Source of the DNA: an uncultured Haloferula sp.
Lineage (GTDB): Bacteria; Verrucomicrobiota; Verrucomicrobiia; Verrucomicrobiales; Akkermansiaceae
Assembly: GCA_965652295.1 (NCBI GenBank)
Contig: CBFGTS010000005.1
Span: 128,001-192,000, forward strand
DNA length: 64,000 nt
Reading direction: 5' to 3'
Program-made: the position numbers and the translations under genes
Notes under the pieces: generated by a model
Told to the model about the DNA's origin: nothing
The model's input: the letters and a program-made list of their open reading frames with translations, nothing else
Database searches by the model: none
Shown: positions 1 through 64,000 of the stretch, in pieces
Layout of the letters: each line of letters opens with the position of its first letter
Position numbering within the stretch: position 1 is the first letter of the stretch

Positions 1-2
1 GC

Positions 3-782
3 GGAAACTCGGCTCACACGACGACCACCGGACTCGCCGCGCCGTATTGGGTTCGCCTGGTCCGCGCCGGCGATCTGTTCACCGCCTACCGCTCCACGGA
101 CGGCGTGAACTGGACCACGATGGGTTCCGAGACCATCTCCATGACCGCCACCGTCTACGCCGGCCTCGCGGTCACCAGCCACAATGACGGCGTCCTGGCC
201 GCGGGAACCTTCGACAACGTGTCGATCACCGCCCTGCCCAGCCCGTGGGAAACCGCTGACATCGGTGCCGTGGGAGCCGCTGGCAGCACCACCCAGACGG
301 ATGGTGAGTTCACCGTCGATGGCTCCGGCTCCGACATCTGGGGCACCTCGGACGAGTTCCGCTACGTTTACCAGACCGCCAGCGGCGATTGCGAGCTGGT
401 GGCGCGCGTCACTTCGGTCGAAGGCACCCACAACTGGGCCAAGGCAGGCGTGATGATCCGGGAGAGCCTCAACGCCAACTCGCGCCACGCATCGGTCGTG
501 GTGACTCCGGGCCAAGGCGTCTCCTTCCAGCGCCGCGCGACCACCGGCGGCAGCTCGTCGAGCACCACCAACTCGGGCCTGAGTGCTCCCTACTGGGTCC
601 GCGTCGTCCGCAGCGGCGATACCCTCACCGCCTATCGCTCCGCCGATGGCTCGAGCTGGACCACCATCGGTTCGCAGACCATCCCGATGAGCGCGAATGT
701 CTATCTCGGTCTTGCCGTGACCAGCCACAGTGACGGAACGGTCTGCACGGCGACCCTCGAAAGCGTGACGGCCACCCCATAA
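3..782 (+). CDS. C-terminal part (5' truncated by the window) of a large secreted protein with tandem concanavalin-A-like (DUF1349/Ree1-like) beta-sandwich repeats
   Basis: Frame open from base 3 (GNSAHTTTTGLAAPYWVRLVRAGD...). Repeated unit APYWVRxVRxGDxxTAYRSxDGxxWTTxGS...YxGLAVTSHxDG, and GSDIWGTSDEF/WAKAGVMIRE motifs. Confidence 0.8.
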   Translation, partial: GNSAHTTTTGLAAPYWVRLVRAGDLFTAYRSTDGVNWTTMGSETISMTATVYAGLAVTSHNDGVLAAGTFDNVSITALPSPWETADIGAVGAAGSTTQTDGEFTVDGSGSDIWGTSDEFRYVYQTASGDCELVARVTSVEGTHNWAKAGVMIRESLNANSRHASVVVTPGQGVSFQRRATTGGSSSSTTNSGLSAPYWVRVVRSGDTLTAYRSADGSSWTTIGSQTIPMSANVYLGLAVTSHSDGTVCTATLESVTATP

Positions 783-785
783 GGC

Positions 786-1742
786 ATGCACGGCAAGACC
801 AGAGGGGGGAAAAGCGCCACCGGTCTGCGGGCGATCCGCAGGCCGGTGGTCACCGCCTGTCTGGTGGGGGCCGTGGCCAGCGTGGTGGCGTTCCTTTTTT
901 CAAATCAAGAGGTCGATCCATCTTCAGGCATCACGCCGGCACGCGTGCGGCTCCGAGCGGATCCACCCTCTTCCTTGACCCCGCGCCTCGCGGCCATCCG
1001 TGGGGAACCCGATTCGATGGTCCGCGAGGAGCGGATCGAGAACCTCATTGAGAATACGGACCTTTCGCGCATCCCGTCCGCACTGGACGAACTCCGCGAT
1101 GCCGGATCCGATTCCCTGATAACCGAACTGGGATTGCGGTTGCTGCGTCGGTGGGCGGAACGCGATGCCGCCGCGGCAGCGGATTGGGCGTTTTCACTGC
1201 CCGAAGGCGATGGGCGAACGGAAGCCCTGAAACAGGTGGCGATGGCGTGGTGCGGCCGGGATTTGGCCGAAGCTGCGGACTGGGCACGATCGCTGCCCGA
1301 CGAAACGGAGCGCGACACCCAACTTCTGGGAATCGCACACGAAGCGGTGCGCAGCGATCCGATGCAAGCCCTGCAGATCGCCGCGGATCTGCCGGCCGGT
1401 GCCTCGGGCGATGAATTGATACGGCGGGCCGCGATGGAATGGGCGTCCAAGGACGCGGAGGGCGCTGCGAAATGGACGAGCGCCATCGAAGATGCGGTGC
1501 TGCGCGAGCAGGTTGCCTCCGGCGTGGCGCTGGCATGGGGAAACCACGATCCCGCGGCCGCCGCGACCTTTGCGGTGAACGAGCTGTCGGCGGGCCGGTT
1601 GCAGGCCGACACCGTGGTCGGCATCGTTCAGCGTTGGGCTCAGACGGATCATGCCCGAGCTCTCGCCTGGGTGGAGTCATTTCCCCAAGGCACGCTGCGG
1701 CGGGACGCACTGGCGAGTCTGGGCCAGCAGGGCCCGAGGTGA
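786..1742 (+). CDS. Hypothetical protein with N-terminal membrane anchor and helical WAxxDPxAAxxW repeats
   Basis: Starts 3 nt after the upstream stop. Hydrophobic segment VVTACLVGAVASVVAFLF, then repeated WAERDAAAAADW / WASKDAEGAAKW / WGNHDPAAAATF. Confidence 0.8.
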   Translation: MHGKTRGGKSATGLRAIRRPVVTACLVGAVASVVAFLFSNQEVDPSSGITPARVRLRADPPSSLTPRLAAIRGEPDSMVREERIENLIENTDLSRIPSALDELRDAGSDSLITELGLRLLRRWAERDAAAAADWAFSLPEGDGRTEALKQVAMAWCGRDLAEAADWARSLPDETERDTQLLGIAHEAVRSDPMQALQIAADLPAGASGDELIRRAAMEWASKDAEGAAKWTSAIEDAVLREQVASGVALAWGNHDPAAAATFAVNELSAGRLQADTVVGIVQRWAQTDHARALAWVESFPQGTLRRDALASLGQQGPR

Positions 1743-1808
1743 CGCTTTCCCCGGCCGACCGGCAATTCCGCTGTTTCCCGCTTCGGGAATCCCGGTAGCC
1801 TGCTTCAG

Positions 1809-2411
1809 GTGAGCCTTCCCGACTTCCCATCTCCAAGCATCGCGCTCTTCGGCGGCAGCTTCGATCCGGTGCATCTCGGACACCTGGAGATCGCGCGGCG
1901 GGCGGTGGAGCAAATGAAGCTCGACCGGGTGATCTTCCTGCCCTGCCGGCTCTCGCCGCACAAGCTCGGCGCACCGCCACCCGCGCCGGGAGCCGATCGG
2001 CTGGCCATGCTGGAACTCGCCACCGCCGGGCTGCCGTGGGCCAGAGTGGATGACTTCGATCTCGTCCAGCCGCCGCCCTCGTATTCCTATCTCACGGTGG
2101 CGGAAATGCAGCGCCATCACCCCTCCGCGCGGCTGTTCTGGCTGCTGGGCAAGGACCAGTGGGACGCCCTGCCAAGGTGGCGCGAACCCGGGAAGCTCGC
2201 CGCCGCGGTCGAGTTCATCGTCTTTTCCCGTGGAGGTGATCCCGAACCGCGTGCGGGTTGGAAGATGCATCACCTTCCCGGCACGCATCCCGCCTCGGCC
2301 ACCGCGATCCGGCGCGAGTTCGCCGCTGGCCGGGTGCCCGACCACCTCGCTCCCGCGGTGCTGGACTACATCCGTTCCCACGGCCTTTACGATGTGCCCG
2401 GGGTGCCATGA
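1809..2411 (+). CDS. nadD: Nicotinate-nucleotide adenylyltransferase
   Basis: FGGSFDPVHLGH (HxGH) motif, SYxYxT, W-x-x-W, and the SATAIR C-terminal motif. Confidence 0.93.
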   Translation: MSLPDFPSPSIALFGGSFDPVHLGHLEIARRAVEQMKLDRVIFLPCRLSPHKLGAPPPAPGADRLAMLELATAGLPWARVDDFDLVQPPPSYSYLTVAEMQRHHPSARLFWLLGKDQWDALPRWREPGKLAAAVEFIVFSRGGDPEPRAGWKMHHLPGTHPASATAIRREFAAGRVPDHLAPAVLDYIRSHGLYDVPGVP

Positions 2412-2466
2412 TCCACTGCTTGCGGTTTGGGATCGGCCTGCCTAGCTTGGCCCCAAGCTCAAGCTA

Positions 2467-3252
2467 ATGCCCATGAAACCCCTTTTCCTGCTCGCCCTCC
2501 TGCCGTTGATTTTCCCGCTTCACGCTCAGGAAACCCCGGATACCGCCACCGAGGCCCCTTGGGTTCAGGATTTCACCAACCTGCCCCAGGAAACCCGCAC
2601 CGAGTTCGCCAAGACCCTGGGAAAAGCCCGCGAGTTGTTCGCCCAAAAGCGCATCTTCGAGACCATCGAGAAGCTCGAGGAGGCCAAGGCGATTTTCCCC
2701 GATTCACCCGACGTCGAAAACCTCCTCGGTGCCTGCCAGGTGGAGTTCCGTTCGTTCGATGACGCCATGGAACACTTCCGCCGCGCCGCCGAGCTGAGCC
2801 CGGATTCGCCGAACATCCTGTTCAACATCGGCGAGGTCCAGTTCGTCACCAAGAAGTGGCAGGAAGCCCAGACCACCTTCCAGAAGGTTCTCGATCTGAT
2901 CGGCGAGGACGAAAAGCAGCTCCAGCTCCAGCGCTTGGTGGAGTTCAAGCTGATGCTCTGCCTGCTCCAGCTCGACCGCGTGGAGGAAGCGAAGCAGATG
3001 GCGGAGAAATACGACGCTTTCGACGACTCGCCCTACCCATACTATGCGGAGGCCGCGCTTGAGTTCCATCAGGGCGATGAGCTGGGTGCCGAACTCTCCC
3101 TGCGCCGCGCCCAGCGGATTTTCCGCAGCCCGGAAATGCTCAGCCCCTGGCAGGACACGCTCATGGAATTCGGCTACATCAAGAGCTTCCTCGGGGCCTC
3201 GCTTGAGGAACTGGAAGAGGCCGCTCCCGAGCCGCCGCCGATCAACCGGTGA
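2467..3252 (+). CDS. Secreted tetratricopeptide repeat protein
   Basis: Signal peptide (LLALLPLIFPLHA) and TPR-like helices (NLLGACQVEFRSFDDAMEHFRRAAELSPD). Confidence 0.85.
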   Translation: MPMKPLFLLALLPLIFPLHAQETPDTATEAPWVQDFTNLPQETRTEFAKTLGKARELFAQKRIFETIEKLEEAKAIFPDSPDVENLLGACQVEFRSFDDAMEHFRRAAELSPDSPNILFNIGEVQFVTKKWQEAQTTFQKVLDLIGEDEKQLQLQRLVEFKLMLCLLQLDRVEEAKQMAEKYDAFDDSPYPYYAEAALEFHQGDELGAELSLRRAQRIFRSPEMLSPWQDTLMEFGYIKSFLGASLEELEEAAPEPPPINR

Positions 3253-3259
3253 GCCGCGC

Positions 3260-3694
3260 TCAGCCCGCTTCGACCGTCAGCGGAAAGTCCGTCACGCACT
3301 CCAGCCGAATGCCGTAAAGCCGGGCGATCTCTGGCGCGTCGGAGGCGTGGTAGACGTCGCGGTAGTAGATCTCCTTCACGCCGTAGGCGCAGAGCGTCTG
3401 CATGCAGGCCGTGCAGGGCATGGTGGTGCTGGCCACCAGCTTCACCTCGCCCCGCCGGAACAGGCTGCAGAGGTTGATCTCCGCGTGGAGCATGAATTTC
3501 TGCCGTGCCTCGCGATCGTCCCAGAAACCGGCCGGGGCATCGAATCCCGGCGCGAGCCCGTTGTAGGCGGTGGCGATGACCCGGTTGTCGAAATCCAACG
3601 CCGCCGCGCCGACCTTGCGGTAGGGGTCTTCCGACCGCAGCGAGGCCACGTGCGCGAGCGCCATCGCGTAGCGCGGGATGGAAAGGCGGGACAT
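3260..3694 (-). CDS. dCMP deaminase (ComEB-like cytidine/deoxycytidylate deaminase)
   Basis: RSEDPYRKVGA, AYNG, HAEIN and PCTAC zinc motifs. ATG at 3694 chosen over the longer ORF, which overlaps the upstream gene. Confidence 0.9.
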   Translation of the reverse strand: MSRLSIPRYAMALAHVASLRSEDPYRKVGAAALDFDNRVIATAYNGLAPGFDAPAGFWDDREARQKFMLHAEINLCSLFRRGEVKLVASTTMPCTACMQTLCAYGVKEIYYRDVYHASDAPEIARLYGIRLECVTDFPLTVEAG

Positions 3695-3725
3695 GGCCGA
3701 ATCAATCCCACCCGCCCCGGCAGCG

Positions 3726-4949
3726 TCAACGCTGCGCACGCGGGAGTGCCAGCGCCCGCTCGATCCCGCGGTAGGTTTCCATCCAGATCGGATCGTCATC
3801 GCGGGTGGTTTCCAGCGCCTCGCGAACGATCTCGGGGCCGACGCCCTCGCCCCGCAACCACAGACCATAGGCTGCCAGCGCGGCGGCCCGTTGCAGCCGG
3901 GGTGTCGCCTCGGGATTTTCCACGAGCGGGAGCTTGAAGGCATGGCCGGTGCCATCGACCAGTTCGATCACCCCGAGATCGCCCCGGCCGGAAAACTCGA
4001 TCAGCACGAGCTGCGAGCGCCCCGCAGGGAGCGTTGTCGGCAGGCTCGCATTCGAGCGGACGGCGTAGGAACCCACGACCCTCCGCGGGCGCATTGATAC
4101 CGATCGCATTTCCAAGCCCTCCACCGCTTCCCGCGGCGCGCGCAGAGCCACGCCGACCAGCGTGCGGCGGGCGTCCCATGGGCACGGCATCGAAGCCACA
4201 CCCGCCTCCAGGCGTTCGCCCAAGGGCTGCATCGGCAGCGTCACGATATTGACCATCTCCTCCACCCGCACGGCGTCGCGTGGGGGCAGCTCGTGGCGTT
4301 CCTCGATCCATCGCCGCACCCAAACCGCGCTGCCGGTGCCGGTCACCACCGGCAGCCGGAGCTCGGCGGAATTCGAAAAGCCGGCCAGATCGGTCGTCGC
4401 CGGCAGGGCGGATTTCTCCGGCAAGGGAGCTTGCTGGATCTTTGCCGCCAGCTTGCGGAAGGCATCGCCGCCGCCGGACACGCCGGCCGCCATCCTTGCA
4501 GCGGATGTTTCCCCGCCACCCGCCGCCACCCGGGTCGCCGAGCCTGTCGAAGGACCCGGCGCGGGCAACAGCGCCACCGCGTCGAGCTGCGTGGCATCCG
4601 GCGAACCCGGAGCCACGAAATGCCCGAGCAGGGCCGCGACCAGTATCACCGCCGCCGCCGCCGCGAGCGCCATCGACCACGGACGCCACGGACGCGCCGG
4701 CTCGATCACCTTGGATGCGGCGGCCGCCGTGCCCGCCTTCATCACCGCGCGGCGCTGGCTCGGGCGCAACCTGGCCTCGCCTCCGCTGAACACGTCGCTC
4801 ATCCAGCCGCAGGTGCGCTCGATTTCATCCAGCGTGATGCGCAGCGCCGGATCGCCCGCTACGGCTCGCTCGACCAGGCGCATTCCGGCCTCGTCCAGTT
4901 CACCGAGCGCGTAGGCGGTCAGGCGGGGGTCATCGGGTAGGAGTTTCAT
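3726..4949 (-). CDS. Membrane-anchored anti-sigma-like protein with YfbK/vWA-associated segments
   Basis: N-terminal DDPRLTAYALGEL, one TM (LAAAAAVILVAALLG), LPPRDAVRVEEMVN motif and C-terminal AAALAAYGLWLRG. Directly downstream of an ECF sigma. Confidence 0.7.
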   Translation of the reverse strand: MKLLPDDPRLTAYALGELDEAGMRLVERAVAGDPALRITLDEIERTCGWMSDVFSGGEARLRPSQRRAVMKAGTAAAASKVIEPARPWRPWSMALAAAAAVILVAALLGHFVAPGSPDATQLDAVALLPAPGPSTGSATRVAAGGGETSAARMAAGVSGGGDAFRKLAAKIQQAPLPEKSALPATTDLAGFSNSAELRLPVVTGTGSAVWVRRWIEERHELPPRDAVRVEEMVNIVTLPMQPLGERLEAGVASMPCPWDARRTLVGVALRAPREAVEGLEMRSVSMRPRRVVGSYAVRSNASLPTTLPAGRSQLVLIEFSGRGDLGVIELVDGTGHAFKLPLVENPEATPRLQRAAALAAYGLWLRGEGVGPEIVREALETTRDDDPIWMETYRGIERALALPRAQR

Positions 4950-4955
4950 GGTGTT

Positions 4956-5549
4956 TCAGTATCCGTCCATCAGGTCGGGCGGCAGGAGCTGGCGGATGCG
5001 TTTGAGGCCGGTGTGGATGAGAAAGCCGATGTTGCCGCTGCTGAGGCCGGTCTCATCGGCGATCTCCTTGTAGCTCTTGCCGTCGCGGAATTTCATCAGG
5101 ATCACGGTTTTCTGGTTGTCGGAAAGCCGGTCGAGGTAGGCGAGCACCTGCTCCATCCGTTCCTCGCGGTCGGCCTCGGCGGCGGGCGAGGTGTCTTCGG
5201 CGAGCATCTGGCTTTCGAGGTCCTCGACGGTCGTCACCCGGCCCTCTTTGCGGAGGACATCGAGCGCGCGGTTGCGGCAGACGGTGTAAAGCCAGCTTTT
5301 CAGGCCCTCCCGCACCTTGGACACGTCCTGCCGGCATAGCCGGATGAAGGTGTCCTGCACCACATCGCGAGCGCGATCGGCGTCCTTCACGATCGTCCGG
5401 GCATAGCCGATCAGCGGCGACTCGTATTCGGCGAGCGCGCGCTCGATGAAGCTTTCGCGGGTTTCGACCATATCGGACGCGCCGTCCGGCGGCGGGGTGT
5501 CATCCGCGGGAACGGGCCGTGCGTCCCGTTTCTTGGGGACTTTGTCCAT
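4956..5549 (-). CDS. ECF RNA polymerase sigma-70 factor
   Basis: ARDVVQDTFIRL, WLYTVCRNRALD, and region 4 HTH (SYKEIADETGLSSGNI). ATG at 5549. Confidence 0.92.
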   Translation of the reverse strand: MDKVPKKRDARPVPADDTPPPDGASDMVETRESFIERALAEYESPLIGYARTIVKDADRARDVVQDTFIRLCRQDVSKVREGLKSWLYTVCRNRALDVLRKEGRVTTVEDLESQMLAEDTSPAAEADREERMEQVLAYLDRLSDNQKTVILMKFRDGKSYKEIADETGLSSGNIGFLIHTGLKRIRQLLPPDLMDGY

Positions 5550-5551
5550 GG

Positions 5552-6172
5552 TCAGCGGACGAAGAAGCTCAGGTGCTCCAGTTCGATGGCCAGATCGACG
5601 TTGTTCACCACCACGGGTTCGGGCACATCCAGCACCACCGGAGAGAAATTCAGGATCCCCGCCACGCCGGCACCCACCAGACGGTTTGCCAGCAGTTGGG
5701 CGATCGGTCCCGGCACGCAGAGGATCGCCAGCCGGACGTTCTCGCGTCGGATGAACTCCTCCAATTCCGCCTCCGGCAAAACCGGCACCTGGACACCGCG
5801 TGCGGCCGCCACCGCGGGATCGGCATCGAAGGCAGCCACGACCTCGAAGCCTTCTTTCTGGAACCCCTGGTAGCGCAGCAAGGCCGAGCCGAGGTTCCCC
5901 GCGCCGACGAGGATCACCGGCTGGAGACGCTCCCGTCCCAGCAAATCGCGGATCATCCCGCCCAGAGCCACCACCGGATAGCCCAGCCCGCGGGTGCCGA
6001 ACTGACCGAAGTAGGCCAGATCCTTGCGCAGTTGCGCAGGCTTCACCCCCGCCGCCTTGGCAAGCGCGGACGAGCTGACGGTTTCCTCGCCAAGCTCCTC
6101 CAGCCGCTTCAGGCAGCGGTGGTAGATCGACAGGCGGTAGATCGCCTTCTTGGGAATATCGATCCGCTCCAT
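5552..6172 (-). CDS. rex: Redox-sensing transcriptional repressor Rex
   Basis: RLSIYHRCL, QLRKDLAYFGQFGTRGLGY, and Rossmann GAGNLGSAL. ATG at 6172. Confidence 0.95.
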   Translation of the reverse strand: MERIDIPKKAIYRLSIYHRCLKRLEELGEETVSSSALAKAAGVKPAQLRKDLAYFGQFGTRGLGYPVVALGGMIRDLLGRERLQPVILVGAGNLGSALLRYQGFQKEGFEVVAAFDADPAVAAARGVQVPVLPEAELEEFIRRENVRLAILCVPGPIAQLLANRLVGAGVAGILNFSPVVLDVPEPVVVNNVDLAIELEHLSFFVR

Positions 6173-6324
6173 GGGCTTCGGCAAGGAACGCCGCCGACCC
6201 CTCAGGGTCAAGCCCGTGGATTCGGCGCGGCGGCGGAGGCCAATGCGGGCTGGACCTCCACCAGGCAGCCCTCCTAGACTGCGAACCGAAGGGCAGCGGC
6301 AGACCACCGCGCCGATTACGCCGA

Positions 6325-7368
6325 ATGAACCCACCCCGTCGCGTCACCATCAAGGACATTGCTCGCGTCGCGGGGTTGAGCACGGCCGCGGTTTCCCAGG
6401 CGTTGCGCCCGCAGCCGACGTCCAACATCAAGCTGAACCCCCAGACCGCCGAACGGGTGCGGTTGGTGGCCCAGCAGCTCAATTATCAGCCTCACGCCGG
6501 GGCGCGCTCGATCCGCTCGAACCGCTTCCACAACATCGGCTATTTCGCCGCCAAGACGGGCCTGCTGACGCCGACCCCGGTCGGATACCTGGCCGGAGTC
6601 CACGACATCGCCGAAGAGCACGAATTCCGGATGACCCTCATCCGGCTGCCCGTGACCACCGATGACTATGGGAAAGCCATGCCCAGCGTCTTTTCCGAGC
6701 GGAACATCGATGCGATCATCATCGAAAGTTACAGCGAGCTGGCCCACCAGATCTACGACCAGATCCGCGCCATCCGCCTGCCCATCATCTTCATCAACGA
6801 CCGGAACGACTCCAACTCGGTTTATGTGGACGACGTCTGGGGAGCCACCGAGGTCACCCAGCACCTGATCGACAAGGGCTACCGGAAGATCGGGTTCATC
6901 CAACGGAAGATCGAAGGAGGCCCGCCGGTCTCCCGCATGCACCACAGCGCACGCGACCGCGCCACGGGTTTCCGGAAGGCGATGAAACGCGCCGGCCGGA
7001 AGCCGGTGTTCCATACGGTGGTGACTTCGGGAGTCGTCGGGGCCGGCGTCAATCTCACCGAAGAAGACTGGCGGGTGATCGCCGGCTTTGATGCCGTCAT
7101 CGCCTACGATGATGACCTCGCCAATCTCATCGCACGGACCGCTTACGACCATGACGTCCGGGTTCCCGATGGCCTCGCCATTGCCGGTTTCAATGGAGAC
7201 TACGCGGCTCTGTCTGCCTGGCAGCGCCTCACGACCGTCCAGATTCCTTCCTACGAGATGGGGCGGAAGGCCGGGGAAATGGCCTTTGAGATGATCAAAA
7301 TGGGGGAAGACGGCTCGCTTCCGTCGTCGGTTCACAAACCGACCCTGGTGGTGGGACAAACGACTTAG
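6325..7368 (+). CDS. LacI-family transcriptional regulator
   Basis: VTIKDIARVAGLSTAAVSQAL HTH, LNYQPH, and sugar-binding domain (RVPDGLAIAGFNG, LTTV). Confidence 0.93.
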   Translation: MNPPRRVTIKDIARVAGLSTAAVSQALRPQPTSNIKLNPQTAERVRLVAQQLNYQPHAGARSIRSNRFHNIGYFAAKTGLLTPTPVGYLAGVHDIAEEHEFRMTLIRLPVTTDDYGKAMPSVFSERNIDAIIIESYSELAHQIYDQIRAIRLPIIFINDRNDSNSVYVDDVWGATEVTQHLIDKGYRKIGFIQRKIEGGPPVSRMHHSARDRATGFRKAMKRAGRKPVFHTVVTSGVVGAGVNLTEEDWRVIAGFDAVIAYDDDLANLIARTAYDHDVRVPDGLAIAGFNGDYAALSAWQRLTTVQIPSYEMGRKAGEMAFEMIKMGEDGSLPSSVHKPTLVVGQTT

Positions 7369-7424
7369 GAATCTCCTTCCGCCTCCGAGGCTTCGCTTTC
7401 CGACGGGAAAAGCTACCTTCCCGG

Positions 7425-7460
7425 AAAAGAAAAACCCCCGCCAGATCAAGCTGGCAGGGG
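7425..7460 (-). terminator. Rho-independent terminator of the 7508-12097 gene
   Basis: Minus strand reads cccctgccag-cttgat-ctggcggggg followed by tttttctttt. Confidence 0.6.
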
Positions 7461-7507
7461 CATGGGGACGGCCGGAGAAGCAGGCCTCTCCGGCCGGAGG
7501 TTCGGGC

Positions 7508-10500
7508 TTACTCCAGCTCGACGGTGTAGAACGCCTTTCCGGCGGGTGCCGTCGCGTCAGTGTAGGTGGTCGATGACCCGGCATCGGCGGAGATGCCGGT
7601 CACTTCCAAGTCCACCGTTTGCAGGTCCAGATACCGGCGGACCGTGAACGTCGTCCCCGGTTGGCTCGGCCAGCTGAAGGTGAAGCCATCGCCCGGGTTC
7701 TCGTCCGAGGTCGTCAGCAGGAACCGCGAGGACGGATCCGTGGGATCAAGTCCCAGGCGGAACTCGGTGACGTCCGGCGTGCCATCCGCGTCGAAATCGG
7801 TGGTGGCGTCCTGATCGAGATCCCCGAAGTGATCGAGTTCCCACTGGTCATCAATGCCATCGCCGTCGGAGTCGCCGGCGGAGCTGAGCGGGTTGGCGAG
7901 GTTCTGGGACGTCGGGTCGAAGTAGATGTTGTCGAACAACATCGCGACATCGCCGTTGAACTTCATGAACCAGAGCGTCAACAGCGGGTTGGTGGCCACC
8001 CCGTTGCGGAACGAGGCACCGGAGGCGATCTGGACCACGCCGCTCTGGCCGAGCGGAGTCTCCATGTAGACATCGACCGTATCGGTGTCGTTGTGGATCA
8101 CCATCCAGACGTTGCTCCATTCTCCGAGCGGATATTGGAAACCGCTGATGTTGCCTCCGGCGTTGCGGACGTTGACGTTGCCATTGTTGTAGCCCATCTG
8201 CGCTTCGAAGTCGCCGGTGCCGGTGGGAGTGGCCACGTCGCTGAGACCCCAGGTCTTGTCCATGGTGGTGGTGGTATCGGTCCGGACCTGGAAGAACAGC
8301 GTGCCGGTATTGCCGTTGAGCAGGTGAAGCTGCAAGGCCGAGAGCGACTTGCGCATGTTTCCGGTCACCCACGAACCAGCCTGATCACCTCCGGCAGGGT
8401 CATTGACCACGGTGGCGGTGCCGGTGGTGGTCCAGCCGTTGACGCCGTTGAACGTCTGGCCGACGACCATTCCGGATCCCTCGAAGTCTTCGATGAGCGA
8501 CCATCCTGCCGTCTGCGGAGGCGTGCTGCCGGCATCGGCCGGATCGCTGCCGTTCGTCACTTCATAGCCATCGCCGAAGCCATCGCCGTCCGAATCGATG
8601 ATGAGCGGATCACTGCCGTGGGTGTTGACTTCGTCACCATCGTTGAGGCCGTCGCCATCGCTGTCGGCCACCAGCGGATCCGTGAAGTGATCGTTCACTT
8701 CGGCACCGTCGGGCAGGCCGTCGCTGTCGGTATCGACCAGCGTCGGGTTGGTGCCGGCGGTGAATTCCCCGGTGTTGTCGAGGTCATCGCCGCTGCCTTC
8801 GTCGAGGTCGTCGGTTCCGTCCTGACTCGTGATGCCGTAGAACGCGAGCCACGAGTCCGGCACGGTGTCGCCGGTGCTCGAGAAGAAGCTCGTCTTGTCC
8901 GTCGGATTGGTGCCGTTGGCGGCCTCGACCAGGTTGGTGTCGAAATCGGCGTCCGGATCGGCACCGGGAGCGCCGTTCGGATTGCTCAGACTGCCGAAGT
9001 AGAACATCTCGAAGTCCTCGTCCGGAAGGTCGTCGCCATCGATGTCGTCCGGCACGGAGTCCGAATTGGTGGGATCGCTGCCGCCGAGCTGCTCGTTGCC
9101 CAGGTTCACGCCATCGGCGTCGCCGGCTTGGGAGGTTCCATTCTGGGTGTTGGCGGCACCGAAGAAGTGGACTTCCCAAGCATCATAGAGCCCGTCGAGG
9201 TCGGCATCCACCAAGGCGTCGGCGTTCTGCGGGCCGGCAACGGTGTTGACCTGCGCGGCGGCACCGGTGAGGGCACCATCGTAGATCCGGACTTCGTTGT
9301 AGGACGCGTTCGCCGTCTCGTCGGCGAAGATCGACTGGCCGAGCCAGTTGTTCACGTCATTGAAGGTGGCCAGCGAACGGTCGGTGTCGAACGAGCCCTG
9401 GGCATAGAAAATGCCCGTCGTATCACCCGCCGGGGCAACCCGCCAGCGGACCCGCGTCCCGGTCTCCAGAGGGAACGGATCGTTGAGCGTGTTCACCGCC
9501 GGAGTGAGCGTCACGACAATGTGATACTCGGTGCCGAGCGCGTAGGGCGCGTTCGTGTTGTTGACCAGGGTGCTGGTGGCAGTGGCCCAGCCAATGCGGT
9601 CGGAATTGATGTTCGTGCCCTGGGTCCAGGACATGAACAGCGCGTCGGTGGTGGTGCCGTTGTTGAAGCTGAACACCCGGCTCCAGTTATGGACGCTTAG
9701 CTGCGTGGCCCAGAGTTCCAAGCTCACCGGCGTCATTTTCCCTTGGAGCAGGTTGCTGCCGAGGCTGACGTAGTCCGACGAGGCCTTCGCTCCGCCGGCG
9801 AGGGTGATGTTGTCGGGGTTCTGCGTCACGTCATTGGCTCCGACTTCCACGATCGTGGCATCGGACCCGCCCACCGAGTCGGTGAGGTCGCCGTTGAAAC
9901 TCCAACGGTGGATGAGCTGCGGACGGGCCGGGGACCAGGCCGCGTCGTTCGGATCCGAGCCGGCGTCGTGCTCCTGCTTGTTGGTGAAGCCGTCGCCGTC
10001 CGGATTTGCAGCGGAGTCGTTGAACGTCGTGTTCAAACCGTGCAGGGTTTCCCACGCATCATTCATGCCGTCGGTGTCGGAGTCCGGCCAATCGGTCGCG
10101 TCGCTGCCGGCGGTATCGGCCGCGAATTCTTCCGCGTTCGTCGCGAAGTCGCCGTCGGGATCATCGGTGCCGTCAAAATCGAGGTTGCCGAAGTTCGTCA
10201 TTTCCCAGTCATCGTCGAGGCCATCGGCATCGGAGTCGGCCGGGAAGGAATTGGGGTCGGTGGGGTCGGAACCGCCGGCGATCTCGGCCGCATTGGAGAA
10301 GGTGTCATTGTCGGAATCGGCGGCACCGGTGGTGACGGCGAGCTCTCCCGTGGTGGGGTTGTCGTCGTTGTTGCCCCAGTAGCGGTCTTCGTCGAAGTCG
10401 CTGAGTCCGTCGTCATCGCTATCGCGATCCTGCACGGTGAGGACGACCTCGTCCCAGCCGGGCCAGGTGCCGCTGACGGTGTTGTGGATGCCCACCCCGA

Positions 10501-12097
10501 TGGGGCGGCCGATGGCCGGGCTGTCACTCGGAACCTCATAGGTGATGGTGTAGCTACCGTCCGAGGTGCCGTTCTGCGCGGTGCCCGGGATTTCGATGAA
10601 ACCGAGGGAAACGTGGGAGGCATCGAAGATGAGGGCCGTGTTGCCGGTGGCGTAGCCGTTCACCCGGTTGTAGGTGAGGCGCAGCACATCCCCTTCCTGC
10701 GCCACGTAGGCGCTCATGTTCTTCGCGCCGTTGCCCGCCTGGGTGAAGGCATGGACCGCCCCGTGGGTCTGACCGCCGGCTTCCACGCCGCTGTCATTGG
10801 ACACGGTCGTTTTTCCCGCCCAGGTCGTCCAGGCATCGATGTTGTTGGGGTCCGCGGCATCCCAGCCCTGCTTGAAGTCCGTGCCAACGGCCACGCCACT
10901 GCGGAACTCGAAGCTGCCGTTGCGTTTCTCCAGGCCGATCAGTTCGTGAAGCGACGGGAAGTCGCTCACGTCGTTGGCATCCGTGCCGTAGAGGAACTCG
11001 TCGGGATCGGTGAAGCCGTCGAAGTCGGTATCCTCGAAGAGCGGGTCGGTCGGATCGTTCGGCCCGATCGGGTTGAGCGTACCGTTGATCTCGTCTCCGT
11101 CGGAGAGGCCATCAGCATCGCTATCCGGATCCAGCGGGTCGGTCGGCACATTGAAGAATGGATTGAGGTCGCCGGAGACCTCGTCGCCATCGTTGATGCC
11201 GTCGCTGTCGCTATCGCCCACCGTCGGATTGGTGCCTTCGCTCTGCTCGTCCACGTTGGGCAGCCCGTCACTGTCATTGTCGAGCGAGCCTCCGCCGTTG
11301 CCGTTGCCGGTGGCGGTCGTGAGATCGCCGAAATGGAAGAGTTCCCAGCCGTCATCGAGGTCGTCGTTGTCGGTATCCGCAGTCGGATCGCTCAAGTCCT
11401 GGGCGGCGGGGTCGACGTAGAGGTCGTCGACGTAGAGGTCCGTGCCCGCCCCGTTGCACAACATCGCGAATGCCTGGAGCGGGTTGGCGGCGACGCCATT
11501 GCGGAAATTCCACGTGCCGTCGGGAGCCATGAGTTCCGTCTGGGTGGCGAAAGCGGCGTCTCCGTCGCTCTGCATGAAAACCCGGTAGGTGTCCGCGCTG
11601 TTGTTCGCCACCACCCAGATCTTGTACCAGACATCCGCCAGCAGCGCCGGACGGTTCGCCACCGGTAAAGTGACACCGCCGTCACGGGCACCGAAAGCCT
11701 CGCCGATGACGAAGGTCTGCGCCTCGAAGGTCGAGAAGTCGGTCAGCGACGGAGGACTTTGGTCGGACAGGCCCAAGGAAATGTCATTGGTCGCCGAGGT
11801 TCGCCGCACCCGGTAGAACATCGTGCCGGTCGCGCCATTGGCGATGGGCGTCGGCAACATCTTGTAGGCATCGTTGATCCCCGTGTGTCTCAGGATCTGG
11901 TTGGCGCTGTCGTCGGGATCGACCGCCACGGTGGAGGTGGTGGTGTCGCCGGCCGTGACGACCCAGCCGTTCTGGCCGCCGATTCCCCCGGGGTTCAGGG
12001 CGTTGAAGCGTTCGACCGGTGTGAGTGCCGCGTGGACCGAACCCGCGGCGGCGAACACCGCGAGCGGTGTCAGCCATGGATGAGCGAAGGATTTCAT
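7508..12097 (-). CDS. Large secreted surface protein: duplicated beta-sandwich domain, many TSP3-like DxDxDGxxD repeats, LamG-like domain, C-terminal KAFY-type domain
   Basis: Signal peptide MKSFAHPWLTPLAVFAAAGSVHA; DSDxDGLxDxxE repeats; LIHRWSFNG...YNEVRIYDGAL; ends APAGKAFYTVELE. Confidence 0.85.
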   Translation of the reverse strand: MKSFAHPWLTPLAVFAAAGSVHAALTPVERFNALNPGGIGGQNGWVVTAGDTTTSTVAVDPDDSANQILRHTGINDAYKMLPTPIANGATGTMFYRVRRTSATNDISLGLSDQSPPSLTDFSTFEAQTFVIGEAFGARDGGVTLPVANRPALLADVWYKIWVVANNSADTYRVFMQSDGDAAFATQTELMAPDGTWNFRNGVAANPLQAFAMLCNGAGTDLYVDDLYVDPAAQDLSDPTADTDNDDLDDGWELFHFGDLTTATGNGNGGGSLDNDSDGLPNVDEQSEGTNPTVGDSDSDGINDGDEVSGDLNPFFNVPTDPLDPDSDADGLSDGDEINGTLNPIGPNDPTDPLFEDTDFDGFTDPDEFLYGTDANDVSDFPSLHELIGLEKRNGSFEFRSGVAVGTDFKQGWDAADPNNIDAWTTWAGKTTVSNDSGVEAGGQTHGAVHAFTQAGNGAKNMSAYVAQEGDVLRLTYNRVNGYATGNTALIFDASHVSLGFIEIPGTAQNGTSDGSYTITYEVPSDSPAIGRPIGVGIHNTVSGTWPGWDEVVLTVQDRDSDDDGLSDFDEDRYWGNNDDNPTTGELAVTTGAADSDNDTFSNAAEIAGGSDPTDPNSFPADSDADGLDDDWEMTNFGNLDFDGTDDPDGDFATNAEEFAADTAGSDATDWPDSDTDGMNDAWETLHGLNTTFNDSAANPDGDGFTNKQEHDAGSDPNDAAWSPARPQLIHRWSFNGDLTDSVGGSDATIVEVGANDVTQNPDNITLAGGAKASSDYVSLGSNLLQGKMTPVSLELWATQLSVHNWSRVFSFNNGTTTDALFMSWTQGTNINSDRIGWATATSTLVNNTNAPYALGTEYHIVVTLTPAVNTLNDPFPLETGTRVRWRVAPAGDTTGIFYAQGSFDTDRSLATFNDVNNWLGQSIFADETANASYNEVRIYDGALTGAAAQVNTVAGPQNADALVDADLDGLYDAWEVHFFGAANTQNGTSQAGDADGVNLGNEQLGGSDPTNSDSVPDDIDGDDLPDEDFEMFYFGSLSNPNGAPGADPDADFDTNLVEAANGTNPTDKTSFFSSTGDTVPDSWLAFYGITSQDGTDDLDEGSGDDLDNTGEFTAGTNPTLVDTDSDGLPDGAEVNDHFTDPLVADSDGDGLNDGDEVNTHGSDPLIIDSDGDGFGDGYEVTNGSDPADAGSTPPQTAGWSLIEDFEGSGMVVGQTFNGVNGWTTTGTATVVNDPAGGDQAGSWVTGNMRKSLSALQLHLLNGNTGTLFFQVRTDTTTTMDKTWGLSDVATPTGTGDFEAQMGYNNGNVNVRNAGGNISGFQYPLGEWSNVWMVIHNDTDTVDVYMETPLGQSGVVQIASGASFRNGVATNPLLTLWFMKFNGDVAMLFDNIYFDPTSQNLANPLSSAGDSDGDGIDDQWELDHFGDLDQDATTDFDADGTPDVTEFRLGLDPTDPSSRFLLTTSDENPGDGFTFSWPSQPGTTFTVRRYLDLQTVDLEVTGISADAGSSTTYTDATAPAGKAFYTVELE

Positions 12098-12358
12098 GAG
12101 GTTTTTGAGGTGATGGGTTTCGAGGACAAGGGGTCGGGCGCTTTTTGATGCCGGGAAGAAACCCGTTGCGGTGCCCTCCCGTCGTCCGCGCGGGGCAGCA
12201 ATCCGCGCGTGTAAAGCCCTGCCCGAACCGATGACTCGTAGCACCGCGAACCTTAGCGGATAATCGAAGGTTTTTTTGGGACCCCCCCTCGCACGCGGAC
12301 TTTGGCCGCGGCCGCCGCAGGCCTGAACCCATCCCGTCGATCCACGACCGACGACCTC

Positions 12359-12587
12359 CTACTCCCGGGCGGGCAGAGCCACGCGGTCGATGACCACCCC
12401 CGGGTCGAAGATATCACGCCTCGTGCACCAGCGCGGTCGGCTGCAAGGTCTGCCCCGGCTTTTCCGAAGCCATCCGCTTGGCGGCCAGCTGCCGCAGTTC
12501 GTCATACACGACGGGCAACAATTCCTCGGACCGGAGCGCCTCAGCCGATCCCAAGGCTTTCATCACTCTGGAAAAATCGTCGGCCAT
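12359..12587 (-). pseudogene. Deletion scar: 5' part of a TIGR02999-type ECF sigma joined to the 3' end of another (GH115-like?) gene
   Basis: MADDFSRV...ELLPVVYDELRQLAAKRMASEKPGQTLQPTALVHEA then TGA at 12414-12416. A shifted frame immediately reads DIFDPGVVIDRVALPARE-stop. Confidence 0.75.
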
Positions 12588-12663
12588 GAGGACAACGGAG
12601 CCTAGTTGCCAACCGCGGCTTGTCGACGTGCAACTCTCCGGATTGAGGCCATCGATGCAGGGT

Positions 12664-13389
12664 TCACCGTCGCGGTTCGAGCCGGATCCAGCGGGCCAGC
12701 GGCAGTTCGAGGCGGTGGATCTCGGCTGCGGCGAGGGCCGCGACACTCCGTGCGCCGGTTTCCGAAAAATGGGTGTCGTCGCCGGCGAAATGGAACCGCT
12801 CCGACCCGTCCGGACCGGCCGCGGATTCCATCTCGAAGGTCAGGTCGTGGAGCTCGAGCAAGGGGACTTTTTCCTCGGCCGCGACCGCCCGGGCGGCGGC
12901 GGGATAATCGCCCAGGGAGCTGAAGAATTCGCCGGATGCGTTCCACCGCCGGCGGACCACGGAAGTGGCCACGATCGGGGTCACCGATTTTTCCCGGGCC
13001 TCGCGGATGAAGCGGCGGAGGTTCTCGCGATACGCTCCGTCCGCGGCCGCGTGCAGCTTGGGCTCGCCTTCCTTCTGATCGTTGTGGCCGAACTGGATGA
13101 TCAGCCAGTCGCCCTTCTTCATCGAATCCAGCACCTTCTTCCAGCGTCCTTCATCGATGAACGATTTGGTGCTGCGACCGTTGAGCGCGTGATTGGCGAC
13201 CTTTGCAGGCGGTTTGACGAACTCGGGCAGAAGCTGGCCCCATCCGCGTTCCGGGTGGTCGAGGCGGGGTTTGTCCGCCATGGTGGAATCGCCGATCAGG
13301 TGGAGGGTCGGAGCGGCCTCGAGAGCCATCGGGACGAATCCAAGGCAGACGAGGAGCGGGGCGATCGGTTTCAGGATCACGTGGAGCAT
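12664..13389 (-). CDS. Rhamnogalacturonan acetylesterase-like SGNH/GDSL esterase (CE12-like)
   Basis: IGDSTMA, GWG, NHALNGRSTKSF, QFGHND and DDTHF motifs; signal peptide. Confidence 0.9.
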   Translation of the reverse strand: MLHVILKPIAPLLVCLGFVPMALEAAPTLHLIGDSTMADKPRLDHPERGWGQLLPEFVKPPAKVANHALNGRSTKSFIDEGRWKKVLDSMKKGDWLIIQFGHNDQKEGEPKLHAAADGAYRENLRRFIREAREKSVTPIVATSVVRRRWNASGEFFSSLGDYPAAARAVAAEEKVPLLELHDLTFEMESAAGPDGSERFHFAGDDTHFSETGARSVAALAAAEIHRLELPLARWIRLEPRR

Positions 13390-13485
13390 GAGGTGTTGCG
13401 GTGCGGGGTGGAGGAAGAATGCAATGAACCATGCCGCGGAGATCGGCGAGTTCTTTTGCCCAACAGAACCCGTCGCTCCCTGCGT

Positions 13486-16400
13486 TCACGGAGAGATGCG
13501 GATCCGGTAGAACCCGCGTGGCGGATCCTCCGGCAGCGGATCGCTTTTTTCCAACGAGCCGCCGGTCCCCGTCAGGGGATCTCCGAAGGGCTGCCATGAG
13601 CCGGGGGTGAGGTCGGGGGAAAACTCGATCTGATAGACGTGCCCGATCACCGAGGCCCCGATGGTCATGTGGAGCTGTCCGGAACCTGTGCCGGACCCGT
13701 CGAACATCAGGCGGGAGGCGGCGAGTTCCGCGGCGGTGATGGGTGCGGGAGCCGTGGTGGCGCTGGCTTCATCGGACTCCGCTCCTTCTCCGGCCGCATT
13801 GCCGCTACGGACGACGTAGTAGTAGGTCGTGGTCGGATCGAGGCCGAGGTCGCTGAAGGTGGTGGTTGTGACATCGCCGGAGATCGTGGTGTAGGGTCCG
13901 CCGCTTTGAGTGGAGCGCCCGACGGTGTAGCGCGAGGCTCCGTCAACGGCGGCCCAAGTCAGATCGACGCGGCTTTCCGAAACCGTGGTGGCAACAAGAC
14001 CCGGCGAAACCAAGGGCGGCGTGCTGTAGAGGAGCTGGTCGGGGCCGAGCGCGGTGTCCGAAAGACGGACGTTGTCGATGAAGCCGAAGAAGCGGTCGGC
14101 GTGCGCTCCATCCCACAGGCCGCGGCCGACGGAGATCACACCCGCGTCCCAGTCCGAGCCATCGCCCGCACCGATGGCGAGGGCGGGATCGGAGCTGGAG
14201 GAAAGGTCGGCGGTGCCGAGCAAGGTGTAGGTGGCGTCGCCGCTTGAGAGGTTCCGGTGGTAGAGGGAAAGCGTGTTGCCATCCGAAGCCGCGGCCACCG
14301 CGTGCCATTGGTCGGCGGTGATGGTTCCGCTGGCGGAAACCACCTCCCGGATATTTCCGGCGACATCGGTGTACTGGATGGCGAGGGATGAGCCCCGGGT
14401 TTGGAAATAAAGCACCGAACCATTGCCGGTGCCGGCGTAGTTCCGACTGTCGCGGCCGACGAAGGTGCGGTTTCCGCTGAGGGCATCCGGCCGGATCGCG
14501 GCCTCGATGGTCCACTCGGCCGGGCTCCAGCTGGTAAGCGCGGTGCCGATCGCCGACATGGCGGGGTAGTTGTTGGCAGCTTGGACGCTGAGGGCGTTGG
14601 GCAGGCCGGTCTGCGGTGTGGTGAGGTCGGGCGTGTTGGCGCGATACCACATCCAGTCGGCCGCCCAGGCGGAGAGGTGGTTTCCGTTGCCGGAGCGATC
14701 AATCACGCTGCCATCATACTGGCCGGCGCTGCCCGGAGAGTAGCTGACGTGGGTGTCCGGCTCGCCTTCCTCGAAGGTCCAGTAGGCGACGGGGCCGCGG
14801 GTGGCCGAGGAAGCTTCCTGGCTGTCCGCTTCACCCGCCGCATTCACGGCGCTGACGAGGTAGTGGTAAACCCTGCCGGAATCGAGGCCGTCGTCGCGGT
14901 AGCTGGTGGTGTTCAGATCCGATGCCACGATGGTGTACGGGCCGCCGGAAACATCCGCCCGTTTCACCACATAACTTCCGGCTCCGGCCGCTGCGGTCCA
15001 TGTCAGGTCGATCGCACTCAGCGAAGCCGGCGTCGCCATGAGCCCCGCCGGTGCCTCGGGCGGCGTCATGATCGTGGCCTCCGCGCTGTCGGTGGTGCCG
15101 CCGGAGTTTTCCGCCACGATCATATAATGGTAGGTGCCTCCGGGGGACACTCCATCATCACTGTATTTCGTGCCGGTCATCGAGGTGGCGATCGAAACGT
15201 AGGGGCCGCCGCTCGTCTCCGCGCGCTTTACGGCGTAGTGCGTGGCACCCGCGGCCGGAGCCCAGGTCAGGATGACCTTGCCGGCGGAGAAAGCCGTGGC
15301 CGAGACCGAGGCCGGAGCTTCCGGAAGCGCGGGCGGAGTGCTGTGGAGAAACTCGTCCGGACCGAGTGCGACGTCGGAAAGCCGGATGTTGTCCAGGAAT
15401 CCAAGGAAGCGATCGGTTTGCGCGCCGTTGTAGAGCCCGCGGCCGACGGAGAACTCGCCCGCATTCCAGTCGCTGCCGTCGCCGGAGCCGATGGCCAGCG
15501 CGGGATGGACGCTGGAGGAAATGTCGAGGCTGCCCAGCAAGGTGTAGTTGGCCTCGCCCGTGGTGAGGTTCTTCCGAAAGAGCGAGAGGGTGCTGCCATC
15601 CGAGGTGGCTGCGACCGCCTGCCATTGGTTGGCGACCACGGTGCCGGAAGCGGTGGTGATATTCCAATAATTTCCAGCCACGTCGTGGAACTTGACGGCG
15701 AGCGCCGAACCGACGGTTTGCAGATAAAGGGTCGAGCGCGGGCCGGTGCCGGCGTAGTTGTTGCTGTCGCGGCCGACGAAGGTCTGGTTGCCGCTGGTGG
15801 CGTTCGGGCGGATCGTCGCCTCGATCGTCCATCGCGCCGGGCTCCAGCCGTTGACCGGCGTGCCCACGGTGGTCGAGGAAGGGGCGCTGACGTTGTTCTG
15901 GATACTCAGGGTGTTCGCGGCTCCGGTTTGCGGCGTGGTCGCCGCGGGCACCGCGGCGCGATAGAGGAAGGTATTGCCGGACCAGGGCGACAGATGGTTT
16001 CCATTGCCGGAGACATCGGAAATGCTGCCGATGTAGGTGCCGTCGGTGGCGGGGCCGGGGACCGGCGCGTTGGCTGTGCCTTCCTGAAAGTCCCAGTGCG
16101 CCACCGTGCCGTAGGGTGACGTGGCGACCCCGGCGAGCGAAGCGATTTCGGCCGTTTCCAAGGCGTAGTTGAAGATGCGGAAATCGTCGATCATGCCGGC
16201 GAACAGCGGGTCCGAGGCCCACTGGCTGTCACCGATGTAGTTGAAGGTCGGCGCGAAGTCGGAGGGGTTGATCGTCACCTTGGTGTTGCTTGCCATCGGG
16301 AAGCCGTTGACGAACAGGGTGGCGGTATCGCCCGCCAGCGTCACCGCGACGTGCACCCATTGCTGGGTCGGCAGCCGGGTGGTGCGGACAAACTGCTCGC

Positions 16401-19400
16401 TGCCGCCATTCTTGATCGCGAAACGCATGCCGCTGCCGGACTCGGGCGTGAGGAACAGGTATTGGTTGGTGCCGTTGCCAAAATCGAAGATGCGTTGCCA
16501 TGAGCCGCCGCCATCCCAGTAAACCCAGGTGGCGATCGTGAGGTCGGTGTAGTCGGCGGCTCCGGCCGGCAGGGTCACGAGATCATCGACGCCATCAAGG
16601 ATGATGGCTTGGCCGGCATACCCGGGCGCATAGGCGGGCGATCCTGTCGTGACGCCATGAGAGCCGCTCGAAGCGTCATCGCTATTGTCTTCGAAGCGGA
16701 AGTGGGCCCGGAGGAGCGCGGATGGCAGCACCTGGACTTGAAAGATCACATCGCTGGAGGCACCCGCGAGATCGGTCGTCCGGAGCGTGAATTCATTCAA
16801 GCCCACGTCACCGCTGCCGGGGCTGCCGGAAAGCGTGCCATCGGCAGACACCTGGAGCCATGCCGGGCCGGAGTGCTTGCCGATCGTGAAGCTGTCGCCG
16901 AGGTCCGCGTCCGAGACATTCCCGGCAACCGAAAAGCTGTAGGATTCATCCTGGGTCACGAAGCCGCCGTCGATGGGATCGCTGTCCCACTCGGGAGCGC
17001 CGTTGAGATTGGCGACGGTGACGTGCAGATTCACATCGTCGCTCGCGCCGGACGAGTCCGTAACGCGGACGACGAAGATATTTTCACCCACGTCGGCATT
17101 CGCGGGCGTGCCGGACAGAGCGCCGTTGGCGGCGACGACGAGCCAGGCGGGGCCAGCGACCTTGCTGTAGATGAGCCCGCCGCCGTCCGGATCGGTCGCG
17201 CGGGTGACCAGCGTTTCCGCCGGGGACGAGTAGTTCGTCCCTTCCTCGGCGTCCGAAAGAATCAGCGGCCGCGACTGGAACACGGGCGGCTGATTCGCCG
17301 ATTGGCCCCACAGCGCGTGAACTTCGCTGCCGGATAGCGCGTGATTGTAGATCCGGAAGTCGTCGATCATGCCGCTGAAATAGGCGTCGTCGTTCCACAT
17401 GCTGCGGCCGAGATAGCAGAATGGCTGGGCGAAGAGCGGGCGGGCTCCGGGGAGGGTCGTGGAGTTCGACGGGGAGCCGTTGAGATAGAGCGTGGCCGCG
17501 TCGCCCTGAAGCGTGACCGCCAGATGGACCCACTGTCCGACGGGCATCGCCGGGCCGTCGAGGGTGAGCGTCCCATCGGTGGCGCGGGAAGTGGTCATCT
17601 GGAAGCGGATGGCGCCATTCGATGCCTTCGGCGTGAGCATCATGTATTTGTCGATGTCGCTGCCGAAGTCGAAGACGCGCTGCCAATTCGCGCCGCCGTT
17701 CCAGCGGACCCACGTCGCGATGGTGATGTCTTCGAAATTCCCCGAGCCTACGGGGAGCTGAACGTATGGGCCGGAGCCATTGAGGGAAATCGCCTGACCA
17801 CCGCCGAAGCCGGAGGCGTAGGCCGGCATGGTCGGTCCCTTGGGTTCGGCGTGACGACCGTTCTCGGTCTCGTTGGCATTTCCATCGAACGGATAGCGGG
17901 CGACGAGCCGCTCGCGGACCTCCAACGGATCGCTGTCGAGATCGCCCGACGGGGTCGTGGCGGTGACGAGATAATAGTAGGTCACGCCGTCCGCGACCGT
18001 GCTGTCGGTGAAATTCAGGCCCGACCCGGTGACGGTGCCGAGGGTGGTGTAGGGGCCGGCCTCGCTGGCGGCGCGTTTTACGAGGTAAGCGGTGGCGGTC
18101 GCGGTGCCCCACCAGTTGAGGATGACGCGGTCCTTGCTGCGGTGGGCGACGAGCCCGCTCGGCGCGGCGCCGGTCGCGATCGGATCGCGGGCATAGGTGA
18201 GGCTGCCGAGGCCGAGCCAGTCGACCTGCGACGGGTGAAAGGCCGTATTCGGTCGCGGCTCGGGCCGGGTGACGTCCACCGCCAGCTTGCTCCACGGAGC
18301 GGCGATGCCTTTGACGTTGGCGTAGTGGTTGTGGACCAGCTCGTATTGATAGTATCCACCGAGCCCGCGGCCGTGGCCGGAGAGGGTCTCGGTGTAGGTC
18401 AGGGTGGTATTGCGGTGGGGGACCCAGGGAACGTCGTTGAAGAGGTTGTATTTGGCGTTGTATTCGAAGGCGCGCAGCGCGCGGTTGTTGTCCCAACCGA
18501 ACAGGTCGTCGCCTTGATTCCAGCCCATCTGGCAGAGCAGGGCCATGGCGTGCCAGCCGCCGAGGTTGTGAGCTTGGTCGCGACCGCTTTCCTCGGTCTG
18601 GGAGGTGCCGTCGGGGAAGAGATACCACGCTGCGCGATCGACCCGGCCGTTGCCGTTGCCGTACTTGAAATGATCAACGGCCTGTTCGTAAACGGCGCGG
18701 TTGTCGCAGAGAATGCCGATGGCGGCGACCGAGGCCATGTTGGCCGTATCCCAGTTGAGGCGGTAGTGGGTGTTGCCGCCTTTGGTGAAGGGAGTGTCGT
18801 GGTGGCGCCAGAGGAAGTCGAGATTTCGCGGGTAGAAGACCCGCATCATCATGTCCTTGTAGGCCTGCTTTTCCGCCTCCGGCCAGCCGGAGTAGGTGCT
18901 GAGGAGTTCGCCACCGCTGGCGAAAAGGTAGCCGCAGATGCCGGCGGCCAGGGATGCGTTGGTATCGCCCTGGATGCCGATGAGGTCCGACCAGGTATTG
19001 GCGATGTGCACCGCGTGGTCGGCGTAGGCGGTGTCGCCTGTGAGGTGCCAGCGCAGCGCCAACTCATAAATCGCCTGCGCGTCCTGCTGGGAGCGGGTGT
19101 AGTTGTTGCCGCTGCCGCCTCGGACGATGTAATCGATGTTGTAGGCGGGCCACCAGGTCTGGGCCCACGGACTGTCGGCGAGGATGTCGAAGCTGGATTT
19201 CCACGGTTCCTCGCTGGCATCGACCTTCGCCTTCATGCGGTCGAGATCGGCCTGGGTGTGGAGGGTTCCAGGGTGGGCGAAGACCGGAGGCGGCGAAGCG
19301 AGGGCCGTCATGTCCGCCTGGAACACATGGTCGCCGGCAACTGGCGTGATGGTGTCGCCCGAATAGTGATAGGCGGTGCCGTCGGCGTAGGGATCGGTGC

Positions 19401-20070
19401 GGGTGCCGAGCCACTCGAAATGGTTGCTGCTGCCATTGCCGATGGCGATTTCGAAGCCGTAGGTCGTGTTCGGCTTGAGGTGAGTCGTGAACGGGAGCTC
19501 GAAGGTGATGTGGTCGCCCGACCCATTGACACTGGTGCCGGAACCGGGAGTTCCGGTGCTTCCGGCCTTGAACAACTGCCGGGAGATCATGGTGCGGGTG
19601 GTGCCGCTGATCTCGACGATGCTTAGGAGGATGGGGCCGGTGTGCTCGTTCAGATTCCAGGAAGTGACGTTCGAACCGGAAGCCGTATTGTTGGTATAGC
19701 CCGCCATCCGCGCGGTGACGGAGTGGAGTTCATAGCCGTTCGGGGCACTGCCGGTCAGGAAACTCTGCCCCTGCACCGGCCGGTTGTTCGCCACATAGGT
19801 GAAGTCGTCGTTGGCCGCGCCGTTGTCGGAGCCGCCGTCGGCATTGACGCCGGAGCCGCCGATGTTGTCGGCGTCAAATGCCGCACCGGTCCAGTTCGCG
19901 ACGCTCGCCGCCCCGCCGGACGGCTGGGCGGGCGAGTAGGTGACAGTGGAGCTGAAACTCAACGGATGGGCAGAGGCCGTAGCGGCCATCCACACCGCGA
20001 TCCCCGGGACGACGAGACGCCGAGGGAGAACGGCCGATCTCGCGCAAGCGGGGCCACGGAGGGTCATCAT
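13486..20070 (-). CDS. Multidomain secreted alginate-lyase-family protein with FN3, LamG (x2), cadherin/Ig-like and two further lectin-like repeats, and C-terminal FYR domain
   Basis: HPGTLHTQADLDRMKAKV...NWDTAN...ESGRDQAH catalytic-family motifs; WQRVFDFG LamG motifs; GPAWL repeats; ends PPRGFYRIRISP. Confidence 0.85.
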   Translation of the reverse strand: MMTLRGPACARSAVLPRRLVVPGIAVWMAATASAHPLSFSSTVTYSPAQPSGGAASVANWTGAAFDADNIGGSGVNADGGSDNGAANDDFTYVANNRPVQGQSFLTGSAPNGYELHSVTARMAGYTNNTASGSNVTSWNLNEHTGPILLSIVEISGTTRTMISRQLFKAGSTGTPGSGTSVNGSGDHITFELPFTTHLKPNTTYGFEIAIGNGSSNHFEWLGTRTDPYADGTAYHYSGDTITPVAGDHVFQADMTALASPPPVFAHPGTLHTQADLDRMKAKVDASEEPWKSSFDILADSPWAQTWWPAYNIDYIVRGGSGNNYTRSQQDAQAIYELALRWHLTGDTAYADHAVHIANTWSDLIGIQGDTNASLAAGICGYLFASGGELLSTYSGWPEAEKQAYKDMMMRVFYPRNLDFLWRHHDTPFTKGGNTHYRLNWDTANMASVAAIGILCDNRAVYEQAVDHFKYGNGNGRVDRAAWYLFPDGTSQTEESGRDQAHNLGGWHAMALLCQMGWNQGDDLFGWDNNRALRAFEYNAKYNLFNDVPWVPHRNTTLTYTETLSGHGRGLGGYYQYELVHNHYANVKGIAAPWSKLAVDVTRPEPRPNTAFHPSQVDWLGLGSLTYARDPIATGAAPSGLVAHRSKDRVILNWWGTATATAYLVKRAASEAGPYTTLGTVTGSGLNFTDSTVADGVTYYYLVTATTPSGDLDSDPLEVRERLVARYPFDGNANETENGRHAEPKGPTMPAYASGFGGGQAISLNGSGPYVQLPVGSGNFEDITIATWVRWNGGANWQRVFDFGSDIDKYMMLTPKASNGAIRFQMTTSRATDGTLTLDGPAMPVGQWVHLAVTLQGDAATLYLNGSPSNSTTLPGARPLFAQPFCYLGRSMWNDDAYFSGMIDDFRIYNHALSGSEVHALWGQSANQPPVFQSRPLILSDAEEGTNYSSPAETLVTRATDPDGGGLIYSKVAGPAWLVVAANGALSGTPANADVGENIFVVRVTDSSGASDDVNLHVTVANLNGAPEWDSDPIDGGFVTQDESYSFSVAGNVSDADLGDSFTIGKHSGPAWLQVSADGTLSGSPGSGDVGLNEFTLRTTDLAGASSDVIFQVQVLPSALLRAHFRFEDNSDDASSGSHGVTTGSPAYAPGYAGQAIILDGVDDLVTLPAGAADYTDLTIATWVYWDGGGSWQRIFDFGNGTNQYLFLTPESGSGMRFAIKNGGSEQFVRTTRLPTQQWVHVAVTLAGDTATLFVNGFPMASNTKVTINPSDFAPTFNYIGDSQWASDPLFAGMIDDFRIFNYALETAEIASLAGVATSPYGTVAHWDFQEGTANAPVPGPATDGTYIGSISDVSGNGNHLSPWSGNTFLYRAAVPAATTPQTGAANTLSIQNNVSAPSSTTVGTPVNGWSPARWTIEATIRPNATSGNQTFVGRDSNNYAGTGPRSTLYLQTVGSALAVKFHDVAGNYWNITTASGTVVANQWQAVAATSDGSTLSLFRKNLTTGEANYTLLGSLDISSSVHPALAIGSGDGSDWNAGEFSVGRGLYNGAQTDRFLGFLDNIRLSDVALGPDEFLHSTPPALPEAPASVSATAFSAGKVILTWAPAAGATHYAVKRAETSGGPYVSIATSMTGTKYSDDGVSPGGTYHYMIVAENSGGTTDSAEATIMTPPEAPAGLMATPASLSAIDLTWTAAAGAGSYVVKRADVSGGPYTIVASDLNTTSYRDDGLDSGRVYHYLVSAVNAAGEADSQEASSATRGPVAYWTFEEGEPDTHVSYSPGSAGQYDGSVIDRSGNGNHLSAWAADWMWYRANTPDLTTPQTGLPNALSVQAANNYPAMSAIGTALTSWSPAEWTIEAAIRPDALSGNRTFVGRDSRNYAGTGNGSVLYFQTRGSSLAIQYTDVAGNIREVVSASGTITADQWHAVAAASDGNTLSLYHRNLSSGDATYTLLGTADLSSSSDPALAIGAGDGSDWDAGVISVGRGLWDGAHADRFFGFIDNVRLSDTALGPDQLLYSTPPLVSPGLVATTVSESRVDLTWAAVDGASRYTVGRSTQSGGPYTTISGDVTTTTFSDLGLDPTTTYYYVVRSGNAAGEGAESDEASATTAPAPITAAELAASRLMFDGSGTGSGQLHMTIGASVIGHVYQIEFSPDLTPGSWQPFGDPLTGTGGSLEKSDPLPEDPPRGFYRIRISP
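14030..16110 (-). repeat. Two internal copies of a ~250-aa LamG-like domain in the 13486-20070 protein (approximate bounds)
   Basis: VAHWDFQEG...SGNGNHLS...WTIEATIRP...TFVGRDS...GDGSDW...SVGRGL is repeated as VAYWTFEEG...SGNGNHLS...WTIEAAIRP...TFVGRDS...GDGSDW...SVGRGL. Confidence 0.85.
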
Positions 20071-20264
20071 GGGTTTTGGAAAAAAGGTCGAACCGGGGAA
20101 CTCGAACCCGGCTTGGGTCCGGGAGTTTTACCGCGATTTTCGTAGCCTACCGATTGGAATCCAGAGGGAAAGAAACGACCCTGATGAATTTGCTCAACTT
20201 GGAAACCCGCCAAGGCAGGGCTCACTTCAGGCCTTGGCAAATCCACGGCGATCGGTCGGCGCGA

Positions 20265-21107
20265 TCAACGCGCATCGCCGGGTTCCACAAAGCGGGCGAT
20301 CTCGGCCGGCAGATCCTTGACCCGGTATTGATGGACGCGCCGCTCCACCATGGGGCTCGCGCTCGGGTGGGTGCCGGCGGGAGGCCGCAGACTTTCCCGG
20401 ATGGAGAGCGTCTGGTCGGGAAGGCGCGTGACTTCGAGGATCCGCTCGAAGCGGCCGAAGCCGCCGAATTCCCAATCGAGGGTTTCACCGGAGAATCTCA
20501 TCAAAAGATCCGCTGTCTGTGGACCAAGGAGAGTGTGGAGATCCTGCGAAATCCTCTCCCTCGCCTCGGAGGAAGAGGGCGCGATGGTGACCGCCGCGCC
20601 CTGCTCGGTGGCTTCGATCCGGACCGGATTCAGCCAACTGGACTGCATCGACTCCTCGTGTGCTTGCGCGAAAACATCCCGCACGGCCTCGGCCGTGCCG
20701 TCATCGATTCCTAGAAGATCGCAGACCTCGCGGGCGAGTTCGAACCGGTCTCCGGCTTGCTGCCACGGATTCCCCCGGCGGAGCCCGAAGGCGGAGACAG
20801 GAACACGCGCCAAGCTCTCCGCCGGGACCCGCAGGGTGGACGGCACCTCTGCCGCCTGAGTTTCCAGCGCCGGCGCATCGCGCATCCGGCGCGGGACGGT
20901 GTTGCGGGTGGGCGCCGTCTGCGAGCCGGTGAATCCTCGATCGGAGACACCCCTTTCGTGAACGGAAACGCCCGGCTCTGAGACCGACTGGATCGTCTCC
21001 GACTCAGTCGGCCCGAAGAGCCGGGCACCGGCGACAAGACCCAATGCCATGCCGAGCACCAGCATCGCCAGCATCCGGACTGCGTTGGATCTCATCGCGG
21101 TTTTCAT
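20265..21107 (-). CDS. Hypothetical protein with N-terminal membrane anchor
   Basis: MLAMLVLGMALGLVAGARLF hydrophobic segment; co-oriented between the two lyase genes. Confidence 0.7.
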   Translation of the reverse strand: MKTAMRSNAVRMLAMLVLGMALGLVAGARLFGPTESETIQSVSEPGVSVHERGVSDRGFTGSQTAPTRNTVPRRMRDAPALETQAAEVPSTLRVPAESLARVPVSAFGLRRGNPWQQAGDRFELAREVCDLLGIDDGTAEAVRDVFAQAHEESMQSSWLNPVRIEATEQGAAVTIAPSSSEARERISQDLHTLLGPQTADLLMRFSGETLDWEFGGFGRFERILEVTRLPDQTLSIRESLRPPAGTHPSASPMVERRVHQYRVKDLPAEIARFVEPGDAR

Positions 21108-21147
21108 GGTTTCTATCAATGGTTGCCAGTGGCCCGGGCAATGCGAC

Positions 21148-24100
21148 TCACGGCGCTACCGTGATTTGATCCACATTGCCCCAGTCGTTGCCATTGCTCG
21201 CGATGCGGATGGTGTTGCTGCTGCCGCTGTTGAGCGTGATGCCGACGTTGAGGGTGTTCCACGAGGACCACGAGCCGGTCGGCGTCGCCGTGATGCTCTG
21301 CGACACGCCGTTCACGGTCAGCTGACCCGCGCGGCTTTGGGTCGCCCCCAGCGCATAGCGGATATTGAGGATCACCATCCCCCCGGAGGAACCGCCATCG
21401 ATACCGCTGAACTCGACGTAGCCGCCGCTGGCGGGCATATTGATGAAGCCGGAGCCGTTGAAGCCAGCCTGGTTGCTTTCGACGATGGCGCCGGCACCGT
21501 AACTGGCACTCTCCGCTTGGATGGTCTGCGGATTGATGGCGGTGTAGGTGACATTCAGGGTATTCGAAGCGAGATTCCCGTTGGCCGCGGCGTCCTGCGC
21601 GCTAGCGCCGGGCAAGGTCACCGAGACGGTGCCGTCCGTAGCCGGGCTGACGTTGAGCGTGTAGTCGGCTCCCGATCCACTGAGGGTTTCAGCGGATCCG
21701 TTCACCACGACGAAGTCCGCCAGATCGAGACCCGACACGGACTCGCTGAAGCCGACGGTGACGTCAAACGGTCCGGTCACGCTGCCGCTTGAGGTGGTCA
21801 GGTTGACCGTCGGTGAAATGGCGTCCGGCACGTTGCTGTTGAAAGCCAGGGTCACGTAGGCGTTGCGCTGGATCAGGTTGCCATACTCGTTGGTGCTGGT
21901 TCCGGCCTCGGGCAGGTCCCCGTAGGTGTGGAGATGACCACTGGAGCCGATGAGAACCGGCGCGAGCAGCGTCTGGTCGGCGTCGCCCGACACGAAGGAC
22001 GGCGGTGGGTTCGAGGCGTCCCAGCCGTTGTTGGTCACCGCGCCGAGGACGTAGCCGCCATCGGTCGTGGTGGTGGTGGCCAGCGAGATCGTGCCGCCGG
22101 TGGAGGTATTCGCGACTGCGTCAACGTCCGCCACACCGCTTACATTCGCGAGCGAAATGGCACTGTAGGCGAAGGAGGCGGAGCTTCCGGTGGTGGTAAT
22201 CACAACCGCACCGCTCGTCGTGCCCGGGTCGATCAGATGAAACACACCCGCCCACTGAACCCCCTGGCTCGTGGAGACGCCCAAGGTCATCGGCTGCCCC
22301 GCAAACGTCGCGCTGATGGTGTCGCCGCTGCCCGATCTCTCTGCCGTGACAAGCACCGCCACCGCATTGCCGCCGGCCATGTCGAAGCTCGGCGATGTCG
22401 CGAGCGTCGGACCCGCTTGGTTGGGAAACGTGGCTCCAAGAAGGCTGGCCTTCACCGAGACTTCAGCTGTGGGTGTCGCACTCGCTTCCACCGAGCTGGC
22501 CGATTCGTTGGACGAGGTGTCGCTGGCGGTTACGACGTAATAGTAGGTTGTGCCGTTGGTGGCGCTGTTGTCGGCATAGACACTGGAGGTCAGACCGGAC
22601 GCGATGACACTGTAACCGCTGCCGCTCGTGGTCGAGCGATAGACCGTGTAGCTCGCCAGGTCGGGCTCGGTAATGTCATTCCAATCCAAGCCGATGCTGC
22701 CGTTTCCGGCTGTGGCGGAAAGACCGCCCGGAGCTCCCGGAGCCGTGGTGTCGGCCGACTGACTTTCCACCGGCCCGTTGCCGCTCGGCGCGGCCAAGCT
22801 GTCCAACTGGACCACGAACTTGTCCAAACGCGCGCCGTTCTCCCGGTACGAGACTTCCAGTAAATGATCGCCGGCGCTGAGGCTGTCGAGCTGGAACGTG
22901 TCCGTGGAGAACCACCCCCCATAACGGTTGTTCTCCAGACTCCAGCTACCGCCGTCGATGCGCCAGAAGAACGAATCGTCGACAGCGTTGTTCGACAACA
23001 TCCGGAACCAGAACCGGTGGTTGCCGGCGCTGGAGATCCTGAGCCCGTAGCTCGTGAGATATTCGCCGGTCGTGCCCTCGGGAGCGCTGCCACCCCAATC
23101 GTACGCCGGATCCACCTCAAGGTAAGCGCCGTTGGAGGCACCGCTGTCCGTGCCGGCAAGCCAGCGGCTGCCGAGCAGGCCGTTCTCCGCTTCCATCGAA
23201 ACCACTCCGCCGCTCTCCTGGAACTTCGGAATCGTCGGCGTGGCCGCGGAGATTTGGCTGGAGGCCGACTCTCCGGCCGCGTTGATCGCCGTGACCACAT
23301 AGTGATACGTCGTGCTGTCCGCTAGGCTCTCGTCGCTGAAGGTCGTGCCCGTCTGGTTGTCCAGAATCACATACGGTCCGCCGCTCGTTTTGGCGCGCTT
23401 GACGTTGTAACTGTCCGCCCCGGCAACTGCGTTCCAGGACAGGTCGATCCGCGACGCTCCGGCGGAGGAGGCCGTCAGCCCCCCGGGTGCCGAAGGAACC
23501 GCCATCGTCGGTGCGGCGGTGCTGTTCTTCACGATCAGTTCGTCGATGTACACAAAGTTGTCCGAACCGTCGGATTCGATGCGGATCGTGTTGTTGGTTC
23601 CGCTGTTGAGCGTCAGGGTCACGAAGCGTTCGAACCAGTTGTCCCAGTCGCCCGTGCTGTCGGCGGTGATGCTTTGCGGGGTGCCGTTCACGGTGAGCAC
23701 GCCCGTGCGGGTCGCGCTGCCCAAGGCATAGCGGAGCCCCAATGTCACCGGGCCACCCGCGCCGCCGTCGATGCCCGTGAACTCGATCCAACCGTTGGTC
23801 ATCGGCACGACGTAGCCCGTTCCATGATGGCCGGTGGTCCAGTCATCGAACACCGCGCCGTCGCCATACGTCGCGTCTTCGGCTTGATAAGAGTCGCCGT
23901 CCGCGGCAATCGCGATGACGGATACCGCGTCGCTATCAGCGGTCTCGCCGCCGGGAGTGTTGGCGGAAACGACGTAGTGGTAGGTCGTGCCTGCCGTCAG
24001 ACCCGCATCGACATGGAACAGGTTCCGGGTGCCCACCGTGGCGATGGTGGTGAACGGCCCGCCGCCCGAGGTGCCCCGCTTGACATTGTAGCTCGTTGCT

Positions 24101-25497
24101 TTCGCCGAACCCCACCAGGAAAGCGTGACCTGCCAATCGTCCTGCGTCGTCCGCAGACCGCTGGGAGCGGAGCCCGAGGCGATCGGATCGCGGGCGTGCG
24201 TCAGTGTGGTGAAGCCCAGGCCGTCGAAGCCGCCGCTGTTCGGGCCATGGTTGAAACCTCCGCCTTCGGGACGGTTTGCCGCCGCGTAGTCCGCGGTGTA
24301 GGGTGCATCCATACCCATGCGGTTGACGTAGTGATGGTACACCAAATCCCAACCCGGACGCATAGTTCCCCGGCCCGTGGAAGAGATATTCCAATGAACT
24401 TCCCGCTGTTCGCTTCCCGGATGTCCGTGCGTCCGCACGAAGGGGGCAAAGGGAACCTCCTTCCACAGGTTGTATTTGGAGATGTATTCGACGCTCGCCA
24501 GAAACCGGTTGTTCTGGGCTCCATACAAGTCGAGTCCCTGGTTCCAGGCAATTTCGCAGATTACTCCCATCAACTGCGGCCCCATCGCCGAGTGCCCTTG
24601 ATCTCGACCGCTTTCCTGCCATTGCCCCAAGCCGTTGGGATGGACGTAGGGCACCGCGTTCATGATATTGGCGGTACCAGCGTCGTTGTGGAAGTAATCC
24701 ACGCCCGAGTCGAAAATCGTCTCGTCGTCGCAGAGCACGCCGATGGCCATGAACGACGCCACGTTCGCCAAGGTCCAGTTCGCCCAGTAGTGCCCGTCCA
24801 CGGTGCCATGGTGCCTGGTGAGGAAATCCTCGTTCCTGGGATAAAACACTCCGAGCATATAGCTTTTGAACGCGGTGAGATCCGCCGGTGTCCAGCCGCT
24901 GTAGTCGCGCATCAACTCGGCGGCGCAGGCGAACTGGTAGCCATAGAGGCCCGCCCGCAGGCTGACGTTCGTGTCGCCGGTCCATCCCGTGTGCGTGGCA
25001 GCCCAGGCGTTCATGATTTGGACCGATTTGTCGGCGGCCCAGGTACTGCCATCGCCGTGAAAGCGCAGGGCCAGCTGATAGGCCCGGGCGGCGTCGCGGG
25101 CCAGCCGGATGTAATTCTCCGGGAGCCCCCCGCCGGCGGTGATCGTCGCCACCGCTTCCGGGTTGTGGTTCGTCCAGCCGTTCGTATTGCTCACCAGCTT
25201 GTCCCAGCTGCCCGTCCATGGCTGGGCGCCCGTGGTCACCTTCGCCGCCATGCGGTCAAGGTCCGACTGGGTCGAGAGCGCGCCCGGGTGGACGAATTGG
25301 GCGTGAGCGGTGGCGACCACGGAAAGTGCGGCAACCGTGCGGCAGAAGCGCCCCGCCCATCCTCTTCTGCGCGGCGCCCCCCCCGGGTTTGCAGATGAGC
25401 TTTGGGTCAAACAAGTGGCGGGATGGAGAACGGGCGTCCTTCCGGGTCGGCGAAATGCCAGGCCGGAGGCCGCTCCCCGATCAAGGAGTGGTTTCAT
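21148..25497 (-). CDS. Multidomain secreted alginate-lyase-family protein with FN3, CBM35/CBM6-like (x2) and Ig-like domains
   Basis: QFVHPGALSTQSDLDRMAAKV...WANW...WQESGRDQGH; YQAEDA/IQAESA...G(T/S)G(Y/F)...RYALG CBM motifs; VTGPFDVTVGFSESV Ig-like domain. Confidence 0.87.
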   Translation of the reverse strand: MKPLLDRGAASGLAFRRPGRTPVLHPATCLTQSSSANPGGAPRRRGWAGRFCRTVAALSVVATAHAQFVHPGALSTQSDLDRMAAKVTTGAQPWTGSWDKLVSNTNGWTNHNPEAVATITAGGGLPENYIRLARDAARAYQLALRFHGDGSTWAADKSVQIMNAWAATHTGWTGDTNVSLRAGLYGYQFACAAELMRDYSGWTPADLTAFKSYMLGVFYPRNEDFLTRHHGTVDGHYWANWTLANVASFMAIGVLCDDETIFDSGVDYFHNDAGTANIMNAVPYVHPNGLGQWQESGRDQGHSAMGPQLMGVICEIAWNQGLDLYGAQNNRFLASVEYISKYNLWKEVPFAPFVRTHGHPGSEQREVHWNISSTGRGTMRPGWDLVYHHYVNRMGMDAPYTADYAAANRPEGGGFNHGPNSGGFDGLGFTTLTHARDPIASGSAPSGLRTTQDDWQVTLSWWGSAKATSYNVKRGTSGGGPFTTIATVGTRNLFHVDAGLTAGTTYHYVVSANTPGGETADSDAVSVIAIAADGDSYQAEDATYGDGAVFDDWTTGHHGTGYVVPMTNGWIEFTGIDGGAGGPVTLGLRYALGSATRTGVLTVNGTPQSITADSTGDWDNWFERFVTLTLNSGTNNTIRIESDGSDNFVYIDELIVKNSTAAPTMAVPSAPGGLTASSAGASRIDLSWNAVAGADSYNVKRAKTSGGPYVILDNQTGTTFSDESLADSTTYHYVVTAINAAGESASSQISAATPTIPKFQESGGVVSMEAENGLLGSRWLAGTDSGASNGAYLEVDPAYDWGGSAPEGTTGEYLTSYGLRISSAGNHRFWFRMLSNNAVDDSFFWRIDGGSWSLENNRYGGWFSTDTFQLDSLSAGDHLLEVSYRENGARLDKFVVQLDSLAAPSGNGPVESQSADTTAPGAPGGLSATAGNGSIGLDWNDITEPDLASYTVYRSTTSGSGYSVIASGLTSSVYADNSATNGTTYYYVVTASDTSSNESASSVEASATPTAEVSVKASLLGATFPNQAGPTLATSPSFDMAGGNAVAVLVTAERSGSGDTISATFAGQPMTLGVSTSQGVQWAGVFHLIDPGTTSGAVVITTTGSSASFAYSAISLANVSGVADVDAVANTSTGGTISLATTTTTDGGYVLGAVTNNGWDASNPPPSFVSGDADQTLLAPVLIGSSGHLHTYGDLPEAGTSTNEYGNLIQRNAYVTLAFNSNVPDAISPTVNLTTSSGSVTGPFDVTVGFSESVSGLDLADFVVVNGSAETLSGSGADYTLNVSPATDGTVSVTLPGASAQDAAANGNLASNTLNVTYTAINPQTIQAESASYGAGAIVESNQAGFNGSGFINMPASGGYVEFSGIDGGSSGGMVILNIRYALGATQSRAGQLTVNGVSQSITATPTGSWSSWNTLNVGITLNSGSSNTIRIASNGNDWGNVDQITVAP

Positions 25498-25786
25498 GGT
25501 GTGGTCTTTTTTGTGTGGGTTTGCAGCGCCCCGGTTCGTCTCCGGAGAACGTCGAAGCGATCTGCCGAGTGCTTTCCGAGCCCTTCAGCATATAGCGAAG
25601 CCTTCCCAGAGCACCCAACCCGCCCGACAGTTTCCCTGTAAAATCTTCCGCCGACCGATCAGGCGGCTATCTCGCGGCCGACTCGACGTTCCGCCAGCGC
25701 GGGGGCGATGAGCCTTCAGGAGTCGCTTCGGCGCGCCCCACCACCGTGGTGGAGATGGCGCGACCGCTTTGCCGGTTAAAAAAGTA

Positions 25787-25812
25787 TGTCGGGATCGTCA
25801 GGAGAATCCCGC
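25787..25812 (+). promoter_or_regulatory. Putative ECF promoter TGTCGG-N17-CGC
   Basis: tgtcgg gatcgtcaggagaatcc cgc, about 80 nt upstream of the ATG at 25895. Confidence 0.6.
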
Positions 25813-25894
25813 CCTTTATCAAATAGGGAGGAAATCGCCCTCGTGGGCGGATTCCCCGGTTCAACAACACAAAAAACCTAACCTCGCACTCCCC

Positions 25895-26626
25895 ATGCAA
25901 TACCCCAGCACCTTGAGGAGCATCTGCTTCTTCACCGCAACCTTGGCCGGTGCGCCACTGGCCTTCGGTGCCATCACCTATGTCGACGCCACGCACGGCG
26001 TGAGCGCCAACACCACCGGCTCCACCACGAGCATCGGCGATCCCTTCGTGCCCCTCGCGGTGCAGGGCCCGGCGAATGACAATCAATGGGACGTCCGCGC
26101 CTTCGGCAATGGAACGACCATTTACCAGAATGCCTCCACCCCGGCGAACGTTGACAACGCCCACCGGTTGCGCACATCGGCCACCGTGCCAGCGGGCACT
26201 TACGACGTTTACGCCTTCTTCTGGAGCGACGCGAGCAGTGGCTGGCGCCTTGGCGCGTCCCTCACCGACGACCAGCCCGATCTCACGCTCTACCAGCCCG
26301 GCGATACGGATGTGACCCAGTATTACACGGTCGATACCACCACCAATCTCCCATCGCCGTTCCTGAGTTCGTCTCTTGCCGAAAATCCATTCGATTCGGC
26401 AGTCATGATCGCGGAAGGGAACCGCCGCCTGTACGGGGTGTACCTCGGAACAACCACCGGTACGAGCATCGACGTGTTCATCGATGACGATCCGGCCATG
26501 GCCGATTTCAACCAGCGCACTTGGTATGACGGCATCGGATATGCCGTGGTGCCCGAGCCCTCCTCGCTCGCCTTGGGAGGGCTGGGAATGTTCGGCCTGC
26601 TGATTCGCCGGCACCGCCGGTCCTGA
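25895..26626 (+). CDS. PEP-CTERM sorting-domain protein
   Basis: Signal peptide; ends VPEPSSLALGGLGMFGLLIRRHRRS. Confidence 0.92.
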   Translation: MQYPSTLRSICFFTATLAGAPLAFGAITYVDATHGVSANTTGSTTSIGDPFVPLAVQGPANDNQWDVRAFGNGTTIYQNASTPANVDNAHRLRTSATVPAGTYDVYAFFWSDASSGWRLGASLTDDQPDLTLYQPGDTDVTQYYTVDTTTNLPSPFLSSSLAENPFDSAVMIAEGNRRLYGVYLGTTTGTSIDVFIDDDPAMADFNQRTWYDGIGYAVVPEPSSLALGGLGMFGLLIRRHRRS

Positions 26627-26832
26627 CGCGCCGACGGGATTTTTCCCAGTCTCGTCTTCAGTTGGCGGCATCCGGAATGGGTGTCGCCAAATTCGTTTGG
26701 GAATGGCTCGGAATCCCGGAAAGGAGTAGGTATAGAATTCCCGGCCGACTTCGGTGATTCCATCGACCAGCCATGGCTCCGCCATGGAACTCGGGGGAGC
26801 GCAGGGTCAGGCCCCTTTCGAAAAACGCCCTC

Positions 26833-29800
26833 TTACTCAGCCAGGGAGATTCGATAAAACGCCTTCCCGGCAGGCGCGCCGTGGTCGGTGAAAACCCCCG
26901 AGTTTTCGCCGGAGGCGATCTCCGAAAATCCATCGAGGCCCGGCGAGGAGCGTTCGATGACGACGTCGGCACCACCGGCGTCGTAGACAATGGTGAATCC
27001 GCCTGGGCCGCCGCTGATACTGAGGATCTCGACGCCTTCGGTGGCGGTGGCGGTCGCGATCACCACGTCATCCACCCAGAACTCCGAGCCCGTGTTGCGG
27101 ATTTCCAGATAGTTCGGACCGAACGTCGGCATGTCTTCCACCACGAACCCGTTGAGCAGCTCGGTGCGGCCGGTGGCGGCACCCAACGTGTTGCCGGAGG
27201 CATCCGAAACTTCCAGACTGAACATGGGCGCGCCACCGGCGGTCCATCCGCTTCCCGACACCCGAAGTCGATAGGCGATCTTCACGTCGCCGACATCGTC
27301 GAGGCTGCCATTGTCGTCGTTGTCCTCGGAGACCAGCAGGGGCGAGGTGGTCATGTCGATGAGATCCACCCATGCTCCGCCGCCGCCGGGGATTCCGTCA
27401 AACACCTGCCACTTGCTCGCTTCGTAGCGGATGTTGAGTTCCGCGTAGTTCTCACCCACGAGTTCCTCGCGGACCTTGAAGTTGAAGACTCGACCATTGG
27501 TTCCTCCAATGGCGAAGACGGCTTCCGCGGTCCACGCCGGAGAGACGGTCCAGAAGGGAGGATCAACATAGGATGTGCCCAAGATCGAGCCGCCATTGAC
27601 ATGCGCGCAGGTAGCCGACCCGGCCAGCAGACCGGGCACATCTTGAATGCTGGCACCCTCATTCCAGAATAGGAATGTGTCGGAATCGGTGACGGCGTCG
27701 GTTCCGAGAGCCTCGAAGTTGAAGTTGGGGTTGTAGGCCGCGCTGGAGGTCAAACCGGCGGTCAGGGTCAACGCAGGCATCGATGAATCATCCGAACTTC
27801 CGACAGTGAAGGACGCCCGAGCGGCGGTGTGGGGGGCGGACAGGCTGGAATCCCACTCGAGATCGAACGCCGTCGAGGCACCGGGAGCAATGGAGGCGGG
27901 AAGACTCTGCGCGACCGAGAATGATCCATCGGTGAAATCGAACGAATCGATCGAGAGATTGGAGTCGTCACCATCGTTCCGGACCGTCAGAGGGACCGAG
28001 GCAACGGGGGAGACATCTCCATCCGCGAGGATCACGCCCGGGACCCCGACCACCATCAGGGCTCCATCCGGTTGCTCACCGTAGTAGACCGCAGAGGAGT
28101 CGATCCAGAAGGGTGACACGAACCCGCCATTGGTGTTCGAGTCGCTATCATCGGCGCTCGTGAACGAATGGGCCGCGACGGTGGCGGTCTCGCCGCTCAC
28201 GCCGTGCCATGAGGTCACGGGCCCTGAGTTCATGGTTCCAGTGAGGCCGGCAGGCCCCATGGTGCTGACCGTGATATCATAACTTGCTCCGGGTGATCCG
28301 AAGCCGATCCCCCGGATGGCCACCCGATAGGCTTCCACCGAATCCCCGGCGGCAGGATCGAGGATGCCGTCGAGATCGGTGTCGGTGGAACCCGCGAGCG
28401 TTTTGGCCACCGCGAGCTGCCATTCCCCACTCGTTCCATCGAACACGTAGAAACCCGGGATGCCGCCAGCCTCCACTCCATCCGGCATGTAGGCGAGGTT
28501 GACGAGGATGTTCCCGACGTCGAGATCGGTGATCAAGGTCCCGGTTCCAACCGTGGAATCGGTGGAGTAAAGCAGGTATTGCATCCCCCGGTCGGCGAAA
28601 TCACCACTGGCACCCGCGCCGACGTAGGGAGTGAAATCGCTGACCGGCGTGAACACGAAGACCGACTCGAAATCAGGCGCGCCGTCGGGCAAGGTGCCGA
28701 CCTGGGCGGCCCTTCCGATGGTGGTGCTGCCCGGATCCCCCTGGCCGAAGATGCGGACGGCGTTGCCGGATCCCGGCGTAAGTCCGGGCGTGACACGCGC
28801 GTGTCCGCCCAACCAATCGGTCGCCGTCCCGCCCCCGGTGAGGAAGGCCGGATTGCGGTTCATCAAGTCATTGCGGGCGAGAATCACTGCCGTGGCGGCG
28901 AGTGCCTGATCCTGGGTGTCCTGGTCGGTATCGATCGTGACTGTGCCGGAAAGCGCATCCGGCCCGGTCAAAGCCGATTGTGCTTTTACCGAGACCTCGA
29001 TGGAATCGTTGACCGCGAGCGTGAATGGAGTTGTCTGCCCTCCTGTTCCGTTTTTGGCCACATCGGTGATGGTGAAACCTGCGGGTGCCGTGACGCTGTT
29101 GACCTGAACATCCTGGGTGGGACCGATGTTGATGAACCGGACGGTTCGCACCGCCGTCTCCGCGGGTGCTCCGGCGGTCAGGAACGTCGAGCCGAAATCC
29201 AAGTCGGGATCGGCGGCGGCCGTGTCCCGGACCAGAGTCGGATCCACCGGAGCGAGTCCGATTTCCTGGGGATCAAGGGTCGTCGTTACGACTTCGATCC
29301 CTTCGGTTCCGGCAATCCCGCCGATACCCAGATCGTCGAGAGTGAAGATGATTCCACCGATGGTGCGATCCAACGAAGCGCCGGGAGTCCCATCGGTCGT
29401 GCGGTTGTAGGTATCCACGCCGAGCACGGGCAAGGCTCCGAACGTGTTGAAGTTGAGAACGGATGAGACTCCTCCCAGGCGGTTGCCGGCGGAATCGATC
29501 GGAAACACCGTCGCCGAATCGCCGAACGTCGCATCGTTTTCGTTCAAGATGAGATAGATGCGCATGGCACCGAAGAGCGTCTGCCCGAACTGCACCTCGA
29601 AGGAATGATTCAGTGAGCCGCTCCCGAGGTCGAAGCTGCCGATCGCCTCTGCCAGGGAGCCCGGCGCGGAAGCGCCGAGGTGGATGTAGTCGGTCGAGCC
29701 CTTGTTATCCACGAAGGAGGTCGGCGCGATGAGCGAAGTGAAAGTTTCGGTGCCAACGTGGATGCCCGTCAGGGTTGAACCGGAGAGGTCGACGGAATCG

Positions 29801-29871
29801 ATCGGGGTTTGTGCGCTGGCAGTCGACGCCAACGCGGCCATCAGCACGGCGGTCGGAAGGGAGGTTTTCAT
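26833..29871 (-). CDS. Large secreted protein with two Ig-like (choice-of-anchor D/ASH-like) segments and C-terminal KAFYR domain
   Basis: Signal peptide MKTSLPTAVLMAALASTASA; TVRFINIG/LTVRNDG segments; two DxDxxGxLD loops; ends APAGKAFYRISLAE. Confidence 0.82.
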   Translation of the reverse strand: MKTSLPTAVLMAALASTASAQTPIDSVDLSGSTLTGIHVGTETFTSLIAPTSFVDNKGSTDYIHLGASAPGSLAEAIGSFDLGSGSLNHSFEVQFGQTLFGAMRIYLILNENDATFGDSATVFPIDSAGNRLGGVSSVLNFNTFGALPVLGVDTYNRTTDGTPGASLDRTIGGIIFTLDDLGIGGIAGTEGIEVVTTTLDPQEIGLAPVDPTLVRDTAAADPDLDFGSTFLTAGAPAETAVRTVRFINIGPTQDVQVNSVTAPAGFTITDVAKNGTGGQTTPFTLAVNDSIEVSVKAQSALTGPDALSGTVTIDTDQDTQDQALAATAVILARNDLMNRNPAFLTGGGTATDWLGGHARVTPGLTPGSGNAVRIFGQGDPGSTTIGRAAQVGTLPDGAPDFESVFVFTPVSDFTPYVGAGASGDFADRGMQYLLYSTDSTVGTGTLITDLDVGNILVNLAYMPDGVEAGGIPGFYVFDGTSGEWQLAVAKTLAGSTDTDLDGILDPAAGDSVEAYRVAIRGIGFGSPGASYDITVSTMGPAGLTGTMNSGPVTSWHGVSGETATVAAHSFTSADDSDSNTNGGFVSPFWIDSSAVYYGEQPDGALMVVGVPGVILADGDVSPVASVPLTVRNDGDDSNLSIDSFDFTDGSFSVAQSLPASIAPGASTAFDLEWDSSLSAPHTAARASFTVGSSDDSSMPALTLTAGLTSSAAYNPNFNFEALGTDAVTDSDTFLFWNEGASIQDVPGLLAGSATCAHVNGGSILGTSYVDPPFWTVSPAWTAEAVFAIGGTNGRVFNFKVREELVGENYAELNIRYEASKWQVFDGIPGGGGAWVDLIDMTTSPLLVSEDNDDNGSLDDVGDVKIAYRLRVSGSGWTAGGAPMFSLEVSDASGNTLGAATGRTELLNGFVVEDMPTFGPNYLEIRNTGSEFWVDDVVIATATATEGVEILSISGGPGGFTIVYDAGGADVVIERSSPGLDGFSEIASGENSGVFTDHGAPAGKAFYRISLAE

Positions 29872-29926
29872 GGGTTGGGAAACGGGATGGAAGCCTCCCG
29901 CGGGCTTGGGTTTGGGCAGGACGACT

Positions 29927-32900
29927 TCAGGGCAGGGGCAGGCCGCCGCTGAGCTTCCATTTCAAAATGGGAATCATGTAGGCACCGAGCCCATCCGCGG
30001 AGGGGTGGACCCCATCAGGCACGGCGGCTTCAAAGACGGACGGCTGATCCTGTTGGAGCGCGGACCAGGTCGAATGATGGTCGATGAGGCGCAATCCCCG
30101 ATCGACCGCCACCTCGCGATACATCTGATAGAAGTCGTCGAGATCCGGTCGCAGGGTTGCCGAGGCATTGCTGCCGGAAGGCGAGTTCCAGACCGGGTTC
30201 ATCGTTTGCAGGACGATCTCGCACCGGGGGTTCTGGTTTAAAACCGCTTCAATGATCGCCTCAAGATTCACGCGGGCTCCGGCCACGTCCAACGACGGGG
30301 TGCCATCGCTGTAGCGGAAGGCGTCGTTCATCGCGAATTCGATAAAGACCACATCGGGCTGGTGATCGAGGACCCTGGCTTGGAGCTGGGCGAGCCCCTC
30401 GGCAGAGTTCTTGCCGCTCAGACCGCTATTAATGAGGGTCACTTGGCCTGGGTAAGTCTCGTTCAGCCAATCACGCAGCGCTCTGACCCAGGCTCCGCCA
30501 GCGGTCAGGCTGGTGCCGTAAACCACGACTTTGAGGGGATCTCCGACATCCAGCTTGGCGAGGAATTCAGCCGGCTCTCCCGTCAGCAGGGCACGGAAAA
30601 ACCGGCGGTCCCCCGAGCGCGCCATCATCCGGTCAAAGCTCTCGATCGGGCCTGCGCCGTCGCTCAGCATGAAGTGCAGGGAGAGCCCTCCGGCGGACGT
30701 CTCGATCCACGGAGGAGTCAGCGTCACATCCTGTATTTCAGAAGCGCTATAAAGATCGAAGTATCCGGGATGCTGCCGGACTCCTTCAATTAGGGAGACA
30801 TCGGAAAGGTCCGGATCGAGACCGAGAATCATCTCTCGGATGTCGCTCATGCCGTCGCCATCGGAATCGTCATTCTCACCGACCGGCGTATATCCCGCGG
30901 CATCCGCGACCACATAGCCATTGGCTCCGGTGTTGCTCACCCGCACGCCTTCACCCGGATCCCCGGAAAATGGGACGATGCCAATCAACCTCCACTTGCC
31001 GCCATCAACCCGCTGGCTGACCGAGCGGGTGGTGGTTTCCCCGCCATGCACGATCTCCACCCTCACGTTCGAGGCGCGGTTCTCGTGCGAGGTCCAGCGC
31101 AGATACACGCGGTGGAAGCCTGCGGCGGAGGTCGGCAAGGGGAAGAGCACGCTTTTGGTGCCGGAGCCCTCGTTGTTGTCGTGGAGATAACCCGTTCCCA
31201 CATAGCCCGGGGAGCTGTCGTTTTCCAGCCAGTCGCCGGAGACCGAGACTTCGGGATCCGAGTCATCGACGATTTCCGCCGGAGGCTGGACGGCCGGATC
31301 TCCGAGCGCCTGCCCGGCAGAGAGGAGCGCCGGGCGCAGTTTCGAGTAAGGGACATCCTGCACGGGGACGCCGTCATCGAGCGCGAGGTCCGCAGCGATC
31401 GCCGCCGACTGGGCGAGGGCCATGAAGACCGGCTCCATGCGGATGGAACCGAAGGCGATGTGGGAGGCGGACAGGCTCCACGGCACCAGAAGGTTCGTGC
31501 ATTCCTCGCGCTTCGGAACGATGGCACGGTAGGCGATCGCATAGGGGGCACTCAGCGGAGCTTGAATATCTCCTTCGTTGCGAACCTGGCCTCCGACGAT
31601 CTGGCGGCGGACGTTGTGGGAATCCATGGCATAGGCACCGAGGGCGATGGCATCGGACGCGACCTTGGTTCCGAGGCAGAATTCCTCGGTCATCACGAAA
31701 TCCGAAACCATCCGCCGGGCTTCACGCACGTAGATCTGCCACGGCCAGTTGTTGTTATCCGTGAATTCATCCGCCGGCAGTCCCCACGCACTGTAGCTGT
31801 TGCGTATGGAAGCCGGCACCCGCGCGTGGTTTTGCAGGGTCCAGATCAGGCCGCGCTGCCAGTTCTCGTGCTCTTTCGCCAGAGCGTCCCGCTCGTCGTG
31901 GTCGAGGGTCGCCCAGTTCCAGCCCGGCCCGTAGTTCTTGCCAATGAAGTCGGTGGAGATTCCTCCCGAGTTGTTCGAGTCGGTCTTGCGGTTCGGCATC
32001 AGCGACAACTTGAAAAAGCCGGACGTCTGCCCGGCCTCGATGGCCCGGAAGAGAAGTTCATAGTCCTCCTCGTCATATCCCTGAGGCTGGGCGACCGTTA
32101 CACGGTTGGCCGCCACATCCGTCAGGACCATCCGGAAACAATAGGCTTGCAGCCGGGTATCCGAGTCACCGTCGGTGCCGGCAACATCATCGCTCACTCC
32201 ATGGATCAGGCCGCTGGTCGGATCGCCCGGCGTGACGTAGGGGTCGATCCCTGAAGGAAGCTGGTTCTTCGTGGCACGAGCGGTCTGGATCCCGTTGTAG
32301 TTCTCCCCGTAGGTCGCATTCGATTCCCGGCCGACGGTGAAGCTCACGGAGGCACCCGGCAGGAGATCGCCTTCATAGGTCGCGTCGACGAACATGGATC
32401 CGGGAAACACCCGGCCATCCTCAAGACGCAGCGCGGTGATCGCGTCGCCGCTTTTCAACACCCCCCCTTCGAGGTCGAGGCGACCCTGCACCACCGTCAC
32501 CGCCGCATCAGCGATGAAATCATTGAAGATCGCCTCCGCCACCTTCGGTTCGAACACCGAGGCGATGCCCAAAGTCGAGTTGAAGGCAGGGCCGTTCTGG
32601 CCCGCCATCCCGAGGTTCTTACTCTGCCAGTTCCAGGCCGAATCCGCCTGATAGTGATCATAAATCGCTTCGAAGAACTCGCGGCTGAGACCGCCGAGAA
32701 TTTCTTCGTCTCCGAGGTCCGTCCAGCCCAGCCCGCTGGACGTCAGACCACCGAGATGCCCGGTCGGGGAAATAAGAACCACCGAACGGCCCGAGCGTGC
32801 TGCCTGGACCGCCGCGGTGACGCCGCCGGAGGTGCCGCCGTAGACGATGATGTCACGAGCCGGTTCATCGGCCGAAGCGGATGTTGCAGTCAGAAGGGCA

Positions 32901-32959
32901 CCAAGGAACAGAGTTGGAAACGTGTGATTCACAACGGATGATTGAGGGAAAAAAGACAT
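29927..32959 (-). CDS. Secreted FAD-dependent oxidoreductase (FAD_oxidored family) fused to a golvesin/xanthan-lyase-type CBM-like domain and a C-terminal SGNH hydrolase
   Basis: DIIVYGGTSGGVTAAVQAA, DATYEGDL, YVREARRM, SIRMEP; IVDDSD...GYLHDNN; YGTSLT/NSGLSG/EFAMND/DGVHP. Confidence 0.88.
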   Translation of the reverse strand: MSFFPQSSVVNHTFPTLFLGALLTATSASADEPARDIIVYGGTSGGVTAAVQAARSGRSVVLISPTGHLGGLTSSGLGWTDLGDEEILGGLSREFFEAIYDHYQADSAWNWQSKNLGMAGQNGPAFNSTLGIASVFEPKVAEAIFNDFIADAAVTVVQGRLDLEGGVLKSGDAITALRLEDGRVFPGSMFVDATYEGDLLPGASVSFTVGRESNATYGENYNGIQTARATKNQLPSGIDPYVTPGDPTSGLIHGVSDDVAGTDGDSDTRLQAYCFRMVLTDVAANRVTVAQPQGYDEEDYELLFRAIEAGQTSGFFKLSLMPNRKTDSNNSGGISTDFIGKNYGPGWNWATLDHDERDALAKEHENWQRGLIWTLQNHARVPASIRNSYSAWGLPADEFTDNNNWPWQIYVREARRMVSDFVMTEEFCLGTKVASDAIALGAYAMDSHNVRRQIVGGQVRNEGDIQAPLSAPYAIAYRAIVPKREECTNLLVPWSLSASHIAFGSIRMEPVFMALAQSAAIAADLALDDGVPVQDVPYSKLRPALLSAGQALGDPAVQPPAEIVDDSDPEVSVSGDWLENDSSPGYVGTGYLHDNNEGSGTKSVLFPLPTSAAGFHRVYLRWTSHENRASNVRVEIVHGGETTTRSVSQRVDGGKWRLIGIVPFSGDPGEGVRVSNTGANGYVVADAAGYTPVGENDDSDGDGMSDIREMILGLDPDLSDVSLIEGVRQHPGYFDLYSASEIQDVTLTPPWIETSAGGLSLHFMLSDGAGPIESFDRMMARSGDRRFFRALLTGEPAEFLAKLDVGDPLKVVVYGTSLTAGGAWVRALRDWLNETYPGQVTLINSGLSGKNSAEGLAQLQARVLDHQPDVVFIEFAMNDAFRYSDGTPSLDVAGARVNLEAIIEAVLNQNPRCEIVLQTMNPVWNSPSGSNASATLRPDLDDFYQMYREVAVDRGLRLIDHHSTWSALQQDQPSVFEAAVPDGVHPSADGLGAYMIPILKWKLSGGLPLP

Positions 32960-32961
32960 GG

Positions 32962-34008
32962 TCAGGGTGCCTCAGTGATCACTTGGAGGCGGATGAAGTT
33001 CTTCCCGGCAGGAAGAGCGAATGGGCGTTTCACCGTTTCGTATGGCATCCAGTTGGATAGATCCGGGCTCTGCTGGATTTCGAAGATCAGGTCGGCGGTC
33101 CCGTCGGAAGCCGGGGCAATAGCGCCATGGCCAGCCAATGCGTGGATGCCGTCGAGATCATGGAGGTCGAAGAATCCAGGGTTGTCCCGGATGGCCTGGA
33201 TCAGGTCGGTTTCCGGAACTCCGGGGTTCAGTCCGACCTCGAGTTCCTGTTCGTCGGTCAGCCCATCGCCATCGGAGTCGAGCGTTGAAAACGGGGTCAC
33301 ATCCGCGAACGTGTTCCCGATCCTCAATTCGTCGATCTGCAGCGATGCCCCGTTCTGCCCGGCCACACGCAGCCGGTCGAATTGAAGATCGGGTGCCTCG
33401 ATCGTGGCATTGGCCTCACCCGTTGGCCCCGTGAGTGGCGGATCCACGAACAGCTCGACGCGGTCGACTCCATCTGTGGCATCGACGGTGAGATGAAGCA
33501 CGATCAGGTGAGTTTGGCCGAATGTTCCCACTCCGGCCGGTTGGGCGGACGCCAGCGCGAAATTGTTGAGGGTAATGGTCGCGGTGGAGGTGGTGCTGGC
33601 ATTGCTGACGGCAAAAACCGACGTCTCCCCCTGATAGAAATTGACTCCCTCAAACAGCGAGTTCGCTGCCGGCAGTCGGTAGAGAAACGAGATCCAGGCG
33701 TCATCGAACGGAGCCCCCGAAACCACCCGGAAACTGCGGGTGGTGGTAGCTCCCGCCGTGTCCAGCGTTCGCCCCGATACCATCAGCGAGCGATGCCCCG
33801 CATCGGTGTATCCCAGAAAATCCGGCGAGACGCGGCAAGACCCGCCATCCTGCGTCCAGGCTGCCGCCCACCCGGCTCCGCCAGCCTGCCCCGTCACGGC
33901 TCCCTCAACATAGTCGAAAGGTTCGTGAACGAGCAGCGCCGCGTCGCACGGGAGGGTGCAAAGCAACCCCGCAAGGACGCGGGGTGCCGCGATTGATGGG
34001 ATCATCAT
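32962..34008 (-). CDS. Secreted hypothetical protein (beta-sandwich plus TSP3-like repeat plus C-terminal KNFIR domain)
   Basis: LLVHEPFDY...GGAGWAAAW...IDELRIGNTFADV; DSDGDGLTDEQE; ends AGKNFIRLQVITEAP. Confidence 0.8.
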   Translation of the reverse strand: MMIPSIAAPRVLAGLLCTLPCDAALLVHEPFDYVEGAVTGQAGGAGWAAAWTQDGGSCRVSPDFLGYTDAGHRSLMVSGRTLDTAGATTTRSFRVVSGAPFDDAWISFLYRLPAANSLFEGVNFYQGETSVFAVSNASTTSTATITLNNFALASAQPAGVGTFGQTHLIVLHLTVDATDGVDRVELFVDPPLTGPTGEANATIEAPDLQFDRLRVAGQNGASLQIDELRIGNTFADVTPFSTLDSDGDGLTDEQELEVGLNPGVPETDLIQAIRDNPGFFDLHDLDGIHALAGHGAIAPASDGTADLIFEIQQSPDLSNWMPYETVKRPFALPAGKNFIRLQVITEAP

Positions 34009-34030
34009 ACGCTGGTGAAAGGCCAGAACC

Positions 34031-34903
34031 TCAACGGCGGCGGCGGAAGAGCAACGTGCCTGCAAGCAGTGAAAGCAGCGAGGTGGAGGGCTCGGGCACC
34101 TGAACAATCTGGACCATGTTCATGAAGCCTCGAAGCTCGGTTCCATCCGGATTGCCATCCGACGCGAGGAACAACGACTCTCCATCAGCCAATGTCACAT
34201 GGATCGAGACATAATTTTCACCTGCGATAAAGGCGTCGTAGCCGGCTGGGTTGCTGTTAGGCACCGCTGAGTTCGCCGCCGTGGCGGCCGTCAGCGCCGA
34301 GTAGTCAAAGGTTCCAGCCAGGGAACCCGCGGCGGCAAAGAAGTCCGTCGCCCGTGTCGCACTGGAGTTCGTGTTCCGCCCCAGCATGAAGATCGCGTAC
34401 TCCCCGGCTGCCAGTCCGTCGATCCGCAGGCCCAGGCCGTCATTGGAGCCGCCGGCATTCCCCAACCATCCAGCCCGGGCGGGGGCGGTGTTCGAGGAAG
34501 TCGTCCCATTCCCGTAGATGGAGTTCGGGCTGGACATCAGGCTGATGTTCCCCGGTGTGGCGCTATCGGTGCCATCAACCGCAGTGACATTGATCGTCGC
34601 GGCGGTGGAATAGTCGATGGTGTTGGCAAGCGAGGCACTCTCCGAGCCGATCACCAGGGTCACGCCCGTGGCGGTGCTGCCGTCACTGTAGAGCAGGGAG
34701 GAAGGGGCGGCGGTGCTGTCGAGGTTGTTCCAGGTCGACTCGCCGCTTGGAATCGCACCGGTAGCGTGCCCGGGGCTGAGCGTGAGGTTCTCGGCACCAG
34801 AAACCGCGCCGGTACCATCCGTGTGGAAGTTGATCATCAAATTCGCGGCGGGGGCGCTTGCGGCTCCGGCCAGCAAGAGGAGGGCGATCGATTTGCTTTT
34901 CAT
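34031..34903 (-). CDS. PEP-CTERM sorting-domain protein
   Basis: Signal peptide; ends VPEPSTSLLSLLAGTLLFRRRR. Confidence 0.92.
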   Translation of the reverse strand: MKSKSIALLLLAGAASAPAANLMINFHTDGTGAVSGAENLTLSPGHATGAIPSGESTWNNLDSTAAPSSLLYSDGSTATGVTLVIGSESASLANTIDYSTAATINVTAVDGTDSATPGNISLMSSPNSIYGNGTTSSNTAPARAGWLGNAGGSNDGLGLRIDGLAAGEYAIFMLGRNTNSSATRATDFFAAAGSLAGTFDYSALTAATAANSAVPNSNPAGYDAFIAGENYVSIHVTLADGESLFLASDGNPDGTELRGFMNMVQIVQVPEPSTSLLSLLAGTLLFRRRR

Positions 34904-34942
34904 TGGGTTCAGGGGATTCAGGTTTTGTCAATGACACGCCCT

Positions 34943-35019
34943 ATGCCCCACCCGGCGCAAAAGTTAGCAACTTGACCCTAAAATCGCTCCGTTGCTAAGT
35001 TTTCACCCTTTGCCGGCAT
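34943..35019. promoter_or_regulatory. Back-to-back divergent ECF-type promoters GTTGCTAA-N16-GGCAT
   Basis: + strand 34991-35019: gttgctaa gttttcaccctttgcc ggcat. Minus strand 34971-34943: gttgctaa cttttgcgccgggtgg ggcat. Confidence 0.72.
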
Positions 35020-35044
35020 TTATCCGCGAGAACTTCCATCGACG

Positions 35045-35617
35045 ATGAGCGAACCCTCAGAAGAACGGCCCTGCGAGCACGAGCATCACGTTGCTTCCGT
35101 CCAAGGGCTTTTCCTGAAGTTCCAGCCGATGATCCGGTCCTACATCCTGTCCATCGTCCCTGATTTCACTCTGGCCGAGGATATCCTCCAGGAGACTTTC
35201 CTGGTCGTTTCCCGCAAGTCCGAGAGCTTCGTGCTCGGCACCAGTTTCCCCGCCTGGGTCAAGACCATTGCCCGCTTCAAGGCGCTCGAAACGCTTCGTC
35301 GCGAGCGGGGGAGGCATGTGCTGCTTTCCGAGCAGGTCCTCGAGGCGCTCGACAGCGATCCTCATCCCTATGCCGTTCCGGTTGAGATCGACCGACGGAT
35401 CGAATCCCTCCGCGCCTGCATCGAGCAACTCGCGCCCCAGGCCCGGCGATCCATCGAATACCGCTACCGTGGCGACCACCGGCCTCCGCAGATCGCCCGG
35501 CTTATGGGTTGCTCGGTCAAGTCCATCAACGTCACCCTGTCGCGTGCCCGCGCATTCCTCCGCGAGTGCGTCACCCAGCGGATGGGCATCGAGTCATCCT
35601 CAACATCCTTGCCATGA
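35045..35617 (+). CDS. ECF sigma-70 factor (TIGR02989-like, FecI-type context)
   Basis: AEDILQETFL, FPAWVKTIARF, LRACIEQL...LSRARAFLRECV. Confidence 0.92.
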   Translation: MSEPSEERPCEHEHHVASVQGLFLKFQPMIRSYILSIVPDFTLAEDILQETFLVVSRKSESFVLGTSFPAWVKTIARFKALETLRRERGRHVLLSEQVLEALDSDPHPYAVPVEIDRRIESLRACIEQLAPQARRSIEYRYRGDHRPPQIARLMGCSVKSINVTLSRARAFLRECVTQRMGIESSSTSLP

Positions 35618-37200
35618 TCGACGAAGCAAGACTCGACGTGCTGTTGAACGCCTACTTTGACCAACGGCTTGAGGAAGCCGAGCGGTCCGAGCTGGAGGCG
35701 ATGCTCCTCCAATCGTCGCGGGCACGCGAAAAATTCCGTGCCCATGGAGAACAACACGGGCTCTTGCGCGAGTGGGCGTTGCGCGAAAACGGAGCAACCG
35801 CCTGGGAAACCTCCGCTCGGGAATCCAAGGGCATCATCCGCATCGCGTGGATTGCTGCTGCTCTGGCGGCTTGTGTCACCGTCGGCTTCTGGCTCTTCCG
35901 AAGTCCGGCTGGGAGTGACCACGCAACCGGTTCCATCGCGCGCCAGGAGGCGGATGCGGTGGGCTCGCCCGCCAACGAGGTCGCCCTTCTCGCCGATCAG
36001 GTCAACGTGGAGTGGCCTTCGGGCATCACGGGTTTCGAGTCTGGATCCGCTCTTCCGAAAGGTCCCTTTGTCCTGGAAAAGGGCTTGGTTCGCCTCGACT
36101 TCTACAGCGGCGCGAAGGTCTATCTCGAAGGACCCGCTTCGCTCGATCTGATTTCGCCCGAGCTCGCGCGACTCAACTTTGGCAAGCTCACCGCCCAGGT
36201 TCCTGCTCCGGCGCACGGCTTCACGGTCCTGAGCAACTCGATGCGTGTGGTCGACCGGGGAACCGAGTTCGGCATGAGCGCCGGCACCGACGACCATGTC
36301 CAGGTCCATGTGTTCGATGGCGAGGTGGAGCTCTTTCCGATGGATGACGCCTCGCAGATCCGCTCCATTTACGGCGGCGGAGCGGTGGCCTTCCACGATG
36401 GATCATCGACCGACCTTCCCGCCGACCGGAGCGCCTTCGCCAACCCTCTGGTGCTCCTCGAAGCCGCGAAACGAGATCGCGAACAAGAGTGGCGTGACTG
36501 GCAGGCTTATTCCAAGCGTCTCAGCCGTTCCCGGGACCTTCTCATCTACTACGATTTTCTAGAGATCAGGAATGGCGTGGTCACCAATCGCAGCGCCCAG
36601 GCCCCTGAGGAGAGCGATGGAATCCTGATCGGATGCGAACCCGTGCCGGGACGCTGGAAGCAGAAAACCGCCCTTGGATTCGCCCGCACCAGCGACCGGC
36701 TCCGTTTCCGCATCGAGGGGTCCGCTCCATCCGTCACCATGCAGGCGACCGTCCGGGTTGACAGCCTCCCTCACGATCACAACGCCCTTCTTTCGATGTC
36801 CCCGGGAGAGATTGGTGAAGTCCATTGGAAACTCGATCGGGAAGGGAGGATGCTCCTCGGACTTCGCGCAGTACGGGATCTCGACTTCGGTTCCTGGGAA
36901 CGCTTGATCAGCCCCCCTGTCGTCGGGGAAAACGACCTAGGCCACTGGCTGACACTGACCACCGTCATCGACGGCGAGGCGCGGGAGATGCGCCACTATG
37001 TCAATGGCAAGGAAGTCGCCTTCGCCCCCATCAACCGGGCGACTCCTGTCCGCCTGGGGAAAGCGAATCTGGGAAACTTTGACAGCCCGGAAGACGCGCA
37101 TGTCGACACCACCGTGACACGAAATTTCAATGGTCGTTTTGCGGAGTTCGCCCTCTTCACCCGGGCTCTTTCGCCCGAGGAATTGCAGGCATACCCCTGA
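35614..37200 (+). CDS. FecR-family anti-sigma factor with C-terminal LamG-like domain
   Basis: ATGA overlap with the sigma stop; TM (WIAAALAACVTVGFW); LEGPA, VVDRGTEFG, VHVFDGEV; GRWKQKTALGF...FTRALS. Confidence 0.88.
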   Translation: MIDEARLDVLLNAYFDQRLEEAERSELEAMLLQSSRAREKFRAHGEQHGLLREWALRENGATAWETSARESKGIIRIAWIAAALAACVTVGFWLFRSPAGSDHATGSIARQEADAVGSPANEVALLADQVNVEWPSGITGFESGSALPKGPFVLEKGLVRLDFYSGAKVYLEGPASLDLISPELARLNFGKLTAQVPAPAHGFTVLSNSMRVVDRGTEFGMSAGTDDHVQVHVFDGEVELFPMDDASQIRSIYGGGAVAFHDGSSTDLPADRSAFANPLVLLEAAKRDREQEWRDWQAYSKRLSRSRDLLIYYDFLEIRNGVVTNRSAQAPEESDGILIGCEPVPGRWKQKTALGFARTSDRLRFRIEGSAPSVTMQATVRVDSLPHDHNALLSMSPGEIGEVHWKLDREGRMLLGLRAVRDLDFGSWERLISPPVVGENDLGHWLTLTTVIDGEAREMRHYVNGKEVAFAPINRATPVRLGKANLGNFDSPEDAHVDTTVTRNFNGRFAEFALFTRALSPEELQAYP

Positions 37201-37304
37201 TCCATTGGAGAGGGGATCCACGCGAGTGAACGGCGATTCCTCCGCCTTTCCGAGGGCAGGGCTTTGAAAGCATGACCAGCTTGATCCGGTAAGCTTTTCG
37301 ACCG

Positions 37305-37841
37305 ATGGAAGAAGACGGTGAATTCTCTCACGATTCAGAGGCCGCTCTCCGCCGCCTCTACCCGGTTCTGCGGGCCATGGCGGGAGAACGGATGGTCTTC
37401 GAGCGTGCGGGACACACTTTGCAGCCGACCGCGCTGGCCCACGAGGCTTGGCTCCGCATGCGGTCAGGCAGAGATCCGAACTGGAAAAACTCATCGCATT
37501 TTTGTGCCGCTGCGGCGGAGACCATGCGGCGGATTTTGATCGACCGCGCACGCCGCAGGAAACGGCTGAAGCACGCCGGGACCATGGAGCGGGTATCCAT
37601 GAGCACCGCGGAGGAAGAGGAAACCGAGCATGACGACGAGCCGGTGCTTCTGGTCAATGCCGCACTGGAGAAGCTCAAGAAGGCGAACCCACTTCGAGCG
37701 AAAGTGGTCCTGCTGAAGTTTTTCGGAGGAATGACCAATCAGGAGGTCGCGGAAGAGCTCGGCGTGACCGAGCGCACCGTGGAGCGGTACTGGGCCTACT
37801 CGAAAACCTGGCTCTTCAGGGAGATTCAAGGTGAGCGCTGA
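37305..37841 (+). CDS. ECF sigma factor, TIGR02999/kinase-associated type
   Basis: HTLQPTALAHEAWLR, AAAETMRRILIDRAR, KFFGGMT...ERTVERYWAYSKTWL. Confidence 0.93.
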   Translation: MEEDGEFSHDSEAALRRLYPVLRAMAGERMVFERAGHTLQPTALAHEAWLRMRSGRDPNWKNSSHFCAAAAETMRRILIDRARRRKRLKHAGTMERVSMSTAEEEETEHDDEPVLLVNAALEKLKKANPLRAKVVLLKFFGGMTNQEVAEELGVTERTVERYWAYSKTWLFREIQGER

Positions 37842-37873
37842 ATCCATCGCCCACCCACTGTCACGATTTCCGC

Positions 37874-37899
37874 TGTCGGTTCCGGCGGCCGGTTGTCGC
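37874..37899 (+). promoter_or_regulatory. Putative ECF promoter TGTCGG-N17-CGC upstream of the kinase gene
   Basis: tgtcgg ttccggcggccggttgt cgc, about 54 nt before the ATG at 37953. Confidence 0.55.
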
Positions 37900-37952
37900 A
37901 TGCAGTCGGAGGAGGTGTCGGAAACGCCGCGCCATCCCGCAGCGAATCACTG

Positions 37953-40121
37953 ATGAGTGCCTCCAGCCCCACCCCAGAAAGCACCATCGATTCCGTGGAA
38001 ATCGACAACGCGATCTTTGCAACGGCGATGGAGATCACGGACCCGGCCCAGCGCGGCGAATTTCTTGATCGCATCTACCGGGACGATCCGGATGGTCGCA
38101 GCGGCATGGAGAAGCTCGTGGAAATGGCGGGCATTTCCTCCGCCTTCTTTCTCGAAGGCAGCATGGACAGGGCCGAACTGGCGCAACAGGTGATCGAACA
38201 GCTGCCCGACGAGGACTTCCAGGAGGCCGGGGAGGGCACTTCGCTGGAGGAGAAGGAGGGGACGAAGGTCGGTCGCTACACGCTCCTCCGCAAGATCGGC
38301 GAGGGAGGCTGCGGAGAAATCTTCGAGGCCGCGCAGGAAGGCATGATCCGCCCGGTGGCCCTCAAGATCATCCGCCGCGGCATGGACACGGACTCGGTCG
38401 TCTCGCGGTTCGAGGCGGAGCGGTGCGCCTTGGAGATCATGGATCACCCCAACATCGCGCGGGTGCAGGACGCGGGCCGAACGCCCACCGGTCGCCCCTA
38501 CTTCGTCATGGAGCTGGTCCGCGGCCCGACCATCACCACTTTCTGCGAAAACGAGCGTCTCGGAGTCCGGCAACGTCTCGAGCTCTTCCTCATGGTCTGT
38601 CAGGCGATCCAGCACGCGCACCAGAAGGGCATCGTCCACCGCGATATCAAACCGTCGAACATCCTCGTCGAGAGCCTCGACGGGACCTTCGTGCCCAAGG
38701 TGATCGACTTCGGCATCGCCAAGGCCATGCAGCCGAATCTTCCCGGCCGGGAAGAGGTCACCCACTTCGACCATTTCATGGGCACGCCGGCCTACATGAG
38801 CCCCGAGCAGGTCGATATGGGCGGCATGGATATCGACACCCGGGCGGACATCTACAGCCTGGGGGCGCTGCTCTACGAGTTGCTGGCGGGAGTGCCGCCC
38901 TTCGACAGCAAGATGCTGCTTTCCCACGGCGTCACGGAGATGCGCCGGATTCTGCTGGAGGAGACCCCGCCTCTTCCCTCCGAAGCGGCGCGGGCCCTCG
39001 GGGACAGATGGTCGGCTTCGGTCCGCGGCGATCTGGATTGGATCATCTTCAAGGCCATGGAGAAGGAGCGGAACCGCCGCTACCTCACGGTGAACAGTCT
39101 TTCCATGGACCTCCGCCGCTACCTGAAAAACGAGCCCGTTCTCGCCAGAAAGCCGAGCCGGCGGTACCTGATGTCCAAGTTTTTCCATCGCAACCGGCTG
39201 GCTTGCCTGCTGGGTGCGGCGGTGTTGCTTTCATTGATCGGCGGGCTCGGCACGGCCACGGTGATGTATCTGGGGGAAAAGGACGCGCTCGCCGAGCAGG
39301 CGAGGCTGAAACAGCAGGCTCAGGCGCGCGCCAACGTATCGCGGGCCGCCATTCTTCTGAGCGAAGGCAATGCGGAGGAGGCCGACCGCCTGCTGCGGAA
39401 AGACCCGCTGGAGTCGATCGATGCCTCCCCGGAGGCCGCCGAGGTCTTCCGCTCGCTCGGTCACTGGAACGCGGTGCTCGGGCGCTGGCAGCAGGCGGCG
39501 AATTGCTTCCGTCTGATGATCGAGGCCAACCGGCTGGGAGATCCGGATCGGGCGGTGGAGAAGATCGATTTCCTGATGACCGGACCGGCTCTGCTCGAGG
39601 CGGGTGACCGCGCCGGTTATCTCGAATTCCGCGACGAGGTGATGGATCGCTATCTGCCCGCGAAGAACTCGATGCAGGCCGAGCACCTGCTGAAGGTGTG
39701 TCTGCTTGTCCCCGTCGACCGCAAGACCGTCGACCGCCTCGAAACCACCGCCGAGGTGTGCCGGGCCCGGATTCCCACAAAGGAAGGGATGGATTCGTTC
39801 CCGGAATGGAATGCGCTTTCCCTCGCCTTCTTCCACTACCGGCGGGGCGAATTCCGCGAAGCGATCCGCGAAGCACAGACCTGTCTCGGCTTTCACGACC
39901 AGGCGGGCAGCCGGGCTTCGGCGGCGCGCTGCCTGCTTGCCATGTCGCACGACCGGTTGGGGGACCATGAAGAGGCGCGTCGCTTTCTCGACGAGGCCCG
40001 ATCCGCGCTGGAACAGGTCGAGTCGCTGATCGATGAGTCGGGGTTTCCTCCGATCGGCACTTGGTTTTCCTGGGCCACGACGCGGATTCTGATCCGTGAG
40101 GCCGAAGCCCAGATGCGCTAA
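37953..40121 (+). CDS. Membrane Ser/Thr protein kinase (Hanks type) with C-terminal helical/TPR-like domain
   Basis: GEGGCG, VALKII, HRDIKPSN, DFGIAK, GTPAYMSPEQ; TM LLGAAVLLSLIGGLG. Confidence 0.95.
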   Translation: MSASSPTPESTIDSVEIDNAIFATAMEITDPAQRGEFLDRIYRDDPDGRSGMEKLVEMAGISSAFFLEGSMDRAELAQQVIEQLPDEDFQEAGEGTSLEEKEGTKVGRYTLLRKIGEGGCGEIFEAAQEGMIRPVALKIIRRGMDTDSVVSRFEAERCALEIMDHPNIARVQDAGRTPTGRPYFVMELVRGPTITTFCENERLGVRQRLELFLMVCQAIQHAHQKGIVHRDIKPSNILVESLDGTFVPKVIDFGIAKAMQPNLPGREEVTHFDHFMGTPAYMSPEQVDMGGMDIDTRADIYSLGALLYELLAGVPPFDSKMLLSHGVTEMRRILLEETPPLPSEAARALGDRWSASVRGDLDWIIFKAMEKERNRRYLTVNSLSMDLRRYLKNEPVLARKPSRRYLMSKFFHRNRLACLLGAAVLLSLIGGLGTATVMYLGEKDALAEQARLKQQAQARANVSRAAILLSEGNAEEADRLLRKDPLESIDASPEAAEVFRSLGHWNAVLGRWQQAANCFRLMIEANRLGDPDRAVEKIDFLMTGPALLEAGDRAGYLEFRDEVMDRYLPAKNSMQAEHLLKVCLLVPVDRKTVDRLETTAEVCRARIPTKEGMDSFPEWNALSLAFFHYRRGEFREAIREAQTCLGFHDQAGSRASAARCLLAMSHDRLGDHEEARRFLDEARSALEQVESLIDESGFPPIGTWFSWATTRILIREAEAQMR

Positions 40122-40144
40122 AAGCACCTGCATCGGAAATTGGC

Positions 40145-40171
40145 TGTCGGGTTCCGACCGCCCGGCATCGC
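40145..40171 (+). promoter_or_regulatory. Putative ECF promoter TGTCGG-N18-CGC
   Basis: tgtcgg gttccgaccgcccggcat cgc, just after the kinase stop and about 76 nt before the ATG at 40247. Confidence 0.58.
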
Positions 40172-40246
40172 AATAGGAGGTCGGAGGCAGTCCGCATTCG
40201 CGTCCGCGCGATGCAGGGCTCTCCTGTCAACCCAACCAAACCCAAT

Positions 40247-42499
40247 ATGCAGATGACCCATTGGAATGCGGGGCGAGCCTTTTCGGCGTGCCTCTTCGCC
40301 GTCACCATGACCACAGCCCACGCGGACACGATCGTCCAGACCGTGGGAAACATCGATTGGAATGCCGCCATGTGGGGCACGCCCGCCGCGGCTCCGACTG
40401 CAGGAAATGACTATGTATCGGCCACGGGAGTTCAGGACGAGCGTTTCCGCATCAGCGCGGACGGCCTGTCTTCAACCTTCGGCGGCGACTCCCTCACCGT
40501 GGTTCCCGGCACCCGGGCGCTGATGAAAAACCAGAGCGGCGCGACCGCGACCATCAACGGTGACTTCATCCTCGACGGGGGGCGGCTTTCCTTCGGTCCC
40601 AATGGCGGCCCCCACACCGGCACGCTCGATGTAGTGAACTTCGTCGTCGGCGGCACCGGTTCCTTCATCGATCCCAGCAGTTCCGTCTCGGCCCTGACCA
40701 TCGATGGCATCCTCACCGGCAGCGGCGACCTCCTGATCACTCCGGAGAACGGCACCAACACGAAGACCGTCACTTTCACGGAGGTCGGGGACTACACCGG
40801 GAACCTGACCGTCAGCTCCACCATTCTGCTCGATTTCAATGTCGATCACGAATTCACCGGCAGCCTGACGCTGGACGGTTCGGCCATCCTCTATGTCGAT
40901 CAGACGCTGACCTTCCAGGCGGGAAATCTCGTGGCTGATGGCATCGTGATCCCGCCCGGCACCTACTCCGGTGCCTCGATCTTCGACCTCGGTCTCAATT
41001 TCGACGACGGCGGCGGAACCTTGATCGTGGAAGGTTCCTTTCCCGATGCCGATAACGACGGACTGCCCGATTTCTACGAGGATCAGATCATCGCTTTTGA
41101 TGACACCGACGATGTCGATGGCTACGAAGATATCGCCGGCCCGAACGACGCGCCCGCCACCACGGATTTCGATGGCGACGGCCGCACGGACACCGAGGAG
41201 TATGCGGACGGCGTCGCGGAAAACCAGACCGACCCGACCGATCCCGACGTTGACGACGACGGGCTCCTTGATGGGTCTGAGTTCGCCGGCACGGACAACA
41301 ATGGGACCCCGACGGGCTTCGGCGCGACGGACCCCTTCGACGCCGACAGCGACGACGACGGCTTCACCGATGGCATTGAGGTTCGCTATGGCTTCAATCC
41401 AAACGACGACACGGCGCTGCCCGGAGATGCCGCACCGATCGTCAATGGAGGCTTCGAAACACCGGCTCTTCCCGTTTTTGGCGAAGGCATCAGCGTCGAT
41501 GACGAATCCGTGCCCGGCTGGGAGACCACGGTGAACGACTTCTACGTCCTCGACTTTTTTGCCGCGACCGACGTCAACAATCCCGACAGTGCCAGCGAGG
41601 GATTCCAATTCGCCACTGCGGTTCGCGGGGCCCCCGAACCGGACGTGGACCCATCAGCCTACGTGGGTGGCGCCGACGCAACCATGGGCATGCGGCAGGA
41701 CGTGGATGTGAGCGCACTCGCCACTCAGATCGACGAGGGAGCCCGGACCTTTCTCCTGGATTTCGATTGGCGGGAAAACGACACCGCCGATATGGGAGTG
41801 GTCACGATCTCCTTCCTGGATGGATCGGGCACCGAGCTCGGCCGCCCATCGGTTTTTGAAACAAGCGGGGGCCTCCAGGCTTGGACTTCCACCCGCCAGG
41901 CAGCGTTCCCGCCGGTCGGCACACGCACCGTCCGTATCACCGCGGAGGCAATCAAAATCGGCACGGGAACTTCGACCGTGCGGAATGTTCACTTCGACGA
42001 CTTCAAGGGTCGGCTGGTGGACTTCGATGCCGACAATGACGAACTTCCCGATCCGTGGGAACTCCTCTACGGCCTTGATCCGGATGATGCCGGCGATGCC
42101 TCCATCAGCTCGGATGGCGACAGCCTCACCAATCTCGAGGAATTCGAGTTTGGCACCGATCCCTCGCTCGCCGATACGGATGGCGATGGTATCAACGACG
42201 ATGTCGAAATCGACAATGAGACCGATCCGCTCGATCCCGCATCGCCGGCCCAGGACGTCGAGGTGGTGGACATCATCACCACCACCAACGCAAGCGGCCA
42301 GGTGACCCAGGTGGAGGTCGTCTTCAGCGGGCTGAACGTCAATACGACGTACAGCCTGATGCGGGGCACCGATCTGATCACTTTCCCGGATGCCGTCGAC
42401 TCAGGGCTCCCCGAATCCGCGACCGATAGTTACTTCGATCTCACCCCGCTGCCGAGTGAGACGAGCGGCAAGGCGTTCTACCGACTGGAAGATCAATAG
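40247..42499 (+). CDS. Secreted surface protein with beta-strand-rich N-terminus, TSP3-like repeats, CBM-like NGGFE domain and C-terminal KAFYR domain
   Basis: Signal peptide; PTAGNDY...FGGDSLT; DxDxDG repeats; IVNGGFE; ends SGKAFYRLEDQ. Confidence 0.83.
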   Translation: MQMTHWNAGRAFSACLFAVTMTTAHADTIVQTVGNIDWNAAMWGTPAAAPTAGNDYVSATGVQDERFRISADGLSSTFGGDSLTVVPGTRALMKNQSGATATINGDFILDGGRLSFGPNGGPHTGTLDVVNFVVGGTGSFIDPSSSVSALTIDGILTGSGDLLITPENGTNTKTVTFTEVGDYTGNLTVSSTILLDFNVDHEFTGSLTLDGSAILYVDQTLTFQAGNLVADGIVIPPGTYSGASIFDLGLNFDDGGGTLIVEGSFPDADNDGLPDFYEDQIIAFDDTDDVDGYEDIAGPNDAPATTDFDGDGRTDTEEYADGVAENQTDPTDPDVDDDGLLDGSEFAGTDNNGTPTGFGATDPFDADSDDDGFTDGIEVRYGFNPNDDTALPGDAAPIVNGGFETPALPVFGEGISVDDESVPGWETTVNDFYVLDFFAATDVNNPDSASEGFQFATAVRGAPEPDVDPSAYVGGADATMGMRQDVDVSALATQIDEGARTFLLDFDWRENDTADMGVVTISFLDGSGTELGRPSVFETSGGLQAWTSTRQAAFPPVGTRTVRITAEAIKIGTGTSTVRNVHFDDFKGRLVDFDADNDELPDPWELLYGLDPDDAGDASISSDGDSLTNLEEFEFGTDPSLADTDGDGINDDVEIDNETDPLDPASPAQDVEVVDIITTTNASGQVTQVEVVFSGLNVNTTYSLMRGTDLITFPDAVDSGLPESATDSYFDLTPLPSETSGKAFYRLEDQ

Positions 42500-42517
42500 G
42501 CTTCACTTGATAAGGAC

Positions 42518-42556
42518 AAAGCCGCCGTCCCTCCCGGGGTCGGCGGCTTTTTTCTT
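42518..42556 (+). terminator. Rho-independent terminator, possibly bidirectional
   Basis: aaagccgccg...cggcggcttt stem followed by tttctt, between convergent genes. Confidence 0.78.
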
Positions 42557-42684
42557 CGAGAAGGGGTGGGACCGGGAAGAGGGAAGGGGACGGCACCATG
42601 TCCGCGCGGAGGCACAACCCGAACCTCCGCGCGGAGCCAGGATCCGGTGGGAAGCCACCGGAAAAAGAGGGGCCTCATGGATCT

Positions 42685-43488
42685 TCAGCGCCGCCGCCGA
42701 CGCGCTACGGCACCCAGTAGCAGCGGCAGTCCGAGCACCGGCACGGTCGGCTCCGGCACGCCGAGCGCGGCTCCCACGATGTTGTCGAGAAGCTGAACGC
42801 CGTTCGAAGTGAAGTTGCTGAAGTCCTCGGGCAAAGCGTAGAAATAGCGGGCATCCCCGAGGGTATTCCCGCTGCCCGTGGTACCGCCTGCCTCCCAGCT
42901 CGCCACGATCACGTTCTGGAAATTGATGTTGTTCCGCACGGCAATGGTCATGCCATCACCCATCACCGTGCCACCGTCCGGGATGTCCGAACTGGAGGAA
43001 AATGAATACTTCTCAAGTCCTGAGATGGCGGGATCGGCGATCGTGTTTCCAATAAGTCCGGAGAACAATGGGTGGACGGTGGCCGTTCCCGGAGGTGCCG
43101 AAAGGTCGTTCCCGTAGTCCACTTGGATGAGATCCGTATTCACATAGCTCCAGCGATTGTTGCGGGCGATGTAGGCGTTTCCGAGCACCACCGGTGTGGT
43201 CAGGGAATCCCACGCGGCGACTTCCAGAGTGCCATCCGCGTAGTTTCCGCTGTTCGTGTTGCGTGTCACGATGACGAGGTCCGCCGCGTTGAGCGTGGCG
43301 ACGTCGGCCGGATTCGATTCGATGGTGGCGTAGCCACCGGTCGCCACCGTGTGGCCGAGCGACTGCAGGTGGGAAACCAGGTCGCCGTCTCGCACGGCAT
43401 CGCCAGTGACCACCACGACGGAGGCGGCGGGAGCCGCGCCGGCGAGGCAGAGAGCGATGAGGAAGAAGGGGGTGGATGGGTTGATCAT
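42685..43488 (-). CDS. PEP-CTERM sorting-domain protein
   Basis: Signal peptide; ends VPEPTVPVLGLPLLLGAVARRRRR. Confidence 0.9.
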   Translation of the reverse strand: MINPSTPFFLIALCLAGAAPAASVVVVTGDAVRDGDLVSHLQSLGHTVATGGYATIESNPADVATLNAADLVIVTRNTNSGNYADGTLEVAAWDSLTTPVVLGNAYIARNNRWSYVNTDLIQVDYGNDLSAPPGTATVHPLFSGLIGNTIADPAISGLEKYSFSSSSDIPDGGTVMGDGMTIAVRNNINFQNVIVASWEAGGTTGSGNTLGDARYFYALPEDFSNFTSNGVQLLDNIVGAALGVPEPTVPVLGLPLLLGAVARRRRR

Positions 43489-43560
43489 GGGAATGGGTAG
43501 AGGTTGGGGTTGGGGTTGGCCGGGGTTTTCGCAAAAGTGAACCCCCTATCCCGTGTACTC

Positions 43561-43586
43561 GCGTCTTCCCGCCGCAAAACCCGACA
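43561..43586 (-). promoter_or_regulatory. Putative ECF promoter TGTCGG-N17-CGC
   Basis: Minus strand tgtcgg gttttgcggcgggaaga cgc, about 73 nt before the ATG at 43488. Confidence 0.6.
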
Positions 43587-43729
43587 GGGATTTTCATCAA
43601 CCCTCCGCGGCTCACCATGACGCCACGGCACAAGCAAGCCGGCCGCCCGGGGGTAACCCAAGAACCCCGAGCGACCGGCAACCCCGAAAAACCTTCGCGA
43701 TGGCCAAGGCGGACGTCATCAGCCCTGGC

Positions 43730-45151
43730 TCATAGTTGGTAAAACTGCTCCCACCCTTCCCGCGGCGGCACGCCCTTGAGGAGTTCGTTGGCGATCTTGT
43801 GATTCGTGATGCGCCGGGAGGCAGGATCGAACTCGAGCTTGGCGTTCACCCGCTGGGCGATGATGCCGAGTGCCATGGCCTGGCACAGCGGTCCGGCGAC
43901 CGCGAAGTTGGATCGGCACTTCTCTTCTCCCATCGCGGACTTCAGGAAATTCGCAGCGTGGTTGGACGGACTCGGGGGCACCTCGGGCAATTCGGACCGG
44001 ACGTCCTCCGCCCTTTCTCCACCGATGATCTCCAGCGTGGACGCGTGGGAGCCGCCCTTGAAGACCAACTCGTCGCCATAAATCACCTTGCCCGGTGCGT
44101 GGACCTTGGTGTCGATGCTGCCGGCCGAGGGCGGCGGAATGTTGGGGTCCACAACGGCTTTGCCGAAATTCCCGGGAAGGGGCGGAAGATTGCGCTGACC
44201 ATCGTACCAAGTCAGTTCCACCGGCGGCAGCGATCCCCGCTTGGGGAAACGGAAGGCCAGCGTGGAGGCCTGCGGGAAAATCAACGGACTGTAACCCTCC
44301 AGCGTGGGCTCGATCTCGGTCGGCAGGCCGAGCTCAAGAAACTCATGGGCGGTGTCGAAAATGTGCGCTCCCCAGTCACCCAGCGCTCCGTTCCCGAAGT
44401 CATACCAAGAACGCCACTCACCATTCATATACCCCTTGTTGTAGGCGTGGTCGCGCGCCGTCGAGAGCCAGCCATCCCAATCAAGGATCTCCGGCACCGG
44501 CTGTCCGGGAAAGTAATCATCCACCTTCATCCCATGCCAGCGGCGGGGATTGTTCATGAAGGCGGTGATGCGGTCCACGTTGCGGATGATTCCTTCGTCC
44601 ACCCATGTCTTGAACTGGAAGTAGTTGGCCTCGGAGTGCCCTTGATTGCCCATCTGACAGGCCACGCCGTATTTCTTCTCCCCCGCCATCATCAGCTCGA
44701 TCTGCAGGTAGCTGTGTGCCATGGGTTTCTCGACGTAGAGGTGCTTGCCAAGCGACATCGCCAACATCGACACGGGGAAGTGCGAGAAATCGGGCGTGGC
44801 CACGCAGACGGCATCGATCTTGTCCTCCATGGCATCGAACATCTTCCGGAAGTCCTGGAAGCGCGGCACGCCGGGGAACATCTTCAGGATGTGCTCGGTG
44901 TGCGGGGCTCCCATTTCCGTGTCGCACAGGGCCGTGATCTCGGCCAGGCCGGTCCGGTGGAGATCCTGAATGACATCCCGGCCCCGGTTGCCGATGCCCA
45001 CGCAGGCGAGACGGACTTTCTGCCGGCCGGGCGCGGCCAGCAGGATGTTCGGAAAACAAGCGCTCGCCGCCCCCGCGGAGAGGGCGCCTTTCAGAAACGA
45101 GCGGCGTTGGATGACCGCGGGCTTTGGAGTCATGGGAACGTGGGAATTCAT
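43730..45151 (-). CDS. Tat-exported Gfo/Idh/MocA family NAD-dependent oxidoreductase
   Basis: QRRSFLK Tat motif, CVGIGNRG, ATPDFSH, YVEKP, QMGNQ, GALGDWGAH. Start could be 45133. Confidence 0.92.
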   Translation of the reverse strand: MNSHVPMTPKPAVIQRRSFLKGALSAGAASACFPNILLAAPGRQKVRLACVGIGNRGRDVIQDLHRTGLAEITALCDTEMGAPHTEHILKMFPGVPRFQDFRKMFDAMEDKIDAVCVATPDFSHFPVSMLAMSLGKHLYVEKPMAHSYLQIELMMAGEKKYGVACQMGNQGHSEANYFQFKTWVDEGIIRNVDRITAFMNNPRRWHGMKVDDYFPGQPVPEILDWDGWLSTARDHAYNKGYMNGEWRSWYDFGNGALGDWGAHIFDTAHEFLELGLPTEIEPTLEGYSPLIFPQASTLAFRFPKRGSLPPVELTWYDGQRNLPPLPGNFGKAVVDPNIPPPSAGSIDTKVHAPGKVIYGDELVFKGGSHASTLEIIGGERAEDVRSELPEVPPSPSNHAANFLKSAMGEEKCRSNFAVAGPLCQAMALGIIAQRVNAKLEFDPASRRITNHKIANELLKGVPPREGWEQFYQL

Positions 45152-45186
45152 GGGTTCAGTAAAAAATCGCAGCGGAGGCATCAGGC

Positions 45187-45954
45187 TCAAGGGACCCGGA
45201 TCTTGATGTTGCGGAACGAGACGAGGTTCCCGTGGTCTTGCAAGAGGATGTGGCCATCCTTCCATTCGCCGAACTCGGGGATGTCCTTGTATTTGCTCCG
45301 GGCCACGAGGTCCCGGAAACCGGCGGAGCCCCGATCATATTCGAGAACCTTCTCGCCATTCAGCCAGTGCTCGATGCGGTCTGAAGTCGCCACGATGCGC
45401 GCGGTGTTCCACTCACCGATCGGATTCACCTTCTTCCCATCCTTGGCGGTCTTCAGGTCATAGAGCGACCCGATCGTGCGGTTCCCGTCACGCCCCATCT
45501 TGGCGTCCGGGTGGCGGACATCGTCGAGAATCTGGAACTCCAGCCCGATGGCGGACCCGACCGCGGTGGGGCGTCCGGTGTGGCGGTCGATCGGCTTCAG
45601 ATTGGGCTGCACGAAGTACTTGATCCCGCTGTTCGCTCCTGCGGTGATCTTGAAATCGACCATCAACTCGAACGCCTCGAAGCGCTCCTTCGAGATGATG
45701 TCACCGCCGCCGGTCGACTCTCCTCCGTCGGTTGGTAGCACGGAAAGCACGCCATCCTCGATCTTCCAACCGCTTGTCGGAAAGAATTCGGACTTCGGCG
45801 AGCGCCATCCGTCCGAGGTTTTTCCATCCCACAGCAAGCGCCAACCGTCTTGCTTTTCCGTCGCGGTCAGGGTGTTGGGAGGGGCGGGATCGGCCGCCAA
45901 TGCGGACAACAGGCTACCGAACAGGCCGAGGTGGAGCATCAGGAGGGCTTTCAT
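45187..45954 (-). CDS. DUF1080 (3-keto-disaccharide hydrolase family) protein
   Basis: GWRLLWDGKT, ANSGIKY, EFQILDD, GEWN, EHWLNG, GHILLQDHG...FRNIKIR. Confidence 0.92.
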   Translation of the reverse strand: MKALLMLHLGLFGSLLSALAADPAPPNTLTATEKQDGWRLLWDGKTSDGWRSPKSEFFPTSGWKIEDGVLSVLPTDGGESTGGGDIISKERFEAFELMVDFKITAGANSGIKYFVQPNLKPIDRHTGRPTAVGSAIGLEFQILDDVRHPDAKMGRDGNRTIGSLYDLKTAKDGKKVNPIGEWNTARIVATSDRIEHWLNGEKVLEYDRGSAGFRDLVARSKYKDIPEFGEWKDGHILLQDHGNLVSFRNIKIRVP

Positions 45955-46043
45955 GAATCAGGCGACAATGGATCTTTCGTAAGTTCGGGAGGGAGCCGGT
46001 AACCGGGACGTCCGGTGAAAAGCGTCACCCTCCTAAAAGGTAT

Positions 46044-46069
46044 TCGACTTCGGGACCTGTTTCCCGACA
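46044..46069 (-). promoter_or_regulatory. Putative ECF promoter TGTCGG-N17-CGA
   Basis: Minus strand tgtcgg gaaacaggtcccgaagt cga, about 90 nt before the ATG at 45954. Confidence 0.55.
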
Positions 46070-46205
46070 GCGAATTTCATGATGTCGCGGAAATCCTGTT
46101 CCCGATGACGGTCGCGTTCGCTGGACAAGAATCGCCTTCACGGTTCTCCACCCCGATGATACAGGCTCCTACTGGCGATGATGTCCGCCCCGGTGCAAAC
46201 CCACC

Positions 46206-46799
46206 TTGCCGGAACCCCTCCCCCAACCCTTGGACGAGCTTACGAAAATCCTTAAAACCTCCAGCGGGACCGGCAGTCTCGCCTCGGAGGAGCTGTTGCC
46301 GTTGGTTTACGACGAGCTCCGGAACTTCGCCAAACGGCTCATGTCGAAGGGCGCGCTTCAAGGCACCCTGCAAGCAACCGCCCTGGTCCACGAGGCCTGG
46401 ATCAAGCTTTCGAATCATGAGGGCCGGATCTGGTGCGACCGGACCCAGTTTTTCCGCACGGCGGCACAAGCCATGCGCCATATTCTGGTGGACCGCGCAC
46501 GAGCCAAGATGAGTCTCAAACGTGGATCGAACCCGGAACGGATCTCCTTCCAGGCGGAAGGGCTCGATATCGCGGAAACCTCACCCGACGAACGAGTGCT
46601 GATGGTCGACGAAATGCTGCATCGTTTGGAAGTCGAGGATCCGGAGAGCGCGCGGGTGATTTCCCTCAAGTTCTTCGGTGGCCTGACGAACAAGGAGCTG
46701 GCGGCAATCGACGGAGTGACGGAGCGAACCGTGGAACGGCAGTGGGCGTTTGCGAAATCCCGGCTCTACCGCTTCATCCGTGAGGAAACCGGAAGGTGA
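46206..46799 (+). CDS. ECF sigma factor, TIGR02999/kinase-associated type
   Basis: ELLPLVYDELR, TLQATALVHEAW, AAQAMRHILVDRAR, KFFGGLT...ERTVERQW. Start (TTG) uncertain, 46206 or 46230. Confidence 0.92.
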   Translation: MPEPLPQPLDELTKILKTSSGTGSLASEELLPLVYDELRNFAKRLMSKGALQGTLQATALVHEAWIKLSNHEGRIWCDRTQFFRTAAQAMRHILVDRARAKMSLKRGSNPERISFQAEGLDIAETSPDERVLMVDEMLHRLEVEDPESARVISLKFFGGLTNKELAAIDGVTERTVERQWAFAKSRLYRFIREETGR

Positions 46800-49000
46800 T
46801 GAGCGGGTCCATCGACAGGCTGCTTTTCGCCGCTGCCTGCGGCCTGGGTGATAGGGAGGAACGAGAGTCGTTCCTCGACCACGTCTGCCGCGACGATCCC
46901 GAGCTTCGGAAGCTGCTGGACGAAATGTTGACGGTGCATGTCGAAGCGGAGGAGTTCTTCACGTTTCCTCCGCCGCGGATTCCGGAGCCGCCGGAGCAGG
47001 CCCTGTCCGGGCGGAAGGAGGAGGAGCTGGGAACAAGGATCGGCCGCTACCGCTTGATCGAAAGAATCGGCGAAGGCGGTTGCGGCGTGGTCTATCTGGC
47101 CGAGCAACTAGAGCCGGTGTGGCGGAAGGTCGCCTTGAAGATCATCCGCGTGGGCATGGATACGGAGAGCGTCATCGCGCGCTTCGAAATCGAGCGGCAG
47201 GCATTGGCCCTCATGGACCACCCGAACATCGCGCGGGTGCTCGATGCTGGGGCCACCGCTACGGGGAGACCTTATTTCGTGATGGAGTTGGCGGAGGGCG
47301 AGAAAATCACGGATTTCTGCGATCGCAGGAGCTTCGGAGTGCCCCAGCGACTCGCTCTTTTCATCCAGGTCTGCGAAGCGATCCAGCACGCCCACCAGAA
47401 AGGCGTGGTCCATCGCGACATCAAACCTTCGAACGTCCTTGTCCGCGAGCATGAGGGCCGGCTGGTGCCGAAGGTCATCGATTTTGGGATCGCCAAGGTC
47501 ACCGCGGGCGAGCTGCTGCCGGAAGGCACCGCGACGCGGACCGGCCAATTGATCGGCACGCCCGCCTACATGAGCCCCGAGCAGGCGGAAGGAGATGAGG
47601 ACATCGACACCCGCAGTGACATTTACAGCTTGGGCGCCCTGCTGTTCGAACTGCTTGCGGGGTCTCCCCCCGTAGTTCTGGAAGGGCTTGCCATGGCCGG
47701 GGAGAAAGGAATCCGCGATGCCTTGCGGGAAGGCCCGAAGGAAACCCCATCCGCACGGTTGCTCAAGGTTGCTACCGAGAGCGCAGCCTTGATCGCAGCG
47801 CTCCGGGGAGTCGAGCCAGACCACCTTTCCGGGATTCTCGCGCGGGACCTCGACTGGATCGTGATGAAGGCGATCGAGCGAGATCGTCAACGGCGTTATG
47901 AGACGGCGAATGGGCTGGCTCTTGATGTTGCTCGATATTTGAAAGGGCAGCCGGTGGTCGCGCGACCGCCGAGCCGGTGGTATCTGATCACCAAGCTGGT
48001 GGGGCGCAACCGCGTCACCTTCGCTGCCGCCGGGATCGCGCTCTTCGGCTTGGTGGGAGGCTTCGGCGTTTCCACCTGGCTGTTTTTCAGCGAACGCAGC
48101 GCCCGGCATGAGCAGGCGAGGCTGCGGATGCTGGCGGAAAAAGCGACCGCCAACGAGGTCCGCCTCAGGGACAACGCGCGGGTGGCGGATCAGGTCAGGC
48201 AGGCTGCCGTCCTTCTGAAATACAACGACACCGAGGCCGCCGATCAGCTCCTCGACGGCCTCCAGCCGGAACGGATCCCGCGCTCGCTCGAAGCCTCCTC
48301 CACTTACATGCACGTCGCCAACTGGCACCTTTCGCAAGAGCGCTGGCAAATGGCGGCGAAGCGCTTCCATGCCTTGGGCCATGTCGTCACCAGCGTCGAC
48401 ATGACCGATTCCCAGGACATTTCCTTCCGTTTGCTGCCCGTTCTGACGGCGGTGAGCCTGTGGGGTGAGCCCGGCCATTACAGAAAGATCCGCGACCTGG
48501 CGATCGACCGCTTTGTTGACTCGGCGAACCCGATCGTGGCCGAACATGTGGTCAAAGCCGCTCTCCTTGAGCCTCCCGACTCCGCTACCTTGGAGGAACT
48601 CACGCCTTTGATCGCCGTCCTTGAGAATTCCCTGGAAATCCCCCAGACCGACAAGGGGCCTCACATGGTGGCTTGGCGCAAGTTCTCCCTCGCCCTGATG
48701 GCCTATCGGCGCGGCCGCTTCGAAGAGGCCGCAGCGAGGGCCCGTGAAAGCCGGGCATTGGCTTCCAACAGCGCTCCCAGGACCGTTTCCAACGAACTCC
48801 TCCTCGCCATGATCGACCTCAGGCAGGGCAAGGTGGACTCCGGTCGCGAAAGCTTGGCAGCCTTGAGGAAAGAAGTGGATGGTTGGTTGGCGGAGCCTTT
48901 TCAGATCACGAACCCGGACGGCACCCTCTGGTACAACCAGTATGCAACTTTGATTTTGCTGCTGGAGGCCGAGCAATTGGCCGGGGAAATCCTCCATTAG
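46796..49000 (+). CDS. Membrane Ser/Thr protein kinase (Hanks type)
   Basis: GTGA overlap with the sigma; GEGGCG, HRDIKPSN, DFGIAK, GTPAYMSPEQ; TM FAAAGIALFGLVGGFGVSTWLF. Confidence 0.95.
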   Translation: MMSGSIDRLLFAAACGLGDREERESFLDHVCRDDPELRKLLDEMLTVHVEAEEFFTFPPPRIPEPPEQALSGRKEEELGTRIGRYRLIERIGEGGCGVVYLAEQLEPVWRKVALKIIRVGMDTESVIARFEIERQALALMDHPNIARVLDAGATATGRPYFVMELAEGEKITDFCDRRSFGVPQRLALFIQVCEAIQHAHQKGVVHRDIKPSNVLVREHEGRLVPKVIDFGIAKVTAGELLPEGTATRTGQLIGTPAYMSPEQAEGDEDIDTRSDIYSLGALLFELLAGSPPVVLEGLAMAGEKGIRDALREGPKETPSARLLKVATESAALIAALRGVEPDHLSGILARDLDWIVMKAIERDRQRRYETANGLALDVARYLKGQPVVARPPSRWYLITKLVGRNRVTFAAAGIALFGLVGGFGVSTWLFFSERSARHEQARLRMLAEKATANEVRLRDNARVADQVRQAAVLLKYNDTEAADQLLDGLQPERIPRSLEASSTYMHVANWHLSQERWQMAAKRFHALGHVVTSVDMTDSQDISFRLLPVLTAVSLWGEPGHYRKIRDLAIDRFVDSANPIVAEHVVKAALLEPPDSATLEELTPLIAVLENSLEIPQTDKGPHMVAWRKFSLALMAYRRGRFEEAAARARESRALASNSAPRTVSNELLLAMIDLRQGKVDSGRESLAALRKEVDGWLAEPFQITNPDGTLWYNQYATLILLLEAEQLAGEILH

Positions 49001-49089
49001 CGCCGGTGCCGGAGGGGCTTGCCCTGGGATGACCGAGGCGTGCCGTGGTGCGGGCGGCTGACGGGAACATCATCGCCCGGAAAAAAGCG

Positions 49090-49115
49090 TGTCGGGTCCG
49101 GGAGACAGAATCCGT
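49090..49115 (+). promoter_or_regulatory. Putative ECF promoter TGTCGG-N17-CGT
   Basis: tgtcgg gtccgggagacagaatc cgt, after the kinase stop and about 65 nt before the ATG at 49180. Confidence 0.6.
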
Positions 49116-49179
49116 CTTCCCATTTGAGGGCCGCTCTCCGCCCTGTGGAAATCACCAACCCCAGCAAAAACCCGACACT

Positions 49180-50016
49180 ATGAAATTGCGAAACCTTCTC
49201 ATCGCTTCAGGCCTCCTGAACCTCACGCTATCGAGCCACGGTGCCCTGATCGCCCACTACACCTTGGACGAAGGCGCGGGGGCGACCACCGCCGCCAATG
49301 AAGTCGGCGGTTCGACGGCCGGAGCGGTGGGCTCCCTCGTCACCACCGGCGTCACCGGTGTTTCCGGAAATGCCTACAGTTTCACAGGTGCCGCCGCGCA
49401 GGACAACATCGTCGACATGGGCAATGCCTCGTTCCTCCCCTCCATCGCGACGAGCGGGCAGTATACGTTTTCGGCCTGGGTCAATTCGTCCGAAGTTGTT
49501 GGTGGTCGCAATGTGGTGGTGTTTGCCGGCGACAGCGGCGACAGCAACAGCTACATCGACCTCGGAACGGCGATCGATGACCTGACTCCTCCCGGCCAGG
49601 CCTACATGCGCCATCGCGTCGATACGAACGGTGCCGGTGCGTCCAGTTTCTTTGGCGGTACCGATGGAGTTGTGGTCGATGGCACCTGGCATCATATCGC
49701 CATGACGGCGGACACCGGAACGCTGACGATCAATCTCTATGTTGATGGGGTTTTCAGAAGCACCGGAGCCATCGTCCCGGGTTCGTCCGGAAACTTCCCG
49801 CTCCTCAACAATTTTGAAATCGGCCGTCTCGGCCGCTCGGCACCGACGGATGGCTACCAAGGCCTGGTCGACGATGTGCAAGTGTATGACCACGCTCTTT
49901 CAGCCGGCGAAATCGCGTTCATTTTCGCCAACCCCGGCCAGGCCGTGCCGGAGCCTGGCTCTCTCGCCCTCGTCGGCCTCGGGGCACTGACGCTGATTCG
50001 CCGCAAGCGTGCTTGA
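49180..50016 (+). CDS. LamG-domain PEP-CTERM protein
   Basis: LIAHYTLDE...WHHIAMT...VDDVQVYDHALS; ends VPEPGSLALVGLGALTLIRRKRA. Confidence 0.93.
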   Translation: MKLRNLLIASGLLNLTLSSHGALIAHYTLDEGAGATTAANEVGGSTAGAVGSLVTTGVTGVSGNAYSFTGAAAQDNIVDMGNASFLPSIATSGQYTFSAWVNSSEVVGGRNVVVFAGDSGDSNSYIDLGTAIDDLTPPGQAYMRHRVDTNGAGASSFFGGTDGVVVDGTWHHIAMTADTGTLTINLYVDGVFRSTGAIVPGSSGNFPLLNNFEIGRLGRSAPTDGYQGLVDDVQVYDHALSAGEIAFIFANPGQAVPEPGSLALVGLGALTLIRRKRA

Positions 50017-50886
50017 TCAAGCGGCCCGACACACGACGCCTCTCCAACGCATCCCCGGACCCAGCCGTCCGGGGATGCCTGTGAGCGCGGGCAATCCCGG
50101 CAAGATCTCACATTCGAACCCCAATCCATGAACAGAATCCATCTTTTCTTAATCCCGGCCGCGCTTTCCACAGTGGTCGATTGCCGTGCCGATCTGATCG
50201 CCCACTACAAGTTCGACGAAAGCAGTGGAGCAACCACCGCCGCAAATGAAGTCGTCGGTTCCTCGACAGGTGTGGTGGGTGCATCGGTCACCACCGGAGT
50301 AGCCGGGATCTCCGGAAGCGCCTACAGCTTCACGGGCAGCTCCACGCAGGACGACATCGTCGACATGGAGAACGCTTCGTTTTTCCCCTCCATTACCTCC
50401 AGCGGCCAATACACGTTTTCAGCTTGGATCAACTCGTCCGAACTCGCTGGCGGCCGCAATGTGGTCGTCTTTGCTGGCGACAGTGCGGATAGCAACAGCT
50501 ACATCGACCTCGGCACTGCGATTGATGAGCTAACCCCCCCTGGCCAAGCCTACATGCGTCACCGTGTCGACACGAACGGTCCAGGTGCGTCCAGTTTCTT
50601 TGGCGGCACCGATGGAGTGGTGGTCGATGGCACATGGCATCACATCGCCATGACGGCGGACACCAGCACGTTGACGATCCGCCTCTACGTGGATGGCGTC
50701 TTCGCAAGCAGCGGTGCCCTCGTTCCCGGTTCCTCCGGGAACTTCCCGATCTTCAACAACTTCGAGATCGGTCGCCTTGGCCGATCCTCCCCTACCGATG
50801 GGTATGAGGGCCTCGTCGACGATGTCCAAGTCTACGACAAAGCGCTTTCCGAGGCCGAAATCTCCTTTCTTTTCAACAACCCGGGT
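49246..50886 (+). repeat. Direct repeat of a ~690-bp LamG coding segment (49246-~49939 and 50194-~50886)
   Basis: Both copies start ctgatcgcccactac. Long near-identical stretches differ mostly at third codon positions. Confidence 0.9.
50049..50078. other. Perfect 12-bp intergenic hairpin without U-tract
   Basis: gcatccccggac-ccagcc-gtccggggatgc. Confidence 0.75.
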
Positions 50887-52713
50887 GAAACTTTCTCCGA
50901 AGACGACACGGATTTCGACGGCCTCGCGGATGCTTGGGAGATCCTCTACTTTGGCAACATCGAGGCCTTCTCGGGCGACGATATCGGACCCGATGCGGAC
51001 GGTGCGACCAACTTGCAGGAACAGGCGGCAGGCACCAATCCCACCATTCCGGATACGGATGGGGACGGCCGCACTGATGGTGCTGAACTCAATGTGGCTC
51101 CTCTGACCCATCCTCTGGATCCTGACTCGGACGATGATCAGCTCACAGACGGTGAAGAAGTGGACATCCACGGCACCGATCCAAACAGTGGGGATACCGA
51201 TGCAGACGGACTTCCGGATAAATGGGAACTCGACAACTCTCTGAGCCCATTGAGTGATGTGGGCGACGACGGGGCTTCCGGCGATCCCGACGAAGACGAT
51301 TCGATGAACTCGAACGAGTACAACGACGGAATCGATAGCTCCGATCCCCACGACGCTGACTCCGACGATGACGGCTTGAGCGACGTGCAGGAAGATCGCT
51401 TCGGATCATGGGCAGGTCTGGAATTCACGGGAACCAGTCCAACCAATCCCGACACCGATGGCGACGGCTTCCTCGACGGCGAGGAGAACCCCGATCTCGA
51501 ATACGTCGCGGGCGTCACCCCGGGCACCGATCCCAATATCGCGGACAGTGATCTCGACGGCTTCGGCGACAAGGCGGAGTTTGATTTCGGCAGCGATCCC
51601 ACCGATTTCGAATCCTTCCCCGTGGTGGCCAGGGGGCTGGTGGCCCACTACAAGTTCGACGAAGCCGCCGCTGCCACGACCGCCGTCAATGAACTGGGTA
51701 ACAGCCCGGGGGTCATCGGTACCGCGGTCAACACCGGTGTCACAGGCATGTCTGGCAACGCATACCAGTTCAACGATCTGGCTACTCAAGAGGGCATCGT
51801 GGACATGGGGCTGGCGGAGTTTCTCACCGATATTCTCGCCACCAAGGCGCTGACATTTACCGCCTGGATCAAGTCGACGGATGTCTCCAGCGGGAGAAAC
51901 GTCGTCATCTCCGCTGCCAACAGCGCCGTGGCAAACAGCTATGTGGATATGGGCATCGTCGGCGAAGGCCTCTCGCTTGGCTCACTTCATGGACGCCTCC
52001 GCCCCAACGGCAATGGCAACATCACCGAAAGTTTCAGCAGCGCTGAGCCGAACGCGACTTTCGTGACCGATGACGAATGGCACCACATCGCTCTGACGAT
52101 TGACGTGGAGGCCTCGGCTCTCCGGATTTTCGTGGATGGCCTCCAAGTCGGTGCGGACCGAGCGCTTGTTTTGGCAACGTTGCCGGTATTCAACAACTTC
52201 GAGGTCGGTCGTCTTGGGCGCGCGGTGCCTACGGATGCCTTCGAGGGTCTTGTCGATGATATCCAGGTCTACAATGAAGCATTGAGTCCGGCCCGGATCG
52301 CCTCGCTCTATGCCATGCCGGGCGTGTCGGCGGATGAAGACCGGGACCGGCTGGACGATCAATGGGAGATCACGTTCTTCGGCAGCATCGAAGCCCAGGA
52401 TGGCTCGGGCGATCCGGACGACGACGGCTTTACCAACGAAGAAGAGGAAACCGCGGGGACGTCTCCGGTGCCGGCAACCGCCGCCCTCGAAGTCACCTCC
52501 GTGAATTTCACTCCGGGCGGCGATTTCATCATCCAATTCACCGGCGAACCGGGCACCACCTATCAAATCACCAAATCCGCCGATCTCGACGGATTTGTTC
52601 CCCTCACACCACCCGTCACCGCCACGACGGATGGAGCCGGTCAAGGCGGGGCCACCGTGCCTGCCGCGGAGGCCTCCGAAGACGCGGAATTCTATCGCGT
52701 CGAAAGCCAGTAG
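50128..52713 (+). CDS. Secreted protein: LamG + TSP3-like repeats + LamG + C-terminal FYR domain
   Basis: Two LIAHYKFDE/LVAHYKFDE domains, DxDxDG repeats; ends EDAEFYRVESQ. Confidence 0.88.
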   Translation: MNRIHLFLIPAALSTVVDCRADLIAHYKFDESSGATTAANEVVGSSTGVVGASVTTGVAGISGSAYSFTGSSTQDDIVDMENASFFPSITSSGQYTFSAWINSSELAGGRNVVVFAGDSADSNSYIDLGTAIDELTPPGQAYMRHRVDTNGPGASSFFGGTDGVVVDGTWHHIAMTADTSTLTIRLYVDGVFASSGALVPGSSGNFPIFNNFEIGRLGRSSPTDGYEGLVDDVQVYDKALSEAEISFLFNNPGETFSEDDTDFDGLADAWEILYFGNIEAFSGDDIGPDADGATNLQEQAAGTNPTIPDTDGDGRTDGAELNVAPLTHPLDPDSDDDQLTDGEEVDIHGTDPNSGDTDADGLPDKWELDNSLSPLSDVGDDGASGDPDEDDSMNSNEYNDGIDSSDPHDADSDDDGLSDVQEDRFGSWAGLEFTGTSPTNPDTDGDGFLDGEENPDLEYVAGVTPGTDPNIADSDLDGFGDKAEFDFGSDPTDFESFPVVARGLVAHYKFDEAAAATTAVNELGNSPGVIGTAVNTGVTGMSGNAYQFNDLATQEGIVDMGLAEFLTDILATKALTFTAWIKSTDVSSGRNVVISAANSAVANSYVDMGIVGEGLSLGSLHGRLRPNGNGNITESFSSAEPNATFVTDDEWHHIALTIDVEASALRIFVDGLQVGADRALVLATLPVFNNFEVGRLGRAVPTDAFEGLVDDIQVYNEALSPARIASLYAMPGVSADEDRDRLDDQWEITFFGSIEAQDGSGDPDDDGFTNEEEETAGTSPVPATAALEVTSVNFTPGGDFIIQFTGEPGTTYQITKSADLDGFVPLTPPVTATTDGAGQGGATVPAAEASEDAEFYRVESQ

Positions 52714-52822
52714 CGCCTTCCCGCTCCGCGCTCTCACGTCCGGGATTTCTCGTCGACAGCCCCTGGGGTTCTGTCCCGAGGGGTCCCGGGCACTCTTTCC
52801 CACCCGTCTTCCATCATCCTCC

Positions 52823-55800
52823 GTGAATCGACTTTGGGCCCTTCTGCTCTCTCTTGGTCTTGTCTCCGTGCTCCACGCCGCGCCGCCTTCCTCCTCCGGC
52901 TTGGCGCTCCATTTCGATGCCTCGGACATCGATGCCCAGAAAAACACCTCCCTCCTCGACGGCGAAGCGATCACCGTTTGGAAGGACCTTTCAGGAAACC
53001 AGCTCGACCTCGACATGCCGACCGGCACGCCGACCTACATCCAACCCGGTCCGGGATTCGGCGGCCTGCCCGTGGTGCAGTTCAATCCGGTCGACTTCAA
53101 TGGAGCGGACTACCTCAGCAGGGCCGCAGCCCCAATCCATGATTACCCCTTCACCGTGTTCGCCGTCGTGCGCTCCGCCACCACCCGCAACGCGGTCATC
53201 TTCTCCCTGGTCGACGCCCAGAGCCGCGAAAAAATGGCGGGCATCCGCTTCGTCTATGAAGGTAACGGCGAGCCCGGGCGCATCAGCCTCTTCCGCCGCA
53301 ATCCCGTGTGGGTCGAGGCACCCAGCAGCGAGGCTTTCAACGACAATGCGTTCCACATCGTCACCGCCCGATTTGTGAATCCATCGCTCGCGCGACTCTA
53401 CGTCGATGGCCAGTTGAGGGCCACCTCGGAGACTCACATCGCCCTGCCTACCTTCAACCGCTTCGACCTTGGAAACAACGGTCGCAACCAGTCCACCACC
53501 GATCCCTACGAGGGCCAGATCGCCGAGTTGATGGTCTACGACGAGGACCTGGACGGAAGTGAACGGAGAGAAGCGGAGGCCTATCTCTCGGAGAAATGGA
53601 TCACCGGCCGGGCGGGCATCGCCACCACCCACAACGCCGTCGATTTCGGATCGGTCGCCCTCAGTGAACCGCAGAGCCGCGAGATCACGATCACCCACAG
53701 TGGCGCCGAGGACGGCAGCATCACGATCGAAAGCCTCGATCTAGGGTCGCTCGGCGACTTCTCCCTGCGCGCCTACCTCAACGAGGAGGAGCTCGAGCCC
53801 GCCGACCCGACCGCCTATCCCTTCACCCTCTCGCGGGCCTCGGGCGATGAACTCCGTCTGGTGGCGACGATCACGCCGACTGCGGGCGAGCTCGATTACC
53901 ACGGTTCGCTCCGGATTTTGAGCAACGCGGAGAACCAACCTGATCTCGCCATCCCCCTCACCGCCCGCCTGCGGAACCGCGTTGGTGTGACGGACTACGA
54001 GAATCATCGTAGCGAGGGAAACCGGATCCATTTCGATCTCCAGGGAAATGCCGAAGTGTGCCTTACGCTGAATACGGCGGCCATGGCCCGGATTCAATAC
54101 GCTCCCGACGGGGAATTCCGATCGGACGATTCCCCCGACTATTTCATGGTCCGGAAATTCGCGTGGGACCCGGTCACCTACAGCATCCAGGACCATGGTT
54201 CCTATCTCGGGATCCACACCTCCGCCATGACCGTCCGGGTGCAGAAGAGCCCGTTCCGTATCCAGCTTTACGACCCCTCGAATACCATTCTGATCGTCAA
54301 GGATTCGGACGAGGAAGGGATGTACGCGGAGCAGGGGCAGCGGGGAGTGGTCCGGGTGGAGAACGACGGTGAACATGCCCGTTTCGGTTTCGGTAGCGGC
54401 GATCACGGGCATTCGCGTCCGCTCGACAAACGGGCGGGCTATGACCAGTTCACGGTCACCCACGGTCGCACCTGCGTTCCCTTTTTCATGAGTATGGCCG
54501 GTTACGGCGTGTTTCTGAATACGGTCGAGAAAGACACGGCGTTCGATGACTCGGGAGGATTCAGGACGACGGGATTTCTCGATTACTGGTTCATGGTCGG
54601 GGATTTCAAAAAGGTGCTCGGTCTCTACAGCGAGCTGACCGGGCGGATGAACCTGTTTCCCAAATGGGGCTACGGCTTCATGCTCTCGAAGTATGGGAAC
54701 GACAACGCCACCCAGGCCGAATTTCTGGAATGGATCCACCGTTTGCGTGACGAGGGCTATCCCACTGACTCGTACGTCTTCGATTATGGCTGGCGCGGCG
54801 CGAAGTTCGATCCGCACCGCTGGAATGCGCAGCGTTACCCTGATATCAGCGCGATGTTCGCGGAGGCGCGGCAGCTGGGTTTCCACATCGGACTTCACAA
54901 CAACAAGGGCACGCCCGAAGCAGGCAATGGCAATTTCGCTGATCCGGGCGTCGCCGAGAATTGGTGGCGCGCTCACTGGGATAACGTGATCGAACCCGGC
55001 CATGGCGATTGGTTCTGGCCGGATGAGTTCGACGTCGCCGGCGATAACCTGATGGCGAACCGCGCTGCCAAGATTGTTCATGAGCGGTGGCTTGAGGCGA
55101 CGACGGACCAGCGTCCGATGTTCCTGACCCGCGGCGGCTTCGCCAACCACCATTTTTCCTCAACATGGTCCGGCGACATCCCGAATACGATTGCCGAGAT
55201 GAGCGAGCAGATCACGGGGGCCCTTGCGCTCGGCATGTCCGGTTACCCGTGGTCTTCCAACGACCTCGGCGGCTTCTTTGCGAAACCCTCGGACGAGCTC
55301 TACATCCGATGGGTGGCCCAGTTCGGTGCGTTCAGCGGACTCATGCGTGCTCACGGCCACGATGGCCGGGAGCCTTGGCTGTATGGCGAACGCGCCCAAG
55401 AGAATCTCCGCCGTTACCTGAAGATCCGCTACCGGCTTTTCCCCTACATCTACACCACTGCATGGCAGGGTGCCCGGCACGGCATCCCGATGATGCGAGC
55501 AATGGCGATCGAGCATCCTGCCGATCCGGAAGCATGGACAAAGGACAGCCAATATTATTTCGGCGATTGGCTGCTCGTCGCTCCCGCCCTTTCCACCCAG
55601 GACACCCAGGTTTCCGTCTGGCTTCCTGAAGGAACCTGGTATGACTTCTTCGACCCGAGTGTAAGCCACGAAGGCGGCCGGACCATCACTGTCAGCGCGA
55701 CCCTGGATCAGATTCCGGTATTTGTGAAAGCGGGAGCGATCATTCCGAGCGGACCGGACGTCTCCCATGCGGATGCGAAGCCCCTGAACCCTCTGACTCT

Positions 55801-56569
55801 AGACCTGTATCCCGGTGTCCACGCCACCTCTTACCGCCTCTACGAAGACGACGGTATCACTCGGGCCCATTTGCTTCAGGACGCGTACAGTTTTACGAAC
55901 TTCACGGCACATCGTCCTCAGAAAAACACCCTTCGATTCACCAAGGGGACAACTGAAAATGGAAATCCGGCGGTGTTCTCTCCTGCCCTTCCACGAGGCA
56001 CCGTCATACGTGCCCACCAGTGGAGCGAGGAACCACGCATGGTGTTGATCGGCAGCAACCTGGTTCCCCGGTCGGAATCCCTCACGTCTCTGGAGAATCA
56101 GAATAGCGGGTGGTTTTGGACCCGGGAGAGCGAGCAACTCATCATCCGCTTCACCGACGATGGCTTCGAGCATCGGATCGTCGCCAGCGCGACCCTTCTC
56201 GACAGCGATGGCGACGGGTTGAATGATCTCCGCGAGGCGGAGATCGGAACGGACGTCTATCAAGCCGACACCGACGGCGATGGCCAGAGCGATCTCATGG
56301 AGGTTTCGTTCGGTATTTCACCCGTGGACTCGTCGTCCCGCGTCTCCGTGTCCGGCAGCGTCATTTCCGATGATCCGTCCCAGTTCCAGGTCACTTGGCC
56401 GAGTGCCCCGGGAACCCTCTATCTTGTGGAAAAATGGCAGGAAGTCGCTCGGGCATGGCAAACGATCGCGGAGTTGCTCGCCACCACCAGCACTTCCCAT
56501 TTCAGCTGGCCGATGACCGAATCAAAAGTGATTCTCAGAATCCGCTCGGACGCAACCCATCAGGAATAG
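52823..56569 (+). CDS. Secreted glycoside hydrolase family 31 with N-terminal LamG-like and Ig-like domains and C-terminal TSP3-like/sorting-type domain
   Basis: ELTGR...PKWGYG, DYGW, FWPDE, WSGD, NDLGGF, ELYIRW, RAHG...REPW, RYRLFPYIY, QYYFG, VWLPEGTWYDF, LYEDDG. GTG start at 52823 gives a signal peptide. Confidence 0.9.
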   Translation: MNRLWALLLSLGLVSVLHAAPPSSSGLALHFDASDIDAQKNTSLLDGEAITVWKDLSGNQLDLDMPTGTPTYIQPGPGFGGLPVVQFNPVDFNGADYLSRAAAPIHDYPFTVFAVVRSATTRNAVIFSLVDAQSREKMAGIRFVYEGNGEPGRISLFRRNPVWVEAPSSEAFNDNAFHIVTARFVNPSLARLYVDGQLRATSETHIALPTFNRFDLGNNGRNQSTTDPYEGQIAELMVYDEDLDGSERREAEAYLSEKWITGRAGIATTHNAVDFGSVALSEPQSREITITHSGAEDGSITIESLDLGSLGDFSLRAYLNEEELEPADPTAYPFTLSRASGDELRLVATITPTAGELDYHGSLRILSNAENQPDLAIPLTARLRNRVGVTDYENHRSEGNRIHFDLQGNAEVCLTLNTAAMARIQYAPDGEFRSDDSPDYFMVRKFAWDPVTYSIQDHGSYLGIHTSAMTVRVQKSPFRIQLYDPSNTILIVKDSDEEGMYAEQGQRGVVRVENDGEHARFGFGSGDHGHSRPLDKRAGYDQFTVTHGRTCVPFFMSMAGYGVFLNTVEKDTAFDDSGGFRTTGFLDYWFMVGDFKKVLGLYSELTGRMNLFPKWGYGFMLSKYGNDNATQAEFLEWIHRLRDEGYPTDSYVFDYGWRGAKFDPHRWNAQRYPDISAMFAEARQLGFHIGLHNNKGTPEAGNGNFADPGVAENWWRAHWDNVIEPGHGDWFWPDEFDVAGDNLMANRAAKIVHERWLEATTDQRPMFLTRGGFANHHFSSTWSGDIPNTIAEMSEQITGALALGMSGYPWSSNDLGGFFAKPSDELYIRWVAQFGAFSGLMRAHGHDGREPWLYGERAQENLRRYLKIRYRLFPYIYTTAWQGARHGIPMMRAMAIEHPADPEAWTKDSQYYFGDWLLVAPALSTQDTQVSVWLPEGTWYDFFDPSVSHEGGRTITVSATLDQIPVFVKAGAIIPSGPDVSHADAKPLNPLTLDLYPGVHATSYRLYEDDGITRAHLLQDAYSFTNFTAHRPQKNTLRFTKGTTENGNPAVFSPALPRGTVIRAHQWSEEPRMVLIGSNLVPRSESLTSLENQNSGWFWTRESEQLIIRFTDDGFEHRIVASATLLDSDGDGLNDLREAEIGTDVYQADTDGDGQSDLMEVSFGISPVDSSSRVSVSGSVISDDPSQFQVTWPSAPGTLYLVEKWQEVARAWQTIAELLATTSTSHFSWPMTESKVILRIRSDATHQE

Positions 56570-56772
56570 CAGCGGATTTCACGATGTCGTGGAAAGGGCC
56601 GGACGACGAATTGCCCCCACCTCCGTCTTCATGCTTGTCCTGGTTCCGGATTCTTTGTTATTCTGAGATCTTCGCATTCCGAACGTATCGATAGAACCAC
56701 CTGTTTCTTCTCCGCAATCCCGGCCACCGGGGTTTTCCGTCCATCCTTGAAAAGGGAGTCTTTTTGTCCGTT

Positions 56773-57351
56773 ATGAAAACACTACTTCTGACCTCGATCC
56801 TCACCGTTTTTGCAGCCTGGGCTCCGGCACAAGCGGCGACCATCCTGTTCTCGCTCGAAGGAAGTGCCGGCTCCGGTCTTCTGCCGGGCAATGAAACCGG
56901 AATCCTCAACGGGACACCCGGAAGCGGCGGCGTCGTCGGCTCGGGCATTTCGTTCGATGATCTGACGATGACGCTCTCGATCGACATCGGCTGGGGCTCC
57001 GGCAACGGCTTCACCGATTTGACCGGGGTGGCAACCGCCGGGCACATCCACGGCCCCACTGCCAGCGGCGGCACCGCGGCGTTCGTTGAGAATGCCGGGC
57101 CGCTCCTCTTCCTCAGCACCGAGTCCGGCTGGGACGCCAGCGCGAGCAGCGGTGGTTTTCAAGGTGACTTCACGCTCACCGCCGGCCAAGCGATCGACCT
57201 GATGGACGGAAAGTTGTATATCAATGTCCACACCGCAACCAACGGTGGCGGCGAGATCCGTGGAAACCTCGTGGTGGTTCCCGAGCCGAGCTCATCTTTT
57301 TTGATCGCCGCAGCCCTCGGCACGGTTTGCCGCCGCCGCCGCCGACATTGA
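56773..57351 (+). CDS. CHRD-domain PEP-CTERM protein
   Basis: ATAGHIHGP, LYINVHT...GGEIRGNL; ends VPEPSSSFLIAAALGTVCRRRRRH. Confidence 0.93.
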   Translation: MKTLLLTSILTVFAAWAPAQAATILFSLEGSAGSGLLPGNETGILNGTPGSGGVVGSGISFDDLTMTLSIDIGWGSGNGFTDLTGVATAGHIHGPTASGGTAAFVENAGPLLFLSTESGWDASASSGGFQGDFTLTAGQAIDLMDGKLYINVHTATNGGGEIRGNLVVVPEPSSSFLIAAALGTVCRRRRRH

Positions 57352-57625
57352 TCGATGAGAAACCGGGGTGCCAGACGACTTTGCTGACGAAGGCGACCTG
57401 CCGGTGGGAATCGCCGAAGTGCACGCGTTCGAGGTGGAGCCGCAACTTCTTCCCTCGCACGTCGATGTCGCGCTGATACCAAGCCGGACCCGATATGGTG
57501 GCGCGGCGGGGTGAGGAAGAATGGCATCTTGAAATTCTCGTCCGTCTGCCATTAGCCGGGTCCCGCTGTTTTTCTCCGAATCCCTGGGCGGCCAGCAAGG
57601 CGAATCCGAGGAGCAGTGGTTTCAT
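57352..57625 (-). pseudogene. Remnant of a secreted GH2-like glycoside hydrolase
   Basis: Signal peptide MKPLLLGFALLAAQGFG with ATGA overlap on the DUF5107 stop. One frame gives NFKMPFFLTPPRHHIG and a shifted frame gives GPAWYQRDIDV..GKKLRLHLERVH; then it ends abruptly. Confidence 0.7.
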
Positions 57626-60600
57626 GCGGATGGGGTGACTTGAAGTTGGCTTTGGAGTTCGACAGCGCGGGGTTCGGCGGCGTCGAAGGCGAGGACCTTG
57701 TCGATCGCCGCGGCGGCTTGGTCGAGCCGGCCGAGCCCGTGACACGCGAGCGCGATGAGCAGTTGGGCGCCGGCATCGCGGCGGGCCTGGAGGTCTTCAT
57801 CGAAAACCAACAGGTTCGGCAGGCTGGTGGCGAAGTAGTCGATCTTCGCAGGCTCGGCGAGCATGGCGCGGGCGTGGTCGATCATATCGCGGAACACCTC
57901 GTCGCCATCCTCATTCCGGCCAAGGGCTTTGAGCGAGAGGCCGCGGAAATACGACAGGGGCGAGTGCGCGGAGACCGCCATGTTGGTGAAATCGCCGTCC
58001 TCGGATGCGGATGCCTCGAATGCGGCGTCCGCTTCGGAAACGCGACCGAGTTTCCTCAAACTACTGCCAATCCAGTAGTTCACATCGGCCTTCGCCTGGA
58101 GCGGGTGGTAGGCCTCGCCGAGCGATTCGGGAGTGTCCGTCGCAAGCAGGAACTCGCGGTGGGCCGCGGCGGCGTCACCCCGCTCGAGGGCCTCGCGGCC
58201 GAGGGCGATGCGTGCCGCGGTGTATTGGCGGAGCACCGTGCCTTCGCCGCCCTCCCACGGGTGGAAACGCCGCGAGAGCAGCAAGTCGAGGGCTTGCCGG
58301 TGTTGGCCGGTTAGATTGAGGAGCGCGGCAAGCTCGACAGTGGCGTCGTCGCGTTGAAGCACCAGTTCGCGGTGAGTGGATAGAAACGCCAGCCGCTCCT
58401 CGGGCGGGCGGTTCTGTTTTTTGGCAAGTTGATCGGCCTCGACGACGAGCCGGGCGTCGCCGGGATCAAGCTCCATCGCCTTGGCATAACAAGCCGCCGC
58501 GCGTTCGGCATCGCGGGCATGGTTCCAGAGGGCGATGCCGAGGTTTCGGTGGACCTGGGAGATGGTCGTGCCGGCCCGGGCCGCGGTTTCCCAAGCGGCG
58601 ATCGCGTCGGTGTGGCGGCGGCGATCGAACAACAGATTGCCCAGGCCATACGCCGCCAGCGGGTCCGCGCCAGGCTGGGCTAGCGCCCATTCGAGCACGA
58701 GCATCTCGCCGAGGCGGGAGGGAAAGAAATGATCCGCCTTACAGGCGTGGGCGGTTGCGAGATCGGAGGGATCGCCTGATAGATGGGCCCGGAGGTAACG
58801 CGTCATCGGGCTGCGGGAGAGCGGATTGGGCACTGCGGTCGGCTCGACGGGGGCGTCGTGGTGGGCGTCGAGCAGGGGGAGCGCTTCGTCGGTGAAGCCG
58901 GCTTCGACGAAGTCAAAGACGAGGTCGAGGATGGTCTGGGCGTCGTTGCGGCAGGCGGCGGGAATGCGGATCTCGGCATGGCGGATGAAATCCGCCGCCA
59001 CGGTGGCCCAATGGTCGAGCGGGTCGCTGGCGAGGAGTGCGTCGAGGATGGCGAGCGCCTCGTCCTTCCGCCCGAGGCGGTGGAGGGCGAGGGCCTTGAG
59101 GATTTTCGCCTTGTTGTGGTCGCGGTTGGTGGCGAGCGATTCGTCGAGATGATGGAGGGCGCGGTTGAAATCCCGGCGGCGGCAGGCGATGGCGGCGAGT
59201 TGGTAATGGGAACTACTGCGCCATTCGTAGTTCCACGCGGCCTTGGCCAGGAGCGATTCGGCGGTAGCGTCTTCGCCGAGGAAGCGGAGAGTCAGACCGA
59301 GGAAATAGTGCGCCTCGCCGGTGACGGGATTCGGATGGCGGGAGGTAAGGCGGGCGATGGCGGTCTTGAGAAAAGCCCGGGCTTCGGCGAGTCGGCCGCG
59401 GGAGAGATGGCGTTTGCCGAGGGCGAGATTGGCGCGGGCGTCGAGCGGGTCGATTTCGAGACAGCGACGGAGGTAGGGTTCCGGATCGCGGGTCGGGTGG
59501 CGGTATTGTTCGAGGTGCTCGGCGATGAAGTAGAGTTCGTCGGCGGAATCGATCTCCTTCGCGGCGGGCGGTTCGATCGCCTGGGCGCGGTCGCGAGTGA
59601 GGGTGGAAACATCGACCGGGCGGTAGTCGAGAACCAGAGTGCCATGGGTATCGCGCAGTTCCGCGAGGAGCTCGGCGGGATTCTCGCCGTCGAAGCGCAG
59701 CGACTCATCGGTCCAGGCCGCACCGGGTTTCAGGGCGATGTCGAAGCGACCGAGAACGCCGCGGTTTCCGGAGATGACGAGCGTGCCCTCGAAGGATTCG
59801 GAAACATTAAGACCGAGGATGATCGTGCGGTCGTCGCGAATGCTGAGGGCGATCGCCGCGCGGGTGTTTGCCTGCTGGACCGGGCCGATGTCGCGGATGG
59901 GCCACCAGAATTGCGAGAAGGTTTTGGTTTCGTAGGGGAGGAGGTAGGTGAAGTCGGGTTGGTTGTCGGTATAAACGCCGGCCATCAGTTCGACGTAGGG
60001 GCCGTTGGTATCGGTGAGTTCGCGGTCCCAGGTCCGACCGAAGGGGTGATTTCCCCAGGTCCATTGCTTTTTGCCGGGGGCGATGTGGCGGTCGGCGACA
60101 TGGACGAAGCCGCCGTTTGCCGCGAAATCATAGCCGCCGAAGAAATCGAAGCCGGTCTGGCAGACCATGTAGCTGGTGGGCACCGGGATGTTTTTGTACC
60201 AACTCAGGTCGTTGGCTCCGGGGCGGTTCTGATAGTCGATGCCGTAGTAGGGGTTGTTCGCGACGGGAAACGACGACAGCGCGCGCACCGCGTGGTCGGC
60301 GACGTAGTGGACGTCGGGCGGAAAGAACGATTGGTAGCGGTCGTGCACCATGGCGGCAACGTTCGCCCACCACAGGAAGGTGCGGGTGAAAGGCGTGCGG
60401 TTGTAGAGCCGGGCGCGCAGTTCGATGAGCGACGAGCGGGGTCGCAGGCGGATCCCGTGCATCCCCTTCATGCGGTCAAGCGGGTCGTGCTCGGACATCC
60501 AGATCGTCGCGGCTCCGTCCGCTTCGCGTTCGATGTGGACATCCGTCGGCATGAACGTCCCCGGCCGGTGGTGTTGCGGCCAGTTGAACTCGACGCCGCC

Positions 60601-60936
60601 GGAAATCCACGGCCCCGCCAACCCGACGAGCGCCGGTTTGATCACATCCTGCCGGTAGAAAAAATCATAGTCGCCGTTCGTCTTGTCCTGGCCGAGGAAG
60701 ATGCGGCCGCCGATTTCCGGAAGCATGACGAGGCGGATGAACCCGTTTTCCAAACGGGCGGATTGATAAGTTACGGGAACAACTTCGTCGTGGACCTTGT
60801 CGATGAAGGGAAGCGGATAGACCTTCCCGTTGGATCCCTGATAGACGCGCTTTTCGAAGAAGACCGGATTTTTCTCCGGCACCCCGACGGGATAGGTCGG
60901 GATTTCGAGGGGTTCGAGGACGGCTTTGACGTGCAT
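57622..60936 (-). CDS. DUF5107 domain protein with C-terminal TPR repeats
   Basis: FFEKRVYQGSNGKVYPLP, LPEIGGRI, IKPALVGLAGPWISGGVEFNWPQHHRP, GKKQWTWG, FHPWEGGEG. Confidence 0.9.
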   Translation of the reverse strand: MHVKAVLEPLEIPTYPVGVPEKNPVFFEKRVYQGSNGKVYPLPFIDKVHDEVVPVTYQSARLENGFIRLVMLPEIGGRIFLGQDKTNGDYDFFYRQDVIKPALVGLAGPWISGGVEFNWPQHHRPGTFMPTDVHIEREADGAATIWMSEHDPLDRMKGMHGIRLRPRSSLIELRARLYNRTPFTRTFLWWANVAAMVHDRYQSFFPPDVHYVADHAVRALSSFPVANNPYYGIDYQNRPGANDLSWYKNIPVPTSYMVCQTGFDFFGGYDFAANGGFVHVADRHIAPGKKQWTWGNHPFGRTWDRELTDTNGPYVELMAGVYTDNQPDFTYLLPYETKTFSQFWWPIRDIGPVQQANTRAAIALSIRDDRTIILGLNVSESFEGTLVISGNRGVLGRFDIALKPGAAWTDESLRFDGENPAELLAELRDTHGTLVLDYRPVDVSTLTRDRAQAIEPPAAKEIDSADELYFIAEHLEQYRHPTRDPEPYLRRCLEIDPLDARANLALGKRHLSRGRLAEARAFLKTAIARLTSRHPNPVTGEAHYFLGLTLRFLGEDATAESLLAKAAWNYEWRSSSHYQLAAIACRRRDFNRALHHLDESLATNRDHNKAKILKALALHRLGRKDEALAILDALLASDPLDHWATVAADFIRHAEIRIPAACRNDAQTILDLVFDFVEAGFTDEALPLLDAHHDAPVEPTAVPNPLSRSPMTRYLRAHLSGDPSDLATAHACKADHFFPSRLGEMLVLEWALAQPGADPLAAYGLGNLLFDRRRHTDAIAAWETAARAGTTISQVHRNLGIALWNHARDAERAAACYAKAMELDPGDARLVVEADQLAKKQNRPPEERLAFLSTHRELVLQRDDATVELAALLNLTGQHRQALDLLLSRRFHPWEGGEGTVLRQYTAARIALGREALERGDAAAAHREFLLATDTPESLGEAYHPLQAKADVNYWIGSSLRKLGRVSEADAAFEASASEDGDFTNMAVSAHSPLSYFRGLSLKALGRNEDGDEVFRDMIDHARAMLAEPAKIDYFATSLPNLLVFDEDLQARRDAGAQLLIALACHGLGRLDQAAAAIDKVLAFDAAEPRAVELQSQLQVTPSA

Positions 60937-60943
60937 GGAGGGA

Positions 60944-62515
60944 TCAGCGGAAAATGAAGAACAGGACGGCGACGCCGGCGATCACCAGGGCGGCGGCGAT
61001 TTTGACAATGGGCTCGGTGTTGAGGGCGATGTCCTCGCGGACCGGGAGTTTCCGAGGCCCCGGCAGGGGGCGGGCGAGGGTGATCGCGACCATCGTGGCG
61101 AAGACGACGGAGAAGGCGCAGAGGACCTGGGTGAGGTAGTGCATTTCAAACCACGGCGTCTCCAGCACGCGTTGGAAGAGCCCTTGTTTCGTGGCAACTT
61201 GAAAAAACGAATAGGCGAGCGGTCCGAGGATCAGGGCGGTGAGACCGGCCGCAGCGGGGGCGCGGGGCAGAAGAAACGCCCCCAGAAAGGCCCCGACCAC
61301 GCCGGGCCAGATGAACCCCTGGAACTGCTGGATGAAGCCGAACACGCCGTCGGTCAGCAGCGGCGCGGTCAGACAGCCGATCACCACGAAGGTGACCGTC
61401 AGCACCCGCCCAAGGAGGACGATCGATGCCTGGGAGGCGCGCGGCCGGATGAGGCGCTGATAGATATCGATCGATGCGATGGTGGAGGCGGAATTCAGCA
61501 GTGAGGCCAACGTGGAAACGATGGCTCCGGCGACGGCGGCGAAGATAAAGCCGCGGAGTCCGGGGCCAACGAGGTGCTTGATGAGCGTGGGGTAGGCGGC
61601 GTCCGCCTTGTCTACGAGTTCGTCCGGATAGAGGTTCGAGGCCATGATGCCGGGCATGACGATGGCGAAGGGGACGAGCAGCCACAGCGCGCCCGCGAAG
61701 ACCATACCGAGCTGGCCATCGCGCAGGGTCTTGGCGGCGAGGTTCCGCTGCACGATGAACTGGTTCAAACCGCAGTAGTAGATCATCACGATCCACATGC
61801 CGGTGAAGACCGTGTGCCGGGGGAGTTCCGCATACCCGGGATGATCGGGGGGCAGGAGCAGCTTGAGTTTGTCCGGATTCGCGGCGGAGAACGCGTCCCA
61901 GCCGCCCGAGGCATCCAGCCCGAGGAAAAAGACGATCATGCCGCCGGCGAGCAGGGAAAGGCCCTGGATGAGGTCGGCGTAGGCGATGGCCTTGAGACCG
62001 CCGGTGGCGGCGTAGAGGGTACCGATGGCACCGATGATCCACACTCCGGTGCCCATCGGAATGCCGACCAGGATCTTGAGCGCGGTGGCGCCGGTGTAGA
62101 GCACGGCGGTGAGCAGCACGCCGACGTAGATCACCACGGTCAGGACGGCCATCACGCTGCGGGTTGCGCGGCTGTAACGGTATTCGAGGAACTCGGGCAT
62201 CGTGTAGATGCCGGCGCGCAGGAAACGGGGCAGGAGCGTGATGGCGATGATGGCGATGAACACCGAACCCATGAGCTGCCATGCGGCGACGGCGAGACCT
62301 TGGTTCGCTGCTCCGGCCCCGGCCATGCCGACCATTTGCTCCGAGGAGATGTTCGCGGCGACGATGGAAATGCCGATGATCGGCCAGGTCAACGAGCGGC
62401 CGCCGAGGAAGTAGTCGCTTTCCTTTTCGTCCCGAACAGGCCGGCTTTTCCAGAGGCTGACGCCGATGACGATGATGAAGAAGCCGACGAAAGTGGCCAG
62501 GTCGAGCGGGTTCAT
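60944..62515 (-). CDS. Sodium:solute symporter (SSS family, sugar type)
   Basis: DYFLGGRSLTW, AANISSE, YTMPEFLEYRY, GGLKA, NQFIVQR, multiple TM helices. Confidence 0.95.
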   Translation of the reverse strand: MNPLDLATFVGFFIIVIGVSLWKSRPVRDEKESDYFLGGRSLTWPIIGISIVAANISSEQMVGMAGAGAANQGLAVAAWQLMGSVFIAIIAITLLPRFLRAGIYTMPEFLEYRYSRATRSVMAVLTVVIYVGVLLTAVLYTGATALKILVGIPMGTGVWIIGAIGTLYAATGGLKAIAYADLIQGLSLLAGGMIVFFLGLDASGGWDAFSAANPDKLKLLLPPDHPGYAELPRHTVFTGMWIVMIYYCGLNQFIVQRNLAAKTLRDGQLGMVFAGALWLLVPFAIVMPGIMASNLYPDELVDKADAAYPTLIKHLVGPGLRGFIFAAVAGAIVSTLASLLNSASTIASIDIYQRLIRPRASQASIVLLGRVLTVTFVVIGCLTAPLLTDGVFGFIQQFQGFIWPGVVGAFLGAFLLPRAPAAAGLTALILGPLAYSFFQVATKQGLFQRVLETPWFEMHYLTQVLCAFSVVFATMVAITLARPLPGPRKLPVREDIALNTEPIVKIAAALVIAGVAVLFFIFR

Positions 62516-62621
62516 GAGTTTCTGGGTTTCCTCTCTTATACGTCGCGGCGTGTGGACGCACCATGGAGGATTGGATGAAATGAATGGACATTCCGATGGT
62601 TTTCAGGAGTCTCCTCGAAGC

Positions 62622-63509
62622 ATGTCCGCCGATGAGCCGACCCGCCAGGAGGGTTTCCCCGGGCAGCGTTTGGTGGTGGTGCCACCGACGCTCGTAAAGC
62701 GGGCCCTGAAGGCACCGATCACGCGGGACCTGTGCGTGACGCACATCGGTTCCTTCATCGCAGCATCCTCGCATTCGGTTCGGCGTCCGAAGGGTGCTGC
62801 GCAGCATGTGATGATTGGCTGTGTGGCGGGAAAGGGGAGCGGCTCGGTGGAGGGCAGCGAATGGCGGCTGGGGCCGGGTGAGCTGGTCTTCCTGCCGCCG
62901 GGACGGGAACACCACTATCGCTCGGACGGTGAGCGACCATGGACAATCTTCTGGGTTCACTTCCAAGGAAAGCGGGCAAGGGATTATCTTGGGATGTTAG
63001 GAATGGCTGGCGAGGTCGGGGTGGTGAAGCTGGACGCGCCGCGGAGCGTGACGGAGGCCTTCGAGGACACCATCCGGCATACGGTTCACGGCTTCAGTGA
63101 GTTGGCGATGCTCGGAATGTCCACGGCGTTCGCACGTCTGTTGGGCTTGGTGCGGGTTCACCAAAGCCGCTTGGGCGGCAGGACGCGCGGCGGCGAGCTG
63201 CGCGTGCAGAACGCGCTTTCGAAGATGAGAGGTGACTTGGCGCATGCGTGGTCGGTCGAGGAACTCGCGGCGCTGGCGGGCATGAGCGTGCCGCATTTCA
63301 CCGACCGTTGCCGGCAGCAGAGCGGCATGCCGCCGCTGGCGCTGCTGATCCGCCTGCGCTTGCAGAAGGCGATGGAGCTGCTCCACAGCGGCACCTGCAA
63401 CGTCAGCGAGGCCGCCCAGGCCGTGGGCTACAGTGATCCCTTTTATTTCTCGCGGCTTTTCAAACGCCACATGGGAGTGGCTCCCAGCGCCTGCCGCGCC
63501 GGGGAGTGA
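62622..63509 (+). CDS. AraC-family transcriptional regulator
   Basis: EGFPGQRL, cupin HHYRSD..PWTIFWVHF, and HTH VGYSDPFYFSRLFKR. Alternative start 62580. Confidence 0.93.
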   Translation: MSADEPTRQEGFPGQRLVVVPPTLVKRALKAPITRDLCVTHIGSFIAASSHSVRRPKGAAQHVMIGCVAGKGSGSVEGSEWRLGPGELVFLPPGREHHYRSDGERPWTIFWVHFQGKRARDYLGMLGMAGEVGVVKLDAPRSVTEAFEDTIRHTVHGFSELAMLGMSTAFARLLGLVRVHQSRLGGRTRGGELRVQNALSKMRGDLAHAWSVEELAALAGMSVPHFTDRCRQQSGMPPLALLIRLRLQKAMELLHSGTCNVSEAAQAVGYSDPFYFSRLFKRHMGVAPSACRAGE

Positions 63510-63600
63510 CATCTCACGCAGGTGCAGGAACTGTGCTTTAGCTTCTGATTTTCAGGAGGGCCGACAACGGGTCCGATGAGCCTGCGGAGGTTTTCCCCTT

Positions 63601-63735
63601 AAGATCGGAAGGACTGCGGCCATTGCGGCGGTCCGTAGCGAAGAAGACCGCCCGCTGGTGCGACAGCTTGAGATCCCGATCGTTCATCTCTCCAGCTGGG
63701 ACGTCGATCTCCATGACATTCCCCGTGTCGGCTCC
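63601..63735 (+). pseudogene. Possible remnant of a XylR/LacI-type sugar-binding regulator domain
   Basis: Frame reads AAIAAVRSEEDRPLVRQLEIPIVHLSSWDVDLHDIPRVGS, resembling the IPxVxLS...PRV segment. No HTH, and an upstream in-frame stop. Confidence 0.35.
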
Positions 63736-63883
63736 CGGCCCCTTGCTCGTCCTTCCGACTTAACCGGACAAGCCCCAAGGCCATTTCTTTGCCTTGGCGT
63801 GCACGCTATGCCCGTCGCCTTGGACTTCGCCTCGGATCTCATCCTTGGCTGGGGTTCATGATAAAACCTGTGCTATTCAACAT

Positions 63884-64000
63884 ATGAAACCCATCCGTTT
63901 CGTCTCTCGCTCGGCCGTCGTCACGTCGTCCTTGCTGACGCTCTCCGTAGCTTCGCCCATTTTCGCCGCGAGCGATTCGTGGGATGGCTCCACCGACTCC
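63884..64000 (+). CDS. 5' end of a secreted protein (runs off the window)
   Basis: MKPIRFVSRSAVVTSSLLTLSVASPIFA|ASDSWDGSTDS: signal peptide followed by a WxG start, as seen in beta-strand-repeat surface proteins. Confidence 0.7.
   Translation, partial: MKPIRFVSRSAVVTSSLLTLSVASPIFAASDSWDGSTDS

Follow-up and report, generated by a model that had tools for sequence, protein, structure and literature searches.

Verrucomicrobiota are major glycan degraders of gut, soil and sea, and how their Sec-exported enzymes are placed on the cell surface is an open question. The window analyzed here, a stretch of 64,000 nucleotides from an uncultured Haloferula sp., raises this question: in it, seven exported proteins with different cargoes (alginate lyase/LamG/fn3, GH31, LamG, TSP3-only and unassigned) end in tails that a first-pass annotation had taken for one shared sorting domain.

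A shared terminal domain in the window

All seven C-termini lie at the coordinates listed below, which confirms the observation. The N-termini of the cargoes fit Sec-type signal peptides by eye and none of the seven ends in PEP-CTERM, as had been noticed.

7508..12097, minus strand: exported protein of 1529 aa, a tagged cargo that carries 13 TSP3-like DxDxDG loops
7511..7744, minus strand: its terminal FN3-like domain without strand G (iE 1.9e-7), from which the structure model was made
13486..20070, minus strand: exported alginate-lyase/LamG/Ig/fn3 protein with a complete fn3 immediately before the tag
13489..13749, minus strand: terminal domain of the 13486 cargo (iE 2.5e-11)
25895..26626, plus strand: PEP-CTERM gene (C-terminal motif read from the sequence), convergent with and abutting the 26833 cargo
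26833..29871, minus strand: exported protein of 1012 aa, without a Pfam family
26836..27054, minus strand: terminal domain of the 26833 cargo, divergent, weak match (iE 0.17; 0.52 with the genome-wide profile)
32962..34008, minus strand: exported protein of 348 aa that has a single TSP3 loop
32971..33141, minus strand: terminal domain of the 32962 cargo, divergent/shortened, weak match (iE 0.013; 0.15 with the genome-wide profile)
34031..34903, minus strand: PEP-CTERM gene lying immediately upstream of the 32962 cargo
40253..42499, plus strand: exported protein with TSP3 loops
42236..42496, plus strand: terminal domain of the 40253 cargo (iE 3.7e-9)
42685..43488, minus strand: PEP-CTERM gene, convergent with and abutting the 40253 cargo
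49180..50016, plus strand: PEP-CTERM LamG gene that lies immediately upstream of the 50128 cargo
50128..52713, plus strand: exported protein with two LamG and TSP3
52465..52710, plus strand: terminal domain of the 50128 cargo (iE 8.2e-13)
52823..56569, plus strand: exported LamG and GH31 glycosidase that starts at GTG and has TSP3 loops
56321..56554, plus strand: terminal domain of the GH31 cargo (iE 4.2e-4)
56773..57351, plus strand: PEP-CTERM gene lying immediately downstream of the GH31 cargo
63884..64000, plus strand: start of an eighth tagged gene, whose terminal domain lies beyond the window end

The proposed shared domain was recovered as one domain of ~78 residues in all seven proteins, two of which match only weakly: with a profile from which all window rows were left out, five tails matched at iE 8e-13 to 4e-4, while the 32962 and 26833 tails reached 0.013 and 0.17. 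An alginate-lyase paralogue at 21148-25497 carries no tag.

Distribution and position of the domain

A genome-wide HMM count placed the domain on 101 ORFs at iE<1e-3, about 100 of the 3374 called genes, with a best iE of 1.0 in a reversed-ORF control; an untrimmed profile iteration had drifted into the upstream TSP3 loops, and the profile was rebuilt on the core. The domain lies no more than 20 aa from the stop in 89 of these ORFs, when 3.2 would be expected from uniform placement, so the terminal bias foreseen in the first-pass annotation stands for most copies but does not extend to the other 12, of which six follow the signal peptide and six are internal or on a short ORF. Counting either end, the domain is terminal in 95/101 ORFs, and it also forms tandem arrays. 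In one N-terminal family the tag is N-terminal in 107 of 120 relatives and also at the C-terminus in none of them, with TSP3 loops after the tag in 106, and such loops come before the tag in 59 of the 89 C-terminal copies; the TSP3-like calcium-loop spacers face the cargo, whichever end carries the tag.

Some sequence details of the original description proved too local. The K-x-F-Y-R ending was too narrow (K.F[YF]R in 8/89; the broader [FY]-x-R-hydrophobic in 72/89), and text resembling WPSxPG/FTGEPG is rare genome-wide (7/89 C-terminal copies). The last residue is Pro in 40/89 copies against a background of 11%, which suggests, from sequence, a retained protein end. A signal-peptide heuristic was positive for 73/89 C-terminal carriers and 688/1932 other large proteins (62/74 in the PEP-CTERM control), and 8/8 genes that carry an autotransporter-passenger-like motif have the domain at their end, six at the strict threshold and two with a looser profile. 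Two other signals were rejected, a beta-barrel insertion signal (F or W last in only 2/88) and Tat export (0 motif matches).

Neither Pfam nor NCBIfam has a model that covers the domain. PF00041 matched none of 66 tails and F5/8 type C (discoidin) matched one of 66, at E 0.053; ESM Atlas returned only unnamed clusters in which Verrucomicrobiota were commonest. Discoidin cross-matches can be told apart by 17-21 further residues past the R-x-V-R strand; judged by sequence, the domain is not a full discoidin module, as discoidin continues past this strand.

Predicted fold

The AF2 model of the 7511..7744 copy (pLDDT 89.5) has six strands in the A-B-E / C'-C-F sandwich topology of Fibronectin type III (FN3), which supports, at the level of a prediction, the cargo-independent beta-sandwich proposed for these varied cargoes. 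The best structural matches are FN3 domains, with alignments that end around residue 75 of 93-96 (Tencon variant: Z 7.1, rmsd 2.2, 65 residues aligned), and hhalign to FN3 repeats gave 94%, ending on strand F. Strand G is predicted to be absent, also in the N-terminal copies, where TSP3 loops come right after strand F, and the tandem period is 78 versus 92 for ordinary FN3 arrays. A conserved S-x-D-L-x-x-W turn and an F-x-R on strand F form the signature of the domain. Foldseek returned no match at E<=0.001, the T9SS CTD was not named among the top 50 rows of the structure-search lists, and the T9SS-like profile used with hhalign was shallow, having two sequences only. FN3 ancestry is clear from sequence profiles, and the domain is predicted to be an FN3 sandwich without its last strand.

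This ancestry would suit a plain module that descends from FN3, binds carbohydrate or serves as a spacer, and plays no part in targeting; so would a sequence that weakly resembles chitosanase binding modules (PDB 4zxe, E 6e-4) and the existence of some internal copies and arrays. We consider this improbable, given that the ordinary FN3 and binding modules of the same proteins are internal, while the tag is terminal and occurs as one copy per protein, at one end, on unrelated cargoes that include non-glycan ones.

A surface-bound sulfatase with very likely the same tail

The idea of a surface tag has already been published for one protein, the sulfatase Amuc0953 of Akkermansia muciniphila. Amuc0953 is described as surface-bound, with an SPI signal, as the source of extracellular activity and as absent from the medium; its paralogue Amuc0451 is intracellular and Amuc0121 is likewise at the surface, and the authors state that 'an unknown mechanism must translocate' Amuc0953 (PMC13524802; bioRxiv 10.1101/2025.09.11.675649). 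Its C-terminal domain very likely belongs, by sequence, to the same terminal family as the window tails, a match that rests on the cloning primer, which encodes a terminal LRLKVTR, and on orthologue tails. A close relative of crystal structure 9s8x (Amuc0953) ends in the domain, and 5/5 shorter sulfatase-PA14 paralogues are without it. Amuc0953 and Amuc0451 differ by three domains, not by the tag alone. Amuc_0953 and Amuc_2164 do not appear in the main text of an outer-membrane proteome paper, nor does Amuc_2164 in one of its supplements. The surface-sorting role claimed for the tails is thus in keeping with a member protein that is surface-bound in print; the role itself is inferred, and the sorting idea is not new. 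What is new here is the either-end position, the calcium-loop spacers facing the cargo, the arrays, the exclusion from and adjacency to PEP-CTERM proteins and the machinery profiles.

From resemblance of an AF3 model, the same authors proposed a T9SS-like CTD (PMC13524802), and a dedicated T9SS-like translocon that cleaves the domain and anchors the cargo covalently would agree with the many-cargoes-one-tail pattern, with the Ig-like fold and with the finding that neither secretin type is universal. The first-pass annotation drew the same analogy, but the domain is not purely C-terminal and is predicted to have no counterpart of the seventh strand that T9SS needs. A C-terminal transpeptidase could not remove N-terminal copies without losing the cargo, and the Pro-rich last position points to an end that is kept. 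PorV was found in 0/5 genomes tested, with a positive control in Bacteroides thetaiotaomicron; a SprA profile had no match in the genome of the window and none in any control genome either. A translocon of this kind seems quite unlikely.

Secretion machinery and PEP-CTERM neighbors

Among 201 genomes of the phylum, 78 are domain-rich; genomes with one to three matches (23/101) were left out, as 3/5 inspected were discoidin cross-matches, a choice that also loses the true carriers G078 and G070. The domain-rich genomes have GspG and GspK of type II secretion in 73/78, an Amuc_1098-type secretin in 76/78, at least one secretin system in 78/78 and an exosortase in 78/78. Because secretins are near-universal in the phylum (185/201), their co-occurrence is weak evidence. 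No single machine covers all carriers. In the genome of the window, gspG-H-I-J-K-L-M-C-D form a cluster in which G, K, M and D were identified by profile and the others by their order. This, with the 73/78 count, would be expected if the domain were a dedicated signal of the canonical type II secretion system (T2SS) alone. In genus g2, where true C-terminal copies were seen at 29/30 loci, GspG and GspK were found in 0/16 genomes, six of which carry true C-terminal copies. The canonical T2SS is therefore not required by the domain, Amuc0953 still reaches the surface in Akkermansia, and T2SS alone is a very improbable answer. Two single-contig T2SS-less genomes had Amuc_1098-type secretins only. 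Conversely, a full-length Amuc_1098-type secretin was not found in G177 (one contig, 18 domain matches). PF03934 was rejected as a T2SS marker, since it misses the genome of the window and matches HhH proteins; NF042425 under-detects the Amuc_1099 slot (47/78), and neighboring PilM-like and secretin genes were present in 20/20 clusters retrieved.

The tag had been placed on a route simply parallel to PEP-CTERM, and this view was not supported, as the domain shows genetic ties to PEP-CTERM. A PEP-CTERM gene lies immediately beside 24/88 tagged genes versus 32/688 other large exported proteins, five of the seven tagged window genes have such a neighbor, and eight adjacent pairs share an N-terminal domain at 36-77% identity; the first LamG of the 50128 cargo is 76% identical to its PEP-CTERM neighbor (49180..50016). 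The two tails are nevertheless mutually exclusive, since 0/74 PEP-CTERM-like proteins carry the domain, and a TM-like stretch was seen in 1/89 tagged tails. These ties would fit a docking module of the PEP-CTERM/exosortase layer, in which export follows the PEP-CTERM route and the domain does no more than bind a scaffold or glycan at the surface, in the manner of dockerin/SLH. Exosortase-positive genomes are domain-rich in 78/143 cases and exosortase-negative ones in 0/58, the position at either end and the tandem arrays suit an avidity anchor, and Amuc0953 is cell-bound. However, passage of the outer membrane would be left unexplained, the genomes are related, so that the exosortase pattern overstates the link, and 65/143 exosortase-positive genomes are not domain-rich. 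We regard docking as rather unlikely.

Proposed role

Our preferred reading is that the tag is a folded, uncleaved address domain that would take Sec-exported cargo to the cell surface. In sequence the order is signal peptide, cargo, TSP3-like loops and tag, mirrored if the C-terminus is variable. In the model, six strands A-F would leave strand F, with its F-x-R, as an open edge beside the S-x-D-L-x-x-W turn, and a receptor might read this fold at a free protein end, rather than a free carboxyl group, and possibly lend the missing strand. Passage would go via a secretin of GspD or Amuc_1098 type, and the cargo would stay cell-bound outside, a last step shown for the protein of one member but not for the tag as such. 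A surface-address role is probable, and a secretin route, granted that role, is somewhat favored; taken together, a folded, uncleaved surface-address tag served by secretin-based machines (type II or type IV-pilus-like) is a tentative proposal with a nearly even chance. We hold as doubtful the wider proposal of a position-independent secretion/display tag, in which a receptor on a secretin machine or a surface scaffold would supply a donor strand to an FN3 without strand G. Such a tag would mark up to hundreds of enzymes and adhesins C-terminally and polymorphic-toxin-like proteins N-terminally, and would be deployed alongside PEP-CTERM twins that have the same binding domains.

Several observations weigh against the preferred reading. 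As no single machine covers all carriers (g2 without GspG/GspK, G177 without the full-length Amuc_1098-type secretin), the secretin route needs two interchangeable machines, and exosortase tracks the domain better than secretins do. A pilin-motif gene lies within three genes of a tagged gene in 0/88 cases. Fold Z-scores are below 8, six copies lie internally or sit on a short ORF, one alginate-lyase paralogue is untagged, and the contrast of Amuc0953 with Amuc0451 spans three domains, with Amuc0121 also at the surface. An Akkermansia-like genus with few cargoes and no T2SS would allow a test with the transposon tools at hand, because all of its secretins belong to the Amuc_1098 type, and the domain profile would predict the surface-enzyme set of any member.

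Comparison with known systems

The T9SS CTD (Por_Secre_tail) is described in PMC11285876 as a seven-stranded 3+4 sandwich with a functional terminal strand beta7. Like the tag, it is a small Ig-like sandwich that ends many unrelated Sec-exported proteins, in the way of an address label; the tag differs in its six predicted strands, in its use at the N-terminus and in arrays, in the absence of a match to Pfam or NCBIfam models of the T9SS CTD (0/66 tails at E<=0.1) and in the lack of PorV in the five genomes. The PEP-CTERM/exosortase signal (TIGR02595, PF07589) is also a terminal tag, borne by many exported proteins in these genomes and often encoded next to a tagged gene with the same lead domain, but the tag is folded, has no membrane helix or basic tail and never shares a protein with it. 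With bacterial FN3 (PF00041), strands A-F align by structure and profile, whereas the tag is set apart by the absent strand G, the shorter period, the terminal position and its own S-x-D-L-x-x-W and F-x-R signature. The CTD of Amuc0953 shares with the window family the proposed function of a surface-translocation tag. The available part of PMC13524802 treats it on one protein and close homologues and describes neither some 100 cargoes per genome nor use at the N-terminus, the absent strand, tandem arrays, the pairing with PEP-CTERM or the profiles of the machinery.

Occurrence and position of the domain

The first-pass annotation reported a domain of about 60-80 residues, here also called the tag, at the C-termini of seven secreted proteins. 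All seven tails were found as described, and their cargoes are indeed unrelated (an alginate lyase with LamG and fn3, GH31, LamG, TSP3-only and unassigned). A profile iterated from these tails, trimmed to the core and used at iE<1e-3, matched 101 of 27,455 six-frame ORFs of the Haloferula genome (G000), and 89 of the 101 carry the domain at most 20 residues from the stop, against 3.2 expected, which bears out a C-terminal bias. The best match in a reversed-ORF control had an iE of just 1.0. Without the window rows, the profile still recovered five window tails at 8e-13 to 4e-4, the remaining two being weak (0.013 and 0.17). Median pairwise identity is 21%, around the consensus Y-x-V-E-x-S-x-D-L-x-x-W ... 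P ... [RK]-x-F-x-R-hydrophobic. Carriers have Sec-type leaders, with a crude signal-peptide rule satisfied by 73/89, compared with 688/1932 other large proteins and 62/74 PEP-CTERM proteins. No convincing Pfam or NCBIfam match was obtained for any of 66 tails; the best, DUF3999 (4/66, E 0.005), was unconvincing. The family is real, uncatalogued and abundant.

Next to the tagged alginate-lyase protein, the window encodes another one at 21148-25497 (-) that is also exported (fn3, CBM6, Big, CBM35) and lacks a terminal tag, a natural control inside the same locus. The final residue of tagged proteins is Pro in 40/89 and Glu in 20/89 (11% and 9% of all genes). Genes with autotransporter-passenger-like repeat motifs (contigs C1, C2, C3, C5, C8 and C12) end in the tag in 8/8 cases, and none of the eight has the barrel-type terminal F or W.

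Predicted fold and use at either end

The proposed beta-sandwich agrees with an AF2 model of six strands (pLDDT 89.5), whose top structural matches are FN3 domains (Z up to 7.5). These alignments stop on strand F, at about residue 75 of 93-96, a profile comparison with FN3 repeats (94%) likewise ends on that strand, and tandem arrays of proteins ending on the F-x-R strand have a period of 78 residues (119 intervals) against 92 in ordinary FN3 arrays (59 intervals). The domain is therefore predicted to be an FN3 fold without strand G. With a cut-off of E<=0.001, a library search returned 47,543 representatives, ordinary FN3 cross-hits included. That the domain is a plain binding or spacer module would suit an FN3-like fold, but has only a slim chance given its terminal placement.

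TSP3 loops lie on the cargo side, preceding the domain in 59/89 C-terminal copies and following it in six G000 proteins where it stands directly after the signal peptide. One N-terminal-tag family has 1215 matches; among the best 120 of these, 107 have the N-terminal copy, none of the 107 has a second, C-terminal copy, and TSP3 loops directly follow the N-terminal copy in 106. The last 250 residues of these proteins form 8 clusters and the N-terminus one, an organization that looks like that of polymorphic-toxin-type proteins. Four G000 paralogues have about 140 residues inserted ahead of a retained strand F:

Split N-terminal-tag paralogues (about 960 aa, HExxH-type C-terminal region)
L065:1822-4677, contig C5
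L124, contig C1
L067, contig C14
L068, contig C3

The C5/C1 pair is near-identical over about 770 aa and divergent beyond. In a low-confidence model (pTM 0.51), about 75 residues spanning 1-215 align to FN3 residues 1-79 (Z 3.9), which fits a distal strand that completes this one sandwich. Copies at either end and the retained strand F speak for a fold that is recognised at a free protein end, and against a signal that is strictly C-terminal and cleaved off.

At C11:4440-5831 (-), an internal copy is carried by an exported protein labelled cyclophilin-like by inspection; its gene sits downstream of ribH-nusB-like genes, and it is a candidate foldase of the export route.

Relation to PEP-CTERM proteins

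The domain had been placed on a route parallel to PEP-CTERM. The two never occur on the same protein (0/74 PEP-CTERM-like proteins of G000), but the genes are not independent: a PEP-CTERM gene adjoins 24/88 tagged genes against 32/688 other large exported proteins, 20/74 PEP-CTERM-like proteins have a tagged homologue, and 8 such pairs are direct neighbours with 36-77% identity. In the window, 5/7 tagged genes have a PEP-CTERM neighbour, and the LamG that the pair 49180/50128 has in common is 76% identical. An anchor linked with the PEP-CTERM layer, comparable to dockerin or SLH domains, would explain this proximity; we consider it rather unlikely.

Three gene pairs lie immediately ahead of tagged or PEP-CTERM genes:

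Sigma-like gene pairs in the window (sigma labels by inspection)
35045-37200 (+), sigma-like/FecR-LamG pair
37584-40121 (+), small ECF-sigma-like gene with a Ser/Thr kinase-TPR gene
46206-49000 (+), small ECF-sigma-like gene with a Ser/Thr kinase-TPR gene

Three exported proteins encoded in tandem at the end of C5 (L065:6893-10844) are almost identical at their N-termini, and a scan of one of them identified a Peptidase_S74 chaperone domain.

Distribution and machinery

The domain was matched in 101/201 phylum genomes and at least four times in 78, with up to 28 candidates scored per genome and weak single matches that can be discoidin domains. Four secretins are encoded in G000, among them those of a type II cluster and of an Amuc_1098-1102 cluster. 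In profiling for co-occurring secretion genes, the 78 domain-rich genomes have exosortase in 78, an Amuc_1098-type secretin in 76 and GspG plus GspK in 73, and 0/58 exosortase-less genomes are domain-rich, counts that come from relatives and are no statistical test. Neither secretin system is constant, however. The five domain-rich genomes without type II all belong to one genus (g2), whose copies are truly C-terminal at 29/30 loci (cargoes GH18, sialidase, sulfatase) and whose two single-contig genomes checked have secretins of Amuc_1098 type only. Conversely, genome G177 (one contig, 18 matches, 6/6 inspected copies C-terminal) has GspG and GspK and no full-length Amuc_1098-type secretin. 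Given the g2 genomes, a T2SS-only signal, which the 73 genomes would suit, is highly improbable.

In the Amuc_1099-family protein (L063:7818-8915, contig C10), the DxDxDG-FTNxEE-xxxTDP loop module found ahead of the tag in cargoes recurs; it does not vary among 17 homologues and may point to an evolutionary connection of the tag with the machine.

Akkermansia and comparison with known systems

For one protein, the idea of an address tag has already appeared in the literature. In the available text of PMC13524802, transposon mutants show that extracellular 3S-Gal sulfatase activity of Akkermansia muciniphila comes from the sulfatase Amuc0953, which has an SPI signal and is absent from the medium; this places one member's protein at the surface, while the paralogue Amuc0451 is intracellular. 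Its authors note that an AF3 model of the final domain of Amuc0953 resembles T9SS CTDs and that a comparable system may exist, as the accessible preprint text also states (bioRxiv 10.1101/2025.09.11.675649). A reverse primer given there in PMC13524802 encodes LRLKVTR ahead of the stop. A g2 protein matches PDB 9s8x, an entry from that paper, over residues 26-1285, followed by a TSP3 loop and the domain, and on this match g2 is taken to be Akkermansia-like. In one surveyed genome (G078:C1:1125017-1125499), the Amuc0953-type sulfatase gene is an N-terminal fragment only and a tagged GH18 is kept. In available portions of other papers, Amuc_1098 is described to be the most abundant protein of the outer membrane (PMC4960237), and Amuc_0953 and Amuc_2164 are named as the BACON-bearing mucinases and Amuc_1470 as an exosortase (PMC3048395); those of PMC8966484, PMC11790493 and PMC9957290 hold nothing on the domain. 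Our literature search, in which subscription journals were sparsely covered, found no family-level description.

With close to an even chance, the fold would be recognised non-covalently on the receptor side, cargo would pass through GspD- or Amuc_1098-type secretins, and the tag would be retained without cleavage. The open F edge could accept a strand from a partner, by analogy with strand complementation.

The T9SS analogy held in part. The domain likely works in the same way as the T9SS CTD, but it fails the tests of membership: T9SS CTDs are seven-stranded with an essential beta7, according to the accessible part of PMC11285876, whereas six strands are predicted here, at either end of the protein, and PorV was found in 0/5 genomes with a positive control. 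A SprA search of G000, run without a control, gave no match. A dedicated T9SS-like translocon with cleavage, which the Amuc0953 model would favour, is improbable, and the either-end use, the missing strand and the machinery profile offer sharper tests of the address-tag idea.

Follow-up and report, generated by a model that had tools for sequence, protein, structure and literature searches.

A likely promoter motif of kinase-linked TIGR02999 (ECF43-like) sigma factors ahead of surface-protein and glycan genes in an uncultured Haloferula

According to our analysis, the bipartite motif TGTCGG-N17/18-CG(C/T/A), found in a 64,000-nt stretch of DNA from an uncultured Haloferula (the window), is likely the -35/-10 promoter of TIGR02999 (ECF43-like) sigma factors. 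This had been suggested by a sequence-only reading of the window, and it is supported by clustering of the motif at these sigma genes and by covariation of its bases with sigma residues. We are highly confident in the reading as a whole, in which such a promoter is combined with a phosphorylation switch operated by the adjacent kinase and with a small local regulon of surface and glycan genes. Features typical of ECF promoters are present, the motif being bipartite, fixed in spacing, intergenic, oriented and variable at bases which track sigma residues. ECF promoter logic, kinase activation and the specificity code are themselves already known.

All six copies listed in the sequence-only reading occur at their positions and on their strands (Table 1), with a spacer of 17 nt in five of them and of 18 nt in the copy at 40145. 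Each is intergenic and points at the next gene, with about 54-90 nt from the end of the motif to the ATG, or 79-115 nt if counted from where the hexamer begins. The strict motif has 16 matches in the window, and the 10 outside these six, all in coding DNA, score at most 3.7 with a context matrix vs 10.3-24.6 for the six intergenic sites, four of which were seed sites of that matrix; the two that were not, 25787 (with an A-tract upstream) and 40145, score 15.4 and 10.3, respectively.

Table 1. Predicted promoters, sigma factors, kinases and likely target genes in the window
Feature	Position	Strand	Remarks
Predicted promoter TGTCGG-N17-CGC	25787..25812	+	before PEP-CTERM gene 25895; Arg-type
PEP-CTERM protein	25895..26626	+	behind 25787 site
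Sigma 1, TIGR02999/PF07638	37305..37841	+	QPTA motif
Predicted promoter TGTCGG-N17-CGC	37874..37899	+	sigma 1 / kinase 1 junction
Kinase 1	37953..40121	+	N-terminal helical domain, Hanks kinase, TPR region
Predicted promoter TGTCGG-N18-CGC	40145..40171	+	3' of kinase 1, ahead of surface protein
Secreted/surface protein with TSP3 repeat	40247..42499	+	likely sigma 1 target; alternative start 40211
PEP-CTERM-type protein	42685..43488	-	likely target; C-terminal VPEP...RRRR seen directly
Predicted promoter TGTCGG-N17-CGC	43561..43586	-	before PEP-CTERM gene 43488; score 24.6 (seed site)
DUF1080 (3-keto-disaccharide hydrolase) + Gfo/Idh/MocA oxidoreductase	43730..45954	-	likely targets
Predicted promoter TGTCGG-N17-CGA	46044..46069	-	before DUF1080/oxidoreductase pair; divergent from sigma 2
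Sigma 2, TIGR02999/PF07638	46230..46799	+	QATA motif; ORF open from 46206
Kinase 2	46799..49000	+	best PDB match X. citri PknS (9EED)
Predicted promoter TGTCGG-N17-CGT	49090..49115	+	3' of kinase 2, ahead of LamG/PEP-CTERM operon
LamG PEP-CTERM protein, LamG/TSP3 protein, GH31 glycosidase	49180..56569	+	likely operon behind 49090

Two weaker variants proposed earlier have the expected letters but fail on scoring: the one before the lyase (25620) scores -4.1, the best site of that region reaching -2.4, and the one before the 12097 gene (12233) scores -19.3, its CATC falling on the -10 element of the motif GCTAAG-N18-CATC, which occurs at TIGR02989 loci. Both the 12097 gene and the 34903 block have, instead, this GCTAA-N-CAT type of motif that accompanies TIGR02989 sigmas, and about 9 of the 37 called genes stand behind a TGTCGG-type site; control of most of the island, as once claimed, is not supported, and the predicted regulon of the window sites is local. 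Genome-wide the GCTAAG-N18-CATC motif has just 10 sense vs 7 antisense matches, and for this reason we take it as a lead only; at the five relatives' loci examined, no sigma-kinase pair was found within 1.5-kb flanks of homologues of the 12097 gene. One further candidate, at 63726 with a spacer of 16 nt, found no support in matrix scoring, and a scored match upstream of the called gene 32962-33726 was set aside, as it lies inside a longer ORF to 34107. Terminator and sigma-70 scans gave results at chance level.

Enrichment is seen near TIGR02999 sigmas and hardly over the genome as a whole, where 21 strict matches in 2270 upstream regions compare with 13.7±3.9 (maximum 23) in 100 shuffles, and where TGTCGG alone shows no excess (111 vs 113). 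The genome has 11 TIGR02999 sigma genes, and the motif is present in 11/61 regions within 5 kb of one of them vs 9/2209 elsewhere; with the window's contig left out and a radius of 10 kb the figures are 6/80 vs 8/2062 (p 5e-6). Similarly, a site precedes 8 of the 11 PEP-CTERM genes near a TIGR02999 sigma and 0/52 of those far away.

At TIGR02999 loci of other genomes the strict motif is found in 24/38 and 13/60 cases, with the spacer peak at 17. The 38 GTDB loci do not serve as cross-phylum evidence, since their titles are unreliable: the phylum sample built around the locus titled 'Sulfopaludibacter' shares members with that of the window's phylum. Scanned with a matrix that ignores the variable bases, 573 regions give 105 sense and 45 antisense sites, and with this matrix frozen, held-out sets of 198 and 101 regions give 34 vs 4 and 17 vs 1, respectively. 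A site is seen at 100 of 227 TIGR02999 sigma loci, no site reaching the threshold at the other 127 (many short contigs, crude gene calls). A by-eye check picked out the predicted site class beside a Pseudoalteromonas sigma and a Paludisphaera sigma and no clear predicted site at Eleftheria and Persicobacter loci, two Gemmatirosa loci being left unscored. Positions that were not scored also carry a signature: among 27 sigmas less than 65% identical, a pyrimidine-purine step stands at -1/+1 in 13/27 vs a background of 0.21, and one turn of the helix upstream A/T amounts to 0.69 vs 0.36 (phased A-tracts). It could be argued that we deal with chance matches in GC-rich DNA, or with sequence inherited together with duplicated sigma-kinase cassettes, as TGTCGG is common, most window matches are coding and a dispersed 85-bp repeat also contains the hexamer; however, the strand bias in held-out sets, the spacer fixed at 17, the A-tracts with the -1/+1 signature and coupled changes that recur across the sigma tree make this hardly credible.

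We also consider it very unlikely that the sites are read by another protein, such as an ECF41/ECF42-type sigma, the TIGR02989/FecR sigma that the window has at 35045, or some transcription factor acting on surface genes. The motif does closely resemble that of ECF42, the promoters given in the PMC7826278 supplement being TGTCACA/CGTC for ECF41 and TGTCGAT/CGTC for ECF42, with the same TGTC-type -35 and CG-type -10, and homologues of the 25895 gene adjoin sigmas of either the TIGR02999 or the TIGR02989 type. The ECF41/ECF42 sigmas described there have a 120-200 aa C-terminal extension and no kinase, whereas those analysed here are 178-190 aa long, end just past region 4.2 and have no extension. 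The strict motif occurs at 0/40 TIGR02989 control loci, PEP-CTERM genes far from TIGR02999 sigmas have no site, and a distant factor would leave covariation with the residues of the adjacent sigma unexplained.

Such covariation is consistent with reading by TIGR02999 sigmas. At 100 loci, a count which includes two held-out sets and many close kin, the fifth -35 base is G with Glu (58/60) or Asp (4/6) and C with Arg/Lys (25/26) at the sigma-4.2 position, and the third -10 base is C with Arg (65/73) and T with His (21/21) at the sigma-2.4 position; the rules were written down before the held-out tests. If all sites are counted, His-type sigmas have T at 21/26, and Gln at this position goes with T in 2/4. 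On the sigma trees, which are quick trees, the -35 rule agrees in direction in 6/6 independent pairs on well-supported branches (p about 0.03), and the -10 rule in 3-4 of 4 independent pairs, which is not significant. A supposed dependence of the sixth -35 base on the Gly168-equivalent did not survive the test on independent pairs. The suggestion that the third -10 base distinguishes the two window sigmas stands for CGC with the Arg of sigma 1 and CGT with the His of sigma 2, but not for CGA as a signature of sigma 2, since A is found at 6/65 sites of Arg-type sigmas and at 0/26 of His-type ones; in site 46069 it is a poor fit to both classes.

The same residue-base pairs were described by Todor et al. 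(PMC7776599), namely Arg171 with -31, Asn84 with -13/-12 and Asn80 with -11, and they appear here in a family whose members mostly lack autoregulation. According to the mutagenesis in Dataset S3 of that paper, Arg171 favours C (0.88), Lys C (0.98) and Asp84 CG (0.62), in line with our pairing of Arg/Lys with C and of Asp with CG; the sole Gln84 paralogue having sites shows CA at both. In the host sigma used there, the G preference of Glu171 is weak (0.33) and Arg172 has none; Tyr171 favours G (0.86), whereas Tyr at the equivalent position here goes with A in three related loci, which disagrees. A search of the accessible portions of its supplements gave no Verrucomicrobia terms.

Pooled regulons, in which any paralogue of the same class reads the sites in trans, are compatible with the main reading and alter only the reader, and we regard them as a possible though less favoured arrangement. 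No more than 7 promoter classes are seen among the 11 paralogues, TGTCGG/CGC being common to three and TGTCGG/CGT to two; the reader of site 25787 is uncertain because 11.5 kb separates it from sigma 1, its nearest TIGR02999 sigma; and site 46069 is mismatched to the His of its neighbour. Against pooling, 21/24 scored sites of the genome have a TIGR02999 sigma no more than 12 kb away, and site sequence tracks the adjacent sigma, which requires selection by the local paralogue. The earlier idea of insulated paralogues is upheld insofar as the class bases track sigma residues, and weakened as each class has several further paralogues in the rest of the genome, so that insulation is partial.

Both window sigmas exceed the curated cut-offs (167.5 and 179.7 bits with TIGR02999 vs 126.15) and possess, respectively, Arg76 and His84 (RpoE Asn80-equivalent), Asp80 and Asp88, and Glu160 and Glu169 (Arg171-equivalent). 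QPTA or QATA is present in 98/109 sigmas where the acidic sigma-2.2 motif would stand, the published ECF43 consensus being QTTA, and a kinase gene lies directly 3' (+1) of both window sigmas and at 87/109 loci overall. Judged by the PF07638/TIGR02999 domain, the +1 kinase gene and the Thr-containing motif, the sigmas are ECF43-like. The kinases are predicted to be membrane proteins, as was claimed, with one helix each (about 415-435 in kinase 1, about 405-425 in kinase 2); TPR profile matches are found in kinase 1 only, and the N-terminal helical domain has no Pfam family.

A similar arrangement is seen, as far as the available parts of the sources tell, in the ECF43 pairs EcfK/PknS of Xanthomonas citri (PMC13147305) and EcfP/PknT of Vibrio parahaemolyticus (PMC8999054, PMC8103513), in which a PF07638 sigma with QxTA replacing the acidic motif neighbours the gene of a Hanks kinase that crosses the membrane once and bears an N-terminal extension made of helices. 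Unlike there, the host is verrucomicrobial with 11 paralogues in one genome, and the predicted control is of PEP-CTERM, LamG and glycan genes rather than of type VI secretion or polymyxin resistance. The 2021 description of the ECF43 group, in its accessible part, covers Proteobacteria only, though a wider set of >900 members has been cited. No promoter motif for either pair was found in the consulted portions of the three papers. The ECF43 prediction by Casas-Pastor et al. (PMC7826278) has GTC in the -35, which is contained in TGTCGG, and CAG at -10, where we see CG(C/T). An autoregulation-based search likely misses the motif, because a site stands upstream of the sigma gene itself in just 2/104 and 1/36 cases, and neither sigma 1 nor sigma 2 has one.

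By analogy with EcfP/PknT and EcfK/PknS, we propose that an outside signal at the periplasmic domain of the kinase would lead to phosphorylation of the Thr of QxTA, and that RNA polymerase binding would thereby be regained. The Arg171-equivalent would read the fifth -35 base (acidic to G, basic to C), Asp at the Asn84-equivalent position the CG of the -10, and the Asn80-equivalent the base after it (Arg to C, His to T), with transcription predicted to start 13 nt past the C of CG, which in the window would be at 25823, 37910, 40182, 43550, 46033 and 49126. The active sigma would switch on a few surface-protein and glycan genes nearby, in many cases also the kinase gene but rarely its own. Sigma 1 may read 37874, 40145, 43586, whose Arg-type -10 appears to fit it, and perhaps 25787; the placement of 37874 would give positive feedback on kinase 1. 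Relatives L116, L117 and L119 have sites both at the sigma-kinase junction and 3' of the kinase, as with 37874 and 40145. Sigma 2 may read 49090, whose His-type -10 appears to fit it, the reader of 46069 being ambiguous; relatives L001-L004 have T/CGTCGG-N17-CGT at the place equivalent to 49090, and the first genes behind it, probably co-transcribed as a set, are syntenic in L002 and L004. An orthologous sigma 2 cassette occurs in the cultured species Haloferula luteola and H. sargassicola.

The N-terminal helices of the kinase are predicted, in one model, to hold sigma-4. The complex of the N-terminal 60 aa of kinase 2 with sigma 2 scores 0.62 vs 0.01 for the best of 3 controls, where the score mark is reached by 116/157 solved and 2/215 mismatched pairs and is rough for the alignments used here; between runs at least 68% of contacts are the same, with partner pLDDT of at least 78. 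The model supports binding of sigma-4 by this domain. Tentatively, we may even suggest that the kinase is both activator and anti-sigma, its helical domain masking the -35 recognition helix of the sigma at the membrane until signal-triggered phosphorylation and release, and that together with a two- or three-residue promoter code the sigma-kinase-promoter unit could be a portable, largely self-insulated switch, multiplied in Verrucomicrobia for cluster-by-cluster surface and glycan control.

Knowledge of kinase-activated ECF sigmas comes from two model pairs, and the portions of the literature searched gave no measured promoter of such a sigma. Likely targets of TIGR02999 sigmas are mostly adjacent surface-protein genes. 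Promoter bases change with two predicted DNA-reading residues, and therefore likely targets may be predictable from sequence, both in uncultured Verrucomicrobia and outside this group; patterns for the family match about 41,000 metagenome stretches. The promoter code also suggests how genomes with at least 10 paralogues may limit crosstalk, and it would place surface proteins of the PEP-CTERM and LamG kinds under a particular signalling pathway.

Family scans placed in the window two TIGR02999/PF07638 sigmas (sigma 1, 37305..37841, and sigma 2, 46230..46799), a Hanks kinase following each, together with a single TIGR02989 sigma paired with a FecR-type protein, and the region was rich in PEP-CTERM, LamG, TSP3 and glycan-active proteins; genes were called with a hexamer model built for this analysis, so that start positions are approximate. 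The nearest relatives of sigma 2 (73-81% identity) are proteins of Luteolibacter, Haloferula and a Spartobacteria bin, which marks the genome as verrucomicrobial. The sequence-only reading had taken a bipartite motif, TGTCGG-N17/18-CG(C/T/A), for the promoter of the TIGR02999-type sigmas. Its six copies (25787, 37874, 40145, 43586, 46069 and 49090) were located exactly where that reading had placed them, each upstream of a gene and pointing toward it, and we hold the promoter assignment as a well-supported prediction on the grounds of clustering and covariation.

The proposed comparison with shuffled sequence gave hardly any genome-wide enrichment upstream of genes (21 strict matches in 2270 regions versus 13.7±3.9 in 100 shuffles); the signal of the motif is positional, not genome-wide. 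The genome holds 11 TIGR02999 sigmas above the cut-off, and the motif occurs in 11 of the 61 upstream regions within 5 kb of one versus 9 of 2209 elsewhere, or, with the window's contig left out, in 6/80 regions at 10 kb versus 8/2062. The motif goes with the sigma and not with the type of target gene: a scored site precedes 8 of 11 PEP-CTERM genes near a TIGR02999 sigma and none of the 52 far from one. The predicted regulons are local, since 21 of 24 scored sites genome-wide are no more than 12 kb from a TIGR02999 sigma, a count for which matrix and base classes were partly built from the same loci. The suggestion that the circuit controls most of the island was too broad, as about 9 of 37 called genes stand behind a site when co-transcription is inferred from gene spacing, and two weaker variants proposed before the lyase gene at 25497 and the 12097 gene both fail site scoring. 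The gene at 25497 belongs to a pair (13486-25497, minus strand) encoding very large secreted proteins of the alginate lyase family, 2194 and 1449 aa long and bearing LamG, Fn3, Ig and CBM domains, upstream of which no site of the TGTCGG type was found. A dispersed repeat, 77-87% identical and present in at least nine places outside the window, contains TGTCGG in several copies (Table).

The 12097 surface-protein gene and the 34903/35045 pair bear a different motif, GCTAA-N-CAT, seen at TIGR02989 loci. In the window it faces the TIGR02989 sigma on one side and a divergent PEP-CTERM gene on the other, an arrangement suggestive of autoregulation by a FecR-coupled sigma; genome-wide it gives only 10 sense versus 7 antisense matches. 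At the TIGR02989 control loci (L129-L168), spaced motifs of the AAGATT-N-GTA type and TAAAC-N17-CAT are enriched and are likely promoters of TIGR02989 subgroups. Upstream of the 12097 gene lies a truncated TIGR02999 sigma remnant (12411-12587, minus strand), an N-terminal part that stops at a TGA immediately past LVHEA and has no kinase after it.

Table. Coordinates of the second candidate promoter and of the dispersed repeat (G000 entries in contig coordinates)
Feature	Location	Strand	Context
GCTAA(G/C)-N17/18-CAT	window 34904-35044	both	faces TIGR02989 sigma and divergent PEP-CTERM gene
GCTAA(G/C)-N17/18-CAT	~160 nt upstream of 12097	-	
GCTAA(G/C)-N17/18-CAT	G000:C4:124026/124207; L216		
~85 bp repeat	G000:C1:619479-619563, C4:219568-219826, C2:303399, C5:57855, C5:85059, C6:176137, C8:31495, C9:194618		

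Beyond this genome, relatives of sigma 2 had the strict motif at 24 of 38 loci, and it occurred at 13 of 60 loci among the 62 TIGR02999 places listed, with a spacer peak at 17; none of 40 control loci, chosen among 150 listed TIGR02989 places, carried it. A matrix built from 64 strict sites, with -35 positions 3-6 and -10 positions 3-4 left unscored, gave 105 sense versus 45 antisense sites in 573 regions. Sites stand ahead of the first gene past the kinase (42/69), the kinase (11/52) or a divergent gene (9/31), and rarely ahead of the sigma itself (2/104). Several sites at L074, L086, L085 and L087 precede a called ATG by exactly 36 nt, so that the mRNAs would be leaderless. In one case (G000:C8:43938 and C8:48679) two genes for surface proteins stand between a sigma paralogue and its likely kinase. 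Five loci (L012, L018, L020, L023, L025) carry titles of Acidobacteria, Chloroflexota or Bifidobacterium, yet have verrucomicrobial-type cassettes; the phylum sample of L018 overlapped the window's own, so these titles may be wrong.

Among the matches listed in the literature searches there was no measured promoter for this sigma family and nothing on its verrucomicrobial members; work on the EcfK regulon reportedly exists, so a motif from Xanthomonas may already have been published. For ECF43, the prediction of the ECF reclassification is 'GTC in -35 and CAG in -10'; its motifs for ECF41 and ECF42 are of the TGTC type (PMC7826278).

Both window sigmas have QxTA at the place taken by acidic residues in other ECFs. 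In EcfK and EcfP the adjoining kinase phosphorylates this Thr, which allows polymerase binding (PMC13147305, PMC8999054, PMC8103513). Kinases 1 and 2 have one predicted membrane helix each. The best solved relative of kinase 2, N-terminal extension included, is PknS, whose extension is disordered in the crystal; no Pfam family matched the 60-residue extension of kinase 2. In a complex model this extension sits on the -35 recognition helix of sigma 2 (residues 169-184), with a score of 0.62 (best of three controls 0.01), contacts agreeing to at least 68% and partner pLDDT of at least 78, a mark reached by 116/157 solved versus 2/215 mismatched pairs, counts only roughly applicable here. The model supports binding of the extension to sigma 2 and would fit docking and inhibition alike; resemblance to anti-sigma complexes of solved structure may play a part in this result.

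In a first set of 109 loci, 61 had a site; when a single site was taken for each sigma, the bases left unscored tracked the adjacent sigma. Base-residue rules were fixed in writing before testing, and the frozen matrix was then run on two new sets. Among 38 new loci it found sites at 23 (34 sense versus 4 antisense in 198 regions), with Glu going with G (12/12) and Arg/Lys with C (10/11) at -35, Arg with C (20/21) and His with T (1/1) at -10, and, contrary to the rule, Gln once with C. Among 80 metagenome loci there were sites at 16 (17 sense versus 1 antisense in 101 regions), with Arg/Lys to C in 5/5 and acidic residues to G in 6/9 at -35. Over all sets a site was found at 100 of 227 loci, where the -35 rule reads Glu to G 58/60, Asp to G 4/6 and Arg/Lys to C 25/26, and the -10 rule Arg to C 65/73, His to T 21/21 and Gln to T 2/4; with all sites counted and not the best only, His-type sigmas have T at 21/26. 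On a tree made without the trait columns, six of six independent pairs on well-supported branches follow the -35 rule in the same direction (p about 0.03), and 3-4 of four pairs agree with the -10 rule, which is not significant. In the TIGR02999 alignment, Glu about 7 residues before QxTA goes with C as third -10 base in 34/35 loci and other residues mostly with T; this Glu is possibly coupled to Arg at the Asn80-equivalent.

Outside the phylum, six plasmid loci were read by eye, all scored but the two from Gemmatirosa. Beside a Pseudoalteromonas sigma (Glu, His), TGGCGG-N17-CGT precedes a giant Ig-like protein; beside a Paludisphaera sigma (Asp, Arg), TGAGGC-N17-CGC occurs twice; and the Eleftheria and Persicobacter loci gave no clear site. 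The further proposal, insulation of paralogues by the third -10 base, is plausible for sigma 1 (Arg-type) versus sigma 2 (His-type), but the 11 sigma paralogues fall into only 7 promoter classes; 25787 could be read by any of three paralogues, and 46069 (CGA) fits both Arg and His rules poorly.

In a profile alignment with M. tuberculosis SigL, the variable residue of sigma-4.2 matches the Lys in GTVKSR and that of sigma-2.4 the Asn in ARNMIID, positions which we take to be RpoE Arg171, Asn80 and Asn84. Todor et al. assign these to promoter positions -31, -11 and -13/-12; their measured values at 171 are C 0.88 for Arg, C 0.98 for Lys, G 0.33 for Glu and G 0.86 for Tyr, and at 84 CG 0.62 for Asp and CA 0.32/CG 0.25 for Gln (PMC7776599). 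Arg/Lys and Asp agree with these values; the Glu preference is weak there, and Tyr is in disagreement. In this genome the paralogue with Gln84 carries TGTCGG-N17-CAC twice behind its kinase. Bases that entered no scoring are promoter-like too: among 27 sigmas less than 65% identical, a pyrimidine-purine step stands at the predicted -1/+1 in 13 of 27 versus a background of 0.21, and the A/T share 13-17 nt upstream is 0.69 versus 0.36 further up. Judged from sequence, the motif is a real, well-supported predicted promoter of TIGR02999 sigmas, working within a known kind of control.
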